Positions 1 through 64,000 of a DNA stretch of 64,000 nucleotides are shown here, in pieces (the first letter of the stretch is position 1; each line of letters begins with the position of its first letter). The position numbers and the translations under genes were made by a program. The notes under the pieces are model-generated. The model had not been told where the DNA came from, did not search any database, and saw only the letters and a program-made list of their open reading frames with translations. The DNA is from a bacterium (GTDB lineage Bacteria; Zixibacteria; MSB-5A5; GN15; FEB-12): positions 39,755 to 103,754 of the forward strand of contig JBDRNJ010000019.1 of the NCBI GenBank assembly GCA_043811375.1. The letters are read 5' to 3'.

Positions 1-8
1 ACTTTTCT

Positions 9-356
9 ATGGCACTGTGGGCACGGGGACAACGCTTCCCGACGATTGGCGAACAAACGCCAATAATCGCGTACGATTTTGAGCAGGATTCCTGCTACGT
101 GCTGCGGTTTGTTACCGGCAATTGCTGGTCGCCACAACTGTTACATAGAGATGATCAACTGTTCTGCTTCTGCGATGGGCCAGGCAGTAAGTGGAGCTTC
201 TGTATCGTGGAAGACTCGATCCCCAGGCCATTGCACTCTATTGGATACCCCGTGCAGTTCGGTGAATGTGTATTATATCACGACTCTGTTGTGATCAGGA
301 CAGAAAGCAATTGTGACAAGGACTACGGGATACAAACTCACGTGATACTCAGATGA
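9..356 (+). CDS. Hypothetical protein, probably the 3' part of a gene starting left of the window
   Basis: Frame is open to the window edge; stop is followed by a REP-like hairpin; no recognisable motif. Confidence 0.35.
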   Translation: MALWARGQRFPTIGEQTPIIAYDFEQDSCYVLRFVTGNCWSPQLLHRDDQLFCFCDGPGSKWSFCIVEDSIPRPLHSIGYPVQFGECVLYHDSVVIRTESNCDKDYGIQTHVILR

Positions 357-404
357 TCCATCCGTTCGAGGCGTTGATTTTTCTCGTCTGGTCAGCTTAG
401 TCCT

Positions 405-473
405 GTAGGGCAGGTCTGTCTTCAAACCCGCAATTATTTCCAAAAGGCGGATTCGAAGACGGATCCGCCCTAC
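405..473. repeat. GTAG-type REP doublet (REPIN-like inverted repeat)
   Basis: GTAGGGCAGGTCTGTCTTCAAACCCGC ... GGCGGATTCGAAGACGGATCCGCCCTAC form imperfect inverted arms with GTAG/CTAC ends. Confidence 0.75.
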
Positions 474-475
474 GA

Positions 476-552
476 CGCAGTGTAATGGCCCCGTCAGGCG
501 GCGCGCTTGCTTTGGGAGCAAGATGTCGGAGGTTCAAATCCTCTCACCCCGA
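476..552 (+). pseudogene. Degenerate tRNA-Pro(UGG) copy 1
   Basis: Intact anticodon arm CTTGC-TTTGGGA-GCAAG, T arm GGTTCAAATCC and 3' acceptor CACCCCGA; 5' acceptor and D arm are disrupted. Confidence 0.75.
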
Positions 553-852
553 TTTTGAATATCCGCTGTTATCCTCCAGGAAACCAAAGAAACAGACTTG
601 ATTGCCAGGGGTTTCCCCAGTCACCGCTCCTTCGCTGCAGACGGTAAGGGGCGGTAGAATACGGTAAGATACGGCCAATAATAGCACAAATTCAGCATAG
701 CTGATAACCAGGTTGAAATCGCTCTACTCCTGAGACTCAGAGCCAGTTTGCTCACGATTTGGATGTGGTCATACGTTGTCCGGGAATCAATTGTGCAAAT
801 CCATCGTTCACGGTATATTCCCTTTTAATGTGAGAACTGACAAAAGACACGA

Positions 853-1143
853 ATGATGATCACAGCACAGCGACACAGATTATGGATTATGGTTCTCACC
901 ATTCTCTGGCTTATTCTCATAGGCTGGTTGCTGCACCATACCGCGGAAGGACACCATGGTGAAGACCATAACAACTGTCCTCTGTGTCTTGCAGCAGTAG
1001 GAATGCTTCTTGCTGCCGCAGCAGTCATTCTGCGGTTAGGGCTGGTTCTCATAGGTTTCTTATGCCACCACGAGCGATCGATTTGCTCTGTTCTGCTCTT
1101 TGTAACGCGGGGACGTAGCCCTCCTATTCCCAGTAAACTCTAA
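853..1143 (+). CDS. DUF2946-like small membrane protein / putative metal-responsive leader peptide (His cluster, CPLC, C-terminal RSPP)
   Basis: N-terminal TM helix, HHTAEGHHGEDHNNCPLC, C-terminal GRSPP; lies directly upstream of a His-rich OM protein. Confidence 0.65.
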   Translation: MMITAQRHRLWIMVLTILWLILIGWLLHHTAEGHHGEDHNNCPLCLAAVGMLLAAAAVILRLGLVLIGFLCHHERSICSVLLFVTRGRSPPIPSKL

Positions 1144-1225
1144 GCGCCTGAATCGCCATAGGCGGCGCCAAACGTTACCAGTTCACTTGCCACTGAAGGC
1201 AAGCAATCATCATCAGGAGGATAGC

Positions 1226-2389
1226 ATGGCTATACGAACATTGGTGGTGTTTCTGTGTGTGTGCTTCGGTTGCGTCGCACACGAACAGACCACAACAAAT
1301 CCAGATATATCAGCAACCGGAGACTTCCGAGTCTTCAGTCATAACGATAAACTTCGCACCGATGAGGCCGAGGAACTGAATCTTGCTACTCCGGATTTCG
1401 AGCTGGATATCGCCGGAAATCTCAATCCGAATGCGCGTGCTGACGCCGTTATAGCCTGGCACGGGGAACACAATGCCGAAATCGAAGAGTTGTTCGTGAC
1501 CATCGAGAGTGGATTACCCCTGGGGGCAAACCTTCGTGTTGGTAAGCACCTGCTCGAGTTCGGAAGATTGAATCCTGTTCACCCTCATGCGTATTCATTC
1601 ATCAAACGACCCCTGCCGCATAAAATGTTCTTCGGCGAGGAGGGACTTGCCGATGTAGCAATCCGCAGCGGCTTCCTCCTGCCGACAGGAGATGCCAACA
1701 CCGAGACAATAGTGGGGCTCCTCAAAGGGGATGCCTTTGCTTCCCATGAGCACGGGCACGAAGAAGAAAGTGAAGAGCACCCGTACGAAGAAATGGCGGA
1801 GCCTAAGCGGGGTCTCGGCTTCTTCGGTCGAGCTACCACTTTTTTTACTGTGAATAAATCAGCAAATCTGGCTTTTGGCAGTTCGGTCGTCAACGCCGTG
1901 CATGGCTTTCACGAGTATGAACACGAAGAGGGTGCCGTGAACCATCATGAGGCACCGGACGAGCTTCGAGCGTGGTTGTTGGGCGGCGATGTGAAGTACA
2001 AGTACAGACCGAATCGAAACACAGCACTCCAGATTGAAGCTGAAGGGATTGTCCGAATTGCAGAACAGGGTGAGGTGATTGATGATCTTACCTCGTATGG
2101 TGGTTACGGTTACATCGACTACCGATTCCGCCAGCAGTACAACCTTGGCGGCATCTTTGAATGGATTCGAGTCGAAGAACTCCATGAGGAGGAGGGCACT
2201 GAAGAACACGAGATTCACCGCACAGATACCTGGCGGGCCGGTCTGTTTGTAGGCTGGTCGCCGATCGAAGAGACCAGTCTGGTCCGACTTGCCGGACACT
2301 GGACAGAACCGGGGTACGGCGATGGTTTCTGGGAAATGACCCTGCAGCTCGTGGTGAGCCTCGGATCTCATAAGCCACACGATTTCTAG
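1226..2389 (+). CDS. His/Glu-rich outer-membrane beta-barrel protein, probable Zn/Ni/Co uptake porin
   Basis: AGGAGG RBS before ATG 1226, signal peptide, FGRLNPVHPH motif, amphipathic beta strands, His/Glu-rich loops, C-terminal G-S-H-K-P-H-D-F. Confidence 0.7.
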   Translation: MAIRTLVVFLCVCFGCVAHEQTTTNPDISATGDFRVFSHNDKLRTDEAEELNLATPDFELDIAGNLNPNARADAVIAWHGEHNAEIEELFVTIESGLPLGANLRVGKHLLEFGRLNPVHPHAYSFIKRPLPHKMFFGEEGLADVAIRSGFLLPTGDANTETIVGLLKGDAFASHEHGHEEESEEHPYEEMAEPKRGLGFFGRATTFFTVNKSANLAFGSSVVNAVHGFHEYEHEEGAVNHHEAPDELRAWLLGGDVKYKYRPNRNTALQIEAEGIVRIAEQGEVIDDLTSYGGYGYIDYRFRQQYNLGGIFEWIRVEELHEEEGTEEHEIHRTDTWRAGLFVGWSPIEETSLVRLAGHWTEPGYGDGFWEMTLQLVVSLGSHKPHDF

Positions 2390-2456
2390 GTGGGCAGGTG
2401 AAGAGCATAATATAAGTATTACAAGTACTATTCATAACCTACTGCTGCCATCTTAG

Positions 2457-2666
2457 CTGTTTGGTTTTTTCGAATTGGCAGCAGGCAACTTCCTAACGTT
2501 TTGGCTTGACATACCAACCGGCGCCACGGTCGTCGCCATATTGGGTGCGTTACTACTGCTGTTCTTCTCTGTGCGATGGATAGCCAGTAAGAGGCTAAGA
2601 CGGATCACGAGACGGTACAACTCCGCCGACCCGACCATTGATAGCGATCAGGTTTGGCACACTTGA
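2457..2666 (+). pseudogene. C-terminal remnant of a ZnuB/MntB-type metal ABC permease
   Basis: LFGFFELAAGNFLTFWLDIPTGATVVAILG resembles the last two helices (LD-x-P-x-G-A-x-x-V) of ABC-3 permeases; in-frame TAG at 2454 and no N-terminal part. Confidence 0.55.
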
Positions 2667-2696
2667 CGTAACTCCCCAATCAGGAATGGGGTATAT

Positions 2697-2720
2697 AGGT
2701 TCAAATCCTCTCACCCCGAT
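2697..2720 (+). repeat. 24-bp tRNA-Pro 3' end duplication (att-like site)
   Basis: AGGTTCAAATCCTCTCACCCCGAT is identical to 530-553 and 7628-7651. Confidence 0.85.
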
Positions 2721-3116
2721 AGATTTGTCTCCCCTATTCCTTTCATTATTGGTGGTTTTCATTGAGAATAGGCAGTGACTCACTTGGACGGATTTTTCGT
2801 TGGATTGCTCGCGGAAGATTGGCTGTCTGACGGTGCTCCATTGGCAGGTGGATGACGTATCGCTTACGACTGGCGAGGGCTGCCGGACGTTCCAAAGCTT
2901 CAGGATACATCATGATCGAGCATGCCTGAAAGTTGGCGGGAGGGGAGGTCATCCGGCATTGCCGCTGATCCAAGGTCAGGGATCGGTAGACCGTATCTCA
3001 CCGATTGATTTCGTGGAACATCAGCGCCCCCGTTGAGTTAAAGATACATTGGTGTTGCGTCCGGGCCGGCCTTGAGATATATTCACGACGGCCTTCACTG
3101 CTTTCAACGAGGTAAC

Positions 3117-4478
3117 ATGACACGACTGCGAACAGCCTTAAGACGATTTTCCGCTATCATCTTCATCCCGTTTCCGTTTGCCCTTTGCCTGCTTCTGGCG
3201 GCGTGCTCGGGCAATCCTGATGGAGGTTCGGGAGGAGCCAATGCGCGCCTGATGCCGGCGGTGGAGGCAGTGCAAGCCAGGTACGGCAGCCTTCCTCTGA
3301 CCGAGCGCCTGAGCGGCCTCGTTCGGGCCAGGAACCAGGTGGAGTTGTATCCCCAGATCAGCGCGGCGGTGGTTCAGGTATATGTCCAGAACGGTGATCC
3401 GGTGAAGTCCGGGGATCCGCTGGTACGGCTACGCGATACCGAGTTACGGGAGCGACTCAAGCAGGTCGAAGCGAATTATCAGATCACCGTGGCACAGGCC
3501 AGGCAGGCCGATGCCGATATGCAGCGGATTCAGGCGGAACTGAATCGCAGCACCAACCTTGCCCAGAAAGACCTTATAAGCCCGACCGAATTCGAGACCA
3601 TGCAGACTCAGGCAATAGCCGCTGAGGCCGAAGCTGAGCTGGCGCGGGCGCGAGTGGAACAGGCGCAGGCCTCCGTTGATGAACGAATAGAGGCATTATC
3701 GCGAACGGTCGTTCGGGCTCCGGTCGATGGTACGGTCGGCAATCGCAACGCCGAAGTCGGCATGCTGGTCACCCCGAACACCAAGCTGTTTACGCTTGGG
3801 CAGCTCGATTCCATTCGCGTTGAAGTGATACTCACCGACCGCATGCTTTCATACATCAAAGAAGATCAGCGATCCGAAATTTCTTCGCCGAGTATCCCCT
3901 TTGGTTCGATTGATGCTCCGGTTGCACGCATTTCCCCATTCCTGCATCCGGTCACCCATAGTACGATTGCCGAGATTGATCTGGTCAACCTCGAAGGCGC
4001 TCTGAATCCGGGAATGTTTGTTTCAGTAGACATATTTTATGGCGAAAGCGAAGTGGCCACGTTGGTCCCACTGAGCTCCCTCTGGGAAAATCCGGCCACG
4101 GTAAGCGTCGGAGTGTTTGTCACCCGCGACTCGTTGACAGGCGAACCGGTTGCCGTGTTCGACGATCCACGCGGCGGTTCACTCACTGATCCGGTTTCTT
4201 TTGAGTTTGTGCCGGTTGAAGTAATCGCCCAAGGTCGAATGAACGCCGGGGTGCGAGGCCTCGACCCGGGAAGCTGGGTAGTGACGATCGGCCAGAATTT
4301 GCTGGGCGCTGATACCGCACAGGCGCGAGTGCGGCCGGTCAACTGGGATTGGGTTGAGAAACTGCAGCAGCTTCAGCGCGAAGACTTGCTGGAGGAGATC
4401 ATACAGCGCCAACAGACGGGTGCCGGCGATACTACTCTGATCGGCATGACACCGGCCGGTTGCCGGGACGCCGCATGA
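3117..4478 (+). CDS. RND efflux periplasmic adaptor (MFP) lipoprotein
   Basis: Lipobox LAAC, coiled-coil hairpin, VRAPVDG, LNPGMFV; ATGA overlap with the RND gene. Confidence 0.92.
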   Translation: MTRLRTALRRFSAIIFIPFPFALCLLLAACSGNPDGGSGGANARLMPAVEAVQARYGSLPLTERLSGLVRARNQVELYPQISAAVVQVYVQNGDPVKSGDPLVRLRDTELRERLKQVEANYQITVAQARQADADMQRIQAELNRSTNLAQKDLISPTEFETMQTQAIAAEAEAELARARVEQAQASVDERIEALSRTVVRAPVDGTVGNRNAEVGMLVTPNTKLFTLGQLDSIRVEVILTDRMLSYIKEDQRSEISSPSIPFGSIDAPVARISPFLHPVTHSTIAEIDLVNLEGALNPGMFVSVDIFYGESEVATLVPLSSLWENPATVSVGVFVTRDSLTGEPVAVFDDPRGGSLTDPVSFEFVPVEVIAQGRMNAGVRGLDPGSWVVTIGQNLLGADTAQARVRPVNWDWVEKLQQLQREDLLEEIIQRQQTGAGDTTLIGMTPAGCRDAA

Positions 4479-7400
4479 ACATTACCAGAATAGCTGTCAA
4501 ACGTCCCATTGCCACTTCTATGGTGTTTCTTATCATCATTGTGCTCGGCATCATGGGATTCAGGTTTTTGCCGGTTGATCTGTTGCCGCCGATCGAGTAC
4601 CCGATGCTCAGTATCTCCACCAGCTATCCCAACGTTGGGCCGGAAGAAATTGAGACAATTATCACGGACCGGGTGGAAAACGCCGTCGCCGTCGTGCCCA
4701 ACCTTACGGAAGTGCGTTCGGACTCCGAAGAGGGGCGGAGCCGGGTAAGGCTTGAGTTTGCACAGGGCACTGATATCGATGCCGCAGCCAACGATATCCG
4801 GGCGGCGCTTGATAGGATCCGTGATGATTTCCCCCCCGAAGTCGAGCCGCCGCGGCTGTGGAAATTCGATCCTGATAATTTCCCGGTTCTTATTATGGGG
4901 GCGCAGTCGCACCGTTCGATGGATGAACTGACGCTCATTCTCGAAAGAGAGATTACCCAGCGTTTCGAACAGATTCCCGGAGTCGGTTCGATCGATGTCT
5001 GGGGAGGCATATATCGCGAAGTCCAGGTTCGGCTCAAACGCGACCGCCTTGCGTCCAGCCATCTCACCGCGGCCGATGTACGCGCGGCGCTGCAACGCGA
5101 AAATGTTACCCTGCCCGGCGGCGACATGCGCGAAGGGATCAGCGACATGTATATCCGTACCCGGGGCGAGTACCAATCTCTCGACGAGATCGCCAACACG
5201 ATCATTACAGTGATCGACGGCTACCCGATTCGGGTGCGCGATGTCGCCGATGTAGTGGACGGCTTCCAGGACATCAACCGCATCGTACAGATCGACGGCC
5301 GGCCAATGGTTCGCCTGGGGATTCGCAAGCAGTCAGGGGCCAACACGGTCGCAGTAGCGCAACAGGCACGCGCGGTGATGGAACAGATCAATCGGGAGCG
5401 TGAAGATATCGATCTAGTGCTCGTCATCGATCAGAGCGATTTCATCCAGAACTCTATTGACAACGTCAAACGGTCGGCCCTTTTCGGTGGGCTCCTCGCG
5501 ATCTTCATACTCTATCTTTTCTTGCGCAACGGTTCGACCACGTTCATCATTGCAGTGTCAATTCCGATCTCGATTATCGCTACCTTCGGATTGCTGTTCT
5601 TCAATAATCTCACTCTGAATCAGATGAGTTTCGGCGGACTGGCTCTGGGGATAGGGTTAATCGTCGACAGTGCCATTGTGGTGCTCGAGAATATCGTCCG
5701 CTTGCGAGAAGGCCGTCACACACTCGAGGAAAGCGCCCTCACCGGTACCAAGCAGGTAACCGGCGCTATCATCGCATCGACTCTTACGACTACTGTCATC
5801 TTTCTGCCGGTGGTTTTCATGCAGACCATATCCGGCATGCTCTTTCGAGAACTGGCGCTAGTAGTGGTGTTCGCCCTCTTGTGTTCCTTGTTGGTGGCGC
5901 TAACGCTTGTGCCGATGCTCGCCAGCCGATATTTGACGGTTCCGGCCGGCGGTCGCAGCGACGAGGATCGCGTATTGCGCATCGGCAAGTGGTTCGAACG
6001 TCTCGAAGGCCGGTATGCGGGTCTACTCGATAAAGCAATGCGACACAAGAAAATCGTTTTCGGCGTTACGGCATTGCTGTTGACCGGGACCCTGTTGTTG
6101 TGGCCGCTGTTGCCGGTAGAGCTGGCGCCGCAAACCGATGCTGATGAGATCGGTATTGACCTGGAGATGGCTCAAGGGACCAATATCGCCGTGGTCAATC
6201 GCTACCTGAGCGAGTTGGAGCAGATCGTGCGTGACGTCGCTCCGATGGATCAGATCCGCCATATCACCACCCAGATTCGTCCGGGGAATGCCGAAGTGGA
6301 AATCTCGCTGAAGAACGCCGAGGAACGCTCGATCAACAGTTTCGTTTTGGCCGACCGCCTTCGTCGCGAGGTCTCGGGTAAGATTCCTGGTGCTAACATC
6401 CGGGTCTCGGCACAATCAGGGCTGTGGATGCTGCGTCGATTGTTCGGTTCGGGGGGAGCCGAGGCGGTACAAATCGAACTGCGCGGCTACGACCTGGCGA
6501 TGGCCGACCTTTTAGCTACAGACATCAAGCAGATTGTCGAGCGCATCCCTGAGGTGGCCGACGTTCGGACCAGCCGACGTGAGGGAAGACCGGAACAGAA
6601 TCTAATCATCGATCGCGAGAAGATCGCCGATCTGGGTCTGTCGGTGAACCAGATCGCACAGATAATCCAGACAAATGTCGGCGGCAGTCGCGCCGGAGTC
6701 TTTCGTGAAGGTGGCGAGGAATTCCCTATCACGGTGCGCCTGCAGCCGAAAGACCGCCTGACCACCAGCGACTTGAGCAACATAACCGTACGCAGCAACA
6801 GCGGCGATATTATTCCCGTGTCGTCGTTGGTGCAAACCCAGCGACGGCGCAGCCCGACCGAGATCGAGCGCATCGACGGGCAGCGTGTAACCTACATAAC
6901 CGCCAACCTTGAAAGTGGCGCGGCTCTTGGGGATGTTGTCGAAAAACTGCAGAAGGCCGTTCAGACGGTGGCCCTGCCCAAAGGATTCTCGGTCTTGTTC
7001 GGTGGCGAATATGAGGAGCAGCAGCAGGCGCAGACCGATTTTCTCTTGTCGGTCTTAATGGCCGTTGTTCTCATTTACATGGTGATGGCGGCGCAGTTTG
7101 AACGATTTCTGGATCCGCTAATCGTGATGGTCTCGGTGCCTCTGGCCATTATCGGTGTCGTACCCACTCTCTTGCTGACCGGCACGACCCTGAACATACA
7201 AAGTCTAATGGGTATCATCATGCTCATAGGCATTGTGGTCAACAACGCTATTGTCCTGGTCGACTATATCAATTTGATGCGCCGTGAGCGCAATCTCGAT
7301 ATCACCGCCGCCGTCATGCAGTCGGCGCGACTACGCCTGCGGCCGATCCTGATGACCACGTGCACGACGGTGCTGGCGATGCTGCCGCTGGCGTTTGTGC

Positions 7401-7540
7401 TGGGTGCGGGAGGCGAAATCCAGGCGGCGCTGGCGCGGGCGGTCATTGGCGGCCTGACAGTGTCATCCCTCATAACCTTGATCCTCATCCCGGTCACGTA
7501 CACCAGCGTGCACAATCTACTAGCCAGAGTCCGCTCCTGA
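4475..7540 (+). CDS. RND (AcrB/AcrD/AcrF family) efflux permease
   Basis: AVKRPIAT start, GLIVDSAIVVLENI, RLRPILMTT, GIVVNNAIVLVD. Confidence 0.95.
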   Translation: MNITRIAVKRPIATSMVFLIIIVLGIMGFRFLPVDLLPPIEYPMLSISTSYPNVGPEEIETIITDRVENAVAVVPNLTEVRSDSEEGRSRVRLEFAQGTDIDAAANDIRAALDRIRDDFPPEVEPPRLWKFDPDNFPVLIMGAQSHRSMDELTLILEREITQRFEQIPGVGSIDVWGGIYREVQVRLKRDRLASSHLTAADVRAALQRENVTLPGGDMREGISDMYIRTRGEYQSLDEIANTIITVIDGYPIRVRDVADVVDGFQDINRIVQIDGRPMVRLGIRKQSGANTVAVAQQARAVMEQINREREDIDLVLVIDQSDFIQNSIDNVKRSALFGGLLAIFILYLFLRNGSTTFIIAVSIPISIIATFGLLFFNNLTLNQMSFGGLALGIGLIVDSAIVVLENIVRLREGRHTLEESALTGTKQVTGAIIASTLTTTVIFLPVVFMQTISGMLFRELALVVVFALLCSLLVALTLVPMLASRYLTVPAGGRSDEDRVLRIGKWFERLEGRYAGLLDKAMRHKKIVFGVTALLLTGTLLLWPLLPVELAPQTDADEIGIDLEMAQGTNIAVVNRYLSELEQIVRDVAPMDQIRHITTQIRPGNAEVEISLKNAEERSINSFVLADRLRREVSGKIPGANIRVSAQSGLWMLRRLFGSGGAEAVQIELRGYDLAMADLLATDIKQIVERIPEVADVRTSRREGRPEQNLIIDREKIADLGLSVNQIAQIIQTNVGGSRAGVFREGGEEFPITVRLQPKDRLTTSDLSNITVRSNSGDIIPVSSLVQTQRRRSPTEIERIDGQRVTYITANLESGAALGDVVEKLQKAVQTVALPKGFSVLFGGEYEEQQQAQTDFLLSVLMAVVLIYMVMAAQFERFLDPLIVMVSVPLAIIGVVPTLLLTGTTLNIQSLMGIIMLIGIVVNNAIVLVDYINLMRRERNLDITAAVMQSARLRLRPILMTTCTTVLAMLPLAFVLGAGGEIQAALARAVIGGLTVSSLITLILIPVTYTSVHNLLARVRS

Positions 7541-7576
7541 GCCGTGGTCGGCAGCTATTATCATGGGCGGTAACAA

Positions 7577-7650
7577 CACGGTGTAGCGCAGTCAGGCAGC
7601 GCGTTTGCTTTGGGAGCACGATGTCGGAGGTTCAAATCCTCTCACCCCGA
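7577..7650 (+). pseudogene. Near full-length, degenerate tRNA-Pro(UGG) copy 3
   Basis: CACGGTG-TAGCGCAGTCAGGCAGCGCG-TTTGC-TTTGGGA-GCACG...GGTTCAAATCCTCTCACCCCGA; two acceptor-stem mismatches and a broken anticodon stem. Confidence 0.75.
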
Positions 7651-7730
7651 TTTTGAATGCCCGCAAATCCGTAATCCCGCGCACCACCGGTCGATTCCGG
7701 CCAGAGGTCAATACAGACTGCCCCCCCGAC

Positions 7731-9089
7731 TCAGGCGATCCAGATGCTCTTGATATTGACAAACTCCCTGATGCCGTAATGAGACAATTCCCGCCCGTAG
7801 CCGGATCGTTTGATGCCGCCAAATGGCAGCCGGGGGTCGGATTTGGTCATGCCGTTTATAAACACCGCCCCGGTTTCGATACGGCGAGCTACTTCCTCGG
7901 CCTTTTTCAAATCCCGCGACCAGACGGAACCACCCAGTCCAAATACAGAATCATTGGCCACGGCTATCGCTTCCTCTGTGTCCCTGACCGAGATAATGGC
8001 CGACACCGGCCCGAAAGTCTCCTGTTCGTAGACGGGCATTCCCTTTTTTACGTCGGCCAGGACGGTCGGCAGGTAGTAAGCGCCCGGACGGTCAGCTCGT
8101 TTGCCGCCACAGAGCAATCGTGCTCCCAACTGGATTGACTGCTGTACTTGTTCGTCGAGTTCTGCCATCAGGTCCTCACGAGCCATCGGTCCTACCTGGG
8201 TAGCCTCGTCGAGCGGATCGCCTATCCGCAGCGATTGCATGATCCGGGTCTGCTCTTTCTGGAACTGCTCCACTAACGGCTCGACTACAATGAACCGTTT
8301 AGCGGCGATACAGCTCTGGCCCTGGTTAATCATGCGGGCCGTGGCCGATGTAGCCACGCACTGCGGCAGGTCGGCATCCTCCAGGACCACAAACGGATCC
8401 GATCCGCCCAATTCCAGGACGGTTTTTTTCAGTTCCCGGCCGGCTGTTGCGGCTACCTGCATTCCGGCCGGTTCGCTGCCGGTGAGGGTTACTGCCTTTA
8501 TCAACGGGTTGGTAATGACGTTTTCGACCTGACCGGCCGAGATGAGCAGAGCCTTAAACAGATGGGGCGGAAAGCCCGCCTCACGAAAGATTTCTTCAAT
8601 AGCCAGTGCGCATCCGGGCACATTGGAGGCATGTTTGAGAATCCCGGCGTTACCGGCCATCAGGGTCGGAGCGGCAAAGCGCATCACCTGCCAGAAAGGG
8701 AAATTCCAGGGCATGACGGCCAGCACCACGCCCAACGGTTCGAAAGCGACCAGGCTGCGGCTGGCATCGGTTTCGATCATTTCATCGGCCAGGAATTTCT
8801 CGGCATGGTCGGCGTAGTAATCACAGACCCAGGCGCACTTTTCGATCTCGGCCCGCCCTTCCCTGATCGTCTTGCCCATTTCCAGAGACATCAGCCGGGC
8901 GTACTGGTCAGTTTCACGGCGCTGATACTCCGCAGCCCGGTGCATCAGTTCACTGCGATGGGTAAATGTGGTCCGGCGCCACCGGCGAAAGGCTTCATCG
9001 GCTTCAGAAATAGCACGGGTAATTTGTTTCGAGTCAGGCTCGGCGTATTCCCGAATAAGCTCTCCGGTGGCCGGATTGATCGCTTTCAT
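7731..9089 (-). CDS. gabD: NAD(P)-dependent succinate-semialdehyde dehydrogenase (Sad/GabD-like)
   Basis: MKAINPATGE start, PWNFPFWQ, LELGGSDP, catalytic GQSCIA, ETFGP, PFGGIKRSGYGRELS. Confidence 0.9.
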   Translation of the reverse strand: MKAINPATGELIREYAEPDSKQITRAISEADEAFRRWRRTTFTHRSELMHRAAEYQRRETDQYARLMSLEMGKTIREGRAEIEKCAWVCDYYADHAEKFLADEMIETDASRSLVAFEPLGVVLAVMPWNFPFWQVMRFAAPTLMAGNAGILKHASNVPGCALAIEEIFREAGFPPHLFKALLISAGQVENVITNPLIKAVTLTGSEPAGMQVAATAGRELKKTVLELGGSDPFVVLEDADLPQCVATSATARMINQGQSCIAAKRFIVVEPLVEQFQKEQTRIMQSLRIGDPLDEATQVGPMAREDLMAELDEQVQQSIQLGARLLCGGKRADRPGAYYLPTVLADVKKGMPVYEQETFGPVSAIISVRDTEEAIAVANDSVFGLGGSVWSRDLKKAEEVARRIETGAVFINGMTKSDPRLPFGGIKRSGYGRELSHYGIREFVNIKSIWIA

Positions 9090-9090
9090 T

Positions 9091-10758
9091 CTATCCTCCC
9101 GGGGACGGAAACCGGAACGGTTCACAGAGATTGCGTTCCAGTTTCCGGCTGAGATCATAGTTTACTTTCGATTGTATGGGCACTTCAATCAGGCAAAGTT
9201 CCTGGCTGGTTATGGCTTCTTTCAGGTTCGATTGAAGTTGCTCCAGATTCTGCGGGGCATAGCCTTTGATACCGAAGCTCCGGGCGTATTGCATGAGATC
9301 GGGATTGGTCAGTTTGGTTCCAAAGGTGCGGCCGGTGTGATTGAATTGTTTCCAGGAAATCAACCCATATTCGTTGTCGTTAAAAACGATAATGGTGAAG
9401 CCGACACCGATCCGCCGGGCGGTCTCAATTTCCTGAGAGTTCATCAGGAAACCACCGTCACCCATCACCGCCACCACCTGCTTGTCCGGACAGGCCAACT
9501 TGGCGGCGACCCCACCCGGCAAGGCAATGCCCATACTGGCCAGGCCGTTTGACATGATAACGGAGTTGGGCTCGTAGGTCGGGTAGTTGCGGCCGATCCA
9601 CATTTTGTGACTGCCGACATCGGAGATAAGAATGTCACCGGGATTCATAACATCACGGATGATGTGAAGGACTCCCGGAACCGTGAACTCATCTCCCGGG
9701 GACAATCGGTAGGATCGGATATCAATTTCGATCTGTTTTCGCAGTGGCCAAAACCAGCCGGTATCAAAAACAAGGTGCTCCTTTTTGACCCGTTCCGTCA
9801 AGGCCGATAAGGCACCGGAGACGTCGCTGACAATTTCAACTGTCGGCTGGTAGAAGTCGTATACCTCGGCGGGAAGAAAATCTATGTGCACGATCTGCCT
9901 GCTGCTGTCGTGGTTCCAGAACTCGGGCGCATATTCAGCAATATCATAGCCGACAGTCAGAATCAGGTCTGCCCGGTCGATGGCACCGTTGACGTAGTCA
10001 CGTGTCTGCAACCCGACTGCGAACAGAGAATGCTCATCACGGTCCGAGACAGCCCCCTTGCCCATGAACGTTGACACCACCGGTATGTAGGCAGCGGCCA
10101 CCAGAGCGCGTAATTGCCGGGAAGACCTTTCGCGGATAGCACCGTTGCCGGCCAGGATCAACGGCCGCTTAGATTGGGACAGAAGCTGCATGGCGGCGCT
10201 GACGGCCTGCGAATCAGGAGCGGCCCGGCGCACCGGCCTGGGCGTTATCGGCTGGTGAGAACAATCCAGCCGGGCAATATCCTCGGGGAGTTCAAAATGC
10301 GTGGCTCCCGGTTTTTCCATCTCAGCCAGCTTGAAAGCTTTGCGGACGACTTCGGTGACAACCTGCGGGTTCTGAATACTGGCGTTCCATTTCGTGATCG
10401 GTTTGAACATGTTGATGATGTCGATTTTCTGGTGGCTTTCCTTGTGCATTCGGTCCGAGGCGGCCTGACCGGTAATGGCTACTACTGGTGCCTTGTCAAG
10501 GTGAGCATCGGCCACACCGGTAACTAGATTGGTGGCGCCCGGTCCCAGAGTGGACAGGCAGACTCCGGCCCGACCCGTCAGGCGACCGTACACATCGGCC
10601 ATAAACGAGGCTCCCAGCTCCAGGCGGGTGGTGATAAACCGGATGTCGGATGTCTCCAGTGACAAAAGCAGATCTTCGTTCTCTTCACCGGGAATACCGA
10701 AGACATACTTGACACCTTCGCCTTCAAGGCAGCGGACGATCAGATCAGAGACTTTCAT
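9091..10758 (-). CDS. ThDP-dependent enzyme, acetolactate synthase large subunit-like (possible 2-oxoglutarate decarboxylase)
   Basis: FGIPGEEN, STLGPGATN, GDGGFLMNSQE...N ThDP motif; 1-bp gap to the SSADH gene. Confidence 0.88.
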   Translation of the reverse strand: MKVSDLIVRCLEGEGVKYVFGIPGEENEDLLLSLETSDIRFITTRLELGASFMADVYGRLTGRAGVCLSTLGPGATNLVTGVADAHLDKAPVVAITGQAASDRMHKESHQKIDIINMFKPITKWNASIQNPQVVTEVVRKAFKLAEMEKPGATHFELPEDIARLDCSHQPITPRPVRRAAPDSQAVSAAMQLLSQSKRPLILAGNGAIRERSSRQLRALVAAAYIPVVSTFMGKGAVSDRDEHSLFAVGLQTRDYVNGAIDRADLILTVGYDIAEYAPEFWNHDSSRQIVHIDFLPAEVYDFYQPTVEIVSDVSGALSALTERVKKEHLVFDTGWFWPLRKQIEIDIRSYRLSPGDEFTVPGVLHIIRDVMNPGDILISDVGSHKMWIGRNYPTYEPNSVIMSNGLASMGIALPGGVAAKLACPDKQVVAVMGDGGFLMNSQEIETARRIGVGFTIIVFNDNEYGLISWKQFNHTGRTFGTKLTNPDLMQYARSFGIKGYAPQNLEQLQSNLKEAITSQELCLIEVPIQSKVNYDLSRKLERNLCEPFRFPSPGG

Positions 10759-11028
10759 GTTTATTCTCTCGCTGGAAGATGCCACCAAACGCTACACCAC
10801 ATGTTTCTATTGGTTCCATAACCGGAGCCCGCAGGTCTTTACTCCCCATACGTCTGATATGGTTGCTGTTGTTATCGTTCATGCCATCGTTATCCGTCTC
10901 CGACAGCGTAGCTGCCGGGTACATGCTCCTGTCACTCATAAGATAGCCTTCCGATAACTATCCGGTAAAGACAAAAAAAGAGCCGGCCGGTTTCGCCCGG
11001 TGTAGTTGACGCGCCGGAATCTCATCCG

Positions 11029-13455
11029 TCAGACTGAATCGATCGGATCGGACCGGCGTCGCCAACGGCAGTAGCCTACTACAACTATTGCAGCCAGTAA
11101 CCCGGCGATAGTCAACCGTCCTGACCAGCGATTGAGAGCCGAATCGTACACCATCACGACCCGGTGGTTTCCGGAGGGAACCGCTACCGCCCGGAAGGCA
11201 CCGTAGGCACGGTGGATGGGACGCCTGACGCCGTCCACACAGGCACGCCAGGCGGGAAAATAGGTGTCGGACAGAACCAGCAGTTGGTTGGTGGCTGAGA
11301 CAACGTTGATTTCCAACGAATCCATGTCATAGTAGATTATCTCAGCCCGATAACTGTCCGGGCTGCAAGGGGAGATCGTCAGCTCCGGCTCCTCCTCCAG
11401 CAACACCAGCTTGCGAAGATTGTCACTTCCCTTGAGGACCAACTCATGTATCGCCTTTCGATCCGGAACTACCTTATAGGCACCCGCCAGGTAAGCATGG
11501 GGGAAGCAGTTCCTGTTTCCGAGGACTATGTATTCCGCCGCAACGCCGAGTGTATCCAGGGGAATCGGCCCCAGAATGTCCGGTGGCAGGTGGTGTCCCT
11601 GCCGGCAAATGATGTAGCGAGTGGCGGTCAGGTTCGCCAGACGAGGATTGAGATAGTTGCTGCGGTGGTAGCCTCCGATCAACTCATAGAACCAGATCAA
11701 TTCCTTGCCGTGGGGAAAGGTGGTACTCCTGATTCCGTAATAGCCAAGTTGAAAGCCTCCCTCCCAGATACCGTACGAAACTGTGCGTCCCGGCTCCTCC
11801 TGGCTGCGCAGCACGTCGATTACCGGATGCGGACCGAACCGCCGGTCGGCATCAAACACGTATAGCAACTGCTCGTTGAAACGGCAGTTCGCAAATGTGA
11901 CCACCAGCGGCAGTATCCACAGCAAGTGACGTAACCTGGGGGCGGACAGGACTATTCTGACAACCACCGCCGCAATTCCGGCGTAAACCAGCGCCAACCA
12001 GAGACCGGTTTTGAGGTGTGGCAGGTTAGCCAATGCGAATGACCACTTGCCGGCTGCTGCCGACTCCATCGGCAGGGCTGCCAGGTTAAATATCCGGCAG
12101 TACCAGCGCAACATCTCCTCCCCACTGATAGTAAAACTGATTGCCGCCAGCAGCAGGATGAAGGGGACAGCCCTCAGTACGAACGCCAGGGTCCACTGCC
12201 TTGATGATCCGAGGGCTCCGGGGGAGACGGCCCGGTCACGAACGTTCTCTATGCCCATCCCGCCCAGCACGGCCACACAGAAAACGAAAACAAACATAGC
12301 CGTCGAGGGACCGGCCATGGACGATAAGAAAGGAATCACAGCAATGATCAGTGCAAAGAAGGGGGTGGAAGGACCCAGGGCATAGAGGAAAACCAGGCTC
12401 GCCAGCGCTCCCCAGAAGTACTTCTCTGAACGACCACGGGTCAGAAATGCCAGCAGGGCCATGAACAGAACGACAATCCCAGCGCTTTCCGAGGTTCTCT
12501 TGAACGTATTCTTGCCCCAGTACAGCCGTTGGCCATTGGCCAGATCGGTGCCGCTGAACTCGGGGACAAGTTGCGAAACCGCCTCCTCGGCACGCAACGA
12601 GTACTGTGAGGCAAACTCAAACCCGGCGTGGACAGAGGCCCGGGGTGAATAATTCAAGAGATATCGAGCACTCGGCAATAACTGGACCGACGAAATCATA
12701 AGCCCCAACAGCACACCGAAAACCAGCAGTGCCGCCGGCCGTATCAGCGACTTGACGGTCCAACTCTGCAAGAATAACCGGCCAAGTTTGTAGACAGAGA
12801 ATAAAGCCACCACCCAGAGAACGTAGTAGGCCATCTGCAGATGCGGAGTGAGAATAATAACGGCCAGGACCAGTCCAAACCAGACGGCGTCCTGCAACCG
12901 GTACCGTCTGAGAAGCCGATCAAGAAACAGCATCAGCAGCGGAAACCAGGTAGCCACGTATAGTTTACCATCGTGACCTTCCGCCGTCCAACTGAACAGA
13001 CAGGGCGAAAGAGCGTAGGCCAGTCCGGCGAAGACAGCTCCTAACCTCGATAGATTGAATTGTCGCGCCGCCAGGTACATAAAAACCCCGGCCAGGAAGT
13101 AGTGCAGCATGAAATTGTAAGCAGTCGTTCGGAAAACGTCACCGCAGAAATCGATAAACGTCAAAGGATAATAGATGCCGCCGTGAATGGCGTCTACAAA
13201 GGGAAGGCCGCAGCAGATAAAGAAGTTCCAGCCCGGCACGGAATAATGACTGAGCAAGTACTCCTTCAACAGTGTGCGGTAGAAGACTCCAAACCCGACG
13301 ACATCGTGCGACGCGATCATGTAGTCGGAGAAGATGAAGTCACGAAAGATAAAAACCAGGGATGCGACCAAAACAGCCGCATAGAGTGTGATCAAGCACT
13401 GAGGTTTATCCAGAAAACGCAGCACCCGGGTGGTGGGTGATATGTTATCAGCCAT
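11029..13455 (-). CDS. YfhO-family multi-pass membrane protein (GT-C-like glycosyltransferase)
   Basis: Many TM helices; C-terminal LVLSDTYFPAWRACVDG...AFRAVAVPSGNHRV. Confidence 0.8.
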   Translation of the reverse strand: MADNISPTTRVLRFLDKPQCLITLYAAVLVASLVFIFRDFIFSDYMIASHDVVGFGVFYRTLLKEYLLSHYSVPGWNFFICCGLPFVDAIHGGIYYPLTFIDFCGDVFRTTAYNFMLHYFLAGVFMYLAARQFNLSRLGAVFAGLAYALSPCLFSWTAEGHDGKLYVATWFPLLMLFLDRLLRRYRLQDAVWFGLVLAVIILTPHLQMAYYVLWVVALFSVYKLGRLFLQSWTVKSLIRPAALLVFGVLLGLMISSVQLLPSARYLLNYSPRASVHAGFEFASQYSLRAEEAVSQLVPEFSGTDLANGQRLYWGKNTFKRTSESAGIVVLFMALLAFLTRGRSEKYFWGALASLVFLYALGPSTPFFALIIAVIPFLSSMAGPSTAMFVFVFCVAVLGGMGIENVRDRAVSPGALGSSRQWTLAFVLRAVPFILLLAAISFTISGEEMLRWYCRIFNLAALPMESAAAGKWSFALANLPHLKTGLWLALVYAGIAAVVVRIVLSAPRLRHLLWILPLVVTFANCRFNEQLLYVFDADRRFGPHPVIDVLRSQEEPGRTVSYGIWEGGFQLGYYGIRSTTFPHGKELIWFYELIGGYHRSNYLNPRLANLTATRYIICRQGHHLPPDILGPIPLDTLGVAAEYIVLGNRNCFPHAYLAGAYKVVPDRKAIHELVLKGSDNLRKLVLLEEEPELTISPCSPDSYRAEIIYYDMDSLEINVVSATNQLLVLSDTYFPAWRACVDGVRRPIHRAYGAFRAVAVPSGNHRVVMVYDSALNRWSGRLTIAGLLAAIVVVGYCRWRRRSDPIDSV

Positions 13456-13586
13456 CAAGCGTCCACCCCTCATCCGACCGGAACCGGGCGTCCATCACTG
13501 TCCCCGGTTCACCTGACAGATACACTTCCCCTCGACGCCGGCACAAAATGACCTCGCTAGTCTGTTATCAACCTTTCTCCGAAGTT

Positions 13587-14909
13587 CTATATACCGCTAA
13601 ACTGGATATCCGTAAAGTACATACTGGGGCGGCGCCAGGATGAGTAAACCCAGGGATCGTTGCCCATCGCCACCAGCTTGTCCCACAGTTCGGCTGAGTT
13701 TCCGGAGATGTTCATTTCATTGACCGGCCGGACGATTTGGCCGTCCTCGATGTACAAGCCCATGATGCCGTAGGAGAAGTCGCCGGTAGTCGAATTACTG
13801 TTGCCGCCTATGAAAGTGTTGATCAGTATACCCTTCTTCATTCCCTTTACGAGATCATCCAGTGACTTGTCACCGTATTCGAAAACCAGGTTGGTTGAAC
13901 CGCCGGTGGTGGGTTCCATGCCGAGTTTGCGGCCATAGTACCAGTCAATGTAGTACGACTTCAGCACACCCTTGTCGATCATCACGCGTCGTTTGGTCGC
14001 CATCCCGTCACCATCGTACAGGCGGGAACCGATGCCGGTTTCGATAAACGGATCATCGATTATGGTCAGTTTTTCCGAGCCGATCTTCTGATCCAGTTTG
14101 CCGTCCAGAAACGATCTTTTCTGCTGCAAGGCGCTGCCCTGCATCGGCTCGTTGAGTGCGCTCAGCAGCCTGCCGCCGTTCCGGTTGGTGACAATCATGT
14201 CGAACTTTCCGGATTCCATTTTAACCTGGCCGATTTTTGTCAGCGCTCGTTTGACGGCGGACTTACCCATTACTTCCGGCGCCGGCAGATCCTTGCGAAA
14301 ACGCACCGTACGCCAGTCCCAGTCCTGGGGACGACCGCCGCCGTCATCACTGACGGTAACTTCCGCTCCGGCCGAGAAGGAAGTACCGCGACGAACACCC
14401 TCGAAGCCGTTGCTGTGGACTTTGACTGTCTCGTAGAACGAGTCGGAAAATCCTGCCGTACATGATATGATGCGGTCGCTCTGAGCCTGCGCGGTTTCTT
14501 CTATGGCCTGAGCGAACTTGACCCTGGCCTCGGAGGACAGCCCCTCGTAGGAGTCGTCGAATATCCGCAGGTCCGTTTCCTTGCGGCCGGCATAGTATTT
14601 GGGATCCGGGAGCGATCGGAAAGGATCTTCGCCGAGGTACCCGGTCATAGCCACTGCTTCGCGTATAAAAGTATCCAGCCGTTCCCGGCTGAGGTCATTG
14701 GTGGAGTGATTCGAGTAACGATTCTTGGCGTAGACCGTCATACTGAGTGAGTTCTGGGTCGATTCTTTCAATTCCTCCAGTTTGCCGTCGCGAAAGCCGA
14801 CTTCGATGTCGCGGCTGTTGGCTATATTGACGGCCAGGTCATCGGCGCCGCTTTTCTTCGCCTCGGCGATCACCCAGTGAGCCAGCTTGAGTTTCTCCTG
14901 CTTATTCAT
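13587..14909 (-). CDS. pmbA: PmbA/TldE protein
   Basis: SFLDGKLDQKIGSEKLTIIDDP, YDGDG, TTGDFS, PVNEMNISGN; no HExxxH motif. Confidence 0.9.
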   Translation of the reverse strand: MNKQEKLKLAHWVIAEAKKSGADDLAVNIANSRDIEVGFRDGKLEELKESTQNSLSMTVYAKNRYSNHSTNDLSRERLDTFIREAVAMTGYLGEDPFRSLPDPKYYAGRKETDLRIFDDSYEGLSSEARVKFAQAIEETAQAQSDRIISCTAGFSDSFYETVKVHSNGFEGVRRGTSFSAGAEVTVSDDGGGRPQDWDWRTVRFRKDLPAPEVMGKSAVKRALTKIGQVKMESGKFDMIVTNRNGGRLLSALNEPMQGSALQQKRSFLDGKLDQKIGSEKLTIIDDPFIETGIGSRLYDGDGMATKRRVMIDKGVLKSYYIDWYYGRKLGMEPTTGGSTNLVFEYGDKSLDDLVKGMKKGILINTFIGGNSNSTTGDFSYGIMGLYIEDGQIVRPVNEMNISGNSAELWDKLVAMGNDPWVYSSWRRPSMYFTDIQFSGI

Positions 14910-14970
14910 AACTCTAACCCTGTTTTCGTTGTTGAGTATTTTGAGAGGACAATCCTGATTACTGAGAGGT

Positions 14971-16512
14971 TCATGAATCTACTCCTCCCACTGTGATCGA
15001 GGATACCTTGATTGTAGGCAGACCAAATCCGACCGGTGCCCACTGGCCGTTCTTACCACAGGAGCCGCCACCCGCCATCAGTTCCGGATCGTCACCGACC
15101 ATGACGACTTTGGTCAGCACCTCCGGACCATTGCCGATGATATTGCATTCCTTAATGGGACGGGTCAGTTTTCCGTTTTCGATCAGCGAGCCTGATTTGA
15201 GATAAAAGGTGAAATCACCTGCGCCGATATGCACCTCGCCATTGGAGAAAGATTCAGCATAGATGCCTTTCCTGACGCTCTGAATGATCTCTTCCCGGGT
15301 GTGCGGTCCCGCCTCCATGTAGGTATTGCGCATACGCGGCATCGGCGCGTGGCGGAACGACTGTCGCCGCCCGCTGCCGGTCGGGTTCACCTGGTAGTGT
15401 TTGGCACTGATGCGGTCATGAAGGTAGCTTTCCAGGATGCCATTTCTAACGAGATACGTTTTCTGGCTGTCGTTGGCTTCGTCATCGACATTGATACTGC
15501 CGCGCATATTGGGATTGGTGCCGTCATCGACAATCGATACAAAGTTTTCTGCCACCGGTTTACCTATCTTGTCGGCAAAGATAGATACTCCCTTGCGATT
15601 GAAGTCCGCTTCCATACCGTGTCCGATAGCCTCGTGCAACAGTATACCGGAATTGCCCGGCGATAGGACCACCTCCATCTCACCGGCTTCCGGTTTGACG
15701 GCATCAAAAAGATTGATCGTCCGTTCGACGGCAGTACCCGCCAGAGTGTCGAGTATCGGAGGTGTGAAATAATCGATACCGTGACGGCCACCCATGTTGT
15801 AGCCACCCTCTTCACGTCGACCGTCTTGTTCGGCGTTGACCGTGACAAATACTCTGGTCATCGGTTGGAAGTCGCAGACCATCCTGCCGTCCGAGGTGGC
15901 GACAAGAATGTAGGATGTCTCGTCGGAGAACCAGATCTGGGATTTTATAATACGCTTGTCCAGCGCCCAGACCTTGTCGTTGAGTTTCTGTAAATAGGGA
16001 ACCTTCCGGTCAATACCGACATCCTCCCAGGACGTCTTGATCTGATAGTAGTTCGGTGTCTGGTGGAGCTTGAGTTCCACCGGCGGCGTCCCGCGTGACT
16101 GGGCGGCAATATTGGATGCCGTCCGAGCCGCCTTTTCCATCGCTGCTGTCGTTATCTCTTCGGTAAAGGAGTAGCCGACGCTTTCGTCCTCGATGACTCG
16201 TATGCCGACACCAAAGTCGACATTGGCATAGGCGCGGTCGACTATCTTGTCCTCCAGGCCGATCCAGTTGGTAATTTTATGCTGGAAGAATACGTCACAG
16301 TAGTCTCCGCCTCGCTCCAATGCGGCTGCCATAACCCGGTGGATATCGGCCTGATCGACACCAAAGTGTTGCAGGTACTTATGGAGCTTGTCTCCCTTGG
16401 CCGGTCCGTTCACAGCCGCCAGTGGGTTGGCCCTGAAAATGATCGGGATACTGGCCAGGGCCAGACCCTGAGCGCTCATTTTTACGAATTTTCGGCGCGT
16501 AATAAGGTTCAT
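14971..16512 (-). CDS. tldD: TldD metalloprotease with N-terminal twin-arginine signal
   Basis: HEAIGHGMEAD, PRMRNTY, GSCGKNGQ; N-terminus ITRRKFVK followed by a hydrophobic stretch. Confidence 0.92.
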   Translation of the reverse strand: MNLITRRKFVKMSAQGLALASIPIIFRANPLAAVNGPAKGDKLHKYLQHFGVDQADIHRVMAAALERGGDYCDVFFQHKITNWIGLEDKIVDRAYANVDFGVGIRVIEDESVGYSFTEEITTAAMEKAARTASNIAAQSRGTPPVELKLHQTPNYYQIKTSWEDVGIDRKVPYLQKLNDKVWALDKRIIKSQIWFSDETSYILVATSDGRMVCDFQPMTRVFVTVNAEQDGRREEGGYNMGGRHGIDYFTPPILDTLAGTAVERTINLFDAVKPEAGEMEVVLSPGNSGILLHEAIGHGMEADFNRKGVSIFADKIGKPVAENFVSIVDDGTNPNMRGSINVDDEANDSQKTYLVRNGILESYLHDRISAKHYQVNPTGSGRRQSFRHAPMPRMRNTYMEAGPHTREEIIQSVRKGIYAESFSNGEVHIGAGDFTFYLKSGSLIENGKLTRPIKECNIIGNGPEVLTKVVMVGDDPELMAGGGSCGKNGQWAPVGFGLPTIKVSSITVGGVDS

Positions 16513-16704
16513 GGCATACTCCTATAGAGATATTATTTCATCTAAAGTACTGATTTATTGGGCATACTGAAAGGAACTTTAATGGCATATCATTATTACG
16601 GAGAGCGTGTGATACTGGTTTCAGAATTATTCTGGTATGAATGTGAGGACTAGGAGAGACGGAAACTTCCGGCAAACGGAGTTTGTGGCCGAAAGCTCGC
16701 TCAG

Positions 16705-16753
16705 AAAAGACAAAAAAACACCCCCGGAGTACCACTCGTACGCACCCGGGGGA
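16705..16753 (-). terminator. Rho-independent terminator
   Basis: CCCCCGG...CCGGGGG hairpin followed on the minus strand by TGTTTTTTTGTCTTTT. Confidence 0.7.
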
Positions 16754-16786
16754 TTGTCAACCAGATAACAAGCAGGTAGTTTCAGG

Positions 16787-16855
16787 TCATACCCGGGACC
16801 GATTTCGGCAACCCTCGCTGCAATGGGCCGCCCTGGGAATAGTAAAGCGTCGCAT
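16787..16855 (-). CDS. Putative 22-aa small ORF (MRRFTIPRAAHCSEGCRNRSRV)
   Basis: Strong SD GAAGGAAGGAG 7 nt before ATG; TTGACA upstream and a terminator downstream; below the ORF track cut-off. Confidence 0.4.
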   Translation of the reverse strand: MRRFTIPRAAHCSEGCRNRSRV

Positions 16856-16920
16856 GAGGTTCTCCTTCCTTCATTAAATTACTGCCACCATTGGCGGAGC
16901 TTTTGTCAACATTACGGTCC

Positions 16921-17094
16921 TTACTTCTTATTGGTGTCGGTTGAGCAACAATCCGACTGCGACCGACAGCAACAGGCGGTAAACATCGGCAGACAGCCGC
17001 AAGACATCATCTCCTTAAAACTTTTGCCGGTCACCTCAAGACGGAAACCGTCTTCCGTCTCGGTCAACGTGATCTTACCCAGTTCCTTTTCCAT
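16921..17094 (-). CDS. 57-aa Cys-rich protein, metallothionein-like tail
   Basis: GGAGGTG RBS; C-terminal SCGCLPMFTACCCRSQSDCC (7 Cys); directly downstream of ArsR. Confidence 0.7.
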   Translation of the reverse strand: MEKELGKITLTETEDGFRLEVTGKSFKEMMSCGCLPMFTACCCRSQSDCCSTDTNKK

Positions 17095-17126
17095 CGCTCT
17101 CACCTCCTCTCAATCGTTTCAGTTTG

Positions 17127-17156
17127 TATATGTTTATATGCGCATATGCACATATA
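17127..17156. promoter_or_regulatory. 30-bp AT-rich inverted repeat, candidate ArsR/SmtB operator
   Basis: TATATGTTTATATGC|GCATATGCACATATA (13 of 15 positions symmetric) just upstream of the Cys-rich gene. Confidence 0.6.
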
Positions 17157-17183
17157 TGTTCCCAAATTTTTTTTAGAGTCCGG

Positions 17184-17489
17184 TTATTTTTTTCGGCTTT
17201 TTTTCCCGGAGGGCACTCTGATTTCGAGGCAGTCGCAGAAACCGGAGCAGCAATTTTTGACCGAACTCTTGTTAAGGCTGTAAAATACCTGTTGCCCATC
17301 GCGGCGATCGACCACCACTTCGGCCTCTCGGAGAATAGCCAGGTGGCGGCTGATGGTTGGCTGTGACAGGCCGATTTCGACAACTACTTCACCGACCGTC
17401 ATTTCCCCCGATGACAGCAGAGCCAGTATCTTCAGTCGGGTTTGATTTCCAAACGCTTTGAAGTATTTGCTGAATAGTCGTTCGTCCAT
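17184..17489 (-). CDS. ArsR/SmtB family transcriptional repressor
   Basis: FKAFGNQTRLKIL, LSQPTISRHLAILREAEVV, RDGQQVFYSL; C-terminal CCSGFCDC. Confidence 0.92.
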   Translation of the reverse strand: MDERLFSKYFKAFGNQTRLKILALLSSGEMTVGEVVVEIGLSQPTISRHLAILREAEVVVDRRDGQQVFYSLNKSSVKNCCSGFCDCLEIRVPSGKKSRKK

Positions 17490-17887
17490 AAGAGCACCTT
17501 AGAGCCGGCCATGAATTCCTGTGGTCCATACATATTTATATATTTATATCGGTTGATGTTTCCCCTGTCAAAGGTTTTCTCGAGTGCGGGCATTACTAAA
17601 AGGCTTGGTTACGGATCATAACCGACAATCAGCCTGACGATATTCCCCGGATCAACCACGGTGTCGTTAGTCTCGACAAGCCTAATCTGGTTACGACCGG
17701 TCCTCTTCCTCACCCATAACAGGCAACTGATACCGGCACTATCAGCACGACGGCGGCCGCGTTGCCTCTCCGGAAACTGATTGACATATTCTAAGAACGA
17801 TATATCTTAAGGGTTGAAACTGATTGCCGGGTCGACCCGACGAGACAACCGACTTACCAAGCTGCTGGAGGCAGGATTGTGAAAAAC

Positions 17888-19129
17888 ATGCCTGATGAGG
17901 GCGACATTTCAAACACACCATTCGAATCATCTGACAGTAGTTTGATATACCTGGACAACGCTGCCACGTCCTGGCCCAAGCCCGAACAGGTCTACTCCTT
18001 CATGATCGACTTCTACCGCCGCTGTGGTGTCAATCCGGGCCGCAGCGGTTTTGATAAAGCTATCGAGGCCGGAAATATCGTGGAAGACCTGCGTGGACGC
18101 CTGACGAAGTTCTTCGGCGGTGATGAAATGCATCCGGAGCGTCTCTGCTTCTCATACAACGCCACCGACTCTCTCAATCTCATCATCCAGGGTCTGCTGT
18201 CTGAAGGCGACCATGTGATTACCACCAACCTCGAACATAATTCGGTCATTCGTCCGATTAACCATCTGGTTCGTGACGGTGGCGTCGAAGCCACTTTCGT
18301 GCCGTTTGACAGTGAGGGGTTCATAGAACCGGACGAGATCAAAAAAGCCATCAAAGCCAACACCAAATTGGTGATGGTCAACCACGGCTCCAACGTGCTG
18401 GGAACCGTTCAGCCGGTAGCAGAAATCGGCCGCATCTGCAAAGAACGGGAGGTTCTGTTTGGGGTCGATGTTTCACAGACAGCCGGCATGGTACCCATCA
18501 ATATGGCCCTGATGAACATCGATGTTCTGGCTTTCACCGGCCACAAGAGCCTGATGGCTTCAACCGGCATCGGCGGACTATACGTTGTCCCCGGTGTTGA
18601 GATACGCCACAGCCGCAGCGGCGGTACCGGGGTGCGGTCGGCCTATCCGTATCACCTCGACGAATACCCTTTTCGGATGGAATACGGAACGCCCAACATG
18701 CTGGGCATCGCCTCCCTGTGGGCCGGTCAGGAATGGCTTGCCGAGCAGGGTGGTGTAGAAGCGATCCACGCCCGTGAGATGGCACTGGCCCGGAAACTTA
18801 TCGACGGCTTCAACAAAATCGACGGTGTTATCACCCATTGCTGCGACAGCCTGGAGAATCATCTGGCCACGGTCTCCATGAACATTGAGGGACTGGAAGC
18901 AGGCGACGTGGGCATCATGCTCGACGTTGACTTCGATATTGCCACTCGGACCGGCCTGCACTGTGCACCGCTGGTGCATCAACAGATAGGCACGCTGGCT
19001 GGTCACGGTTCCGTCAGATTCGCTATCGGTCCGTTCAACACCGAGGAGCACATTACCGCGGCCCTTGCCGCCACCGCTGAGGTTGCTGAGCGGGCCAGGA
19101 AAATGTCACGCGTGGGGACACCCAGGTAA
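17888..19129 (+). CDS. Class V aminotransferase, cysteine desulfurase family
   Basis: YLDNAATSWPKP, EHNSV, AFTGHKSL (PLP Lys), RTGLHCAP (catalytic Cys). Confidence 0.9.
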   Translation: MPDEGDISNTPFESSDSSLIYLDNAATSWPKPEQVYSFMIDFYRRCGVNPGRSGFDKAIEAGNIVEDLRGRLTKFFGGDEMHPERLCFSYNATDSLNLIIQGLLSEGDHVITTNLEHNSVIRPINHLVRDGGVEATFVPFDSEGFIEPDEIKKAIKANTKLVMVNHGSNVLGTVQPVAEIGRICKEREVLFGVDVSQTAGMVPINMALMNIDVLAFTGHKSLMASTGIGGLYVVPGVEIRHSRSGGTGVRSAYPYHLDEYPFRMEYGTPNMLGIASLWAGQEWLAEQGGVEAIHAREMALARKLIDGFNKIDGVITHCCDSLENHLATVSMNIEGLEAGDVGIMLDVDFDIATRTGLHCAPLVHQQIGTLAGHGSVRFAIGPFNTEEHITAALAATAEVAERARKMSRVGTPR

Positions 19130-19156
19130 AGCACGCTCTGCAGATAACACTAACCT

Positions 19157-20497
19157 CTAACTGACAATATGTTCCCGGGATATCTGCCGACCGTACAACA
19201 GGTCATCACCCCAAACCGAGACTGTCCGGGCCAAAGATGAGCGCTTGATACCGGCTCGGACCAGATTGTGCATAATTGTCGGGGGATGGCTGAAGGGGCA
19301 GACTTTCATGCACAGGCCGCAATCGGTGCCGACCACGCGCCAGTAATGAAAACAACGCTCAACATCAAGTTGCCACTTGCGAACTCCACGGACGACGGTG
19401 GTAGAGCCTTCAGGAATCGCGCGGGGTGGGCAGTTGACGGCACACTTTTGGCAACGACGACAAAAGTCCTGAACTCCAAAGGCGATGGGTCGGTCGGGCA
19501 CCAGCGGCAGATCGGTGGTGACGGCGCCCAGGCGGATACGGGCACCGAACCGAGGTGAGATCAGATAACCCAGGCGTCCCAGCTCGCCCAGACCGGCGTC
19601 TTGCGCCACCGCCGGCAGGATGATCTGGTAGTTGCTGTCGGAAATGTGCGCCCGGGCCGGATAACCAAAATTGCGGATGTACGCCGCCAGTCTCACGGAA
19701 ATCTGAGCTGCGAGCAGATACTGCCGGGCAGATTCCTCCACGATCGGCATCTCCGGCGCCTTACGCACTATTTGGTAAGCCATTTCCAGCGAGAATACGA
19801 TGGCAAAACGATGTCGATTGTCGATTGGGGCACCCCACGGCTCCGGACCACGACCGACGTGCGAGTAGAGGTGCATCGGGTTCAACCGCGCCACACCAAC
19901 TTCGTCGGCGCCCAGCCGAAGAACGAACTCTTTGATTTCCGGAGTTATGCGGTCGGGATCAACTTCGTGAGTCTCCTGCCGAACCTCGCCATCCACTTGA
20001 GATGTCATGCTGCGGATATCCGCAAATACTGACTTGACTCTCCGAGCCGTATCCGGATTGTAGAAACGACCCCCGGGCTGGAGTATTGCCGGCAGTTGCC
20101 GCCAACGATCATCTATCTTTTTTTCCTCCGGGTGCGTTGAATAGTACTGTCGATATTTCTCGGAATCGGGAAGGTACTCCTCGCGGGCAAACATGGTATC
20201 GCGCTCGTCAACGCGTTCATTGACCCCGGTGCCGTCGAGGACCGTTATGGGACCGGTGGGGATGAACCAGAGGATAACTGCCGCAACCATCAAGACCATC
20301 ACAGAAACCCGGACCCAATCCGGCGTCGGCAACCATACGGTCAGACTATACCAGACTCCGGCAGCAATCAACATCAGCACCAGACTGATGACCGCCGCTC
20401 GCCTTTCCCGCTCCCAAATGGAACTGATGCCATACATGGCCAGTCCGACCACTATCATCCCACCAACCGGCAGGAACAGTATTTCGATCAGGTTCAT
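19157..20497 (-). CDS. Membrane-anchored reductive dehalogenase/QueG-like cobalamin, 2x[4Fe-4S] protein
   Basis: Three N-terminal TM helices; AGLGELGRLG, FGARIRLGAVTTDLPL, FCRRCQKCAVNCP, CFHYW...DCGLCMKVCPF. Confidence 0.8.
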   Translation of the reverse strand: MNLIEILFLPVGGMIVVGLAMYGISSIWERERRAAVISLVLMLIAAGVWYSLTVWLPTPDWVRVSVMVLMVAAVILWFIPTGPITVLDGTGVNERVDERDTMFAREEYLPDSEKYRQYYSTHPEEKKIDDRWRQLPAILQPGGRFYNPDTARRVKSVFADIRSMTSQVDGEVRQETHEVDPDRITPEIKEFVLRLGADEVGVARLNPMHLYSHVGRGPEPWGAPIDNRHRFAIVFSLEMAYQIVRKAPEMPIVEESARQYLLAAQISVRLAAYIRNFGYPARAHISDSNYQIILPAVAQDAGLGELGRLGYLISPRFGARIRLGAVTTDLPLVPDRPIAFGVQDFCRRCQKCAVNCPPRAIPEGSTTVVRGVRKWQLDVERCFHYWRVVGTDCGLCMKVCPFSHPPTIMHNLVRAGIKRSSLARTVSVWGDDLLYGRQISREHIVS

Positions 20498-20630
20498 CTT
20501 CTGTTCTCACTTGATATTATGTCAGAATACTACACAGCATTGACGATGGCAAGCAAGCCCACTCACCCGGGAGCCGGCAGCAGATAGATTGCCTACTAAG
20601 ACAACGCTCGGTGATTCCGATAAACTCAAT

Positions 20631-21089
20631 ATGACTAAAACAACTGAACTACCCGAATCGTTTGCCGTTGACCACCGGCAGATGTCGGCTTCGCAGGTAA
20701 GGAAAGCCGTTGTTCTTACCGGCCCGGGCGGGGATCGGATAAGCAAGTTCGATCTCCGGTTCGTCAGACCCAATAGCGCGGCGCTACCCACGTCAGCCAT
20801 GCACACGCTGGAACACCTGCTGGCTTCTTACCTGAGAGAATACCTCTAAGGCGTTATCGATCTGTCACCAATGGGTTGCCGGACCGGGTTTTATTTGACG
20901 GTATGGGGAACTCCCGACACCGAGTCGATCCGAACGGCACTGAAAGAGTCATTGCGGAAAGTGGTACAAACTGAATGGTCGAACGTGCCCGGTGTCTCTG
21001 AGGTGGAATGCGGCAACTACCGGGATCATTCCCTATTTTCGGCACAGGAATATGCCCGGCAGATTCTAAAGGGATTTCAAAAAACATGA
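20631..21089 (+). pseudogene. luxS: S-ribosylhomocysteine lyase LuxS interrupted by an in-frame TAA (20847-20849)
   Basis: ESFAVDH, HTLEH, then stop, then the same frame continues GVIDLSPMGCRTGFY...ECGNYRDHSL. Confidence 0.88.
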
Positions 21090-21823
21090 CTGGTCTGATC
21101 GGCGCTATGGCCGAAGAAATTGAGTTGTTCCGCATGAACCTGGAGGCGGCCGGGTCACAAACATACGCTCGCATGGAGTACCTGACCGGGCAGATTAAAG
21201 GTCAGGAAGTAGTGTTGCTTAAGTCGGGGATCGGCAAAGTCAACGCCACTATCGGAACCCAGGTCATGATCGACCGGTTTGATATCGAGCAGATCATCTT
21301 CACCGGCCTGGCCGGAGCATTGGTGCCGAATCTCAATCGCGGCGACATGGTGGTGGCCAACCATGTGGTGCAGTACGATTTTGATTTGACCGCTTTCGGT
21401 CGCCGACACGGGGAATTGCCAGACGTCGGCCGCCTGATCGAGGCCGACCCGCGTCTGGTCAAGCTGGTCTGCTATGGTTTTGACGATATCTTCAAATTGA
21501 AAAGGGGTGCGCCCCGGTTGCAGGTTGGTACCATTGCTTCCGGCGACCGGTTCGTGTCGGACCCACGCAAAATTGAATGGTTGCAACGCGAGTTTGGCGC
21601 TGTAGCCACTGAAATGGAAGGCGCCGCCGTCGGCTACACCTGTCTCGTCAACGAAGTACCGTTTGTGGTTCTGCGGACTATCTCTGACACCGCCGGCACC
21701 ACCGCTCCGGAAGAATTCGACAAATATCTGACTCAGGCCTCGCATAACTCGTTTCGAGTGGTCAGCACTATCCTCGAAGTGATGTCCCACCGCGCCGCCG
21801 TGGAGACAGCCGGCAACAATTGA
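21086..21823 (+). CDS. mtnN: 5'-methylthioadenosine/S-adenosylhomocysteine nucleosidase
   Basis: GLIGAMAEE, SGIGKVNA, SGDRFV, EMEGAA, RTISD; ATGA overlap with luxS. Confidence 0.93.
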   Translation: MTGLIGAMAEEIELFRMNLEAAGSQTYARMEYLTGQIKGQEVVLLKSGIGKVNATIGTQVMIDRFDIEQIIFTGLAGALVPNLNRGDMVVANHVVQYDFDLTAFGRRHGELPDVGRLIEADPRLVKLVCYGFDDIFKLKRGAPRLQVGTIASGDRFVSDPRKIEWLQREFGAVATEMEGAAVGYTCLVNEVPFVVLRTISDTAGTTAPEEFDKYLTQASHNSFRVVSTILEVMSHRAAVETAGNN

Positions 21824-22010
21824 CGCTACGGCCGTCTCCGGTATCATCAACTCTCAACTCCCCTGGTCGCGCAGCACCTCAAAATAAAAGTTGAACCCTA
21901 CTCACGGTCCTGATAACTTCCGGTGACGGAACAGTAGTTCAAAACCCCGGTGGTTTTGACTTCTTGTCCTGAAAGCAAATGAACAAACATACACCATCAA
22001 AGGAGTGATG

Positions 22011-22607
22011 ATGAAAAAACTGTTGATCTTAGTCATGCTGGCGGCCCTGGTGGCCGGATGCGGCGGCGGAAAGACCGTCACCCGACTGGATACTGAGTCG
22101 GTGACTGACTTAAGCGGCAAGTGGAACGATACCGACGCTCGCCTGGTTGCCGAAGAAATGATTTCCGACTGCGTGTCGCGGGCCTGGCTGACCGGTTTTG
22201 CCGCCGCCCAGAGCAAGAAGCCGGTGGTCACGGTAGGCACTATCCGCAATATGACCAGCGAACATATCAATATGGAGACCTTTATCTCCGATTTTGAACG
22301 CGAGCTGATCAACGCCAACCAGGTGCGGTTCGTGGCCAGCCATGAGCAACGTGCCGAAGTGCGCGAAGAACGCTTCGAACAGGCGGAGTTCGCCTCCAAG
22401 GAGACCGCCAAACGCTTGCACGATGAACTGGGCGCCGATTTCATCCTGCAGGGCGCGGTCAAGACTATCACCGACCAGGAAGGCGGCAAGCAGGTAGTGT
22501 TCTACCAGACCGACCTGGAACTGGTTAATGTCGAAACGATGGAGAAGGTCTGGATCGGCACCAAAAAGATCAAGAAGGGTATCGCCCAGGGCAAGACCAA
22601 GTGGTAG
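22011..22607 (+). CDS. lpoB: Penicillin-binding protein activator LpoB-like lipoprotein
   Basis: Lipobox VAGC, DLSGKWNDTD, VGTIRNMTSEHI, GADFILQG, YQTDLELVNVET. Confidence 0.75.
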   Translation: MKKLLILVMLAALVAGCGGGKTVTRLDTESVTDLSGKWNDTDARLVAEEMISDCVSRAWLTGFAAAQSKKPVVTVGTIRNMTSEHINMETFISDFERELINANQVRFVASHEQRAEVREERFEQAEFASKETAKRLHDELGADFILQGAVKTITDQEGGKQVVFYQTDLELVNVETMEKVWIGTKKIKKGIAQGKTKW

Positions 22608-22613
22608 TCGGCT

Positions 22614-24014
22614 GTGGCCGGTAGTATAGCCATACGAAAGCTTCTGGCGGCACTGCTGGCGCTGGTCGTTCTGGCAGGATGCGGTTCGGTCGCTACTCGC
22701 AAGAAGTTCTACGAGCCGATCACGGCCGAACTGCGCGCCGGCAACACCACCGGTGCGGTGCAGATGCTGGAGACGGCCAATGACAAGAAGAAGTACGCCC
22801 AGAAAGACCGCCTGCTGTATTTCGTTGATGCCGGTTTGCTCAACCATTACTCCGGGGAATTCGAGACCAGCAATGCCAAACTGCACCTGGCCGAGGAAGC
22901 TGCCGAGGAACTGTTCACCAAAAGCATCTCGCGGGCGGCGGTATCGCTGCTTTTGAACGACAACGCTTTGGAGTATTCCGGCGAAGATTACGAAGTCCTT
23001 TACACCAATCTCATCAAGGCGCTTAACTATATTGCCCTGAACCAGTTTGATGAAGCCTTTGTCGAGATTCGGCGTGCCAACCTGAAACTGGAACTGCTCG
23101 AACAAAAATACGCCGATGCCGCCGCCGAACTTCAGCGCGGTTCTCCCGATGATACCGACCGGGTCGAACTCGTCTACAAAGTCAGTGAGACCCGCTTTCA
23201 CAACGATGCCTTCGCCCGCTACCTGAGTATGCATATCTATGCTGCCGACGGCAAGATGGATGACGCTCGTATCGACTACGATTTCCTGCAGCAGGCGTTC
23301 CGGACGCAGCAGCACATATATGATTTTGAGCCGCCGGATGTGAAGTATTACTCGGAAGACAGGGCGATCCTGAGTGTAGTCGGCCTGGCCGGACTGGCGC
23401 CGGTGAAGGAAGCTCTCTCGCTACGAATCAGAACCGATAAAGACCTCGGACTGGTGCAGGTTCTCTACGACGGCGGGGACAATGCCGGCGCCGAGTACGG
23501 TCACCTGCCGGTCCCGGTTAAAGCGGATTACTATTTCAAGTTCGCTATCCCAAAAATCGTGCCGCGACCATCGTTAATAAATGAAATCAAAGTGCTGGTC
23601 GACGGCGAACCCATCGGTCGATTGCAGCTTCTGGAAGATGTCGCGAAGGTGGCCGAGGAAACTTTTACGGCTCGGAAGTCGCTCATCTACGTTCGTTCAG
23701 TAGCCCGCGCTATCGCCAAAGGTCTGGCGGCTCACCAGCTCAAGAAGAAAGCCGATACCGGCGGCCTTACTGGCTGGCTGAAAAAAGCGGCCATTGATGT
23801 CGGTACCGACCTGATCGAGAACGCCGACTTGAGATCAAGTCAGTTTCTGCCCGGGATGATTTATGTCGGAGATTTCGAAATCGATCCGGGCACACATCGT
23901 GTGGCTATCCAATTCTACGATGCGACGGGCGATCTCGTGGGAGAGACTACCTATGACGCCTATGAAGTCGTCAGCAACGGGTTGAACCTGATCGAAGCGT
24001 TTTCCGTCCAGTGA
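22614..24014 (+). CDS. COG3014-like helical-repeat lipoprotein, LpoB neighbour
   Basis: Lipobox LAGC, YSGEDYE, EAFVEIRR, ADLRSSQFLP. Confidence 0.7.
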   Translation: MAGSIAIRKLLAALLALVVLAGCGSVATRKKFYEPITAELRAGNTTGAVQMLETANDKKKYAQKDRLLYFVDAGLLNHYSGEFETSNAKLHLAEEAAEELFTKSISRAAVSLLLNDNALEYSGEDYEVLYTNLIKALNYIALNQFDEAFVEIRRANLKLELLEQKYADAAAELQRGSPDDTDRVELVYKVSETRFHNDAFARYLSMHIYAADGKMDDARIDYDFLQQAFRTQQHIYDFEPPDVKYYSEDRAILSVVGLAGLAPVKEALSLRIRTDKDLGLVQVLYDGGDNAGAEYGHLPVPVKADYYFKFAIPKIVPRPSLINEIKVLVDGEPIGRLQLLEDVAKVAEETFTARKSLIYVRSVARAIAKGLAAHQLKKKADTGGLTGWLKKAAIDVGTDLIENADLRSSQFLPGMIYVGDFEIDPGTHRVAIQFYDATGDLVGETTYDAYEVVSNGLNLIEAFSVQ

Positions 24015-24057
24015 GTACCGGCCTGTCGTCTTCTCGGCATTGTGTCATCAGCCAGTA

Positions 24058-27000
24058 TCAGCAGGGAGGTGGTGGCGAGCCGCCCTGGAACAGGTAGGCT
24101 ACGAGATAAGTAAGGTCGCCGACATCGACACCACCATTGGCGTCAACATCACCCTCGTCAGTACATGGAGGTGGATTACCTCCCTGGAACAGGTACGCTA
24201 CCAACCGGGTCAGGTCACCGACATCCGTACTACCCGTGTTGTCAACGTCACCGCGCAGATCGCAGCATGATGGTTCGACTGGATTTCCATACCAGTATCG
24301 CATCTTGTCAACCTCGTCAAGGAAGTCACTCAGGTTACCGTTCTCTTGTGTTATGATCCCGTAGTAGAACTGGAATGTATCCGCCGCCGTCAATGTGGGC
24401 AGAGTGTCAAAGACCATAACAGCATACAAGTCTACCCCGGTACTGTCGGAGACAGCATAGCCGCTGTTGGCCATGTACTTGAAAAGCGAATCCTTCGGGA
24501 AACTGCCGGTCGGATAAACATCGCTGGGGTTATCCCGGGTATAGGCGCCGTGCGGCAGGCTGTCATAAAGGCTGCCGTTTAGATGTGCCCCAAGGAAGCT
24601 GATTCCCCCGTAGCGACTGTCGTTGAGTTGACATCCCAATCCGTCATACTCGGCGCCCTGCAGGTAGATCAGGCTATGGACACTGTCACAGCCGGAATGG
24701 TTGCGCGAGCCGGTATCCGAGGGAATGTCAAAATCGACTGCCTCACCAATACGTACACTGGTGGGCGGTACTTTCAACGTATCATTCAGATAGATCGTGA
24801 GGCACTCTACGATGAAACTGCAGGTGTCGGAATGTTGCGGAGCATACCAGGTCTTCTCCATGGCGATCAGTGAGTCATAGGTTACGAACCTGCCGGTCCG
24901 AAACAATTGGTAGCGGCCGGAATCGGCGGTGGCAGTGTCGCCCAGCGGGACCAGTCCACGAGAGTCATCACAGGTCACGTTGAACATGGAGTAGTTGACA
25001 ATGGTATCATTCCCACCGGTAAGGTAACCGATAACCGGGGAACCATCGTAGACATAGATAGTGGCGGTGGTGTCACAGTCGCCGGAAAAGTAGTAATCCA
25101 TGTTGTACTTGCCCAGACCTTGCTTGCCAAAACCGCCGGTATTGCTCACGATCAGCCTGGTGCAGGCAGTGCTTATCGTGTCCCAGACAGGTTCGATGAG
25201 AGTGTCGACCACAAGATGGCTGACTTCGAGCGTGTCGGGCGAGGTGGCGGCGTTGGACTGGAAAATCAAACGTCCGACCAGATGCACCGTGGTACCGGGA
25301 TTGTTGACCAGACCACCGGTATTGAGTGATACCTGACCGGTATCAGTGTGGCTCAGACCGTAGGAAACTGAGCCACTAAACCCGCTGTGGGCCAGCCATC
25401 CCGAAGGGCCGGTGTCCTCCTGAACTACTATATTGTAGTTCAGGGTCGCGTTTCCCGGGTTATTCACCACCACCGATCGATCACGCTGGCTGCCGTGCCC
25501 GGACCAGGAGGGATAAGTGATTTCTTCCGGTTCAAGAATAAGTCGCGGTTGAGCCAGTGGCGCCACGCAGGCGAGTCGAAACCAGCGTACCTCGGCCTGA
25601 GTCCACCACCCTTCCTGCTGCGTCACGGCACCGGCACTGGGGTCATAGATATATTGCACATCAAGGTAATGACTTTCCGGATCGCTGGAACCGGCCGGAA
25701 CGATGATCTCGATGGCACTGAAATCACCGTTATAATCACTGCCCAGACGAGTCATCGAGGGCCACTGCTCGTTGGCGCATGGACCGCCCAAGCCTCCAGT
25801 CGAATCACATCCGGGTGTGCGGGAATTGGTCAGGTTGCGGGCCTCATCCCAGGTTAGTCCCCCGTCGCTGGAAATTGTCAGGTACAGATCTCCATTGGCG
25901 GCACCATCGGGGAAACCGGGACTGCTGCCGGCAGCGCAGTCATTCTCGACACCGAAAGGGATGTCGTTGAACTGTACAAAGAGGACGTGCAGGTTGTTGT
26001 CGCACTCGGAGAGATTCATTTTCGAGGCCTGCAGTTGCCAGGTGCCTCCGTTACACTCAGTCTGGTCCCAGTCAAAACTGTGTACGGTGCTGATGTGATC
26101 ATCGGTTTCCGACCAGTGACACAATCGTCCCCTCAATGATCCCGGCAGACGGCCCTTGCCGGACTCGGAGGGCCAGATACGCTCATCCCAGACAACATGC
26201 AGATTGCCGTCGGAAGTCATCAGAGCCGAAGTGTTGGCAAAGGCCCGATAACTACTTTCCCCGGGGACATTTCCGGTAACATTGCGGCGCGGTTGCCAGG
26301 TAATGCCGTAATCAGACGAGATTTGATAATAGAGGTCATTATCCATCTGCGGATAATCTCGACACTCCCAGCCGGAGCAGGTGTCACAAGGGTCGCCGGC
26401 GCAAGGCAGGTTGGCTGTCCACACCAGCGCCACCCGGCCCGAGCCATCGGCAGCGATATCGTGCGCGGGGGTATACACCGTATCAACTATATAAGGCGGG
26501 TCATCCCAGGTGCCGCCGGCACCGGCGCCCACCTTCCGAAAATAGTAAAGAAAAGCCGGTTCAAAATTTCCAAGCCCGGATTCTACTGCCAGAATATGCA
26601 GAACAGTATCACCCGGACCCTCCTGGTAACGGAATTTCGGCCACATGACTTCCCGGCCAGGTGTACCGCCATAGCTGGAAATATGGCCCGGGACCTGCGC
26701 TTGAGTACTGAAATCGGCCAATCCCGGGCCGGCATCCCAGTAGAAATGACAGTCAATATCTCCATCGGCTCCCTCTCGGTTGTGGCCGCCAACCACAGCC
26801 CGACCGTCGCCGCAGACGTCGATACCCACAAAACCACCATTGTCGTCCAGAGACTGCAGACCGGTCTCTGTCAGAAAGTTGCCGGTGACGGCATTATAGC
26901 TGTAGTAGTGATACTCGCGGCCGAACCAGGCGGCGCCGGGCAGGTACATCCAACTGAAGTGGACAATCATAGTGTCCGGACTGCCGTGAAGCGACCAGGT

Positions 27001-27294
27001 AATCATGCGTCCCATAGACCCCAAATGCTGACCGTCAACCCACGTATGGCCGACTGTAGTGCCGGGCGATACTGCTGACAAGGAGACACCCAGGGGGTGC
27101 GGGCATGTACTTGAAACAGGTGATTCGACGCCATGATTGGCGGAACTGTACGGCCGCAGCAGGCCGGCGAAGGTATCCGCAGACCCGTTTCTCTCAGGAG
27201 AAGTTGTTGAGCCAGCCTTCAGTGGTGTCACCAACCATACGAACAGCGACAGAACACCGAGAATAACAGCAAACAAATACCTCCCGGACGTCAT
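24058..27294 (-). CDS. Secreted protein with Asp-box (BNR) motifs and C-terminal dockerin-like domain
   Basis: Signal peptide; SSDYGITW and SSDGGLTW Asp boxes; RGDVDNTGSTDVGDLTRLVAYLF ... GDVDANGGVDVGDLTYLVAYLF. Confidence 0.75.
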   Translation of the reverse strand: MTSGRYLFAVILGVLSLFVWLVTPLKAGSTTSPERNGSADTFAGLLRPYSSANHGVESPVSSTCPHPLGVSLSAVSPGTTVGHTWVDGQHLGSMGRMITWSLHGSPDTMIVHFSWMYLPGAAWFGREYHYYSYNAVTGNFLTETGLQSLDDNGGFVGIDVCGDGRAVVGGHNREGADGDIDCHFYWDAGPGLADFSTQAQVPGHISSYGGTPGREVMWPKFRYQEGPGDTVLHILAVESGLGNFEPAFLYYFRKVGAGAGGTWDDPPYIVDTVYTPAHDIAADGSGRVALVWTANLPCAGDPCDTCSGWECRDYPQMDNDLYYQISSDYGITWQPRRNVTGNVPGESSYRAFANTSALMTSDGNLHVVWDERIWPSESGKGRLPGSLRGRLCHWSETDDHISTVHSFDWDQTECNGGTWQLQASKMNLSECDNNLHVLFVQFNDIPFGVENDCAAGSSPGFPDGAANGDLYLTISSDGGLTWDEARNLTNSRTPGCDSTGGLGGPCANEQWPSMTRLGSDYNGDFSAIEIIVPAGSSDPESHYLDVQYIYDPSAGAVTQQEGWWTQAEVRWFRLACVAPLAQPRLILEPEEITYPSWSGHGSQRDRSVVVNNPGNATLNYNIVVQEDTGPSGWLAHSGFSGSVSYGLSHTDTGQVSLNTGGLVNNPGTTVHLVGRLIFQSNAATSPDTLEVSHLVVDTLIEPVWDTISTACTRLIVSNTGGFGKQGLGKYNMDYYFSGDCDTTATIYVYDGSPVIGYLTGGNDTIVNYSMFNVTCDDSRGLVPLGDTATADSGRYQLFRTGRFVTYDSLIAMEKTWYAPQHSDTCSFIVECLTIYLNDTLKVPPTSVRIGEAVDFDIPSDTGSRNHSGCDSVHSLIYLQGAEYDGLGCQLNDSRYGGISFLGAHLNGSLYDSLPHGAYTRDNPSDVYPTGSFPKDSLFKYMANSGYAVSDSTGVDLYAVMVFDTLPTLTAADTFQFYYGIITQENGNLSDFLDEVDKMRYWYGNPVEPSCCDLRGDVDNTGSTDVGDLTRLVAYLFQGGNPPPCTDEGDVDANGGVDVGDLTYLVAYLFQGGSPPPPC

Positions 27295-27498
27295 ACTGAC
27301 CCTTGATTCAAAGTAAAATACCTTCCGCAGGGCAGGTTATGCGTTGATTGACGGGGGCATCACTGCAAACTACAAGACCGAGCAGAGAAACGGCTGCCCT
27401 TCAACTAACAAGATATGTCATCTGCCCGTAAATGTCAAGGTGAAGATAGGTGCACCCCGGGCTCCGGTCGCTGCCGGAAGGGTCGCCGGGGAAATGAA

Positions 27499-27528
27499 TT
27501 GACAAACAGATTTTCCGATGTATAATAT
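27499..27528 (+). promoter_or_regulatory. Sigma70-type promoter of the tRNA pair
   Basis: TTGACA-N18-TATAAT, 12 nt before tRNA-Gly. Confidence 0.75.
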
Positions 27529-27540
27529 GACAGGTAATAA

Positions 27541-27617
<77 letters not shown>

Positions 27618-27621
27618 GTTG

Positions 27622-27693
<72 letters not shown>

Positions 27694-27913
27694 GTTTTCT
27701 AATCTCACACTTAACCCTTTACCGATACAAGACTTAGTTCATTAAACCAGCAGAAATACAGCCCTGGCTAATGTCGTTACTCAGGAGCCTCGACTCAAAA
27801 CAATGTTGCCTTGCCGCCAGCAAAGTCTTATCCTACTATCGTAGAATCCAAGGGGTCCGGCCTCTGATTTTGACCGCGATCAGCCAGAATACCGGCAGGA
27901 AAGATGATAACCG

Positions 27914-28864
27914 ATGTCGACATCATGGACATTTTCAGCAACAACTCCAACTCGGAACCGAGTGATCCGGGCATGCCTGAAGGCGACCATCGGGACATTG
28001 ATACTATTGCAGGTGGGATGCGGCGATACCGACCGGAAGGAGAGCCTGCCGGAGATGCGTGACTATGTACCACAGGAAGTACTTGGCCGGCACTTGAATG
28101 ATACGGTGTCAACCTATGACCGGGAGACGATTTTCGACTACATCAACGGCGCCGGTGAGGTGTATTTAGCCTATGATTTTCGGAAACTGGCCGTTTTTCG
28201 ACTTCAACAGACCGGTCAACCGGATATCATCGTGGAGATGTTCGACATGGGGTCGACCGATGATGCCTATGGCATTTTCAGCCATGCTCGAGAAGAACAG
28301 GAAGTCGGGATCGGCCACGGTTATGAACATCGCCGCGGTCTGCTGTGTTTCTGGCGAGCTCGTTTCTTTGTTTGTCTCCTCTGTGAAGGGGATTCAGACC
28401 CGGCTGAACAGGCCATCGAGATATTAGCAAAGCAGATTGACGGCAGACTTCCGCAGGCCGGAGGTGAGCCGGAATTGGTCGGCTGTCTGCCGGAAAAGGG
28501 GCTGGTCCCACACAGCGCCCGTTTCTTTCACCTGGCGGCCTCACTGAATTACCACTACTATTTGTCTGACCGGAATATCCTGAATCTTAACCGGCAGACG
28601 CAGGCTGTACTGGCCCGCTACGATCCGGGTACGACCTGGCTCCTCTGCATACAGTATCCTTCAGCCGACGAAGCCCGACAGAGTCATGATAGTTTTATTG
28701 AAAGCTACGTCCCCGAAGCACGTTCGACCGGCGCCGCGGAGATAGCAGACGGCAAATGGCTGGCCGTCGGTCAGGTGCGAGAATACGTCATAGTTGCTCT
28801 GGACGCCCCCTCTGAAATTGCCGCCAGACAACTGACAAGTGCGGTTACTGACAAATTGCCATAA
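27914..28864 (+). CDS. Putative lipoprotein (DUF6599-like); start uncertain
   Basis: LQVGC lipobox; YDRETIFDYINGAGEVYLAYDF, VEMFDMGSTDDAYGIFS. Confidence 0.65.
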   Translation: MSTSWTFSATTPTRNRVIRACLKATIGTLILLQVGCGDTDRKESLPEMRDYVPQEVLGRHLNDTVSTYDRETIFDYINGAGEVYLAYDFRKLAVFRLQQTGQPDIIVEMFDMGSTDDAYGIFSHAREEQEVGIGHGYEHRRGLLCFWRARFFVCLLCEGDSDPAEQAIEILAKQIDGRLPQAGGEPELVGCLPEKGLVPHSARFFHLAASLNYHYYLSDRNILNLNRQTQAVLARYDPGTTWLLCIQYPSADEARQSHDSFIESYVPEARSTGAAEIADGKWLAVGQVREYVIVALDAPSEIAARQLTSAVTDKLP

Positions 28865-28888
28865 AGCAGGCATTGACTGAGGTACAAC

Positions 28889-29788
28889 ATGAAGCATTCG
28901 GAACACTTTTTGACCCGTCGAGATTTCATCAAGAGTACCGGGAGCACGGCGGTGGGTGTGGCTATCGGGTTGCCCTTGATTGCCGGGGAGATAACCAAAC
29001 AGCCAACCAAAGCCCGGGTCGTGCTGGTGCGTCACAAAGAGGTCGTCACAGCCGATGGCAAGATCAATGGCGAGATCATTGGGCGGATGCTGGACCAGGC
29101 GGTGTCGGCACTGCTTGATGTTTCGGAGCCGGCCGCCGGCTGGAAGAAGATAGTACATCCCGAGGACGTGGTCGGCATCAAGAGCAACGAGTGGGGCCAC
29201 CTGTCGACACCGACGGTTCTGGAGCAGGCTCTCAAAGATCGCATCATTGCCGCTGGCGTAAATAAGAACAATGTCAGCATCGACGACCATGGAGTACTGA
29301 ATAACCCGGTTTTCGCAAAAGCTACCGCCCTGATAAATACACGACCGCTGCGCACTCATGCCTGGTCGGGGGTGGGTAGTTTGATTAAAAACTACATCAT
29401 GTTCTCCCCCGATCCGCCAAAGTACCACCCTGATTCATGTGCCAGCCTGGGAGCGTTGTGGGAACTGCCGGCCGTTAAGGGTAAAACCAGACTGAACGTG
29501 CTGGTCATGCTGACTCCTCTTTTTCACGGCAGCGGCTGGCATCATTTTGATCCGACTTACGTCTGGCCTTATGGTGGTATTCTGGTCGGTACCGACCCGG
29601 TTGCGGTAGATACGATTGGTTTGAGCATATTGGGAGCCAAACGGCGGGCTTTCTTCGACAGTGACCGTCCTCTCAGCCCTCCCGCGCACCATATCGTACT
29701 GGCCGACCGGAAGTACCATTTAGGCACCAGTGACCCGAGCAGGATTGAGTTGATCAAACTCGGTTGGAAAGATGGCATTCTGATTTAG
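28889..29788 (+). CDS. DUF362-like protein with Tat signal
   Basis: LTRRDFIK; VGIKSN, SLIKNY, GTDPVAVD. Confidence 0.72.
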   Translation: MKHSEHFLTRRDFIKSTGSTAVGVAIGLPLIAGEITKQPTKARVVLVRHKEVVTADGKINGEIIGRMLDQAVSALLDVSEPAAGWKKIVHPEDVVGIKSNEWGHLSTPTVLEQALKDRIIAAGVNKNNVSIDDHGVLNNPVFAKATALINTRPLRTHAWSGVGSLIKNYIMFSPDPPKYHPDSCASLGALWELPAVKGKTRLNVLVMLTPLFHGSGWHHFDPTYVWPYGGILVGTDPVAVDTIGLSILGAKRRAFFDSDRPLSPPAHHIVLADRKYHLGTSDPSRIELIKLGWKDGILI

Positions 29789-29848
29789 GCCGAAATTCTC
29801 CGCCGCGACCAGTATCACCACTCCAGCCGGGCCTATACGTAAAATAGC

Positions 29849-29877
29849 TTGACACCGAGAATTTGCAGTCCTATCTT
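29849..29877 (+). promoter_or_regulatory. Candidate sigma70 promoter for the 1789-aa gene
   Basis: TTGACA-N17-TATCTT. Confidence 0.5.
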
Positions 29878-30053
29878 ACTACGAGATTGCCAGGTATATT
29901 TTCATTATCGTTTGAGCGGTCATTTCTACCGCTCCCAAGTCGATATACTAAGTAAACTCGGATTTCGATCCGCAGGATTGGAGCCTTGTAGTGGCTCGTG
30001 GTTGGGAAGAAATCATTCAAGTGTAATTTTTTCACACTATCGCAGGAGGAAAA

Positions 30054-33000
30054 ATGGTCAGAAAAACAACGATTATCGTCTTTGGGCTGATTCTGCTGGT
30101 AGCCATGGCGCTGCTGGCCGGGACAGACAGACAGCCCACGGTGGAGGAGTTGCGGGCACTGCGAGTGCATTCAGCCGCAGAGGCGCCTGATATCGGCGAT
30201 TGGCAACCACCGACCAGCGCTGACCAGGTCTCCCCTGCCGCCATATTTATAGTTAACACAACGGCCGACGTCGGCGCGGGAAGCCTGAGAGATGCCATAA
30301 ATCAGGCTAATACCAATCTGGGGCATGATATTATCAACTTCAACATCGCCCCACCGGGCGGAGTTCACACCATTGCGCCGCTATCTCCATTGCCGTGGCT
30401 GCTGGACCCGTCAGGAGTGACCATTGATGGCACTACTCAGCCGGGTGCCGCCGTAGGAGCCTCGCCCCCATCGAGCCTGATTCTGAAAATCGAGCTTGAC
30501 GGCACCAATATCACTGCCGGCGGCGGCTGGGCCTTCGGCAACATGCGCGGGCTGGTGGCGCAATCGGACAACGACACCATTCAGGGGTTAATTGTAAACA
30601 ACTGGTGGGAGAGTGGCATCTGCATCCAGGGCGGTCCCATAAATCAATATGCCCGACACTGCTTAGTCCAGTGGAACATCGTCGGCATGGATTCAACCGG
30701 AACAGTGTGCAAGGGCAATGGTGTCGGCCAGCAAGCCCTCTGGGCGGGTATCTGCATCTGCAACTCACCTAAAGATGAAATGACACCGGCCTATGCCTTC
30801 ATGAACACAATCCAAGAAAACCTGTCATCGTGCAACTACACTGAGGGAATCACTGTTGTCGGTCCCGTACAGCCTGGTGATGTACACTCAAACCACGTTT
30901 TGCGCAACTACACCGGTACGGACATCAACGGAACGGCCGATCGGGGTAATGTCCACGAGGGGATCTGCCTGTGCGAGGGGACTCACGATAACCGAGTGCG
31001 CCGGAATCTTTCTTCCGGAAACGATTACGACGGTATCGGTCTTCAGGGCTACAACAACGAGCCGTTTGCTGCGCCCCCAATCCTAACCCACGCCAATCAA
31101 ATTGATTCCAATATCGTCGGTCTCGATGTTTACGGTAATCCACTGTCGAACACAATGGCCGGTATTACCATCGGCGAATACGGCCCAAGCCAGTGGGGTT
31201 GTGCTGATAACAATATAATTATGTACAACACTATAGCTGAAAACGGATGGGATGGTGTGGCCGTCTGGGAGGATCCGATCAACAGCTTCAATGCTGACCA
31301 TAATCAGATCACTCAGAACTCAATTTTCGACAATGATAGCCTGGGGATTGACCTGCAAAATGACTATGTGACCCCCAACGATGGCCCGGCCGACCCGGAC
31401 AGCCTCGCCAACCAGGAGATGAACTTCCCTGTCATAACGAGTGTTACCTACTCAGTCGGTAACACGACCATCAATGGTACGCTGAGTACTCCTTTACCGA
31501 ATACGGGCATCGTGGAAGTGTTTCAAGCCAGGCTTGACCTGAGTGGCTATGGAGAAGGAGAGAGGTATCTTGGTTCCACGGTACCTGATGCTGCAGGAAA
31601 CTGGAGCCTCACGGATGCAACGTTGGTACCGGGAGATTCCGTTACAGCTACCGCAACCGACTCATTCTTCAACACCTCGGAGTTCTGCGCCACCGTGCCG
31701 GTCGGAGGCGGCGGAACGGATCCTGATACCTGCGAGTATTATAAGCCGGCCTATGTCGATTATGCTCCGGCCGGAATGCCGGATTTCGACCAGAAGCAGT
31801 ACAACTGGTTCTGTCCCTCGACCACTGCCTGGTCACACTGTGGCCCGGTGGCGCTGGCCAACTGCTTCTGGTGGTTTGACTCCAAGTTTGAGACCAGCGG
31901 TACACCACCACCGGCCTACGCCGACAACTACCCGCTGGTGCAAAACTACGTGGCGGGAGCCGATGACCACGACAGCACCAACGTACAGCCGTTTGTCGAT
32001 TCACTGGCCTTGTACTGTCAAACCAATGCCGGCACCAGCTGCGGTACCAGTGTCTTCGATCTGGCTAAGGGCGCTCAGGACTGGCTCGACAGCGTCGGGC
32101 TGGGTAGCAAGTACAATATCCAGGTGGTACCGATGGACATGGCCTATGGCTTCGAGTACCTCCGCAAGCAGGTGCTTGATTGTCAAGACGTCATCCTGCT
32201 GATCGGGTTCTGGCAGGAGCAGACACCAGGCTACTGTGAGCGGCGCGGCGGGCACTTCATGACCATAGCGGGAGTCTGCACCGATCCGTCCGACTCCGCC
32301 CTGTGCTTCTCCGATCCATACTACGATCTTAACGAAGGTGATCCCCCGGGACCACCGGTTCATAACGCCGGCGTTCATAACGATGCGCAGTTTGTCTCCG
32401 GTCCTCACGGGACGATGCATCACGACAAGTACTATGTTGATTCTTCGACCTGCCAGGCGACGGGTCAGCCGTTCTTCCTGGAGTTGCGAAATTACGCCTC
32501 CAATCCAGGCTGGGTAGCCAATTTCGACGGCCAGAACCGTTTTGATACGCTGATCGACCCGACCCCACCGAATGCCAATCCAGTGCATGCGTTGCTCGAG
32601 TTCGCCGTGGTGATCTGCCCGGTGGTAGAACCGAAACTTGGCAAGGTGAAACACAACACCGACGGCTACGAGCCCGGTGACGGCAGCCCGATTGGTACTA
32701 ATTGGCATGAACTGTGGCCGAATTACTGCGAAAACTGGGTATGCAGCAGTTGGGTGGACAACGGCGATGGTATCCTCAGCTACTGCGATACCATCGACTT
32801 CGTGCACATTCCCACCGGCCGCAAGATATGGGAGCATGTCGAGGTAGTCACGCCGACCATTACGGTTACGGACGTATCCGACCCGACAAACACCACTTAT
32901 CTCGATCTCATCGACCCCAATCCTATGTGCACGCTGCTTACCAGTCCCGTCGGCACTTACTGGCATGAGGTCCATCCGAACTACTGTACGGTCTGGCAGA

Positions 33001-35423
33001 TTACAAACTGGACTGATAATGGCAACGGCTATCTCGACTATTGCGACTGGATAGATATCGAAACTTCCGGCGGTGGCGCCACCGCGTACGTTCATGTCGA
33101 GGCGTTCGAGACCGATATCATCACCACGCCGCTGCCGATACCGGACGCCGATGAATACGACCACAACCTCGACGGCTACCACCCTTCGATGGGCGATCCC
33201 TCAGGCACCCAGTGGCATGAACTGTGGCCCAACTATTGCGAGATGTGGGATTTGACCGAGTGGCGTGACAACGGCGATGGTGTTCTCAGTTACTGCGATA
33301 CCATTAAGTTCGAATATCCCGGCGATCCTGACTCGGTTATCTGGAAGCATATCGAGGAGGTCACACCGACGATCAAGGTCACCAATGAACTGGATACACT
33401 GTACCTTGATTTCATGTGTGGCAACCCAATGGTTGAGGATATTGATGATCCTATCTATACTTTCTGGCACGAGGTATATCCAAACTTCTGCGTGCGCCGG
33501 ATGTGTATCGGCTGGACCGACAACGGTAGTGGGATTCTTGACTCCTGTGACTACATTCAGTTGGAGCTTCTCGATGGACCGGATTCAGGCACCGTCATGG
33601 AATATCATGTGGAGGCTTGGGAAACCGACATCGTCACCACTATCCTCGATATCGAGGAACCGCCGGTGCCGACACCCGGCAAGGTCAAGCATAACCTTGA
33701 CGGCTACAAACCAACTGACGGCAGTCCAATCGGGTCTGATTGGCACGAGTTGTGGCCCAATTACTGCGTCAACTGGGCCTGCAGCAGTTGGCACGACAAC
33801 GGTGACGGCATACTGAGCTACTGCGATACTATCGACTTCGTGGACATGGCTACCGGCCGCAAGATCTGGGAGCACGTCGAACTGGTGACACCTACCATAG
33901 AGGTTACCGACACTATTGTTTCGACCAACATCATGTTCCTCGATCAACTCGATCCCAACCCGCTGTGCACCACGCTGACAGACCCCGTCGGCACCTGGTG
34001 GCACGAGGTGTACCCCGGCTACTGCACGGTCTGGCGGCTCACCGCCTGGACCGACAACGGTAACGGCTATCTTGACTACTGCGATTTTATCGACTTTGAA
34101 CTGCCCGACGGTTCCGGATACTGGGCGGCTCACGTGGAGGCGTTCGAGACCGATATCGTAACCACCCCGTTGCCGATTCCGGATGCCGACGAGTACGACC
34201 ATAACCTTGACGGCTACCGACCGGCCGATGGTGATCCCACCGGAACCCGGTGGCATGAGCTCTGGCCCACCTTCTGCCGCATGTGGAATCTGGTTGAATG
34301 GCGGGACAATGGCGATGGTTATCTCAGCTTCTGCGATACGATCAAGTTCGCCAACCCGTCAGTTCATGATACCGTGATCTGGAAGCACGTCGAGGATGTG
34401 ATGCCGACCATCAAGCTCTGGGACGGTTCTGATACATCATATTTTGACCATATGTGCGGCAATACGATGGTGGTAGACATCACCAATCCGATCAACACCT
34501 ACTGGCACGAGATCGTCCCGAACTTCTGTCAGCGGTCAATCTGTGTCGGTTGGGCAGACAACGGCAACGGCTTCCTCGACTCCTGCGACTACATTGACCT
34601 GATGAAGATTGATGGAGCCGATTCCGGTACTGTGAGAAACTACCACGTCGAGGCCTTTGAAACCGATATCGTCACGACCATCATCCCGGATCCAACGCCG
34701 CCGTCTGACAGCCTGATAATGCTTGACACGGTCTACAACATCAATCCAGCCGGAGAGTTGCCAGCCGGACCGCTGCTGAAGTTCATGATGCGGTGGAAAT
34801 ACACTGTCGGCAGCGCAGTCACGGCCTTCGCGAATGGCTTCCGGGTCTACTCGCCTGACGGCGCCACCTGGCAGCCGATTGTCATCGATACCGTCAGCCG
34901 CGGTTGGCCAAGCCGGTTCGATCTAAACTTCGGCTTTACATACAACAGCGCCAATGGCTCCGGTGCCGACACTGCCGGTGTCGCCGGAGTAAGCATGCTC
35001 GGCAGCGGTATCCCGTCACCGTTTGACTCGCTTGTCTGGTGGATCGAGACCAGGGTGTCGATTGTCGATACCGGCAAAACCCTGTGTATCGACTCGTCAT
35101 TCTTCCGGACCAGCGGCGTGTGGACATGGGCAACCTCGCCCACGCCTGGCGGCTTTCCACCCGCCTGGACCGGACCGCACTGCTACAAGATTGTTGCCTG
35201 CTGCAATCACGACGGACTCCGCGGCGATGCCGACTACAGCATGACGTTGGATGTCGGGGACCTGACCTACCTGGTCGCTTACCTCTTCCAGAGCGGACCC
35301 ACTCCACCCTGTTATGAGGAAGGTGATGTGGACGGCTCCGGGTTCATTGATGTCGGTGACCTTACTTACCTGGTGGCTTACTTGTTCCAGGGAGGTTCGA
35401 CACCAGCGGCCTGTCCTCCGTAG
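30054..35423 (+). CDS. 1789-aa secreted multidomain protein: beta-helix, papain/C39-like protease domain, 8 Trp/Cys repeats, cohesin-like domain, dockerin
   Basis: AGGAGG RBS; VNTTADVGAGSLRDAI then Asn/Gly-rich beta-helix repeats; DQ...CGPVALAN...GHFMTIAG...SDP; 8x WHExxPxxC...WxDNGxGxLxxCD; terminal duplicated DVGDLTYLVAYLFQ. Confidence 0.8.
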   Translation: MVRKTTIIVFGLILLVAMALLAGTDRQPTVEELRALRVHSAAEAPDIGDWQPPTSADQVSPAAIFIVNTTADVGAGSLRDAINQANTNLGHDIINFNIAPPGGVHTIAPLSPLPWLLDPSGVTIDGTTQPGAAVGASPPSSLILKIELDGTNITAGGGWAFGNMRGLVAQSDNDTIQGLIVNNWWESGICIQGGPINQYARHCLVQWNIVGMDSTGTVCKGNGVGQQALWAGICICNSPKDEMTPAYAFMNTIQENLSSCNYTEGITVVGPVQPGDVHSNHVLRNYTGTDINGTADRGNVHEGICLCEGTHDNRVRRNLSSGNDYDGIGLQGYNNEPFAAPPILTHANQIDSNIVGLDVYGNPLSNTMAGITIGEYGPSQWGCADNNIIMYNTIAENGWDGVAVWEDPINSFNADHNQITQNSIFDNDSLGIDLQNDYVTPNDGPADPDSLANQEMNFPVITSVTYSVGNTTINGTLSTPLPNTGIVEVFQARLDLSGYGEGERYLGSTVPDAAGNWSLTDATLVPGDSVTATATDSFFNTSEFCATVPVGGGGTDPDTCEYYKPAYVDYAPAGMPDFDQKQYNWFCPSTTAWSHCGPVALANCFWWFDSKFETSGTPPPAYADNYPLVQNYVAGADDHDSTNVQPFVDSLALYCQTNAGTSCGTSVFDLAKGAQDWLDSVGLGSKYNIQVVPMDMAYGFEYLRKQVLDCQDVILLIGFWQEQTPGYCERRGGHFMTIAGVCTDPSDSALCFSDPYYDLNEGDPPGPPVHNAGVHNDAQFVSGPHGTMHHDKYYVDSSTCQATGQPFFLELRNYASNPGWVANFDGQNRFDTLIDPTPPNANPVHALLEFAVVICPVVEPKLGKVKHNTDGYEPGDGSPIGTNWHELWPNYCENWVCSSWVDNGDGILSYCDTIDFVHIPTGRKIWEHVEVVTPTITVTDVSDPTNTTYLDLIDPNPMCTLLTSPVGTYWHEVHPNYCTVWQITNWTDNGNGYLDYCDWIDIETSGGGATAYVHVEAFETDIITTPLPIPDADEYDHNLDGYHPSMGDPSGTQWHELWPNYCEMWDLTEWRDNGDGVLSYCDTIKFEYPGDPDSVIWKHIEEVTPTIKVTNELDTLYLDFMCGNPMVEDIDDPIYTFWHEVYPNFCVRRMCIGWTDNGSGILDSCDYIQLELLDGPDSGTVMEYHVEAWETDIVTTILDIEEPPVPTPGKVKHNLDGYKPTDGSPIGSDWHELWPNYCVNWACSSWHDNGDGILSYCDTIDFVDMATGRKIWEHVELVTPTIEVTDTIVSTNIMFLDQLDPNPLCTTLTDPVGTWWHEVYPGYCTVWRLTAWTDNGNGYLDYCDFIDFELPDGSGYWAAHVEAFETDIVTTPLPIPDADEYDHNLDGYRPADGDPTGTRWHELWPTFCRMWNLVEWRDNGDGYLSFCDTIKFANPSVHDTVIWKHVEDVMPTIKLWDGSDTSYFDHMCGNTMVVDITNPINTYWHEIVPNFCQRSICVGWADNGNGFLDSCDYIDLMKIDGADSGTVRNYHVEAFETDIVTTIIPDPTPPSDSLIMLDTVYNINPAGELPAGPLLKFMMRWKYTVGSAVTAFANGFRVYSPDGATWQPIVIDTVSRGWPSRFDLNFGFTYNSANGSGADTAGVAGVSMLGSGIPSPFDSLVWWIETRVSIVDTGKTLCIDSSFFRTSGVWTWATSPTPGGFPPAWTGPHCYKIVACCNHDGLRGDADYSMTLDVGDLTYLVAYLFQSGPTPPCYEEGDVDGSGFIDVGDLTYLVAYLFQGGSTPAACPP
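32640..34700 (+). repeat. Intragenic hierarchical tandem duplication (two 1038-bp units, each with four roughly 85-aa repeats)
   Basis: GGCAAGGTGAAACACAAC at 32640 recurs as GGCAAGGTCAAGCATAAC at 33678; repeat order A-B-A'-B' occurs twice. Confidence 0.9.
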
Positions 35424-35462
35424 CGTCGAAAATACGGGAACCGACGGTTCCCCTTAATAGAT

Positions 35463-35502
35463 TCGGCCACCACTGCAAAAGCAGAGGTGGCCGATTTGTT
35501 TC
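35463..35502. terminator. Hairpin terminator between convergent genes
   Basis: TCGGCCACCACTGC-AAAA-GCAGAGGTGGCCGA followed by TTTGTTT. Confidence 0.7.
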
Positions 35503-35538
35503 AAACGAGTTTTCTGACTCAAAGCGAGCTAAACCAAC

Positions 35539-38394
35539 CTACGGACAGTTTATAGCACCTCCCTGAAACAGGTAAGCGACCAAGGCCGTGATGTCGCCCA
35601 CGTCTACTCCGGCGTCGGCATTCACATTGGCGGCATCCAACACCGGTGGCGGCGGGCCACTCTGGAACAGATAGGTCACCAGATACATCAGGTCACCCAC
35701 GTCCGGAATTACGCCACTGCCATCGATATCACCGCAGATCCAGGCCGCCTCAACGACCAGGCTCAACAATTGCTCGTCGCTGCTGCCGGGAAAGTCGGCC
35801 ACTTGAGCCGTAAAACTGATGTTGCCGGTGTCAGTCGGCGTCCCCGCAAGCAACCCGTCGGTGCCCAGTGTCAGACCGGTGCCGACCAAGTCACCATTCT
35901 TGTCGATCCAAGTCCTGGTTCCGGTGCCGCCGCTGGCGGCCAGTTGCTGAGAGTAGACTTCTCCCTCCGTGCCGTTCGGCAGGGTGGTGGTGGATATACC
36001 AACCGCCGGGTTGATAGTAAATTCAAAGTACTTTTCAGTAGTGCTGTCCAACTCATCGGTAACCAGAGCAGTGAACGACATCAGCCCGGATGAGTTGGGA
36101 GTGCCGGATACCAACCCCGCTGACGATAACGCCAGACCGGTCCCGACCAGGTCATTATTCTTGTCGGTCCAGGTCTTGGTTCCGGTGCCACCGACTGACT
36201 GTAACTGCTGAGAATACGACTGATCCACCGTCCAGGCCGGTATGGTGTCGGTATCCACATAGAATACATAGGCATCACAGTCATAAACGCGCACCCAGAT
36301 ATCATCGACCCCCGCCTCGACCACCGACCCGCTGCCCAGATCGGAAACCTCAAAAAGTAACCGCATCTGCGATGTCGGAGTGACGAAATCCCCGGCGAAG
36401 AAAGTATGTTCGTACCAGTCGCCGGTGGCCTGTTCGGTCGGTCCGGCCGAATCGACCACGGTCCAGGAACTGCCATTATTGTTGGAAATGTACACCCTCA
36501 TGACATCGGCAAACGGTGCCGCGCCAAAATGATTGGAGTACCAGCGCGCGTAATGAACCTGACCATCACCCGTTGACAGGTCGAAAGCAGGCGACTGAAG
36601 GTTGGTCGTGCCGCCGTCGACATCGGAGTTGCCGTAGAGGTTGTCGGTCAGGTAGCACTGCCCGGAACCATCATAATCGGTCGGCGGATCACCTCGATCA
36701 CCACCGCCGGCCGGGACACCCCGATCCCACTGTCCGTCGATAGCATCCCCGGAGACGGTCCAGCCCTTGTCGGTCTCGAAATCATCCTCAAAGACAGTCA
36801 TGAAGCTGGTGGCCACCAGAGCGGCGTATGGTCTCGACGTATCCGCCGGGTCGTAGACGGTTCCTTCCGTGGCTTCATCGACACTGACGAAGAAAGCGAA
36901 GTGAGTACCACAAGTCTCGGCCGGCAGGGTGGCCTGGTAGTTATTGCTGTAAACCTCGGTCATGGAAACGGTCGTGTAGCTACCGCCGTCAATGGCATAA
37001 TGCAACTGGCCGCTGCCGCCCACCGGGCTGCCACCCCAGGCGCCGGTGACGACCACATCGAACGTGGTGGGAATACCCGGGCTGAGCATGTCGGGTACGC
37101 CACCCGGATACTGAAATGCCAGTGACGGTCGCGGTCCGGCGGTAGCACTGACAGTGTAGGCCGTAGCCAGCGAGGCTTTCACCAATTTCGTCATATAGGC
37201 AAAGTCCATGTAAGTTGTACTGTCCTGATAGGTGTGATAGACCGACGAAAAAATCCACTCAATGGCGAAAGTGACCGTGTATCCATCCTGAGCAAACGGG
37301 TAGTGATCCGACCCACCAGAGCTGCCGGACAGCACACCCTTGATATTCACCAGCGAGTCAGCCAGATCCCGCCACAGTTCGGTGTAGCTGAGTTCACTGC
37401 CGTGGTAAAGGGTTACGGAATCGGTATTCTCGTAGTGCCCGATCATGTCCATATTGAGCATATAGACGATACTGTCGCCGCGGGCACCAGCCTCATCGAC
37501 GTAGTGATAGGCACCATACAGACCGTTCTCCTCGGCGTCGAAAAGGACAAAGATGAACGTCATGTCGGTTTCAACATCGGTCAGCACGCGGGCGATCTCC
37601 AGCACACCGGCCGAACCGGAACCGTTGTCATCGGCGCCGGGCGAGGCGGGTACGGCGTCACGATGGGCGCCCACAATCACGTGATGGTTGGGAAACTGGG
37701 TCCCGATTTTGTAGGCGATGACATTCTGGCACTCCGTCGGCGTTCCGGAGATAGATGCCTGAAAACTGTCAATGACAACCGAGTCGTAGCCGAAATCGGC
37801 AAACTTGGCCGCTGCCCAGTCTCGACTCACGTAGTTGGAGTCGGAACCGGCCGGTCGCCGCCAGAAGGCCTGCAGACGTTCAGTATACGACAGCAGGGAG
37901 TCCTGGCTTACCAGCCCTATCAGCGAATCCATATCAGCCGCCTGAGGCAGGAGTGACTTATCGACAGCATAAATTTCACGATAGACAATCCGTGGTTGAC
38001 GCGAACCGATAGGGAACACCTGCGGAGGGTGTTCCATACGATCCAGTTCAGCAGCATCGATTTCAAATAGACGCATGTTACCGGATTCATATATCATAGG
38101 CAGGCGGTCGACATTGGCTCGATCCAGACGGCCGTCAATCGCCAATCGCGAACGCTGAAGTTCGGTCGCCAGCAGGTGATAATCCAGACCGGATTCTCGA
38201 AGTCGATCCATGGCATCGGCATCGACCAGAACCAGGTAGCCGTTTTGCACCCGCAGCACCGGGTCAGTGCCGGCGCCAATCAGGCGATCAGCGTCGGTCG
38301 CGCTTTCCACCACGACCTCATACAGATCAGCCGCAGCGGCTACGCCGCCAAACAGAGTGCTCACGACCAGAAGTAGTACCAGTTTCTTCAGCAT
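35539..38394 (-). CDS. Secreted M28 metallopeptidase with jelly-roll domain, two He_PIG/Ig-like repeats and dockerin
   Basis: GAHRD, PGADDNGSG, FDAEENGL, LNMDMIG, SDH, YHTYQD; Ig-like YSQQL...GG...GL-x-L...GL-x-SGTP; CGDIDGSG...DVGDL. Confidence 0.9.
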   Translation of the reverse strand: MLKKLVLLLVVSTLFGGVAAAADLYEVVVESATDADRLIGAGTDPVLRVQNGYLVLVDADAMDRLRESGLDYHLLATELQRSRLAIDGRLDRANVDRLPMIYESGNMRLFEIDAAELDRMEHPPQVFPIGSRQPRIVYREIYAVDKSLLPQAADMDSLIGLVSQDSLLSYTERLQAFWRRPAGSDSNYVSRDWAAAKFADFGYDSVVIDSFQASISGTPTECQNVIAYKIGTQFPNHHVIVGAHRDAVPASPGADDNGSGSAGVLEIARVLTDVETDMTFIFVLFDAEENGLYGAYHYVDEAGARGDSIVYMLNMDMIGHYENTDSVTLYHGSELSYTELWRDLADSLVNIKGVLSGSSGGSDHYPFAQDGYTVTFAIEWIFSSVYHTYQDSTTYMDFAYMTKLVKASLATAYTVSATAGPRPSLAFQYPGGVPDMLSPGIPTTFDVVVTGAWGGSPVGGSGQLHYAIDGGSYTTVSMTEVYSNNYQATLPAETCGTHFAFFVSVDEATEGTVYDPADTSRPYAALVATSFMTVFEDDFETDKGWTVSGDAIDGQWDRGVPAGGGDRGDPPTDYDGSGQCYLTDNLYGNSDVDGGTTNLQSPAFDLSTGDGQVHYARWYSNHFGAAPFADVMRVYISNNNGSSWTVVDSAGPTEQATGDWYEHTFFAGDFVTPTSQMRLLFEVSDLGSGSVVEAGVDDIWVRVYDCDAYVFYVDTDTIPAWTVDQSYSQQLQSVGGTGTKTWTDKNNDLVGTGLALSSAGLVSGTPNSSGLMSFTALVTDELDSTTEKYFEFTINPAVGISTTTLPNGTEGEVYSQQLAASGGTGTRTWIDKNGDLVGTGLTLGTDGLLAGTPTDTGNISFTAQVADFPGSSDEQLLSLVVEAAWICGDIDGSGVIPDVGDLMYLVTYLFQSGPPPPVLDAANVNADAGVDVGDITALVAYLFQGGAINCP

Positions 38395-38451
38395 CGTCAG
38401 TTCCTTTCAGCAATCATGTGGTATTACACTTTCTTCTATTCTTAACCGTTA

Positions 38452-41322
38452 TCACAGGCAATTAAGTTCCGGTATGGAGCCGAACAGGTAAGCCACCAGG
38501 CTCGTCAGGTCGCCGACATCAATGGCACCACTGCCGTCAACATCAGCCGCAGCCGGCACCGGTGGTGGCGGACCACCCTGGAACAGATAGGCCACCAGAA
38601 ATGTCAAATCTCCCACGTCTACGCTGCTGTTGCCGTCAATATCACCGCAGATGTAAGCTTCACCAACATGCAGATCATACAATTGCTCGGCAGTGGCGCC
38701 GACCGAATCTGCCACCTGCGCCACAAAACTGATAGTGCCGGTATCGGTGGGTATGCCCGACAATAAACCGTCGGTGGCAAGAGTCAATCCGGTCCCGGCC
38801 AGGTTACCATCGCGATCGGACCAACTACGCATGCCGGTGCCACCGTCGGCCTGCAACTGCTCGGAGTAGGCCACGCCCTGGTCGGCATCGGGAAGGTCGG
38901 TCGTTGTTATCTGTAGTTGCGGATTGACCTGGAAAGTAAGCTCGGTTTCGTCGTTGCGGGCAATTTCATCGGTTGCCACTGCCGTGAAACTGACCGTCCC
39001 GGCTACCGTCGTACCGGCCACCAGGCCTGTTGCCGACAGTGTCAACCCGGTTCCGACAAGGTCATTGTATTTGTCGGTCCAGGTAATCTGACCGTAGCCA
39101 CCTATATGCTCCAGTTGTTGAGCGTACACCAGACCGGCCGTCCAGTCCGGCAACGCCTCGGTCGTGATCTCCACATCGGGACCGCATGAAAAGAGAGTGA
39201 TTTTCACGGCATCGATAGCCGCTTCGACAGTTGATTCTCCACCCAGATCGGAAGCACCAAAGCATAGTCTGACCTGAGTTGATGGGGCTATAACGTCATT
39301 CAGCCAGAATCGATGCAAAAACCAACCTCCGGAAGCCTGATAGACGGGACCGACGGTCTCCATCAGCAACCAACTCATTCCGTTATTATTAGAGACATAC
39401 ACCCTAAAAATATCGTTAAAGGGATTGCCACCGGTACTGTTACAGTACCAGCGGGCATATTCGATTAGTGCCTGACCGGATGACAGATCCCACGGCGGTG
39501 ATCTCAGAATCGTGGTGCCTTCATCGACATCGATAGCGGCCCAGGCATCTTCCTCCGGTCCGGTGGAATAACACATGCCCGAGCCATCAAAATCAACTGC
39601 TGCTTGTCCCGAGTAGCCGTAGCCGCCGGCATCCCGACGCCCCCACATACCGCGGGTAGCATCACCCATAACAGCCCAGCCCTGGTAGGTTTCAAAATTG
39701 TCTTCGAAAATCACCGCCATTTCAGTACCGGCCGCTGCAAAAATGGGTGCAGCTGAATCCGGTTTGTAGAATACCGAGCCGCCGATCTCTTTGGCGCTCA
39801 CATAGTACTCCAACCGACTCTCACAGGTAAATGCCGGAATATCAGCACTGAACAGATTGCCGGAAACATTGCTCATCGGAATTGACGTATAGGCACTGCC
39901 ATCGATAGCGTAGTGCAAGCGGCAACTGTCGGCCAGTAACACTGCCCCGGCGTACATATCTATTTCAACTTCGACTGTTTCTGGCGATCCCGGCAACAGC
40001 AGTTGCGGAGCACCGTACGGGTAGTCGATCAGCAACAGCGGATCAGGAGTATAGTCGGCGTCGGTGACATACACCATAGCCAGGCTCGCTCTGGATATAC
40101 GGGCCATGTAGTTGAAGTCACAATAGACGGTGCTGTCATGCGCCGTATGTATACCCCAGGGGTAGATATCCTCCCCCAAACTGACCGTAGGGAACCCATA
40201 TTGATCAAAAGCCTTACCGTCCCATACCGCCCCTGTATTTTGAAGTCCGGCAGTTATACCCAGGCTCAATGAATCGGCCAGGTCATTCCATAGCTGACCA
40301 AAAGGGTCACCGGCATCCTGGTAAATCCAGGCCAGATCAGTGTTCTCGTAATACGAGATGCAGTCGAGATTCAGCACCAAAACGATACTGTCGCCACGCT
40401 GCCGAGCCTGATGAGCATAGTGCCAGGCGCCCCACAAACCGGGTTCCTCGGCGTCAAACAGGACGAACACGAATGTCAACCGGGTGTCGATGTTCTTGAG
40501 GATTCGCGCCATTTCCAGAACGGCACCGGTTCCGGAGCCGTTGTCATCGGCGCCCGGTGAGTTGTAGGGGAAGGCGTCACGGTGCCCGCCGACCACAATC
40601 TGGTGCAGCGGATACATCGAGCCCACTTTGGTCGCGATCACATTGTTGCCGAGAGAATGTACCGGCGTCGGCTCCCAGAAGTTGATGACATTAAAAGTAT
40701 CGGTATAGACTGAATCGTATCCGAAATCGTTAAGTTTACCGATGAGCCAATCACGCGAAGCATAATTGGAGTCGGTTCCTACCAGCCGGCCGTTGAAAGC
40801 TTCCAGTCGTTCAACGTAGGACCGACAGGAATCCTCACTCAGCAAACCGACCAGCGAATCCAGATCAACCATGGATTTCGTTGTCCTGAGATCAATCTGC
40901 CGTGGTTCGCGGTAAGTGACCGGTAAATTGGTGACCATGATCGGTATCAGGCCGACCGGCCAGCCCTTGGTCTCTATCTCCGTCGGGTCAATCCGGTATA
41001 ATTGCAACAAGCCATTTTCGTAGAGTAACGGGTACTGGTCCCCGTATGACCTCTCGTGGTGAATGCACATGGCCACTTCCGGGCGGGTCACACCTGATGC
41101 TATCGGTCGCGATATCAATCCTGAGGCGTTTAATCTTGATGATCCCGCATTGTCAACGATGACCAGATAGCTACCATCGACTTTGAGCAGAACATCAACA
41201 CCCGCACGCGACAACATTTTCGCATCCGAATGGCTGCCGATGTCGACCTTGTACAGGTCACCTGCTACAGCAGTAGAGCTCAGCACCGTGACCAACAGTA
41301 ACAACAGTAATTTTGGTGTCAT
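38452..41322 (-). CDS. Second secreted M28 metallopeptidase, same architecture
   Basis: GGHRD, PGADDNGSG, FDAEEPGL, LNLDCIS, IHTAHD; two Ig-like repeats; dockerin. Confidence 0.88.
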   Translation of the reverse strand: MTPKLLLLLLVTVLSSTAVAGDLYKVDIGSHSDAKMLSRAGVDVLLKVDGSYLVIVDNAGSSRLNASGLISRPIASGVTRPEVAMCIHHERSYGDQYPLLYENGLLQLYRIDPTEIETKGWPVGLIPIMVTNLPVTYREPRQIDLRTTKSMVDLDSLVGLLSEDSCRSYVERLEAFNGRLVGTDSNYASRDWLIGKLNDFGYDSVYTDTFNVINFWEPTPVHSLGNNVIATKVGSMYPLHQIVVGGHRDAFPYNSPGADDNGSGTGAVLEMARILKNIDTRLTFVFVLFDAEEPGLWGAWHYAHQARQRGDSIVLVLNLDCISYYENTDLAWIYQDAGDPFGQLWNDLADSLSLGITAGLQNTGAVWDGKAFDQYGFPTVSLGEDIYPWGIHTAHDSTVYCDFNYMARISRASLAMVYVTDADYTPDPLLLIDYPYGAPQLLLPGSPETVEVEIDMYAGAVLLADSCRLHYAIDGSAYTSIPMSNVSGNLFSADIPAFTCESRLEYYVSAKEIGGSVFYKPDSAAPIFAAAGTEMAVIFEDNFETYQGWAVMGDATRGMWGRRDAGGYGYSGQAAVDFDGSGMCYSTGPEEDAWAAIDVDEGTTILRSPPWDLSSGQALIEYARWYCNSTGGNPFNDIFRVYVSNNNGMSWLLMETVGPVYQASGGWFLHRFWLNDVIAPSTQVRLCFGASDLGGESTVEAAIDAVKITLFSCGPDVEITTEALPDWTAGLVYAQQLEHIGGYGQITWTDKYNDLVGTGLTLSATGLVAGTTVAGTVSFTAVATDEIARNDETELTFQVNPQLQITTTDLPDADQGVAYSEQLQADGGTGMRSWSDRDGNLAGTGLTLATDGLLSGIPTDTGTISFVAQVADSVGATAEQLYDLHVGEAYICGDIDGNSSVDVGDLTFLVAYLFQGGPPPPVPAAADVDGSGAIDVGDLTSLVAYLFGSIPELNCL

Positions 41323-41380
41323 CTTTCTCTCCTCGCGACGCCTTGGCGTCGAATAAACATGCTACCGATCTTAATCGTCT

Positions 41381-44300
41381 TCAGATACAAACCGGTGCTG
41401 CCCCTCCCTGGAATAAGTATCCAACCAGCACGGTCACATCCGCCACGTTCAGATCACCGGAACTGTCTACGTCGGCTGCCGCAATCACCGGCGGCGGCGG
41501 ACCACCCTGGAACAGATAGGCCACCAGATATGTCAAATCTCCCACGTCTACGGCACCACTGTTGTCAACATCACCGCAAATCCAGGCTGGTTCTACTCTC
41601 AGATCAAACTGCTTTTCATCGGTACTGCCGGCAATGTCCTGAACCGACGCCGTGAAAACGATTGTCCCGGTGTCAATGGGCGTTCCCGAGAGCAGGCCGT
41701 CAGCAGTCAGAGTCAAACCGGTCCCGGCCAGGTCACCGTTCTTGTCGCTCCAGGATTTGGTACCAGTACCCGCCGCCGACTGAAGTTGTTCGGAATACGG
41801 CTCACCTTCGGTAGCAGTCGGCAATGAATCGGTGACAATCGTGACAGCGTCATTAATCGTAAACGATAGCGGCTGGTCCTCACCGGCTCCGGCTTCATCG
41901 CTGACGTGCGCCGTGAAACTTATCATACCCACAGAGTTGGGAGTGCCTGATAACAGGCCGGTCGACGAGAGTGCCAGACCGGTACCGATCAAATCAGTAT
42001 TTTTGTCGGACCAGGTTTTGAGGCCGGTACCGCCGGTTGCCTGCAATTGTTGATCGTATGCCTGACCGACAGTCCAGTCGGGAATAGAATCAGTAGTTAT
42101 ATCCAGCGCCGGATTGATGGTAAAACTGAGTTCCTTTTCGTCGGTCTGCAGAGCATCGTCCACTACCTTGGCCGTGAACGTAATCAGACCCAGTGAGTTC
42201 GGTGTTCCCGACAGCAGACCCGAAGACGAGAGACCGAGGCCGGTTCCGACCAGATCACCATACTTGTCGCTAAAGGTCAACCCTCCGGTGCCGCCAGAAG
42301 CCTCAAGTTGCTGGGAATAGGCGACATCGACTGTCCAGTCGGGTAGAGAAACAGTGGTGATCTGGGGCACGGAGGAACTGCACGTGAAGATGGTTACTGA
42401 GACGGCGTCAACAGCAGCCTCGACAACCGAACCATCGCTCAAGTCGGAAGCATCAAAGCGCAGTCTCATCTGGCTGGTGGGTATAACAAAACCACCGACC
42501 CAGAAAGTATGCTCAAACCAGCCACCGGAGGCCTGCTCGGTGGGACCGACTGTTTCCACCAGTGTCCAGGAGCCGCCGTTGTTGTTGGATATATAGACCT
42601 CAAAGACGTCGTTGTAAGGATCGGCCCCAAAGTTGTTGGAATACCAGCGGGCATAATTCACCTGGGCGTCTCCGGACGACAGATCGAAAGTGGGTGAGGT
42701 CAGGATAGTGGTCCCGCCATCTACGTCTGAGTTGTCGTCAACATTGTCGGTAAGATAGCAACGGCCGGAACCGTCATAATCAGTGGGAGGATCACCCCGA
42801 TCTCCGCCACCGACCGGCACTCCCCGGTTCCATTGACCGTCGGAAGCATCTCCGGAGACCGTCCAGCCCTTATCGGTTTCAAAATCATCGGCAAAGACAG
42901 ACGTCACACCGGTGGCCACCACTGCCGAAAAAGGATTAGTAGTGTCCGGGTCATAATAGACGCCGCTGCCCACTTCGGAAGCGCTGACAAAGAAATCGTA
43001 TCTGCTGAGGCATCCGGCCGGAGGCAGGACTGCCTGGTAATGGTCAGGAGATGTCTCGGTCATAGATTCCGTCACCCAGGAGCCGCCGTCCAGCGAGTAA
43101 TGCAGTTCGCCGCTGCCCGACAGGGGTGTTCCGCCCAGGGCACCGCTGACCACCACTTCAAACATCGTTGATTCTGCGGGGACCAGCATAGTCGGCACCC
43201 CACCGGGATATGAAAATGTAACTGATGGACCGGGCGTTGTCACCCCTACCGCGTTCCAGGCCAGAGCCACCTGGGTCGCCCAGGCACCGGTGGTATCAAG
43301 ATCATTGGCCGCCGAGATTGTACCCAGGGCCGCCTGGTGATAATCGGTGCTGGAAGTCCAGTAGTACATATTGGACCGGTAGGCTACCAGAATAGCATTG
43401 TCGTATCCGATCCCGGTCACCGTCACGCCGTGGTGACTGCCGCCGTCGGACAGCAGAAAATACCACTTGTTACCCACCCCGCTGTTGGTGTGGACGCCGC
43501 AGTAGTCGTTGAGCCAGGAGGGACTGCAACCGACCACGTCAATCCAGTAAGGGTCTGAGGTACCGTAGAAGTCGGGATCACCAAACTGGTGCGGGTCCGA
43601 CATGTCGCGAAACCCGTCGCCGCTGATTTGACCGTTTTCTCCCATCAGCCAGTCGGGAGTGTCCATGCTGTCGTGGGCGAACTCAAAGGCCGCCCCCATC
43701 ATATCCGAAAACGATTCGTTAAGAGCACCCGGTTCCTTCTCGTAGACCAGGTTGGAGCCGTAGTCGGTGACGGCGTGGCCCCACTCATGGGCTATCACGT
43801 CCGGACAACCGGCCAGCGACCGCCAACCGGAAGACCAGCTCCAGACAACGATCCGGCTGCCGTTCCAGTAGGCGTTGTTATCCCCCTCGGCGCTGTAATT
43901 GACCGAGGTGTTCATCGAAGCGCCGCTGCCGTTGTAGCTGTTGCGGCCGAAAAAGTGCAGAAGCCAGTCATACATCAGGGCCGTATAGACGTGACCGTCG
44001 ACCGCCGGTGACTGAACATTGGGGTCATTCCAGACGTTATCGACGTCGGTGGCCACGCTGCCGGGCAGAGAGGAGCCGGCGATATTCGTCTGCAAGTAGC
44101 TCCCGTCGGGCATCTGGCCGTCATGGCCGTGGGGGTCGTTGTTGAGCCGACGGGTGTAATCGATCATACGATAAGTGGAACTGTTGTAGTCGGTATCAAT
44201 ATGCTTGCGAGCGGTGCCCATAACACCGGTACCGGTGCCGATGTCGTTGGCATCCATTATCCGGTTGGCCTTGTAAACGACCTCACCGGTCGCAGCATCC

Positions 44301-44920
44301 ATCAGGTACTCCCAGCGACCCATCGGTGTGTCCGAGTACAGAAAAAGCCGCCAGCATAGGTAGTATTGCTCATTCCAGGGGAAAACCACCAACTGAGGTT
44401 CATCAGGGCGGGCCGGGCCAAAGAAGCTCTGCAGGTCGGTCTCGGCCAGGGCTGTAGCGGTTTCGGCCGTAACGGCGGGAGTGGTCTCCAGGGCTATTTC
44501 CGGCAGGTACCTGCCACCAACCGTGTGCAGGACACCCTCGGCACTGAAGTGTGCGATTAGCTCACTGCCGATAACCGGCAATCCCCGGAAATGCTGCTGA
44601 AACCGGACATGGCGCATCCCCAGCTCATCGGAGTCAAGGCGGACCAAAAGCAATTCCTCGGCAGGATCAGCCATTCGGTAAGCGGCTTTGTTGTCGGCAA
44701 AGAACGACAGAGCGGCAGCAACCTCCTCACCGGCAGCAACCGGTTGGGATAGATTGCCCTCGACATATTCGGGTATGCCTCGTTCGTCAGCCTGATAAGT
44801 ACTGATAACGGGGCTCAGAATCAGGGTGTTGAAGCGACCGAAGCCGTCTTCGTCGACTTCGGCTGAAGCCGTGGTAAACACGGCAATGGCAATGAATAGC
44901 GACGGTAGCAAGCGTGTCAT
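41381..44920 (-). CDS. Secreted M4 (thermolysin-like) metallopeptidase with FTP/PepSY propeptide, three Ig-like repeats and dockerin
   Basis: AGGAG RBS before ATG 44920; DELGMRHVRFQQ (FTP), DAATGEV (PepSY), NNAYWNG, HEWGH, GALNESFSD, GVHTNSG. Confidence 0.93.
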   Translation of the reverse strand: MTRLLPSLFIAIAVFTTASAEVDEDGFGRFNTLILSPVISTYQADERGIPEYVEGNLSQPVAAGEEVAAALSFFADNKAAYRMADPAEELLLVRLDSDELGMRHVRFQQHFRGLPVIGSELIAHFSAEGVLHTVGGRYLPEIALETTPAVTAETATALAETDLQSFFGPARPDEPQLVVFPWNEQYYLCWRLFLYSDTPMGRWEYLMDAATGEVVYKANRIMDANDIGTGTGVMGTARKHIDTDYNSSTYRMIDYTRRLNNDPHGHDGQMPDGSYLQTNIAGSSLPGSVATDVDNVWNDPNVQSPAVDGHVYTALMYDWLLHFFGRNSYNGSGASMNTSVNYSAEGDNNAYWNGSRIVVWSWSSGWRSLAGCPDVIAHEWGHAVTDYGSNLVYEKEPGALNESFSDMMGAAFEFAHDSMDTPDWLMGENGQISGDGFRDMSDPHQFGDPDFYGTSDPYWIDVVGCSPSWLNDYCGVHTNSGVGNKWYFLLSDGGSHHGVTVTGIGYDNAILVAYRSNMYYWTSSTDYHQAALGTISAANDLDTTGAWATQVALAWNAVGVTTPGPSVTFSYPGGVPTMLVPAESTMFEVVVSGALGGTPLSGSGELHYSLDGGSWVTESMTETSPDHYQAVLPPAGCLSRYDFFVSASEVGSGVYYDPDTTNPFSAVVATGVTSVFADDFETDKGWTVSGDASDGQWNRGVPVGGGDRGDPPTDYDGSGRCYLTDNVDDNSDVDGGTTILTSPTFDLSSGDAQVNYARWYSNNFGADPYNDVFEVYISNNNGGSWTLVETVGPTEQASGGWFEHTFWVGGFVIPTSQMRLRFDASDLSDGSVVEAAVDAVSVTIFTCSSSVPQITTVSLPDWTVDVAYSQQLEASGGTGGLTFSDKYGDLVGTGLGLSSSGLLSGTPNSLGLITFTAKVVDDALQTDEKELSFTINPALDITTDSIPDWTVGQAYDQQLQATGGTGLKTWSDKNTDLIGTGLALSSTGLLSGTPNSVGMISFTAHVSDEAGAGEDQPLSFTINDAVTIVTDSLPTATEGEPYSEQLQSAAGTGTKSWSDKNGDLAGTGLTLTADGLLSGTPIDTGTIVFTASVQDIAGSTDEKQFDLRVEPAWICGDVDNSGAVDVGDLTYLVAYLFQGGPPPPVIAAADVDSSGDLNVADVTVLVGYLFQGGAAPVCI

Positions 44921-45155
44921 TTTTGCTCCTGGAATGTATGTCTTCAGCCAAAAAATCCGGCTGAAAATGTATGTAAGATGCGACTCGAGGAGAGTACGCT
45001 GTAACGCTATATATGATAACAAATTATTTGAATTTGTCAACTGGTTTGGCGACTGCCGTCGGGCGCAGAAAATGTGGGTTTCCGGCGCGACATGCTGAGG
45101 TGAGAAACCACCAGCCGGCAGACCTATAAACCAGCCGATGGCTGCGCTTCGGGCC

Positions 45156-45193
45156 AAAAAGAAACCGGGGACCGGCTGATGCCGGTCCCCGGT
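45156..45193 (-). terminator. Strong rho-independent terminator
   Basis: Perfect 13-bp stem ACCGGGGACCGGC-TGAT-GCCGGTCCCCGGT, U-rich tail on the minus strand. Confidence 0.9.
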
Positions 45194-45220
45194 ATAGGGG
45201 TCTAAAACGTCAACTGCAGG

Positions 45221-48200
45221 TTATGGCTCGTCAATCGTGAAGACACCGTTACTCTCATCGGAGATATAGCCGCTGACTTCATAGATCTTAATCTTGCAGT
45301 TGGCATATGGCGGACTGTCAAAGGTCGAACCCAAAACATTCCAGGAATAGGACTGGTCGGCCGGATTGATGTTGCCCGCTCCCGGAATTGTAGACCAGGT
45401 GGAGCCACCATTGGTCGAATAATCAATCGCAACCGTACTGACCGTTCCGATCCGCTCCCAGGTGATGGTGTAGACACTGCCGGTATCGGCTGTCTCACCG
45501 CCGTTGGGAGCCGTCACCTTGATGCCGGAGATAGTGAAGTTACAATCACTGACATCGGCGCCAGTGTCCACGCCTTTCTTCTTGACGCGGACCTTGACCT
45601 TGGTCGACGGGGCGTTGGCCACGGTCCAGGCATAGCTGCCGTCGTTGGTATCCGAGGCAATGTCCACCCAGCCGGTACCACCGGTATCATACTGCATGTC
45701 AATGGAGTCGATCAGAGTACCAACGTTACCCCACATGATAGTGAAGCCGGCACCCTGGGCGACGTTCTCGCCGCAGTTGGGTTTGATCAACGTCAGACCG
45801 CAGACCGTGAAGTTGGCATTGCTGGCATCCGAGACGTTATGATCGACACCGTCGATACGGACCTGAACGGTGGTCGATGGCGGAGCATCAACACTCCAGG
45901 CATACTTACCGTCATTGTCCTCGCCGGCAGCGATCAGGTTCTCGGTCGCCCAGCCGTCGGTCGAGTAGTAGAGATCGACATCGCCGACACCGGCCGTATT
46001 GAACGTATCCCAGCGGATGGTGTCGCTTCTGCCGACCAGCCACTCTTCACCGCCATTCGGCTCCATAATGGTCAGACCGGAGACGGAGAACGGACCGGTA
46101 GTTGCAACCGTGTTGGAGTCATTGCTGTCACGGAAGCGCAGCCAACCGTCATCGGGATGGGCCGGCATGTTCGATGACACCGGCCAGGTCCAGGCACCGT
46201 CGTTCTTGGTCGTGGCCAGCGTGGTCCAGGTAGCCTCGTCATCGTCGGAGTATTCGACAATGATATCCTGGGTGCTGTCACCAACATAGGTCCAGACAAC
46301 GGAATAGTTGGCGCCGCCTTCAATCTCGGTGCCGGACGTCGGCGCCGTGATAGTAATATAGTCATGGACGACAGTGAACTCGTAGTCCAGCGTGTCGTAC
46401 GGTTCGCCGTCATCGATGGCAGCTACCTTGACTACGCAATCCCAGTCATAACCAAGATCGGGAGCCCAGAAGTTGTACGCACCGGCGCTGCCTGCCAGCG
46501 AATCATATTCCTGCCAAGCGCCGCCACCCTCCCGATACCAGATCTTCACTATGTCAACACCGACCTGATTCCAGGTGATCGGGACAAAGGTGGAATCGGT
46601 GCCTTCCAGATCGTAGATGGTCGACAGAGTGTCATAGGTTGAATCAGGACCGGTCACTTCGATACCATTGTGAGTGAAGACATCGCTCCACCAGATGTTA
46701 CCGACGGTGTGATCCATGATTCCTACGCGGGCGGTCGGGGAGTACAGCGTGTCGTAAATATCGGCCAACACAGTATTGCCGGATGTTCCGGAACCGAAGT
46801 TCCCAACGCTGTCAACCATGGTTACGCCACCGTCGAAAGTCACCATGTAGTCAACCCAGTTGATCGGAGTCGCACCGCTTGCCTGCGCGATCGTCCAGGT
46901 AACGTTATGGCTGGGTGCCTCGAAATCGGTGGTAGTGCTGACCGGGTTGGTGATATTGATGTACGGCATCAGCCGGAAGGTGTAGGTGTAGGGGTTTCCG
47001 GAATTATCCGAGATAGTCACCCGGAGCGAATCTCCGGCGCCGCATTCACCAGCTTCCAGCGTAATGTAGCCGGTGGTATCCTTGCGGTAGGCGTTATTCC
47101 AGGTCCAGACGACATCGCCCGGAACCGGCGCCCAGCTCTCGTCACCACCCGCTTCAATAAACGTGAAGACCGGGTTGCTGCTGGTAGCAACGTACTCAGT
47201 CTGAGCACCCATCGTAATCAAAACCGTCTGCACGGAAGTGCCGGCCGTATTGTCGGCACTGTACGTCTGGTCGATGGTGAACACCGGCGCTACCACGTCG
47301 CCCAGCGTAATGCCGGTCGAGAAGGGACCCATGCCGGCGTTGTTATAGGCGCGAATCGCAAAGGTCACTTGCGTACCGCCCGTGAACGGGGTCTGGATAC
47401 CATCGTTGACGTAGTAGTCAAACTGCGACGGCAGATCCACCGTACCGCTCTGGTACTGCAAATGGTCCTGAGAGGCAACGTCGACCACCTCAATGAAGTC
47501 GGAGTTACGGTAATTGTCTTTGGCGTAGATTTTGTAACCGTAACCGGCCGCCAGAGCCACCGTGTTCCAGGTGAATTTGACCTGGGTCACATCCCAGTCG
47601 ATCGGCCAGTTGCCGCCCATAGCGCTGCTGTTAACCGCAAAGGCGGGGACAACACCCGGCGGCACGTCGAATTGCTCAGTGTAGAACGTGAAGTTGCCCA
47701 TTACGTAGTCACCCTGAACATTTGACAGTACCTTGTATTTCAGGCGGTATATGTGATTCCGCTCCAGCGAATCGCTGGGGGTGATGATCACACTGTTGCC
47801 GGCTACAGTAGGTGTGAAATCAACGGCAAAGGAGTCGAGTCCAGGATTATAAATAGTATCAGTTACGTCATACAGCGTCAGCCAGCCATAGACCGTGCCG
47901 ATTACCGGCACCATGTCGAAATTGAGACGGATCACCGAATCAATGGCGACACTGTCAAACAGACCGGGCGCCCGCTCGAGATTGGTGCTGATCAGCCTGA
48001 TGCCGTCCATAATTGTGAAATCATACGCAGGATTAGTCAGGTCACAGCCATCCTGCGACTGGCCCCACATATCCAGCTCGTAGTCGGTATCGGTCATCAG
48101 TGTCATAATCGGCGTGAGGGTCAGCACCTGGTTGTTGCTGGTCCAGGTCTGGGTCACTGTCCAGGGTGTGTCAGCCGGTGTAGTGATATCGGGCACCAGC

Positions 48201-49099
48201 TCCAGGTAAAACGTGGCGGCATCCATCTCCTTGGAGAAAGTCACCGTCAGCAGCGAGTTGTAGTCGAAAGGCACGTGCTCTTCAAAATTCTTGCTGAGGA
48301 TGTGGGGCGGATCGTCGCAGTTCAGCGACGCATAGATATTGGGCTGTGTCGCCGTACCGTTGTGAACCAGCTTTACACTCCTTGTTTCGGACTGATAGGA
48401 ACTGTCACCCATGGTAAACGGCTGCGTGGTCACCGTCACACACTCGTAGCTGGGGTGGGACCAAGGCACGTTGGTGAAGCTGTAGACACCGGTAACATCG
48501 GTCGTGTCGATGTAGACAGCCGGATCAATGTCCCAGCAATACTCAAGTTCAACCACGACACCGCCAACCGGAGAGACCGGGTCGGGCGGGTCCTCGGTCG
48601 CTATCGGCTCGTCGGTGTCCTTGGGAGGAGCCGGCAACGCCGTGTAAACCCGACCGATCAGGTTGGCGTTCAGCGGATAAAGAAACATGTTATGCTCTTC
48701 ACTCCAGTCGATATTGCCGGAGGGGATGTCGGGATTCAAACCTCGCAGATACTCCAGAGTTGGGATGGACGCAGTCGCCCGGCCGATGGCATGGCCATTG
48801 ACATTGAACCGCAGTACGTATTCACCGGGACTGAGTTCACCGGTAGTAACATAGATGCCGGTGGAGTCAGTATAGACAGTGTGAGTCTGGCCACCACTGA
48901 CCCACCGCACTAACACGGAGTCCATACCGGAATTGGTGAAGGCATCCTTCACCGACCCATGAATGCTGCCGATCACACGATCCGGAGACTGCGGATCGGC
49001 CGCGTTGGTGATGGTGTCTCCTTCACAACCGATGAAGTAGACTCCCAGAATGCCGCTCAGAAGTACGGCGAGCAGCAACAGATACTTTGAGTTTCGCAT
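45221..49099 (-). CDS. Large acidic Thr/Asp-rich lipoprotein with serial Ig-like/Fn3-like domains (candidate surface-layer protein)
   Basis: GAGGAG RBS, FIGC lipobox-like, VTFSKEMD (SbsA Ig-like), C-terminal repeats P-N-G/C-G-E...I-x-W...YSTxGG. Confidence 0.75.
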   Translation of the reverse strand: MRNSKYLLLLAVLLSGILGVYFIGCEGDTITNAADPQSPDRVIGSIHGSVKDAFTNSGMDSVLVRWVSGGQTHTVYTDSTGIYVTTGELSPGEYVLRFNVNGHAIGRATASIPTLEYLRGLNPDIPSGNIDWSEEHNMFLYPLNANLIGRVYTALPAPPKDTDEPIATEDPPDPVSPVGGVVVELEYCWDIDPAVYIDTTDVTGVYSFTNVPWSHPSYECVTVTTQPFTMGDSSYQSETRSVKLVHNGTATQPNIYASLNCDDPPHILSKNFEEHVPFDYNSLLTVTFSKEMDAATFYLELVPDITTPADTPWTVTQTWTSNNQVLTLTPIMTLMTDTDYELDMWGQSQDGCDLTNPAYDFTIMDGIRLISTNLERAPGLFDSVAIDSVIRLNFDMVPVIGTVYGWLTLYDVTDTIYNPGLDSFAVDFTPTVAGNSVIITPSDSLERNHIYRLKYKVLSNVQGDYVMGNFTFYTEQFDVPPGVVPAFAVNSSAMGGNWPIDWDVTQVKFTWNTVALAAGYGYKIYAKDNYRNSDFIEVVDVASQDHLQYQSGTVDLPSQFDYYVNDGIQTPFTGGTQVTFAIRAYNNAGMGPFSTGITLGDVVAPVFTIDQTYSADNTAGTSVQTVLITMGAQTEYVATSSNPVFTFIEAGGDESWAPVPGDVVWTWNNAYRKDTTGYITLEAGECGAGDSLRVTISDNSGNPYTYTFRLMPYINITNPVSTTTDFEAPSHNVTWTIAQASGATPINWVDYMVTFDGGVTMVDSVGNFGSGTSGNTVLADIYDTLYSPTARVGIMDHTVGNIWWSDVFTHNGIEVTGPDSTYDTLSTIYDLEGTDSTFVPITWNQVGVDIVKIWYREGGGAWQEYDSLAGSAGAYNFWAPDLGYDWDCVVKVAAIDDGEPYDTLDYEFTVVHDYITITAPTSGTEIEGGANYSVVWTYVGDSTQDIIVEYSDDDEATWTTLATTKNDGAWTWPVSSNMPAHPDDGWLRFRDSNDSNTVATTGPFSVSGLTIMEPNGGEEWLVGRSDTIRWDTFNTAGVGDVDLYYSTDGWATENLIAAGEDNDGKYAWSVDAPPSTTVQVRIDGVDHNVSDASNANFTVCGLTLIKPNCGENVAQGAGFTIMWGNVGTLIDSIDMQYDTGGTGWVDIASDTNDGSYAWTVANAPSTKVKVRVKKKGVDTGADVSDCNFTISGIKVTAPNGGETADTGSVYTITWERIGTVSTVAIDYSTNGGSTWSTIPGAGNINPADQSYSWNVLGSTFDSPPYANCKIKIYEVSGYISDESNGVFTIDEP

Positions 49100-49381
49100 T
49101 GTGCTTAAACTCCTCTTATAAAAACGTTAATTACATTAAGTTCAACTCGACATTCACCCGGAAGCATAGCCTGAAATGGCCTGGTATCCGTGGTGAAACC
49201 TGATTTCGCGGGGGCGCAAACAGCGCTACGGACTTGATCCTCCCATGATTTTGCTGTAACCTCCTTCACGATAGTTGACAATCCGTTTCTTTAATTTCGT
49301 CTTCCCTGATATCGGCAACTGCACCTAAATCCTTATGGTGTAGTCCTTTCTAAATGCGATACATCCTTAAAATTGGCCTGT

Positions 49382-49410
49382 AACATAAATCGCCGCCTAC
49401 GGCCTGTCAA
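49382..49410 (-). promoter_or_regulatory. Candidate sigma70 promoter, implying a roughly 270-nt 5' UTR for the lipoprotein gene
   Basis: Minus strand TTGACA-N17-TATGTT. Confidence 0.5.
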
Positions 49411-49667
49411 GGTTAAAAAGCGGCCGCACAACGGCTTTATTTGCCTCAGGTCATAGACCTCCTCCCATGATGCGACAGTCACACAGCCACCTCTCTGGTG
49501 GCGACTGAGTCTCTCACATTCTCTAAACTGCGGTCGGACTATAGCTCTGTTTTGACCTTAAAGCAATAAAAAAAGTAGCCTTTTTCGCCAACTTGCCGCG
49601 ATTGCAATCCCACACAGTGCTTGCAGGGAAGGTTTGGACTCGCAGAGACCTGTCGGCCTACCGGATT

Positions 49668-49853
49668 GTCGGAACCACAGGGGGTTCCAACCTACCATTT
49701 TACAAGTCTCAACCCCAAACAAGTTTTTGGTTACCACCCGTCGGAACCACGGGGGGCGACCTGCCAGACTACCAGACTCCGCGTAGCGGCGGGCCTTGTG
49801 TCCGCCGGTAGCAACGCTACTTTTTATTGGTAGGAGACAAGCCCCCACCCTAC
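49668..49853. repeat. Cluster of GTAG-type REP-like palindromes
   Basis: GTCGGAACCAC-x-GGGG...ACCT occurs twice (49668, 49740); GTAG(49783)...CCCTAC(49853) doublet. Confidence 0.65.
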
Positions 49854-49854
49854 G

Positions 49855-49985
49855 GGGCTTGTTGAAAAAGTCCCATTCTCGTCATTGCGAGCGACAGCGT
49901 GGCAATCTCGGATATTGAATGTCAACGAGATAGCCACGTCGCTTCGCTCCTCGCTATGACGTTTGTCAGGTTTATCAACAGGCCC
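49855..49985. mobile_element. 131-bp MITE-like element with 15-bp TIRs, TACG flanking duplication and internal palindrome
   Basis: TACG|GGGCTTGTTGAAAAA ... TTTATCAACAGGCCC|TACG; internal GTCATTGCGAG...CGTGGCAATCTC / GAGATAGCCACG...CTCGCTATGAC. Confidence 0.7.
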
Positions 49986-50158
49986 TACGCGTGATGTAAT
50001 CATCACCTTGTGAGACGGCCTCCACACTATGTAGCACCCGCGCTTTCGAACCGTTACCAGCCCGGTAGATCAAGCCCACTTGGGGCTTGACATTCTTTTT
50101 ATAACACCACAAGTCGGCGTGATCTTACTGGACCTTCGAACCGTTCCCCGGCTGACTG

Positions 50159-51217
50159 TCAGAGGAATCTCTTGATAAGTTTCAGTACTCCCTGATCCCA
50201 GCCGACACGATGGGTGACCCCGGTATTGAGTCCCTGCAACTCGTCTTTATGCTGCAGATACCACTTGTGCGATGAGATCAGAGCGTCCTGGTTGGAGAAT
50301 GTCGCTTTCCAGCCGAGCTTTTCCTCGATCTTACGCGTGGAGACATAGGAATCCTTGTCGGCGGTTCCGTAAATCCACTTGTAGAGCGGTGAAATCCGCA
50401 TGAACTCAAATATCGCCAGCGCCCCCTTGGCCAGTTTGGCCGGGGTCGGCAGCACCCTGGCGCCGCTGCCGGCGAACTCACACAGCGCACCGACGTCGGT
50501 CTTGACTTTCTCGAAATGCTGCGCCCCGATGTTAAAGGTGTCATTGGCCACTTCCGGCTCCGCCATCGCCAGCAGCGCGATACCCTCCACCAGGTCGGTT
50601 ACTTCCAGGAGTTGATAAAGGTTTTCGCCGTTGCCGATGATCGGTATCCGCTTGCCGCAATCGACCCAGTCGTACAGAATCTGAAACACCCCCAGCCGGG
50701 CAGTGCCGATAAAGGTCTTGGGCCGCAGCACCGGCACGCACATCCCCTGCCTCCGGAACTCCTCGCAAATCTTCTCGCCCTCGATCTTGGTCTCGCCATA
50801 GGCACCGACCCCTACCAGCGGGTCTTCCTCGACCAGCGGGTGCTTGTCGGGCACCCCGTAGACGGCGGTGGAACCGATAAAAATCAGCCGTTCGACACCG
50901 CACTTGAGCGCCTGCGTCAGGGTGTTGCGCAGACCGGAGATGTTGGTGGAGTAAATCTCGCTTTTGGGCCACAGTGGCAGAGCCGCCGCGCAATGGATAA
51001 TGGTGTCGATCTTGTTGTCACCGATAAGGGCGTTCATGCCGTCAGCATCACGGACGTCAATCATCGCCAGCAGGGCATCGTCCGGGTAATCCTCTTTGGG
51101 GAAAGGGGCAATATCATTGAGGGCCATAAAGGCCACACCCCGACCGGGCAGAGACTGGGCCAGGTGATACCCCAGATAGCCGGCACCGCCGGTAATAAGT
51201 ACGCGTTTGTCCTTCAT
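50159..51217 (-). CDS. NAD-dependent epimerase/dehydratase (extended SDR)
   Basis: ITGGAGYLG, STAVYG, YGETK catalytic motif. Confidence 0.9.
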   Translation of the reverse strand: MKDKRVLITGGAGYLGYHLAQSLPGRGVAFMALNDIAPFPKEDYPDDALLAMIDVRDADGMNALIGDNKIDTIIHCAAALPLWPKSEIYSTNISGLRNTLTQALKCGVERLIFIGSTAVYGVPDKHPLVEEDPLVGVGAYGETKIEGEKICEEFRRQGMCVPVLRPKTFIGTARLGVFQILYDWVDCGKRIPIIGNGENLYQLLEVTDLVEGIALLAMAEPEVANDTFNIGAQHFEKVKTDVGALCEFAGSGARVLPTPAKLAKGALAIFEFMRISPLYKWIYGTADKDSYVSTRKIEEKLGWKATFSNQDALISSHKWYLQHKDELQGLNTGVTHRVGWDQGVLKLIKRFL

Positions 51218-51565
51218 AATCCTGCCATCAATACGGTTAGGCCGCCCGATCAGTACCGGGTCGACAATTGTACACTACTCAATGGATGCCAATATAGCCC
51301 TTTCATAAAGGGAAGCAAGAGTATTGGTCGTGTCGATTCCGTTCCGGCGAGCCGGGCATCCGGCAGGTGCAAAACCCACTGCCGGTGAGCACCATACAGA
51401 TTTAGAATCATGATAAGCTCCAATTTTGAGTTTTAATGGTGCGATCTTCAAAAACTTGCTGACCCAGACCGTCACCCGATAGATATTCCCTATAGGTCTA
51501 AAAAAAGGAATGCTGATTCCCGTAGACTATTGTTTAGCATTTATTTTAAGTAAGGAGGAAGTTGC

Positions 51566-53263
51566 ATGTTTGCATCCAAATATCTTCGCCTAATGGTCTT
51601 AGTTCTTGTTCTCCTGCCCCTGATGAGTAATGCCAAAGAAGTGATGTCATTGAATCCTTTATTCACTGAGAAGGATGTGGTGGTTGAGCCGATGATTGAA
51701 GGCACGTGGTATGATGAGTCAGGCAGCACCATCGTTTTCTCTCATGTGGGAGACAATTTCTATCACCTGGTTTTTACCTTTGACGGCTCCCCCCTCGAAT
51801 ATGAGGCAGTTCTGATCCGGATCGCCGGCCGATTAATTTGTGACATCTTTCCACAAGTATCAGATGGGGAAGCCGCTTCTCACCCTGGATCTCATATCCG
51901 GCTTCACACGTTCTATGATATTTCGGTTCGCGATGATACTATGCGGGCCGCCCCGGTTAGTTATGAATGGTACCGTGATATGGCGGTCAAAGAGAGCTCG
52001 ATTCTGCAATATTCATGGATAAAAGAGGGTTTGCTGCTCACGGGCTCGACTGAAGTTATACGTGAGATGTTCTTCAACCATTGCAACGATGAAGGTTTTT
52101 TTGGAAAACCAGATGTTTACGAACAGCGTGAGTCGGATAACGAAACGTCATCCTCAAATGAAAATGTGGATTTGACTGTACGCACCAATAATGGTGTAGA
52201 AGATCTTGCACTTTATAATTTTGCGGCCACCTATCCCGGGTGTGAACCGGGCTTTCCCTACTCCGATGGCTGGCTGGGTGGCGACGCGGCTCTTTCCATA
52301 CCAATTTCACGCACACAAAACCTCTGGGTTTTCTCAGATACGTTCGTCGGAATGAAAGATCAGCGCATACGCAAGGGCTCTCATATAGTGACGAACACGA
52401 TAGCGATATCTACCTGCGATGAGGAACAAGGGTGGCAGATAGAGTACTATTGGGGTGATATGTACACCCAGAACCCAAAACCTTTCTTTGAGTCATATAC
52501 AGATAGATACAAATACTGGCCGCGCGAAGTTTTTGCCTATCAAGATGATTTTTATGTCGCCTTGAGTAAGGTAGGCCCGAAACTGGATGCGGCCCCGGAC
52601 GACATATTCTCTTTCTCACATATCGGCTCTTCCCTTGCGAAAATCTCGAATTTCAGAACGGCTTCCCCGGACGAATGGATAATTGAGTTAATACCATGGT
52701 CGGCAGTTATCGAGTCTGATAATTGGAGCTTCCTTGCCAAACATGAGGATCACCTCTATATCTTCTTTCGACACCCCGAAGGAGCTACTTTCCTCTTACG
52801 CGTACCCCTGGCATCGCTTGCCGAACCTGAGGAACAAATGGAATACCTGGCGACCGACATGTCCTGGCAGCACGGCTTTGACCCGGCGCGGTCACGGGCG
52901 GTAATGAAGGAAGCGACATTCGGAGGCGGCAGTCTTCACTACCATGAGGACCTGCATCAATGGGTCGCGGTTTACGGCCCCCGATTCCTGGATAACAGAA
53001 TTTTTATGCTCACAGCCCCTGATATTATTGGTCCCTGGTCTGAGGAGATTGTTATTTACGCACCTCCGGAACTGATACCTGATAATGCCGGGTTCGATGA
53101 GAGTTACTTCTGTTATGCGGCAAGAGAACACATTCAGTTTTATGACAAGAAGACTAAGAGACTTCTAATTACCTATGACTGCAACTCAAGTGAGTTCGGC
53201 CTGTTACTTTCGAATATGGAGATTTACTATCCGCGGGTGATATCAATTCCTGTTCCAAAGTGA
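51566..53263 (+). CDS. Secreted two-domain protein, C-terminal DUF4185-like beta-propeller
   Basis: AGGAGG RBS, signal peptide; GWLGGDAALS, WVFSDTFVG, GPWS, YAAREH. Confidence 0.65.
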   Translation: MFASKYLRLMVLVLVLLPLMSNAKEVMSLNPLFTEKDVVVEPMIEGTWYDESGSTIVFSHVGDNFYHLVFTFDGSPLEYEAVLIRIAGRLICDIFPQVSDGEAASHPGSHIRLHTFYDISVRDDTMRAAPVSYEWYRDMAVKESSILQYSWIKEGLLLTGSTEVIREMFFNHCNDEGFFGKPDVYEQRESDNETSSSNENVDLTVRTNNGVEDLALYNFAATYPGCEPGFPYSDGWLGGDAALSIPISRTQNLWVFSDTFVGMKDQRIRKGSHIVTNTIAISTCDEEQGWQIEYYWGDMYTQNPKPFFESYTDRYKYWPREVFAYQDDFYVALSKVGPKLDAAPDDIFSFSHIGSSLAKISNFRTASPDEWIIELIPWSAVIESDNWSFLAKHEDHLYIFFRHPEGATFLLRVPLASLAEPEEQMEYLATDMSWQHGFDPARSRAVMKEATFGGGSLHYHEDLHQWVAVYGPRFLDNRIFMLTAPDIIGPWSEEIVIYAPPELIPDNAGFDESYFCYAAREHIQFYDKKTKRLLITYDCNSSEFGLLLSNMEIYYPRVISIPVPK

Positions 53264-53350
53264 TCTTATCGTGCCTGAATGCAGGTAACGCAGCGGTCAT
53301 TGTTAAGTGCGTAGACGCTCCAACAGACGCAGTAAGCTCAGAACCCGTCC

Positions 53351-53437
53351 GGTGGCCCACCATTTTATGGTGGGGGACAAGCGTTTCCTCTCTGCTCGGT
53401 CTAAACCATGAAGAAACCCACTAAAAGATGGGCCACC
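53351..53437. repeat. GGTGGCCC...GGGCCACC-ended palindromic repeat, copy 1
   Basis: Aligns along its length with the reverse complement of 56199-56284; partial copies at 57486-57526, 59429-59453, 60389-60408. Confidence 0.8.
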
Positions 53438-53448
53438 CCGGCCCTGAA

Positions 53449-55152
53449 TCAGACGTCTTCTTCTTCGCTTCGACTGCGAATCTGGGAACAGTGTGTGACA
53501 ATCCGCTGCGGGTCTACCTGATGCCTGCTCAGTAAGTGGGAAGTGATCTCCACGGCAGCTTCTCGCTCAGCCGGAACAACATCGTCAGCACCGGCGTCAA
53601 TGAGGGACTCAATATCGAGCAGGTAATAAGTGCGAACTATAATGGACAGGTCAGGGGCAAACCTTCGGGCAACCTTTACGGCCTGCTCCGTTGCACTAGG
53701 ATCATTGATCAGGAGCACGAACTCCCTGGCGTAGGCGGCCCCTAATCTCCTCAGCACTTCGTGACTGGTGACATCGCCGAAAAATGCGTTACCGGCTTCC
53801 AGGGTTGCTTTTCTCACGTTTTCCACGTTCAGGTCCACAATAACATAAGGGATTTCGCACTTGTTAAGAGCCTGGGCAAGTTCCCGACCGGCGAAACCAT
53901 AACCACCAATGATTACATGGTTGCGCATAGTACGGACGACATCAGTTGCTTCCTCGGCGGCGGCTACTTCGAGAAGGTGTGTTAGTCGACGTAATTTACC
54001 CACTCCCGCTGCAAGTTTAGGGCCGAACGACATGCCGAAGGGAGTCAGGAACATGGAAAGAATCGTCGCCGATATAATACTGTTTTCAAGTGATTTTTCA
54101 ATCAAACCAGTTCCTTGAACGGCAAATAACAGGACTAAAGAGAACTCCCCCACCTGCGCCAGCGCAACCGCCGCCAGCAGGCATACTCTTAAAGGCAGAC
54201 GCAGGATCAAAGCGGTAATAAAGACAATTGTGGACTTTCCCACCAGGATTGCCGCCAGGAGGATCAGGATCGGAATAATGTTCTCGATGATAATCGATGG
54301 GGCCAGCAACATGCCGACCGACACAAAGAACAAACTGGCAAACACCTCCCGAAACGATATCAAGTCCGCCAGTGCCTGATGTCTATATTCGCTTCCGGAA
54401 ACTACTAATCCCGCCAGGAAAGCACCAATTGCAAGAGAAGCACCGGAGCTTGTTATGAGCCACGCCGTCCCGATGCAGATGAGAAAAATTGCCAGGATGA
54501 ATAGCTGTCTTTGTCGAGTCTTGGCGATGAAATATAACAATCGTGGAACAATCATGCGCGCCGCCAGTAGTACTCCCAGGACAATGGCGACAGATTGCAA
54601 CAGAGTACTTAGAAGTTCCCCGGTGGGAATATCCGCTCCGCTCAATAGAGGGATAGCCAACATCATGGGAACAACGCTGAAATCCTGAAAGACGAGTATT
54701 CCCAACGTCAGGCGTCCGTGGGGAGCGTCAACCTCGCCTCGTTGTTGTAATCCCCTGAGGACTATAGCGGTACTCGATAAAGCTATAAGAAAACCTATGA
54801 ATAGAGCAGAGTTGTTCGGTAAGCCACAGAACTTGGAAACAGCGAATGCGGCTAGAACGCTCAGTCCGACCTGGAGAAAACCCCCGGTTAAAATCAGTTT
54901 CCAGAGGCGCCGGAGTTTCTCCAGCGAAAGCTCCAGTCCGATTCCAAACAGAAGCAGCGCAACTCCGACCTCGGCCAGAACTTCAACCTGATGAACGTCG
55001 TTAATAAGTCCCAGACCTTGTGGTCCGACAATTATTCCGGCTAAAATGAAGCCCGCGATGGACGGCAATTTTAACCTGTGGAATACTGTTACGATGAGTA
55101 CCCCAAAGCCGAGAATCACGACCAGGTCACGAAGGTATGTTAGTTCTTCCAT
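53449..55152 (-). CDS. CPA2 cation/H+ antiporter with TrkA-N (KTN) domain, KefC-like
   Basis: GIIVGP, AEVGVALLLFGIGLE, LSSTAIV, LVFQD, LAQVGEFS, IIGGYGFAG. Confidence 0.9.
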   Translation of the reverse strand: MEELTYLRDLVVILGFGVLIVTVFHRLKLPSIAGFILAGIIVGPQGLGLINDVHQVEVLAEVGVALLLFGIGLELSLEKLRRLWKLILTGGFLQVGLSVLAAFAVSKFCGLPNNSALFIGFLIALSSTAIVLRGLQQRGEVDAPHGRLTLGILVFQDFSVVPMMLAIPLLSGADIPTGELLSTLLQSVAIVLGVLLAARMIVPRLLYFIAKTRQRQLFILAIFLICIGTAWLITSSGASLAIGAFLAGLVVSGSEYRHQALADLISFREVFASLFFVSVGMLLAPSIIIENIIPILILLAAILVGKSTIVFITALILRLPLRVCLLAAVALAQVGEFSLVLLFAVQGTGLIEKSLENSIISATILSMFLTPFGMSFGPKLAAGVGKLRRLTHLLEVAAAEEATDVVRTMRNHVIIGGYGFAGRELAQALNKCEIPYVIVDLNVENVRKATLEAGNAFFGDVTSHEVLRRLGAAYAREFVLLINDPSATEQAVKVARRFAPDLSIIVRTYYLLDIESLIDAGADDVVPAEREAAVEITSHLLSRHQVDPQRIVTHCSQIRSRSEEEDV

Positions 55153-55260
55153 ATTTCCCAACCGATAAGGCACATATTAACTTCGACACTGGTATCAAAA
55201 TAATATGCGGTTTGACTCGAATACAAACTTAAACAACGTAATAATTATTGGCACGGTCAG

Positions 55261-55398
55261 GACGGGTGGCGTGTTCCACTTTCAAATCCGTCCCCCGCTT
55301 ACAAATTTTAGAAACCGGCTTTCACCGATTTCTAAATTCGGTGGCGGGTGCGGATTTGAAAGTAGAACATGCCGAGCATGCGACCTTCGGGTTATGAG
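55261..55398. pseudogene. Two inverted tRNA-fMet-derived 3' fragments forming a long hairpin
   Basis: Plus strand GACGG-[15 nt]-TTCAAATCCGTCCCCCGCT; minus strand CTCATAACCCGAAGGTCG-[20 nt]-TTCAAATCCGCACCCGCCACC. Confidence 0.6.
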
Positions 55399-55708
55399 TC
55401 TGTTCGATACTCCGAACAACAGAAGGCACCAGACACTAATCTGTAGTAATAACAAAGACTTATGGGAGACAAAGTGTCCGGTGTTTTCTCTTATTATCTG
55501 TTGTTTTGGCTAATTCTGTTAGAAAAATGTTAGAAAGAGGTGTATGTCAACATGGACCTATATAATCTGATACACTGTTGGCGAGCAAAGTTTCGAATCT
55601 GTCAAATTGGAACTTGCGGCATTGTAGTAAAAGCCAGTATAATTTATAATTAGCTCATCAAAGATTCAATATCGAACAACGTGTTTGGAGGAAAAGAAAG
55701 GAGTATCT

Positions 55709-56170
55709 ATGGGAATGATGAAGGAATTCAAAGAGTTTGCCGTTAAAGGCAACGTCATGGACATGGCCGTTGGTATTATCATTGGTGCTGCATTCGGGAC
55801 AATTGTCAAGTCCTTCGTGGCCGACGTCATTATGCCACCGATTGGCCTGTTACTCGGCAATGTCGATTTCTCGAATCTGTTCATGATTCTGAAAGACGGC
55901 GCGCAGGGACTGGGTTCATATGCCACTCTAACCGATGCGCAGGCAGCCGGAGCGGTGACACTCAACTATGGTCAGTTCATTAACACGATTATCAGCTTCA
56001 TGATCATCGCGTTTGCGATTTTCTTAGTAATTAAGAACATGAACAAAATGAAAAGGGAAGAGCCGGCACCGGCCGCAGAGCCGACAACGAAGGACTGTCC
56101 TTTCTGTCTATCTGCAATTCCAATTAAGGCGGTCCGTTGCCCTAATTGCACTTCCAATATAGAAGGTTAA
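55709..56170 (+). CDS. mscL: Large-conductance mechanosensitive channel with C-terminal CxxC-x10-CxxC zinc-ribbon-like tail
   Basis: [40 protein letters not shown]...CPNC. Confidence 0.95.
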
Positions 56171-56198
56171 TGAGCACCGCTTGAGGATTTCCGGGCTG

Positions 56199-56284
56199 GG
56201 TGGCCCATCCGCTTGCGGTGGTTTTCTCTAATGGTTCGGCCCGGGCAGATAGGTAACGCTTGTCCGCCATAAATGGTGGCCACT
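56199..56284. repeat. GGTGGCCC-type palindromic repeat, copy 2 (inverted relative to copy 1)
   Basis: GGTGGCCCATCC...ACGCTTGTCCGCCATAAATGGTGGCCACT. Confidence 0.8.
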
Positions 56285-56314
56285 CGTCCGTCAGATGAGT
56301 TGTTGTAGAAAGAT

Positions 56315-56331
56315 GTTGTATAGTATTATGT
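56315..56331 (+). repeat. 17-bp site GTTGTATAGTATTATGT, exact inverted copy at 60291-60307
   Basis: Direct sequence comparison. Confidence 0.8.
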
Positions 56332-56376
56332 CAGACAGATACTCCATTGGTCTGACATGAAGAAAGCGCGGTCGCC

Positions 56377-56760
56377 ATGAGAGAAGCTGAGTCCCGTATG
56401 CTCGCTGCCTGTGGGCTGGACTGCACTTCGTGCGCGATCCGTAGGTTGCCCTTCGATACTGATGCCGCTGATCGGGTTGTGGCGTGGTTCAAGAAGGAAG
56501 GATGGCTCAAGGATGATGAAGGGTTCACCGAAGTTCTTGAGCAATCGATGTATTGCAAAGGTTGCCACGGCGATCGCTCCGTTCACTGGTCGGCGGACTG
56601 CTGGATACTGAAGTGTTGTGTGGATGACAAAGGTCTAAGGCATTGCTCCGAGTGCGATACGTTTCCTTGTGATCGTCTACTGGAATGGTCAGGGCAGAAC
56701 GCATCGTATGGTCAAGCACTCCAGCGGTTGCGGGAGATGCACGCGGGGCAAGGAACTTGA
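56377..56760 (+). CDS. DUF3795-like Cys-rich protein
   Basis: AACGLDCTSC, CKGC, CWILKCC, HCSECDTFPC. Confidence 0.8.
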   Translation: MREAESRMLAACGLDCTSCAIRRLPFDTDAADRVVAWFKKEGWLKDDEGFTEVLEQSMYCKGCHGDRSVHWSADCWILKCCVDDKGLRHCSECDTFPCDRLLEWSGQNASYGQALQRLREMHAGQGT

Positions 56761-56815
56761 GATCTGAGCGAGGCATTGCTTAACTTGCCGTTAGAGCACA
56801 AGAAAGGAAGTTCTC

Positions 56816-57427
56816 ATGAAGGTATTGGTCGTTTACTACTCGATGTATGGACACGTCTACAAGTTGGCGGAAGCAGCCGCCGAAGGAGCACGGTCGGTAG
56901 AGAATGTGGAAGCAGTGCTGCGCCGGGTTCCTGAAACTCTGCCTGAAAGCGTTTTGGGGAAAATGGGGGCGATTGAGGCGCAAAAGCTCCAGGCCCATGC
57001 ACCGTTTTGCACAGTAGATGAACTGGGAGAAGCCGATGCAATCATCTTTGGGACACCGACTCGCTTCGGCAATATGTGTGGCCAAATGAGACAGTTCCTT
57101 GACGCGACAGGACAACTGTGGATGAAAGGAGCGTTGGTCGGGAAAGTGGGGAGTGTTGTAACAAGCTCAAATACTCAGCACGGGGGACAGGAATCTACGA
57201 TACTGAGTTTCCATATTACATTGTTGCATCACGGCATGGTTGTTGTCGGGTTACCATATGCGTTTCAGGGACAAATGACAATGGACGAGATCAGCGGCTG
57301 TTCGCCGTATGGTGCATCGACAATAGCGGGTGGTGATGGCAGTAGATTCCCGAACAAGAACGAACTGGCGGGAGCACGGTACCAGGGTGAGCATGTCGCG
57401 AAGATCGCAAAGAAACTCACCACGTGA
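56816..57427 (+). CDS. wrbA: NAD(P)H:quinone oxidoreductase WrbA
   Basis: [32 protein letters not shown]. Confidence 0.96.
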
Positions 57428-57436
57428 TGAAAAAGC

Positions 57437-57483
57437 GCTCTAACAGAGCGCTCCACCTGACCGCATTACGCTACGCTTCATAG
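57437..57483 (+). other. Left half of an integron attC-like site; matching core GTTAGAGC at 56790-56797
   Basis: GCTCTAAC-AGAGC-GCTCCACCTGACCGC 9 bp after the wrbA stop; GCTCTAAC is the exact reverse complement of GTTAGAGC upstream of wrbA. Confidence 0.65.
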
Positions 57484-57540
57484 GCTGGGCCACCCGATCA
57501 TCCGACTTAAGGGTGAGCCACCCAGCGTAATTACAACAGA

Positions 57541-58872
57541 CTAATCGGCGGTGACATTAACCAGTTCTTCCCAGCTGCTGGTGTAGCGCGGGCTGCAATT
57601 TTTGCATCTCCCCCGCCACGGCTGCGTGGAACCCTGGACGGCGTATCTCAGAGCTCCCGAACCTATTCTGTCGTTCACCGAATCAACCGTTGCCATCAGC
57701 TTTTTATTGCGCCCGGCATCACCGTCACCAAACAGAGTCGCCTGCACCTGGCCGGCCGGGATGAGATCATCGAGCATCACCCCGGCTTTCTTGTATCGGA
57801 AACCCTGCCTGAAAATCTTCTCCATCCCCCGCCCGGCGTGGTGAAGCAACTCGGCGGTGTTGTTGGTTGCTCTCGGCAGATGGATAGCAATCGAGTTATT
57901 ATACTGTCCGTCACTTTTGCTGTAAGGGTTGGTCGTTAAAAAGACGGTCAGCAGCCGTGCCGCCAGGTTCTGTTTTCTAAGCTTGGTTGCGGCGTTGGTG
58001 ATATAGGCCGCCACGGCTTCCTGCAATTCTTCAAGTGACTCGATTTGTCGCCCGAATGAACGCGATGATATGATCCCTTTGCGTGGCGGCGGGCAGGTTT
58101 CAAGTGAGAGGCAGGATATTCCCCGTAGTTCATAGACCAGGCGTAAACCGACCACCCCCATCCGTTTGCGAATTACTCTGTCATCAATATCCCGCAATTG
58201 CCGGGCGTTGTCGATGCCCCGGCCAACCAGCCATTTCGTTGATCGTCGGCCTATTCCCCAGACATCCCCGACATGAACTTTTTCCAACACCCGGGTCATA
58301 TATGGTGAGTCGACAAGATCAAGCACCCCGTTGGCTTTGACTGATCTCTTGGCCAGCCGATTGGCTATTTTTGCCAACGTCTTGGTGCGGGCAATACCGA
58401 TCGATACCGGAATACCGGTCCATCGTATCACCGTGGCACGAATGGTGCGAGCGTATTCGGTCAGGTTGTCATGCCCGTGCAGACGGTCGCAGCCGTTCAA
58501 GTCGAGGAACGCCTCGTCAATCGAGTAAATCTCCATCTCCGGTGTGAACTGCGCCAGCGTGGTCATCACCCGTCCGGACATATTGCCATACAGGGCATAA
58601 TTGGAAGAAAACACGTGGACGTTATGCTTCTCTATAATATCACGACACTTGAAAAACGGTTGTCCCATGCCAATCCCCAGCACTTTGGCCTCACCGGAGC
58701 GCGCCACGATACAACCATCATTGTTGGACAAGACCACCACGGGTCGGCCGTGCAGTCCGGGATTAAACACCCGTTCGCAGGAAGCATAGAAATTATTGCA
58801 ATCCGCGAGGGCTATACAACCGTTGAGAGCCCCGGAGGAATAAATTATCTCCCGGGATGCTGTCGGTTTCAT
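57541..58872 (-). CDS. umuC: Y-family DNA polymerase V subunit UmuC
   Basis: [44 protein letters not shown]. Confidence 0.95.
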
Positions 58873-58908
58873 AACCACTTACCCGGATGCTCCCGATACC
58901 GGCAGTCA

Positions 58909-59346
58909 TTACAACGGATGGATAACATTGGTCACGACACCCCAGATTTCACAGTCGGTCTCGTTTTCGATAAGAATCGGTTTATGCTCGTCATTTTCCG
59001 GCATCAACACCAGCCGGTCATTTTGCCGGCACAGCCGCTTGACCGTCAACTCTCCATTGACCGCCGCTATGACCACCTTGTGGTCTGCCGGTTCCAGGGC
59101 GCGATCAACAATCAGCATATCCCCGGAATGAATCCCGGCGCCGATCATCGAGTCCCCGGTTACTCGCACAAAAAAAGTCGCCGCCGGGTGTCGAATGAGA
59201 TGCTTATTCAGATCAAGTGGCCCCTCAAGATAATCATCCGCCGGCGACGGAAACCCGGCGGCCACCCGTTCGCTGAACAGGGGTATCCGCACCGAAGACA
59301 GCTTCTTTTCAGACAACACCTTTGAAAGTATTGCTACTTTGGTCAT
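58909..59346 (-). CDS. umuD: DNA polymerase V subunit UmuD (S24 peptidase)
   Basis: VAAGFPSPADDY, GDSM, TVKRL, IWGVV. Confidence 0.95.
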   Translation of the reverse strand: MTKVAILSKVLSEKKLSSVRIPLFSERVAAGFPSPADDYLEGPLDLNKHLIRHPAATFFVRVTGDSMIGAGIHSGDMLIVDRALEPADHKVVIAAVNGELTVKRLCRQNDRLVLMPENDEHKPILIENETDCEIWGVVTNVIHPL

Positions 59347-59466
59347 TTACTTCATCCTCTGTTTTTCTATTAAGAAAACAGCTTCCCGGCTTATGCCAAT
59401 CACATTTTTTCGGGGAGTGTGGGTTGTGAAACCCACCACAAGCGGATGGGCCAGCGGGTCCGAAGT

Positions 59467-60276
59467 TTAGCTCTTCGCGAACCACTCATCGGGCAAATCG
59501 TCTATTGACTTGTGACACTTGGCCCGAGTTCCGATACCTCCCGGACAATCATGACCGAAAACATGGCATGATCTATCATCACGATTCTCTCTCAGAGGAA
59601 AATGCTCCACGCAATGCTCCCACTCACAAAGTAATCCCTGTTCTTCATATTCAGGGTTAGGCTGGAAGTTGATAGAATATCCGAGTGAAAAACTCTGACT
59701 AAGTTCAATTGTAAGGTTTATGACCTCAATGGCATCACGTATCGAAACTTTGCCTCCATGGACTGCCTCATTACAGAGTTTTGTGATCTGATGGATTGCA
59801 TCTCTCTGGTGATCGCCAATCGTATCATGTTCATGAAGTTTTTTAACTAGGAAACCGATTCCATTCTTGGATGATGAATCAGGATCGATGAGAGTATGAT
59901 AGGCAAGGCGCAGGATTCGTTCGATTTCGATGCGGAGAGCCGCAAGTGCCAAATTCGGATCTTGCTCGACTAGATTCATCGCAGACTCAGCAGAGAATGT
60001 CTCTATGATATCGACAGGTCGCTTTTCTTCCTCTATTTCTCTTTTCTCTTCTCTAGATTCTTCTACAAGATTGACCAATTGTTGGATGTTCTCTTTGAAA
60101 TCAAACTCAGCTCCAAACCACTTGGCTTTCTTGAGAAAAGGTGCAAGTAAAGGAATCGCCAGAAGGAAAACCAGACCTACTGAATACGAATCGAGAAAAA
60201 ACTCTTCAGGCCAGAAACCGCGCACCACTACTGTCGCAATAATGAACACGAATGCAGCCCACTGACTTCTCTGCAT
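59467..60276 (-). CDS. Hypothetical membrane-anchored protein, AT-richer than its neighbours
   Basis: Two N-terminal TM helices, LALAALRIEIE...CNEAVHG, C-terminal Cys/His cluster (CEWEHC...CHVFGHDCP...C). Confidence 0.7.
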   Translation of the reverse strand: MQRSQWAAFVFIIATVVVRGFWPEEFFLDSYSVGLVFLLAIPLLAPFLKKAKWFGAEFDFKENIQQLVNLVEESREEKREIEEEKRPVDIIETFSAESAMNLVEQDPNLALAALRIEIERILRLAYHTLIDPDSSSKNGIGFLVKKLHEHDTIGDHQRDAIHQITKLCNEAVHGGKVSIRDAIEVINLTIELSQSFSLGYSINFQPNPEYEEQGLLCEWEHCVEHFPLRENRDDRSCHVFGHDCPGGIGTRAKCHKSIDDLPDEWFAKS

Positions 60277-60320
60277 AATATTCTATACCAACATAATACT
60301 ATACAACGTATTCTCGTAGT

Positions 60321-60349
60321 AGTATAGCCTGCCGGAAGGCCAGTGTCAA
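60321..60349 (-). promoter_or_regulatory. Near-consensus sigma70 promoter pointing through the 17-bp site into 59467-60276
   Basis: Minus strand TTGACA-N17-TATACT. Confidence 0.7.
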
Positions 60350-60423
60350 CGGCATCAAGAGCAGACTGCAAACCTTCCCGCAAGTCAGGTCCGGTGGCCC
60401 ACCATTTTTGACCCCCAACTACT

Positions 60424-61734
60424 TCAGCAAGAACTCCCGGCGGCCGAGCGGCCGGCCAGCCAGCCGGTGGAGAAGGCCGCCTGAAGATTGAACCCGCCGG
60501 TGTCGGCGTCAATATCGAGCACTTCACCGGCAAAATATAACCCCCTGACCAGCCGGGACTCCATCGTCTGCGGGACGATCTCTTTGGTGCTGACACCTCC
60601 GGCGGTGATGATCGCCTCCTCGAAGGGACGATAACCACTGACTTCGAACCGAAAATCCTTGAGCCACCGGCCGAGTTTCTGGCGTTCCCCGGACATTATC
60701 TGGTGTCCGGGTTTGTCCGGGTCGATTCCGGTCAACTCCCGGCAGACCGGGATCAGTTTCCGGGGCAGCAATTGTTTGAGCAGCGTGCTGAAGGTCTGTT
60801 TGCCGTGCAGGTGCAGATCACGAAGAAGGCGCTGGTCGAGTTGATGTTCGTTAAGAGCCGGTTTGAGATCGATTGAGAGCACGACCCTTTTTTTTGCCCT
60901 GCAGGCATCAACAATCCTGCGACTGAGTGAAAGAATGATCGGGCCGGAAAGACCAAAGTGCGTGAAAAGCATCTCGCCGAATCTTTCATCCTGCTTTCTG
61001 CCGTCAATCCGCAGGTGCACGCTGACGTTGCGCAAGCTCAGGCCCTGCAGGCGCGGCGCTATATCACCGGCTGTCTCAATCGGCACCAGTGACGGTCGGG
61101 GGGCAATGACGGTGTGTCCGACCGACCGGGCCAGCCGGTAACCATCGCCGGTCGAACCGGTGGCCGGATAGGAAGCTCCGCCGGTAGCAATGATAACGGC
61201 ATCGGCTCGGTACAACCGGGCGTTCTCACGACTGCTTTTTGAGCGGCTGGTCATCAGCGGCTGGATACGTGACACCTGTCGGCGGGGAACCTGCACCCCG
61301 GTAATGTGTCCCTCTTTTACCAGCAGCAATTCCACCGGTGAGCGCGTGCGGACAGTGACCCCGCAATCTCGCACCCAGCGGTCAAGGGTATCGACGACTT
61401 TGGCGGCGTCGTTGTCGACCGGGAAAACACGTCCGCCGCGTTCCGACTGGGTGACAATACCCAGCTCGGTGAAGAATTCTATCAGATCTGATGCGAAGAA
61501 ACGGGCGAACGACTGCCTCAGGAATTTACCGCCGGAGCCGAAACGATCGATAAACTCAGCCACCGGCGCGTTGTTGGTAAGGTTACACCGTCCCTTGCCG
61601 GTAATACGCAGCTTGCGGCCGGGGCGATATTTCTTTTCCAGAATCATCGTCTCGGCGCCGTTCAGCGCCGCCTGCCCGGCCGCCATCAAACCGGCCGCGC
61701 CGCCGCCGACCACAACAACTCGCGTTTTTGCCAT
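60424..61734 (-). CDS. HI0933/YhiN/BaiN-family flavoprotein
   Basis: VVGGGAAG, GRKLRITGKGRCNLTN, ATGGASYPATGSTGDG, GEVLDIDADTGGFNLQAAFSTG. Confidence 0.93.
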   Translation of the reverse strand: MAKTRVVVVGGGAAGLMAAGQAALNGAETMILEKKYRPGRKLRITGKGRCNLTNNAPVAEFIDRFGSGGKFLRQSFARFFASDLIEFFTELGIVTQSERGGRVFPVDNDAAKVVDTLDRWVRDCGVTVRTRSPVELLLVKEGHITGVQVPRRQVSRIQPLMTSRSKSSRENARLYRADAVIIATGGASYPATGSTGDGYRLARSVGHTVIAPRPSLVPIETAGDIAPRLQGLSLRNVSVHLRIDGRKQDERFGEMLFTHFGLSGPIILSLSRRIVDACRAKKRVVLSIDLKPALNEHQLDQRLLRDLHLHGKQTFSTLLKQLLPRKLIPVCRELTGIDPDKPGHQIMSGERQKLGRWLKDFRFEVSGYRPFEEAIITAGGVSTKEIVPQTMESRLVRGLYFAGEVLDIDADTGGFNLQAAFSTGWLAGRSAAGSSC

Positions 61735-61872
61735 ACATCTTTTCCTGTCGACGTTTGTTGTCTCTCTCAACGCCGAGTACATTATAGTGATTTGTTAGAA
61801 AAAATACCAGCTTTCCGCTATTTTGTTGCGTATCCTATACTAAATAGGAATGATACGACAACTGGAATTAGA

Positions 61873-62331
61873 ATGGTAAAAGAAAATAAGATGAAAATTT
61901 CTGAACTAATGAAAGGTTTTGAACAGGTTTGCAAGTCGAAAGGTTTACGGATAACTCATCAAAGATCAGAAATATTCCATGAACTGGCCAAATATCCAGA
62001 CCATCCAACCGCTGAGAATGTGTTCAGCCGAGTCCGAAAACGCCTGAAAACGATCTCATTGGATACAGTGTATCGTACAATCGCGACATTTGAAGAACAT
62101 GGTATGATAAAACGGGTTCAAATACTTGATAACTCAGCCAGATTTGATGTTAATTTATCGATTCATCATCATCTGATATGTACACGATGCAATAAAATAG
62201 AAGATCTTTATTGGCCGGTTTTTGATAAGATGAAGTTGCCGGATTCCGTAAACGGCTGGGCAAAAATGAATTCAAGACATGTTGAGATCCGCAGCCTATG
62301 CCTGGATTGTAAGACGAAGTTCAAGAAATAA
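61873..62331 (+). CDS. perR: Fur-family regulator, PerR-like by context
   Basis: RITHQR, HPTAE, SLDTVYRT, HHHLICTRC, CLDC; directly upstream of catalase. Confidence 0.8.
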   Translation: MVKENKMKISELMKGFEQVCKSKGLRITHQRSEIFHELAKYPDHPTAENVFSRVRKRLKTISLDTVYRTIATFEEHGMIKRVQILDNSARFDVNLSIHHHLICTRCNKIEDLYWPVFDKMKLPDSVNGWAKMNSRHVEIRSLCLDCKTKFKK

Positions 62332-62370
62332 AAGATGATATAGGAACATAATAGAAAAAAGGAGTTAAAC

Positions 62371-63810
62371 ATGGCCAAGAAAAAACGTAAACTGACTACC
62401 TCAGCCGGTATACCGGTCGGAGATAATCAAAACTCGCTGACGGCGGGACCGCGAGGTCCACTCCTGGTTCAGGACTGGCAACTATTTGAGAAACATGCTC
62501 ATTTCAACCGGGAACGGATTCCCGAGAGAGTCGTTCACGCCAAGGGCTCGGGAGCTTACGGTACCCTGACTATCACCGGCGATATCACCAAGTACACTAA
62601 AGCCAAAGTCTTTGAAATCGGTAAAAAAACCGAGTGTTTCCATCGTTTCTCGACCGTAGCCGGAGAAAGGGGCGCGGCTGATGCCGAACGTGATGTCCGC
62701 GGATTCGCTCTCAAGTTTTATACCGAGGAGGGTAACTGGGATTTGGTGGGCAACAATACCCCGGTTTTTTTTATCAGGGACCCATATAAGTTTCCTGATT
62801 TTATCCACACCCAAAAACGTGATCCCAAAACCAACCTGAGAAGCAACATCGCTCAGTGGGATTTCTGGTCCCTCTCGCCAGAGAGTATGCATCAGGTAAC
62901 CATTCTTTTCTCCGACCGGGGGCTTCCCCGCAGTTACCGTCATTTGAACGGTTACGGCAGTCATACGTACAGCCTCATAAATGCTAAGAATGAAAGATTC
63001 TGGGTGAAGTTCCATTTTAAAACCGCGCAGGGGATTAAGTGTATGACCGCCGCCGAGTCGGCCGAAATTATTGCCAATGACCGCGAGAGTCATCAGCGCG
63101 ACTTGTTCGATGCGATCGAAAGAGGTGATTTCCCCAAATGGAACATCAAAGTACAGATAATGACCGAGGAACAGTCGAAACATACATCTTACAACCCATT
63201 TGATTTAACCAAAGTATGGCCGCATGATGAGTTCCAGTTGATTGATGTTGGTGTTCTGGAGTTGAATCGGAACCCCGAGAATTATTTTGCCGAAGTCGAA
63301 CAATCAGCTTTCTCTCCGGCCAATGTTATTTCCGGTATCAGCCACAGTCCGGATAAGATGCTTCAATTTCGCGTTTTTTCATATGCCGACGCACATCGCT
63401 ATCGTCTGGGAGTGAATTATGAGAGCCTTCCGGTAAACAAACCGCACTGCGAAGCCAATACCTATTATCGTGACGGTAAAATGCGATTTGACGGTAATGC
63501 CGGTGGATCTGTCAATTATGATCCAAACAGTTTTGACGGCCCGGTTGAAGACTCGCAATTCAAGGAACCGCCGCTCAAAATCGAGGGTGACGCTGACCGA
63601 TATGATCATCGTGAGGGAAATGATGATTATACCCAGGCAGGTAATCTGTATCGGCTGATGCCAAACGATGAAAAGGATCGACTTCATAAGGCTATTGCCG
63701 GCGCAATGGAAGGAGTCCCTGGGGAAATTATCGAGCGACAGATGACGCATTTTAAAAAGGCCGATCCGGCGTATGCTAATGGAGTAAGAAAAGCATTAAG
63801 TAACGAATAA
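62371..63810 (+). CDS. katA: Monofunctional small-subunit heme catalase
   Basis: [36 protein letters not shown]. Confidence 0.97.
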
Positions 63811-64000
63811 ATGATAAAATGAAAGAGAATAATTGGATCAAAGTGATCCCCAGTTTCATGATTAAAGAAATACCCAGAGTAGGAAATACTAAAGCAACTT
63901 GAGAGGAGGTGATAGATCAGTTATTTCATTAGGATGTAGTAGTAATGTCTCAACGTTGTCAACGGTAAAGACGGTCTGCTTGGAATGCAACGATTACCAC

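Follow-up and report, generated by a model that had tools for sequence, protein, structure and literature searches.

Five neighbouring genes whose secreted products all end in a duplicated calcium-loop/helix motif raise the question of whether these proteins are plugged into cohesins after the manner of a cellulosome and, if so, whether the locus or the whole genome is the unit of assembly. The genes lie between positions 24058 and 49099 of the window, the 64,000-nucleotide stretch of Zixibacteria-like DNA analysed here, and together with a lipoprotein gene they had been taken in the original prediction for a protein-degrading surface complex. All five open reading frames are real. Their C-termini are dockerins, as had been surmised: the module consists of two F-hand calcium loops (D-x-D/N-x-D/N-G, with a further D at position 12), each followed by a helix, D18 and D51 are invariant, and a profile built from 83 dockerins of the genome retrieves 22 sequences of solved structures from the PDB at E≤0.01, all of them dockerin-bearing (best 9.5e-9). 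The gathering cut-off of Pfam Dockerin_1 (PF00404), which is 22.9, is exceeded in three of the five cases, namely by the whole proteins encoded at 38452- (28.0) and 41381- (26.3) and by the excised module of 24058- (27.6); the modules of 30054+ (18.0) and 35539- (16.5) score below it. Val-Gly, expected in nearly every loop, occupies nine of the ten, the exception being the second loop of the M4 peptidase with Val-Ala.

The heads of the five proteins had been assigned to M4, M28 (twice), papain-like and Asp-box types, and the corresponding motifs were found in all of them, in the papain-like case without a Pfam match. The secreted Asp-box protein of 1078 aa (24058..27294, minus strand) contains two Asp-boxes, which likely belong to a beta-propeller whose BNR_2 score remains below the Pfam cut-off, and a C-terminal dockerin (24061..24267, minus strand) with Val-Gly in both loops; four full or near-full paralogues exist elsewhere in the same genome. 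The secreted M4 (thermolysin-type) peptidase (41381..44920, minus strand) has a propeptide, HEWGH and NESFSD motifs, He_PIG domains and a dockerin (41384-41590). On the same strand follow two secreted M28 peptidases, one with He_PIG domains (38452..41322, dockerin 38455-38661) and one with Ig-like domains (35539..38394, dockerin 35542-35748), both with Zn-site motifs; in all three peptidases the Pfam domain is over the cut-off, and they share a C-terminal cassette (49-61% identity). The most likely start of the M4 gene is ATG 44920 (1179 aa) and not TTG 45157, because the former is accompanied by the ribosome-binding site GGAG and a signal peptide, whereas the latter overlaps a terminator-like hairpin (13 bp with T tail; 45164..45193, minus strand). 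As judged from the gene arrangement, M4 likely heads an operon of three peptidase genes, in which an endopeptidase and two exopeptidases would form one co-transcribed protein-digesting set within a wider cargo. The three genes are spaced 57-58 bases apart behind a single promoter-like site (45013..45040, minus strand; TTGACA-16-TATCAT with extended TG, 11 of 12 positions, a consensus match only).

This spacing, together with the fact that four of the five heads are peptidases or peptidase-like, would suit a locus-encoded complex with the neighbouring lipoprotein as its anchor and the 1789-aa protein encoded at 30054+ as its chain link. Such a self-contained unit is nonetheless highly improbable. 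The same dockerin code recurs in about 100 other proteins and leaves no room for private specificity, and the cluster as such is not retained: of 15 loci with an M4 orthologue, one has an M28 gene next to it. The lipoprotein gene (45221-49099), situated upstream of the peptidase genes and cut off from them by the terminator-like hairpin, encodes neither cohesin nor dockerin nor a type IX secretion (T9SS) tail according to five local profiles, and it occurs in four of 30 relatives, in none of them beside M4; its proposed membership was consequently abandoned. A T9SS type A C-terminal sorting domain is likewise absent from all five dockerin proteins of the window. A density of five dockerin genes per 25 kb is ordinary in this organism, as contigs C71 and C4 contain nine and six, respectively, and three further contigs also reach five. 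The unit is therefore the genome (92 contigs), in which 119 proteins, the five of the window included, carry a near-uniform calcium-loop module; of 128 such modules, 106 are C-terminal.

What these dockerins might dock into is indicated by the secreted 1789-aa protein (30054..35423, plus strand), which comprises a beta-helix-like head, a C39/papain-like domain, eight W-x-D-N-G-x-G repeats, a cohesin and a dockerin. For the domain at 34710..35201, AlphaFold predicts with a pLDDT of 95 a nine-stranded jelly-roll beta-sandwich that can be superposed over its full length on solved cohesins, and the top 16 structural matches are all cohesins. In the predicted structure the domain thus has the cohesin fold, in agreement with the suggestion that this protein unites cohesin and dockerin. 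Its family, here termed cohA, has conserved cysteines (126 and 158) and is represented by no Pfam model. None of 21 cohA members matches the Pfam cohesin profile PF00963 even at E≤1, which speaks against membership in PF00963 but not against the cohesin fold; the profile search that had been proposed as a check was hence positive for Dockerin_1 with three modules and negative for Cohesin with this domain. Furthermore, cohA yields no significant PDB sequence match, and its profile link to a second family, cohB, is weak (hhalign probability 21.5%). The dockerin (35205..35420, plus strand; Val-Gly in both loops, 18.0 bits and thus below the cut-off) follows the cohesin directly. The C39/papain-like domain (31725..32627, plus strand) has conserved Gln, Cys, His and Asp in the proper order (Q580, C597, H734, D754) and matches neither Pfam nor PDB sequences; ESM Atlas scores are 0.96 to clusters with 13-26% Peptidase_C39_2 carriers and 0.95 to IdeS/Mac, and with its CGP motif the domain recurs in ten other cohA-bearing proteins. 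It may be active as a cysteine peptidase, and the protein as a whole is likely an enzyme-bearing adaptor.

The cohesin of the window is one of 62 cohesin-type domains in 54 proteins of the genome and not the anchor of the system. These domains fall into three families, cohA and two further ones (cohB, cohC) that can be linked by sequence to cohesins of known structure or in Pfam. The genome-wide count thus gave 119 dockerin proteins against 62 cohesin-type domains, and two of the three outcomes named beforehand as refuting the idea, lack of a cohesin fold and lack of any other cohesin, did not come about. Cohesin and dockerin are combined in 35 proteins, some of them in the order dockerin-cohesin-dockerin and some reduced to a minimal cohesin-dockerin pair of 254-276 aa. 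In 14 proteins one or more cohesins precede a T9SS tail, and four of these are little more than signal peptide, cohesin and tail, with cohA, cohB and cohC forms on contigs C74, C68 and C67. Two proteins encoded elsewhere, on C10 and C88, combine a lipobox with cohA, acidic residues following the cysteine; in Bacteroidota, acidic motifs at this place are described as directing surface exposure in the available part of the report (PMC6222051). Judging from their architecture, these 14 tailed proteins and two lipoproteins are candidate anchors. SprA, PorU and PorV-family genes are present over the cut-off, the latter with at least seven copies. The cohA family comprises 903 representatives at 50% identity, and of 40 short homologues consisting of cohA only, 23 show a lipobox-like pattern. 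Proteins of this 92-contig genome contain up to three cohesins, some of those of relatives five to six; at least three full cohA domains occur in 28 of 325 cohA proteins, and the scaffoldin-like relatives P0001-P0004 possess five cohA, cohB, a dockerin and a T9SS tail.

We therefore favour, with a probability of about 0.68, a reading in which dockerins plug Ca-dependently into surface-held cohesins and so cover the cell, much as in a cellulosome, with peptidases and adhesin-like proteins. The five genes of the window are ordinary members of the genome-wide set; cohesins of the presumptive receptor family would be held on the cell surface by T9SS tails or lipid anchors, the cargo would snap into them in the presence of calcium, and the 35 proteins with both modules would form chains or branches, the 1789-aa protein being one enzyme-bearing example.

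As to the nature of the cargo, 101 of the 119 dockerin proteins, all but 18 short ORFs, were scanned (96 at E≤1e-5 and five at E≤0.01). None contains a Pfam glycoside hydrolase catalytic family, in line with the expected lack of cellulases. The presumed focus on peptide degradation was too narrow: Pfam peptidases make up 21 of the 101, and in the remaining four fifths or so there are propellers, beta-helices, TSP3 or Ig repeats, or else no recognizable domain. This composition, the 35 two-module proteins with their minimal forms and the share of dockerin genes in the genome (7% of its bases) could also be accommodated by a mainly structural or adhesive matrix, a lattice of cohesin-dockerin adaptors with enzymes as minor passengers. 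We consider this improbable, given that the peptidases represent nine families with motifs intact where checked and that the M4-dockerin fusion has been kept across families of the order; it differs from the coat of peptidases and adhesins favoured here only in emphasis.

Dockerins were found in all 31 genomes (19-150 per genome in the 30 relatives searched), cohB in 31 and cohA in 29. Each of five genomes examined has a dockerin signature of its own, to which even the M4 orthologue conforms; in place of Val-Gly, the codes Ile-Ser, Met-Gly and Ala-Leu are seen in other genomes. In all five, the M4 dockerin scores 0.60-0.83 against the pool of its own genome and 0.33-0.47 against other M4 orthologues (loop-end and helix columns). 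In the genome studied here, identical residues share their codon with a frequency of 0.435, where 0.379 is expected from codon usage; synonymous codons are near saturation and the uniformity is thus kept at the protein level, which points to selection for a single receptor particular to the genome. Diversity is far greater among the cohesins than among the dockerins; cohesin positions 39, 94, 96, 135 and 139 are genome-biased, and cohesin-dockerin covariation does not rise above shuffles.

A homogeneous code without covariation would also fit a single receptor that is not a cohesin, such as one of the PorV-family barrels, which would read the dockerin, instead of a T9SS tail, as a C-terminal signal for export or sorting, while cohesin folds would mostly serve as structural spacers or stabilisers of the adjacent dockerin, much as the X-module does for type II dockerins. 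Dockerin and T9SS tail indeed occupy the same terminal position and coincide in only eight of the 119 proteins, and the gap between cohA and a terminal dockerin is at most 15 residues in 69 of the 132 cohA proteins that have one. A role as spacers, however, hardly accounts for stand-alone cohesin lipoproteins, dockerin-free cohesin-tail proteins and tandem proteins with five to six cohesins. Some dockerins are internal or doubled, and a T9SS tail replaces the dockerin in none of 14 complete M4 orthologues, so that we regard this explanation as unlikely. The lineage-wide tag originally offered as an alternative describes the situation correctly and does not conflict with cohesin binding. Only slightly less doubtful than the non-cohesin receptor is a reading of the dockerin as a private second export-and-display code: some 110 tail-less enzymes and adhesins would leave via SprA on small cohesin-tail carriers and stay docked, each lineage rewriting its plug secretome-wide so that neighbours cannot capture the enzymes. 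On this view the phylum would contain dozens of cohesin-dockerin pairs orthogonal to one another, along with hundreds of Pfam-invisible cohesins.

If binding holds, a cellulosome assembly kit would be the main secretome organiser of an uncultured Gram-negative lineage, aimed at protein and adhesion and not at cellulose. Since cohA has no Pfam model, the dockerins seem to lack partners in a standard annotation and the system goes unnoticed. With the genome-specific plug, the evolution of cohesin-dockerin specificity could be tested directly, and such genomes are likely to yield new orthogonal pairs for designer enzyme scaffolds, possibly stabilised by disulfides.

In the literature searched, no cohesin-dockerin complex has been published for Zixibacteria; the idea has already been put forward in silico for the neighbouring Cloacimonadota and Planctomycetes, and the locus studied here is only a sample of the system. 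As in those complexes, dockerin peptidases and cohesin proteins with a putative surface anchor occur here in one genome. According to the available part of the report, the cellulosome-like complex of Ca. Stygibacter, also proposed for an uncultured Gram-negative lineage, has dockerins on S8 and C25 peptidases, no cellulases and, as its anchor, a cohesin protein whose C-terminal domain is of the T9SS type (Williams et al., 2021; PMC8542988). Its single scaffoldin measures 3755 aa and bears CBMs, and its dockerin enzymes are few, GH18 and GH57 among them, whereas the cohesins described here are spread over 54 proteins and three families, accompany 119 dockerin proteins lacking Pfam glycoside hydrolases among the 101 scanned, and come with putative lipoprotein anchors and a genome-specific code seen across genomes. 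The hypothetical 'planctosome' of freshwater Nemodlikiaceae resembles our system in its peptide-degrading combination of endo- and exopeptidases with a cohesin-dockerin adaptor, but has few components, peptidases of families M12B and M14 and a lamin-tail protein anchor; T9SS or lipoprotein cohesins are not described in the available part of that publication (Andrei et al., 2019; PMC6461901).

With the cellulosomes, species-specific dockerin residues (reported in PMC12484212, as far as available) and large dockerin numbers with some peptidases are shared, the accessible text on R. flavefaciens FD-1 giving 222 dockerins and 16 peptidase modules (PMC2930009). The two folds are the same as in clostridial and ruminococcal cellulosomes (type I cohesins 4ums, 5nrk, 4uyp), the dockerin is symmetric and fit for dual binding, and adaptor and anchoring architectures recur. 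In contrast to cellulosomes, neither cellulases nor CBM3 were found in the cargo and no large primary scaffoldin in this 92-contig genome, the dockerins end in a Cys, the cohesins are 7-18% identical to solved ones, and T9SS or lipid anchors in a diderm envelope would take the place of SLH domains or sortase. The non-cellulosomal cohesins of Archaeoglobus fulgidus (2xdh) and Clostridium perfringens (2vo8, 2w1n) belong to genomes with few such modules, whereas about 7% of the DNA in the present genome is tagged by them.

The window spans 39755-103754 of contig C19 in a 3.56 Mb genome (92 contigs, 95% complete), and all five open reading frames predicted to end in a duplicated calcium-loop/helix module are present in it. 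Three of the five reach the Pfam Dockerin_1 cut-off but two miss it; a profile of 83 dockerins from the genome matched 22 PDB sequences at E<=0.01, every one of them dockerin-bearing. Val-Gly, expected nearly always, occupies nine of the ten loops. The M4 head (41381, reverse strand) and both M28 heads (35539 and 38452, reverse strand) pass Pfam with intact metal-ligand motifs. The papain-like head of the 1789-aa protein (30054, forward strand) has catalytic-type residues (Gln580, Cys597, His734, Asp754) and a likeness to C39_2/IdeS clusters in the ESM Atlas (score 0.95-0.96), but Pfam and PDB sequence searches gave no match; including its CGP motif, it recurs in ten further proteins of cohA, a cohesin-fold family that lacks a Pfam model and includes the window domain 34710-35201. 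Residues 861-1547 of the same protein (32634-34690, forward strand) hold eight repeats, each roughly 84-92 aa long and built on a W-x-D-N-G-x-G core, paired into four 170-aa double units that are 51-74% identical to each other. These repeats match no Pfam family, are found in at least eight other cohA-bearing proteins and possibly represent a new calcium-binding repeat.

A locus-sized system is improbable; the dockerin unit is the whole genome. A profile of the five window dockerins matches 111 open reading frames, and 119 after iteration with two divergent seeds added; dockerin genes make up 7% of the genome. The module is C-terminal in 106 of 128 cases, and among these 106, Val-Gly fills both loops in 65 and one loop or more in 90. 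Pfam peptidase domains, counted by eye, occur in 21 of the 101 dockerin reading frames scanned for cargo (the other 18, all shorter than 230 aa, were left out): seven S8, three C25 (one double), three C1, two C10, two M1, two M28 and single cases of M4, M14 and trypsin, with the C39-like protein as an extra. Catalytic families of glycoside hydrolases are absent from the 101. Peptidases are the main recognizable enzymes, as the proposed term 'peptidosome' implies, but the term is too narrow, because the remaining cargo consists of beta-propellers (SBBP, FG-GAP, BNR, LVIVD), beta-helices, TSP3 and Ig repeats or has no match. Small secreted dockerin proteins of 117-193 aa form a family that combines a low-complexity linker with a W-x-V-I-x-S-G-G motif (C36:66647, C39:19720, C57:2453, C74:453 and, assigned by eye, C71:14172, C72:93426, C88:2677); one member adjoins a two-cohesin lipoprotein on C88, and a relative at C27:4133 has the motif and a type IX secretion (T9SS) tail and lacks the dockerin.

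Loop positions 10-11 set dockerin specificity. Dockerins are present in all 31 genomes compared (19 to at least 150 each, median 76). For each of four relatives the best 30 of 54-114 dockerin loci were compared, a choice biased towards the consensus of the genome under study, and this bias acts against the result. The loop-end and helix signature reads DVGDLTYLVAYLFQ in the genome under study and DISDLVYLVTYMFQ, TMGDLTVLIDHLFI, NVGDAVYLINYVFK and NALDITYLINYLYK in relatives G009, G012, G020 and G024, respectively. Over these columns, dockerin identity in the five genomes is 0.65-0.91 within a genome versus 0.24-0.57 between genomes. In all five, the dockerin of the M4 orthologue resembles those of its own genome (0.60-0.83) more than those of the other M4 orthologues (0.33-0.47). 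Identical dockerin residues share the same codon in 43.5% of cases compared with 37.9% expected from codon usage in the genome under study, and the uniformity therefore does not stem from recent copying. The simplest reading of these sequences is that selection makes dockerins fit one genome-specific receptor surface; a parallel is the species specificity of clostridial cohesin-dockerin pairs (PMC12484212).

Two further cohesin families were seeded from Pfam Cohesin matches. The profile of cohB (22 domains) matches solved cohesins (best E 3.3e-4), and members of cohC (17 domains) pass the Pfam cut-off; cohB and cohC are akin (hhalign 91%), and the link between cohA and cohB is weak (21.5%). 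In agreement with the proposed cohesin-dockerin pairing, the genome holds 62 cohesin-type domains in 54 proteins, against 119 dockerin reading frames. No protein has more than three cohesins, 35 of the 54 also bear a dockerin, and in 14 a T9SS tail follows the cohesin. Taxon-named homologues of the window cohesin-like domain are all labelled Zixibacteria, FCB group or merely 'bacterium', and the source bacterium is accordingly termed Zixibacteria-like. Two overlapping reading frames at C39:40222-42772 (forward strand), cohA-BACON and cohA-dockerin, may be one frameshifted gene.

The window cohesin is a possible but uncertain receptor, because cohA identity is just 33-44% within and 24-34% between genomes (62 domains, five genomes), because cohA shows no covariation with the dockerin of the same chain, and because cohA was detected in 29 of the 31 genomes, the other two having 53 and 76 dockerins; cohB occurs in all 31. 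For the same reasons the anchor is to be looked for among tail-bearing and lipoprotein cohesins. Two proteins consist of a lipobox, a linker and one or two cohA copies, with CSKDNE and CKDKDD at the lipobox cysteine. In Bacteroidota, motifs of the K-(D/E)2 type lead to surface exposure (PMC6222051), and by carry-over to Zixibacteria these lipoproteins might likewise be surface-exposed. Among 40 short homologues with cohA alone, 23 show a lipobox-like pattern; many of these are closely related to each other. Three or more cohA domains are found in 28 of 325 cohA proteins, and scaffoldin-like chains from relatives (P0001-P0004) join five cohA and one cohB to a dockerin and a tail.

A second, divergent dockerin class with Ile-Ala in loop 1 sits within cohesin-dockerin-X-T9SS-tail cassettes (C11:2868-8839, C73:559-3153, C5:34526-36946, C84:107171-109786, C6:51270-52907), in which X is possibly another cohesin-like domain; the cassettes likely form an anchoring or adaptor tier that has a specificity of its own. 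One protein (C71:18648-20816, reverse strand) combines three tandem divergent dockerins with a Peptidase_S74 chaperone domain. Genes above their cut-offs include those for SprA and the sortase PorU, together with seven or more of the PorV family. The T9SS-tail profile gathers 54 reading frames, part of which (e.g. FlgD) are probably not true tails. A T9SS cluster at C21:52832-69013 (L123) contains PorU, an M6-like tail-bearing protein, a 955-aa PorV-family protein interrupted by a long insert with a LysM-like match, and a second protein weakly matching SprA.

We give the following mechanism as a whole a probability of roughly two in three. Signal peptides picked out by eye, together with the loops, suggest that dockerin proteins are exported via Sec and loaded with calcium. 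Cohesin proteins with tails would, by established T9SS biology and the genes present, exit through SprA, be processed by PorU and become fixed at the surface. Dockerin cargo would dock on these or on lipoprotein cohesins, possibly in either orientation given the symmetry of the two dockerin halves, and cohesin-plus-dockerin proteins such as the 1789-aa one could extend the chains. Near the cell, M4 would cut proteins and the M28 pair trim peptides, as their family activities suggest. The 111 tail-less dockerin proteins may leave by piggy-back on SprA or through a type II-like cluster, or may reside in the periplasm; the type II-like cluster on C27 scores below cut-offs.

The system likely works like the cellulosome assembly system; it is not a cellulosome, since no cellulase was found among the 101 dockerin proteins scanned. 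Dockerin peptidases with a CTD-anchored scaffoldin have been proposed for Ca. Stygibacter (Williams et al., 2021; PMC8542988), resembling the dockerin peptidases and cohesin-tail proteins found here. Other papers describe a proposed planctosome (Andrei et al., 2019; PMC6461901), 222 dockerins and 16 peptidase modules in R. flavefaciens FD-1 (PMC2930009) and non-cellulolytic species with scaffoldins (PMC11557425). Full-text literature, a corpus mostly excluding subscription papers, returned nothing for Zixibacteria with dockerin or cohesin, and only an unrelated co-mention for spelling variants of Zixibacteria with cellulosome; the publications found there on cohesin, dockerin and type IX secretion do not name Zixibacteria in titles or abstract openings. 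New here are the quantified genome-specific dockerin code, the structural demonstration of a cohesin-fold family that Pfam misses, and lipoprotein cohesins as candidate anchors.

Gene content at the window locus is not conserved as a unit. Half of the 30 relatives have an M4 homologue; of the 15 loci retrieved, 13 have a dockerin end by profile, one has a visible but sub-threshold dockerin and one runs off its contig. A T9SS tail is seen in none of them, and a single locus has an M28 gene next in line. For the M4 gene the most likely start is 44920, which has a ribosome-binding site and a signal peptide; the TTG further upstream shares bases with a 13-bp terminator-like hairpin (45193-45164, reverse strand). 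A promoter-like site (11/12 matches; 45040-45013, reverse strand) follows the hairpin; both were judged by position and quality, as site totals in the scans were no higher than in shuffles. The lipoprotein at 45221-49099 (reverse strand), originally counted as a component, is a neighbour of the system: it occurs in four of 30 relatives, never within an M4 locus, and profile searches found neither cohesin, dockerin nor T9SS tail in it. It has 1292 aa made of Ig-like repeats, the final domain of which shares 44% identity with that at the C terminus of a cohA-dockerin-cohB protein (C33:8916-10595). Other genes of the window include an unannotated lipoprotein-like reading frame of 466 aa (22614-24014, forward strand), a DUF6599 and TAT-signal DUF362 pair (27914-29788, forward strand) preceded at 27499 by a perfect sigma-70 consensus, and the metallopeptidase pair TldD/PmbA (13587-16512, reverse strand).
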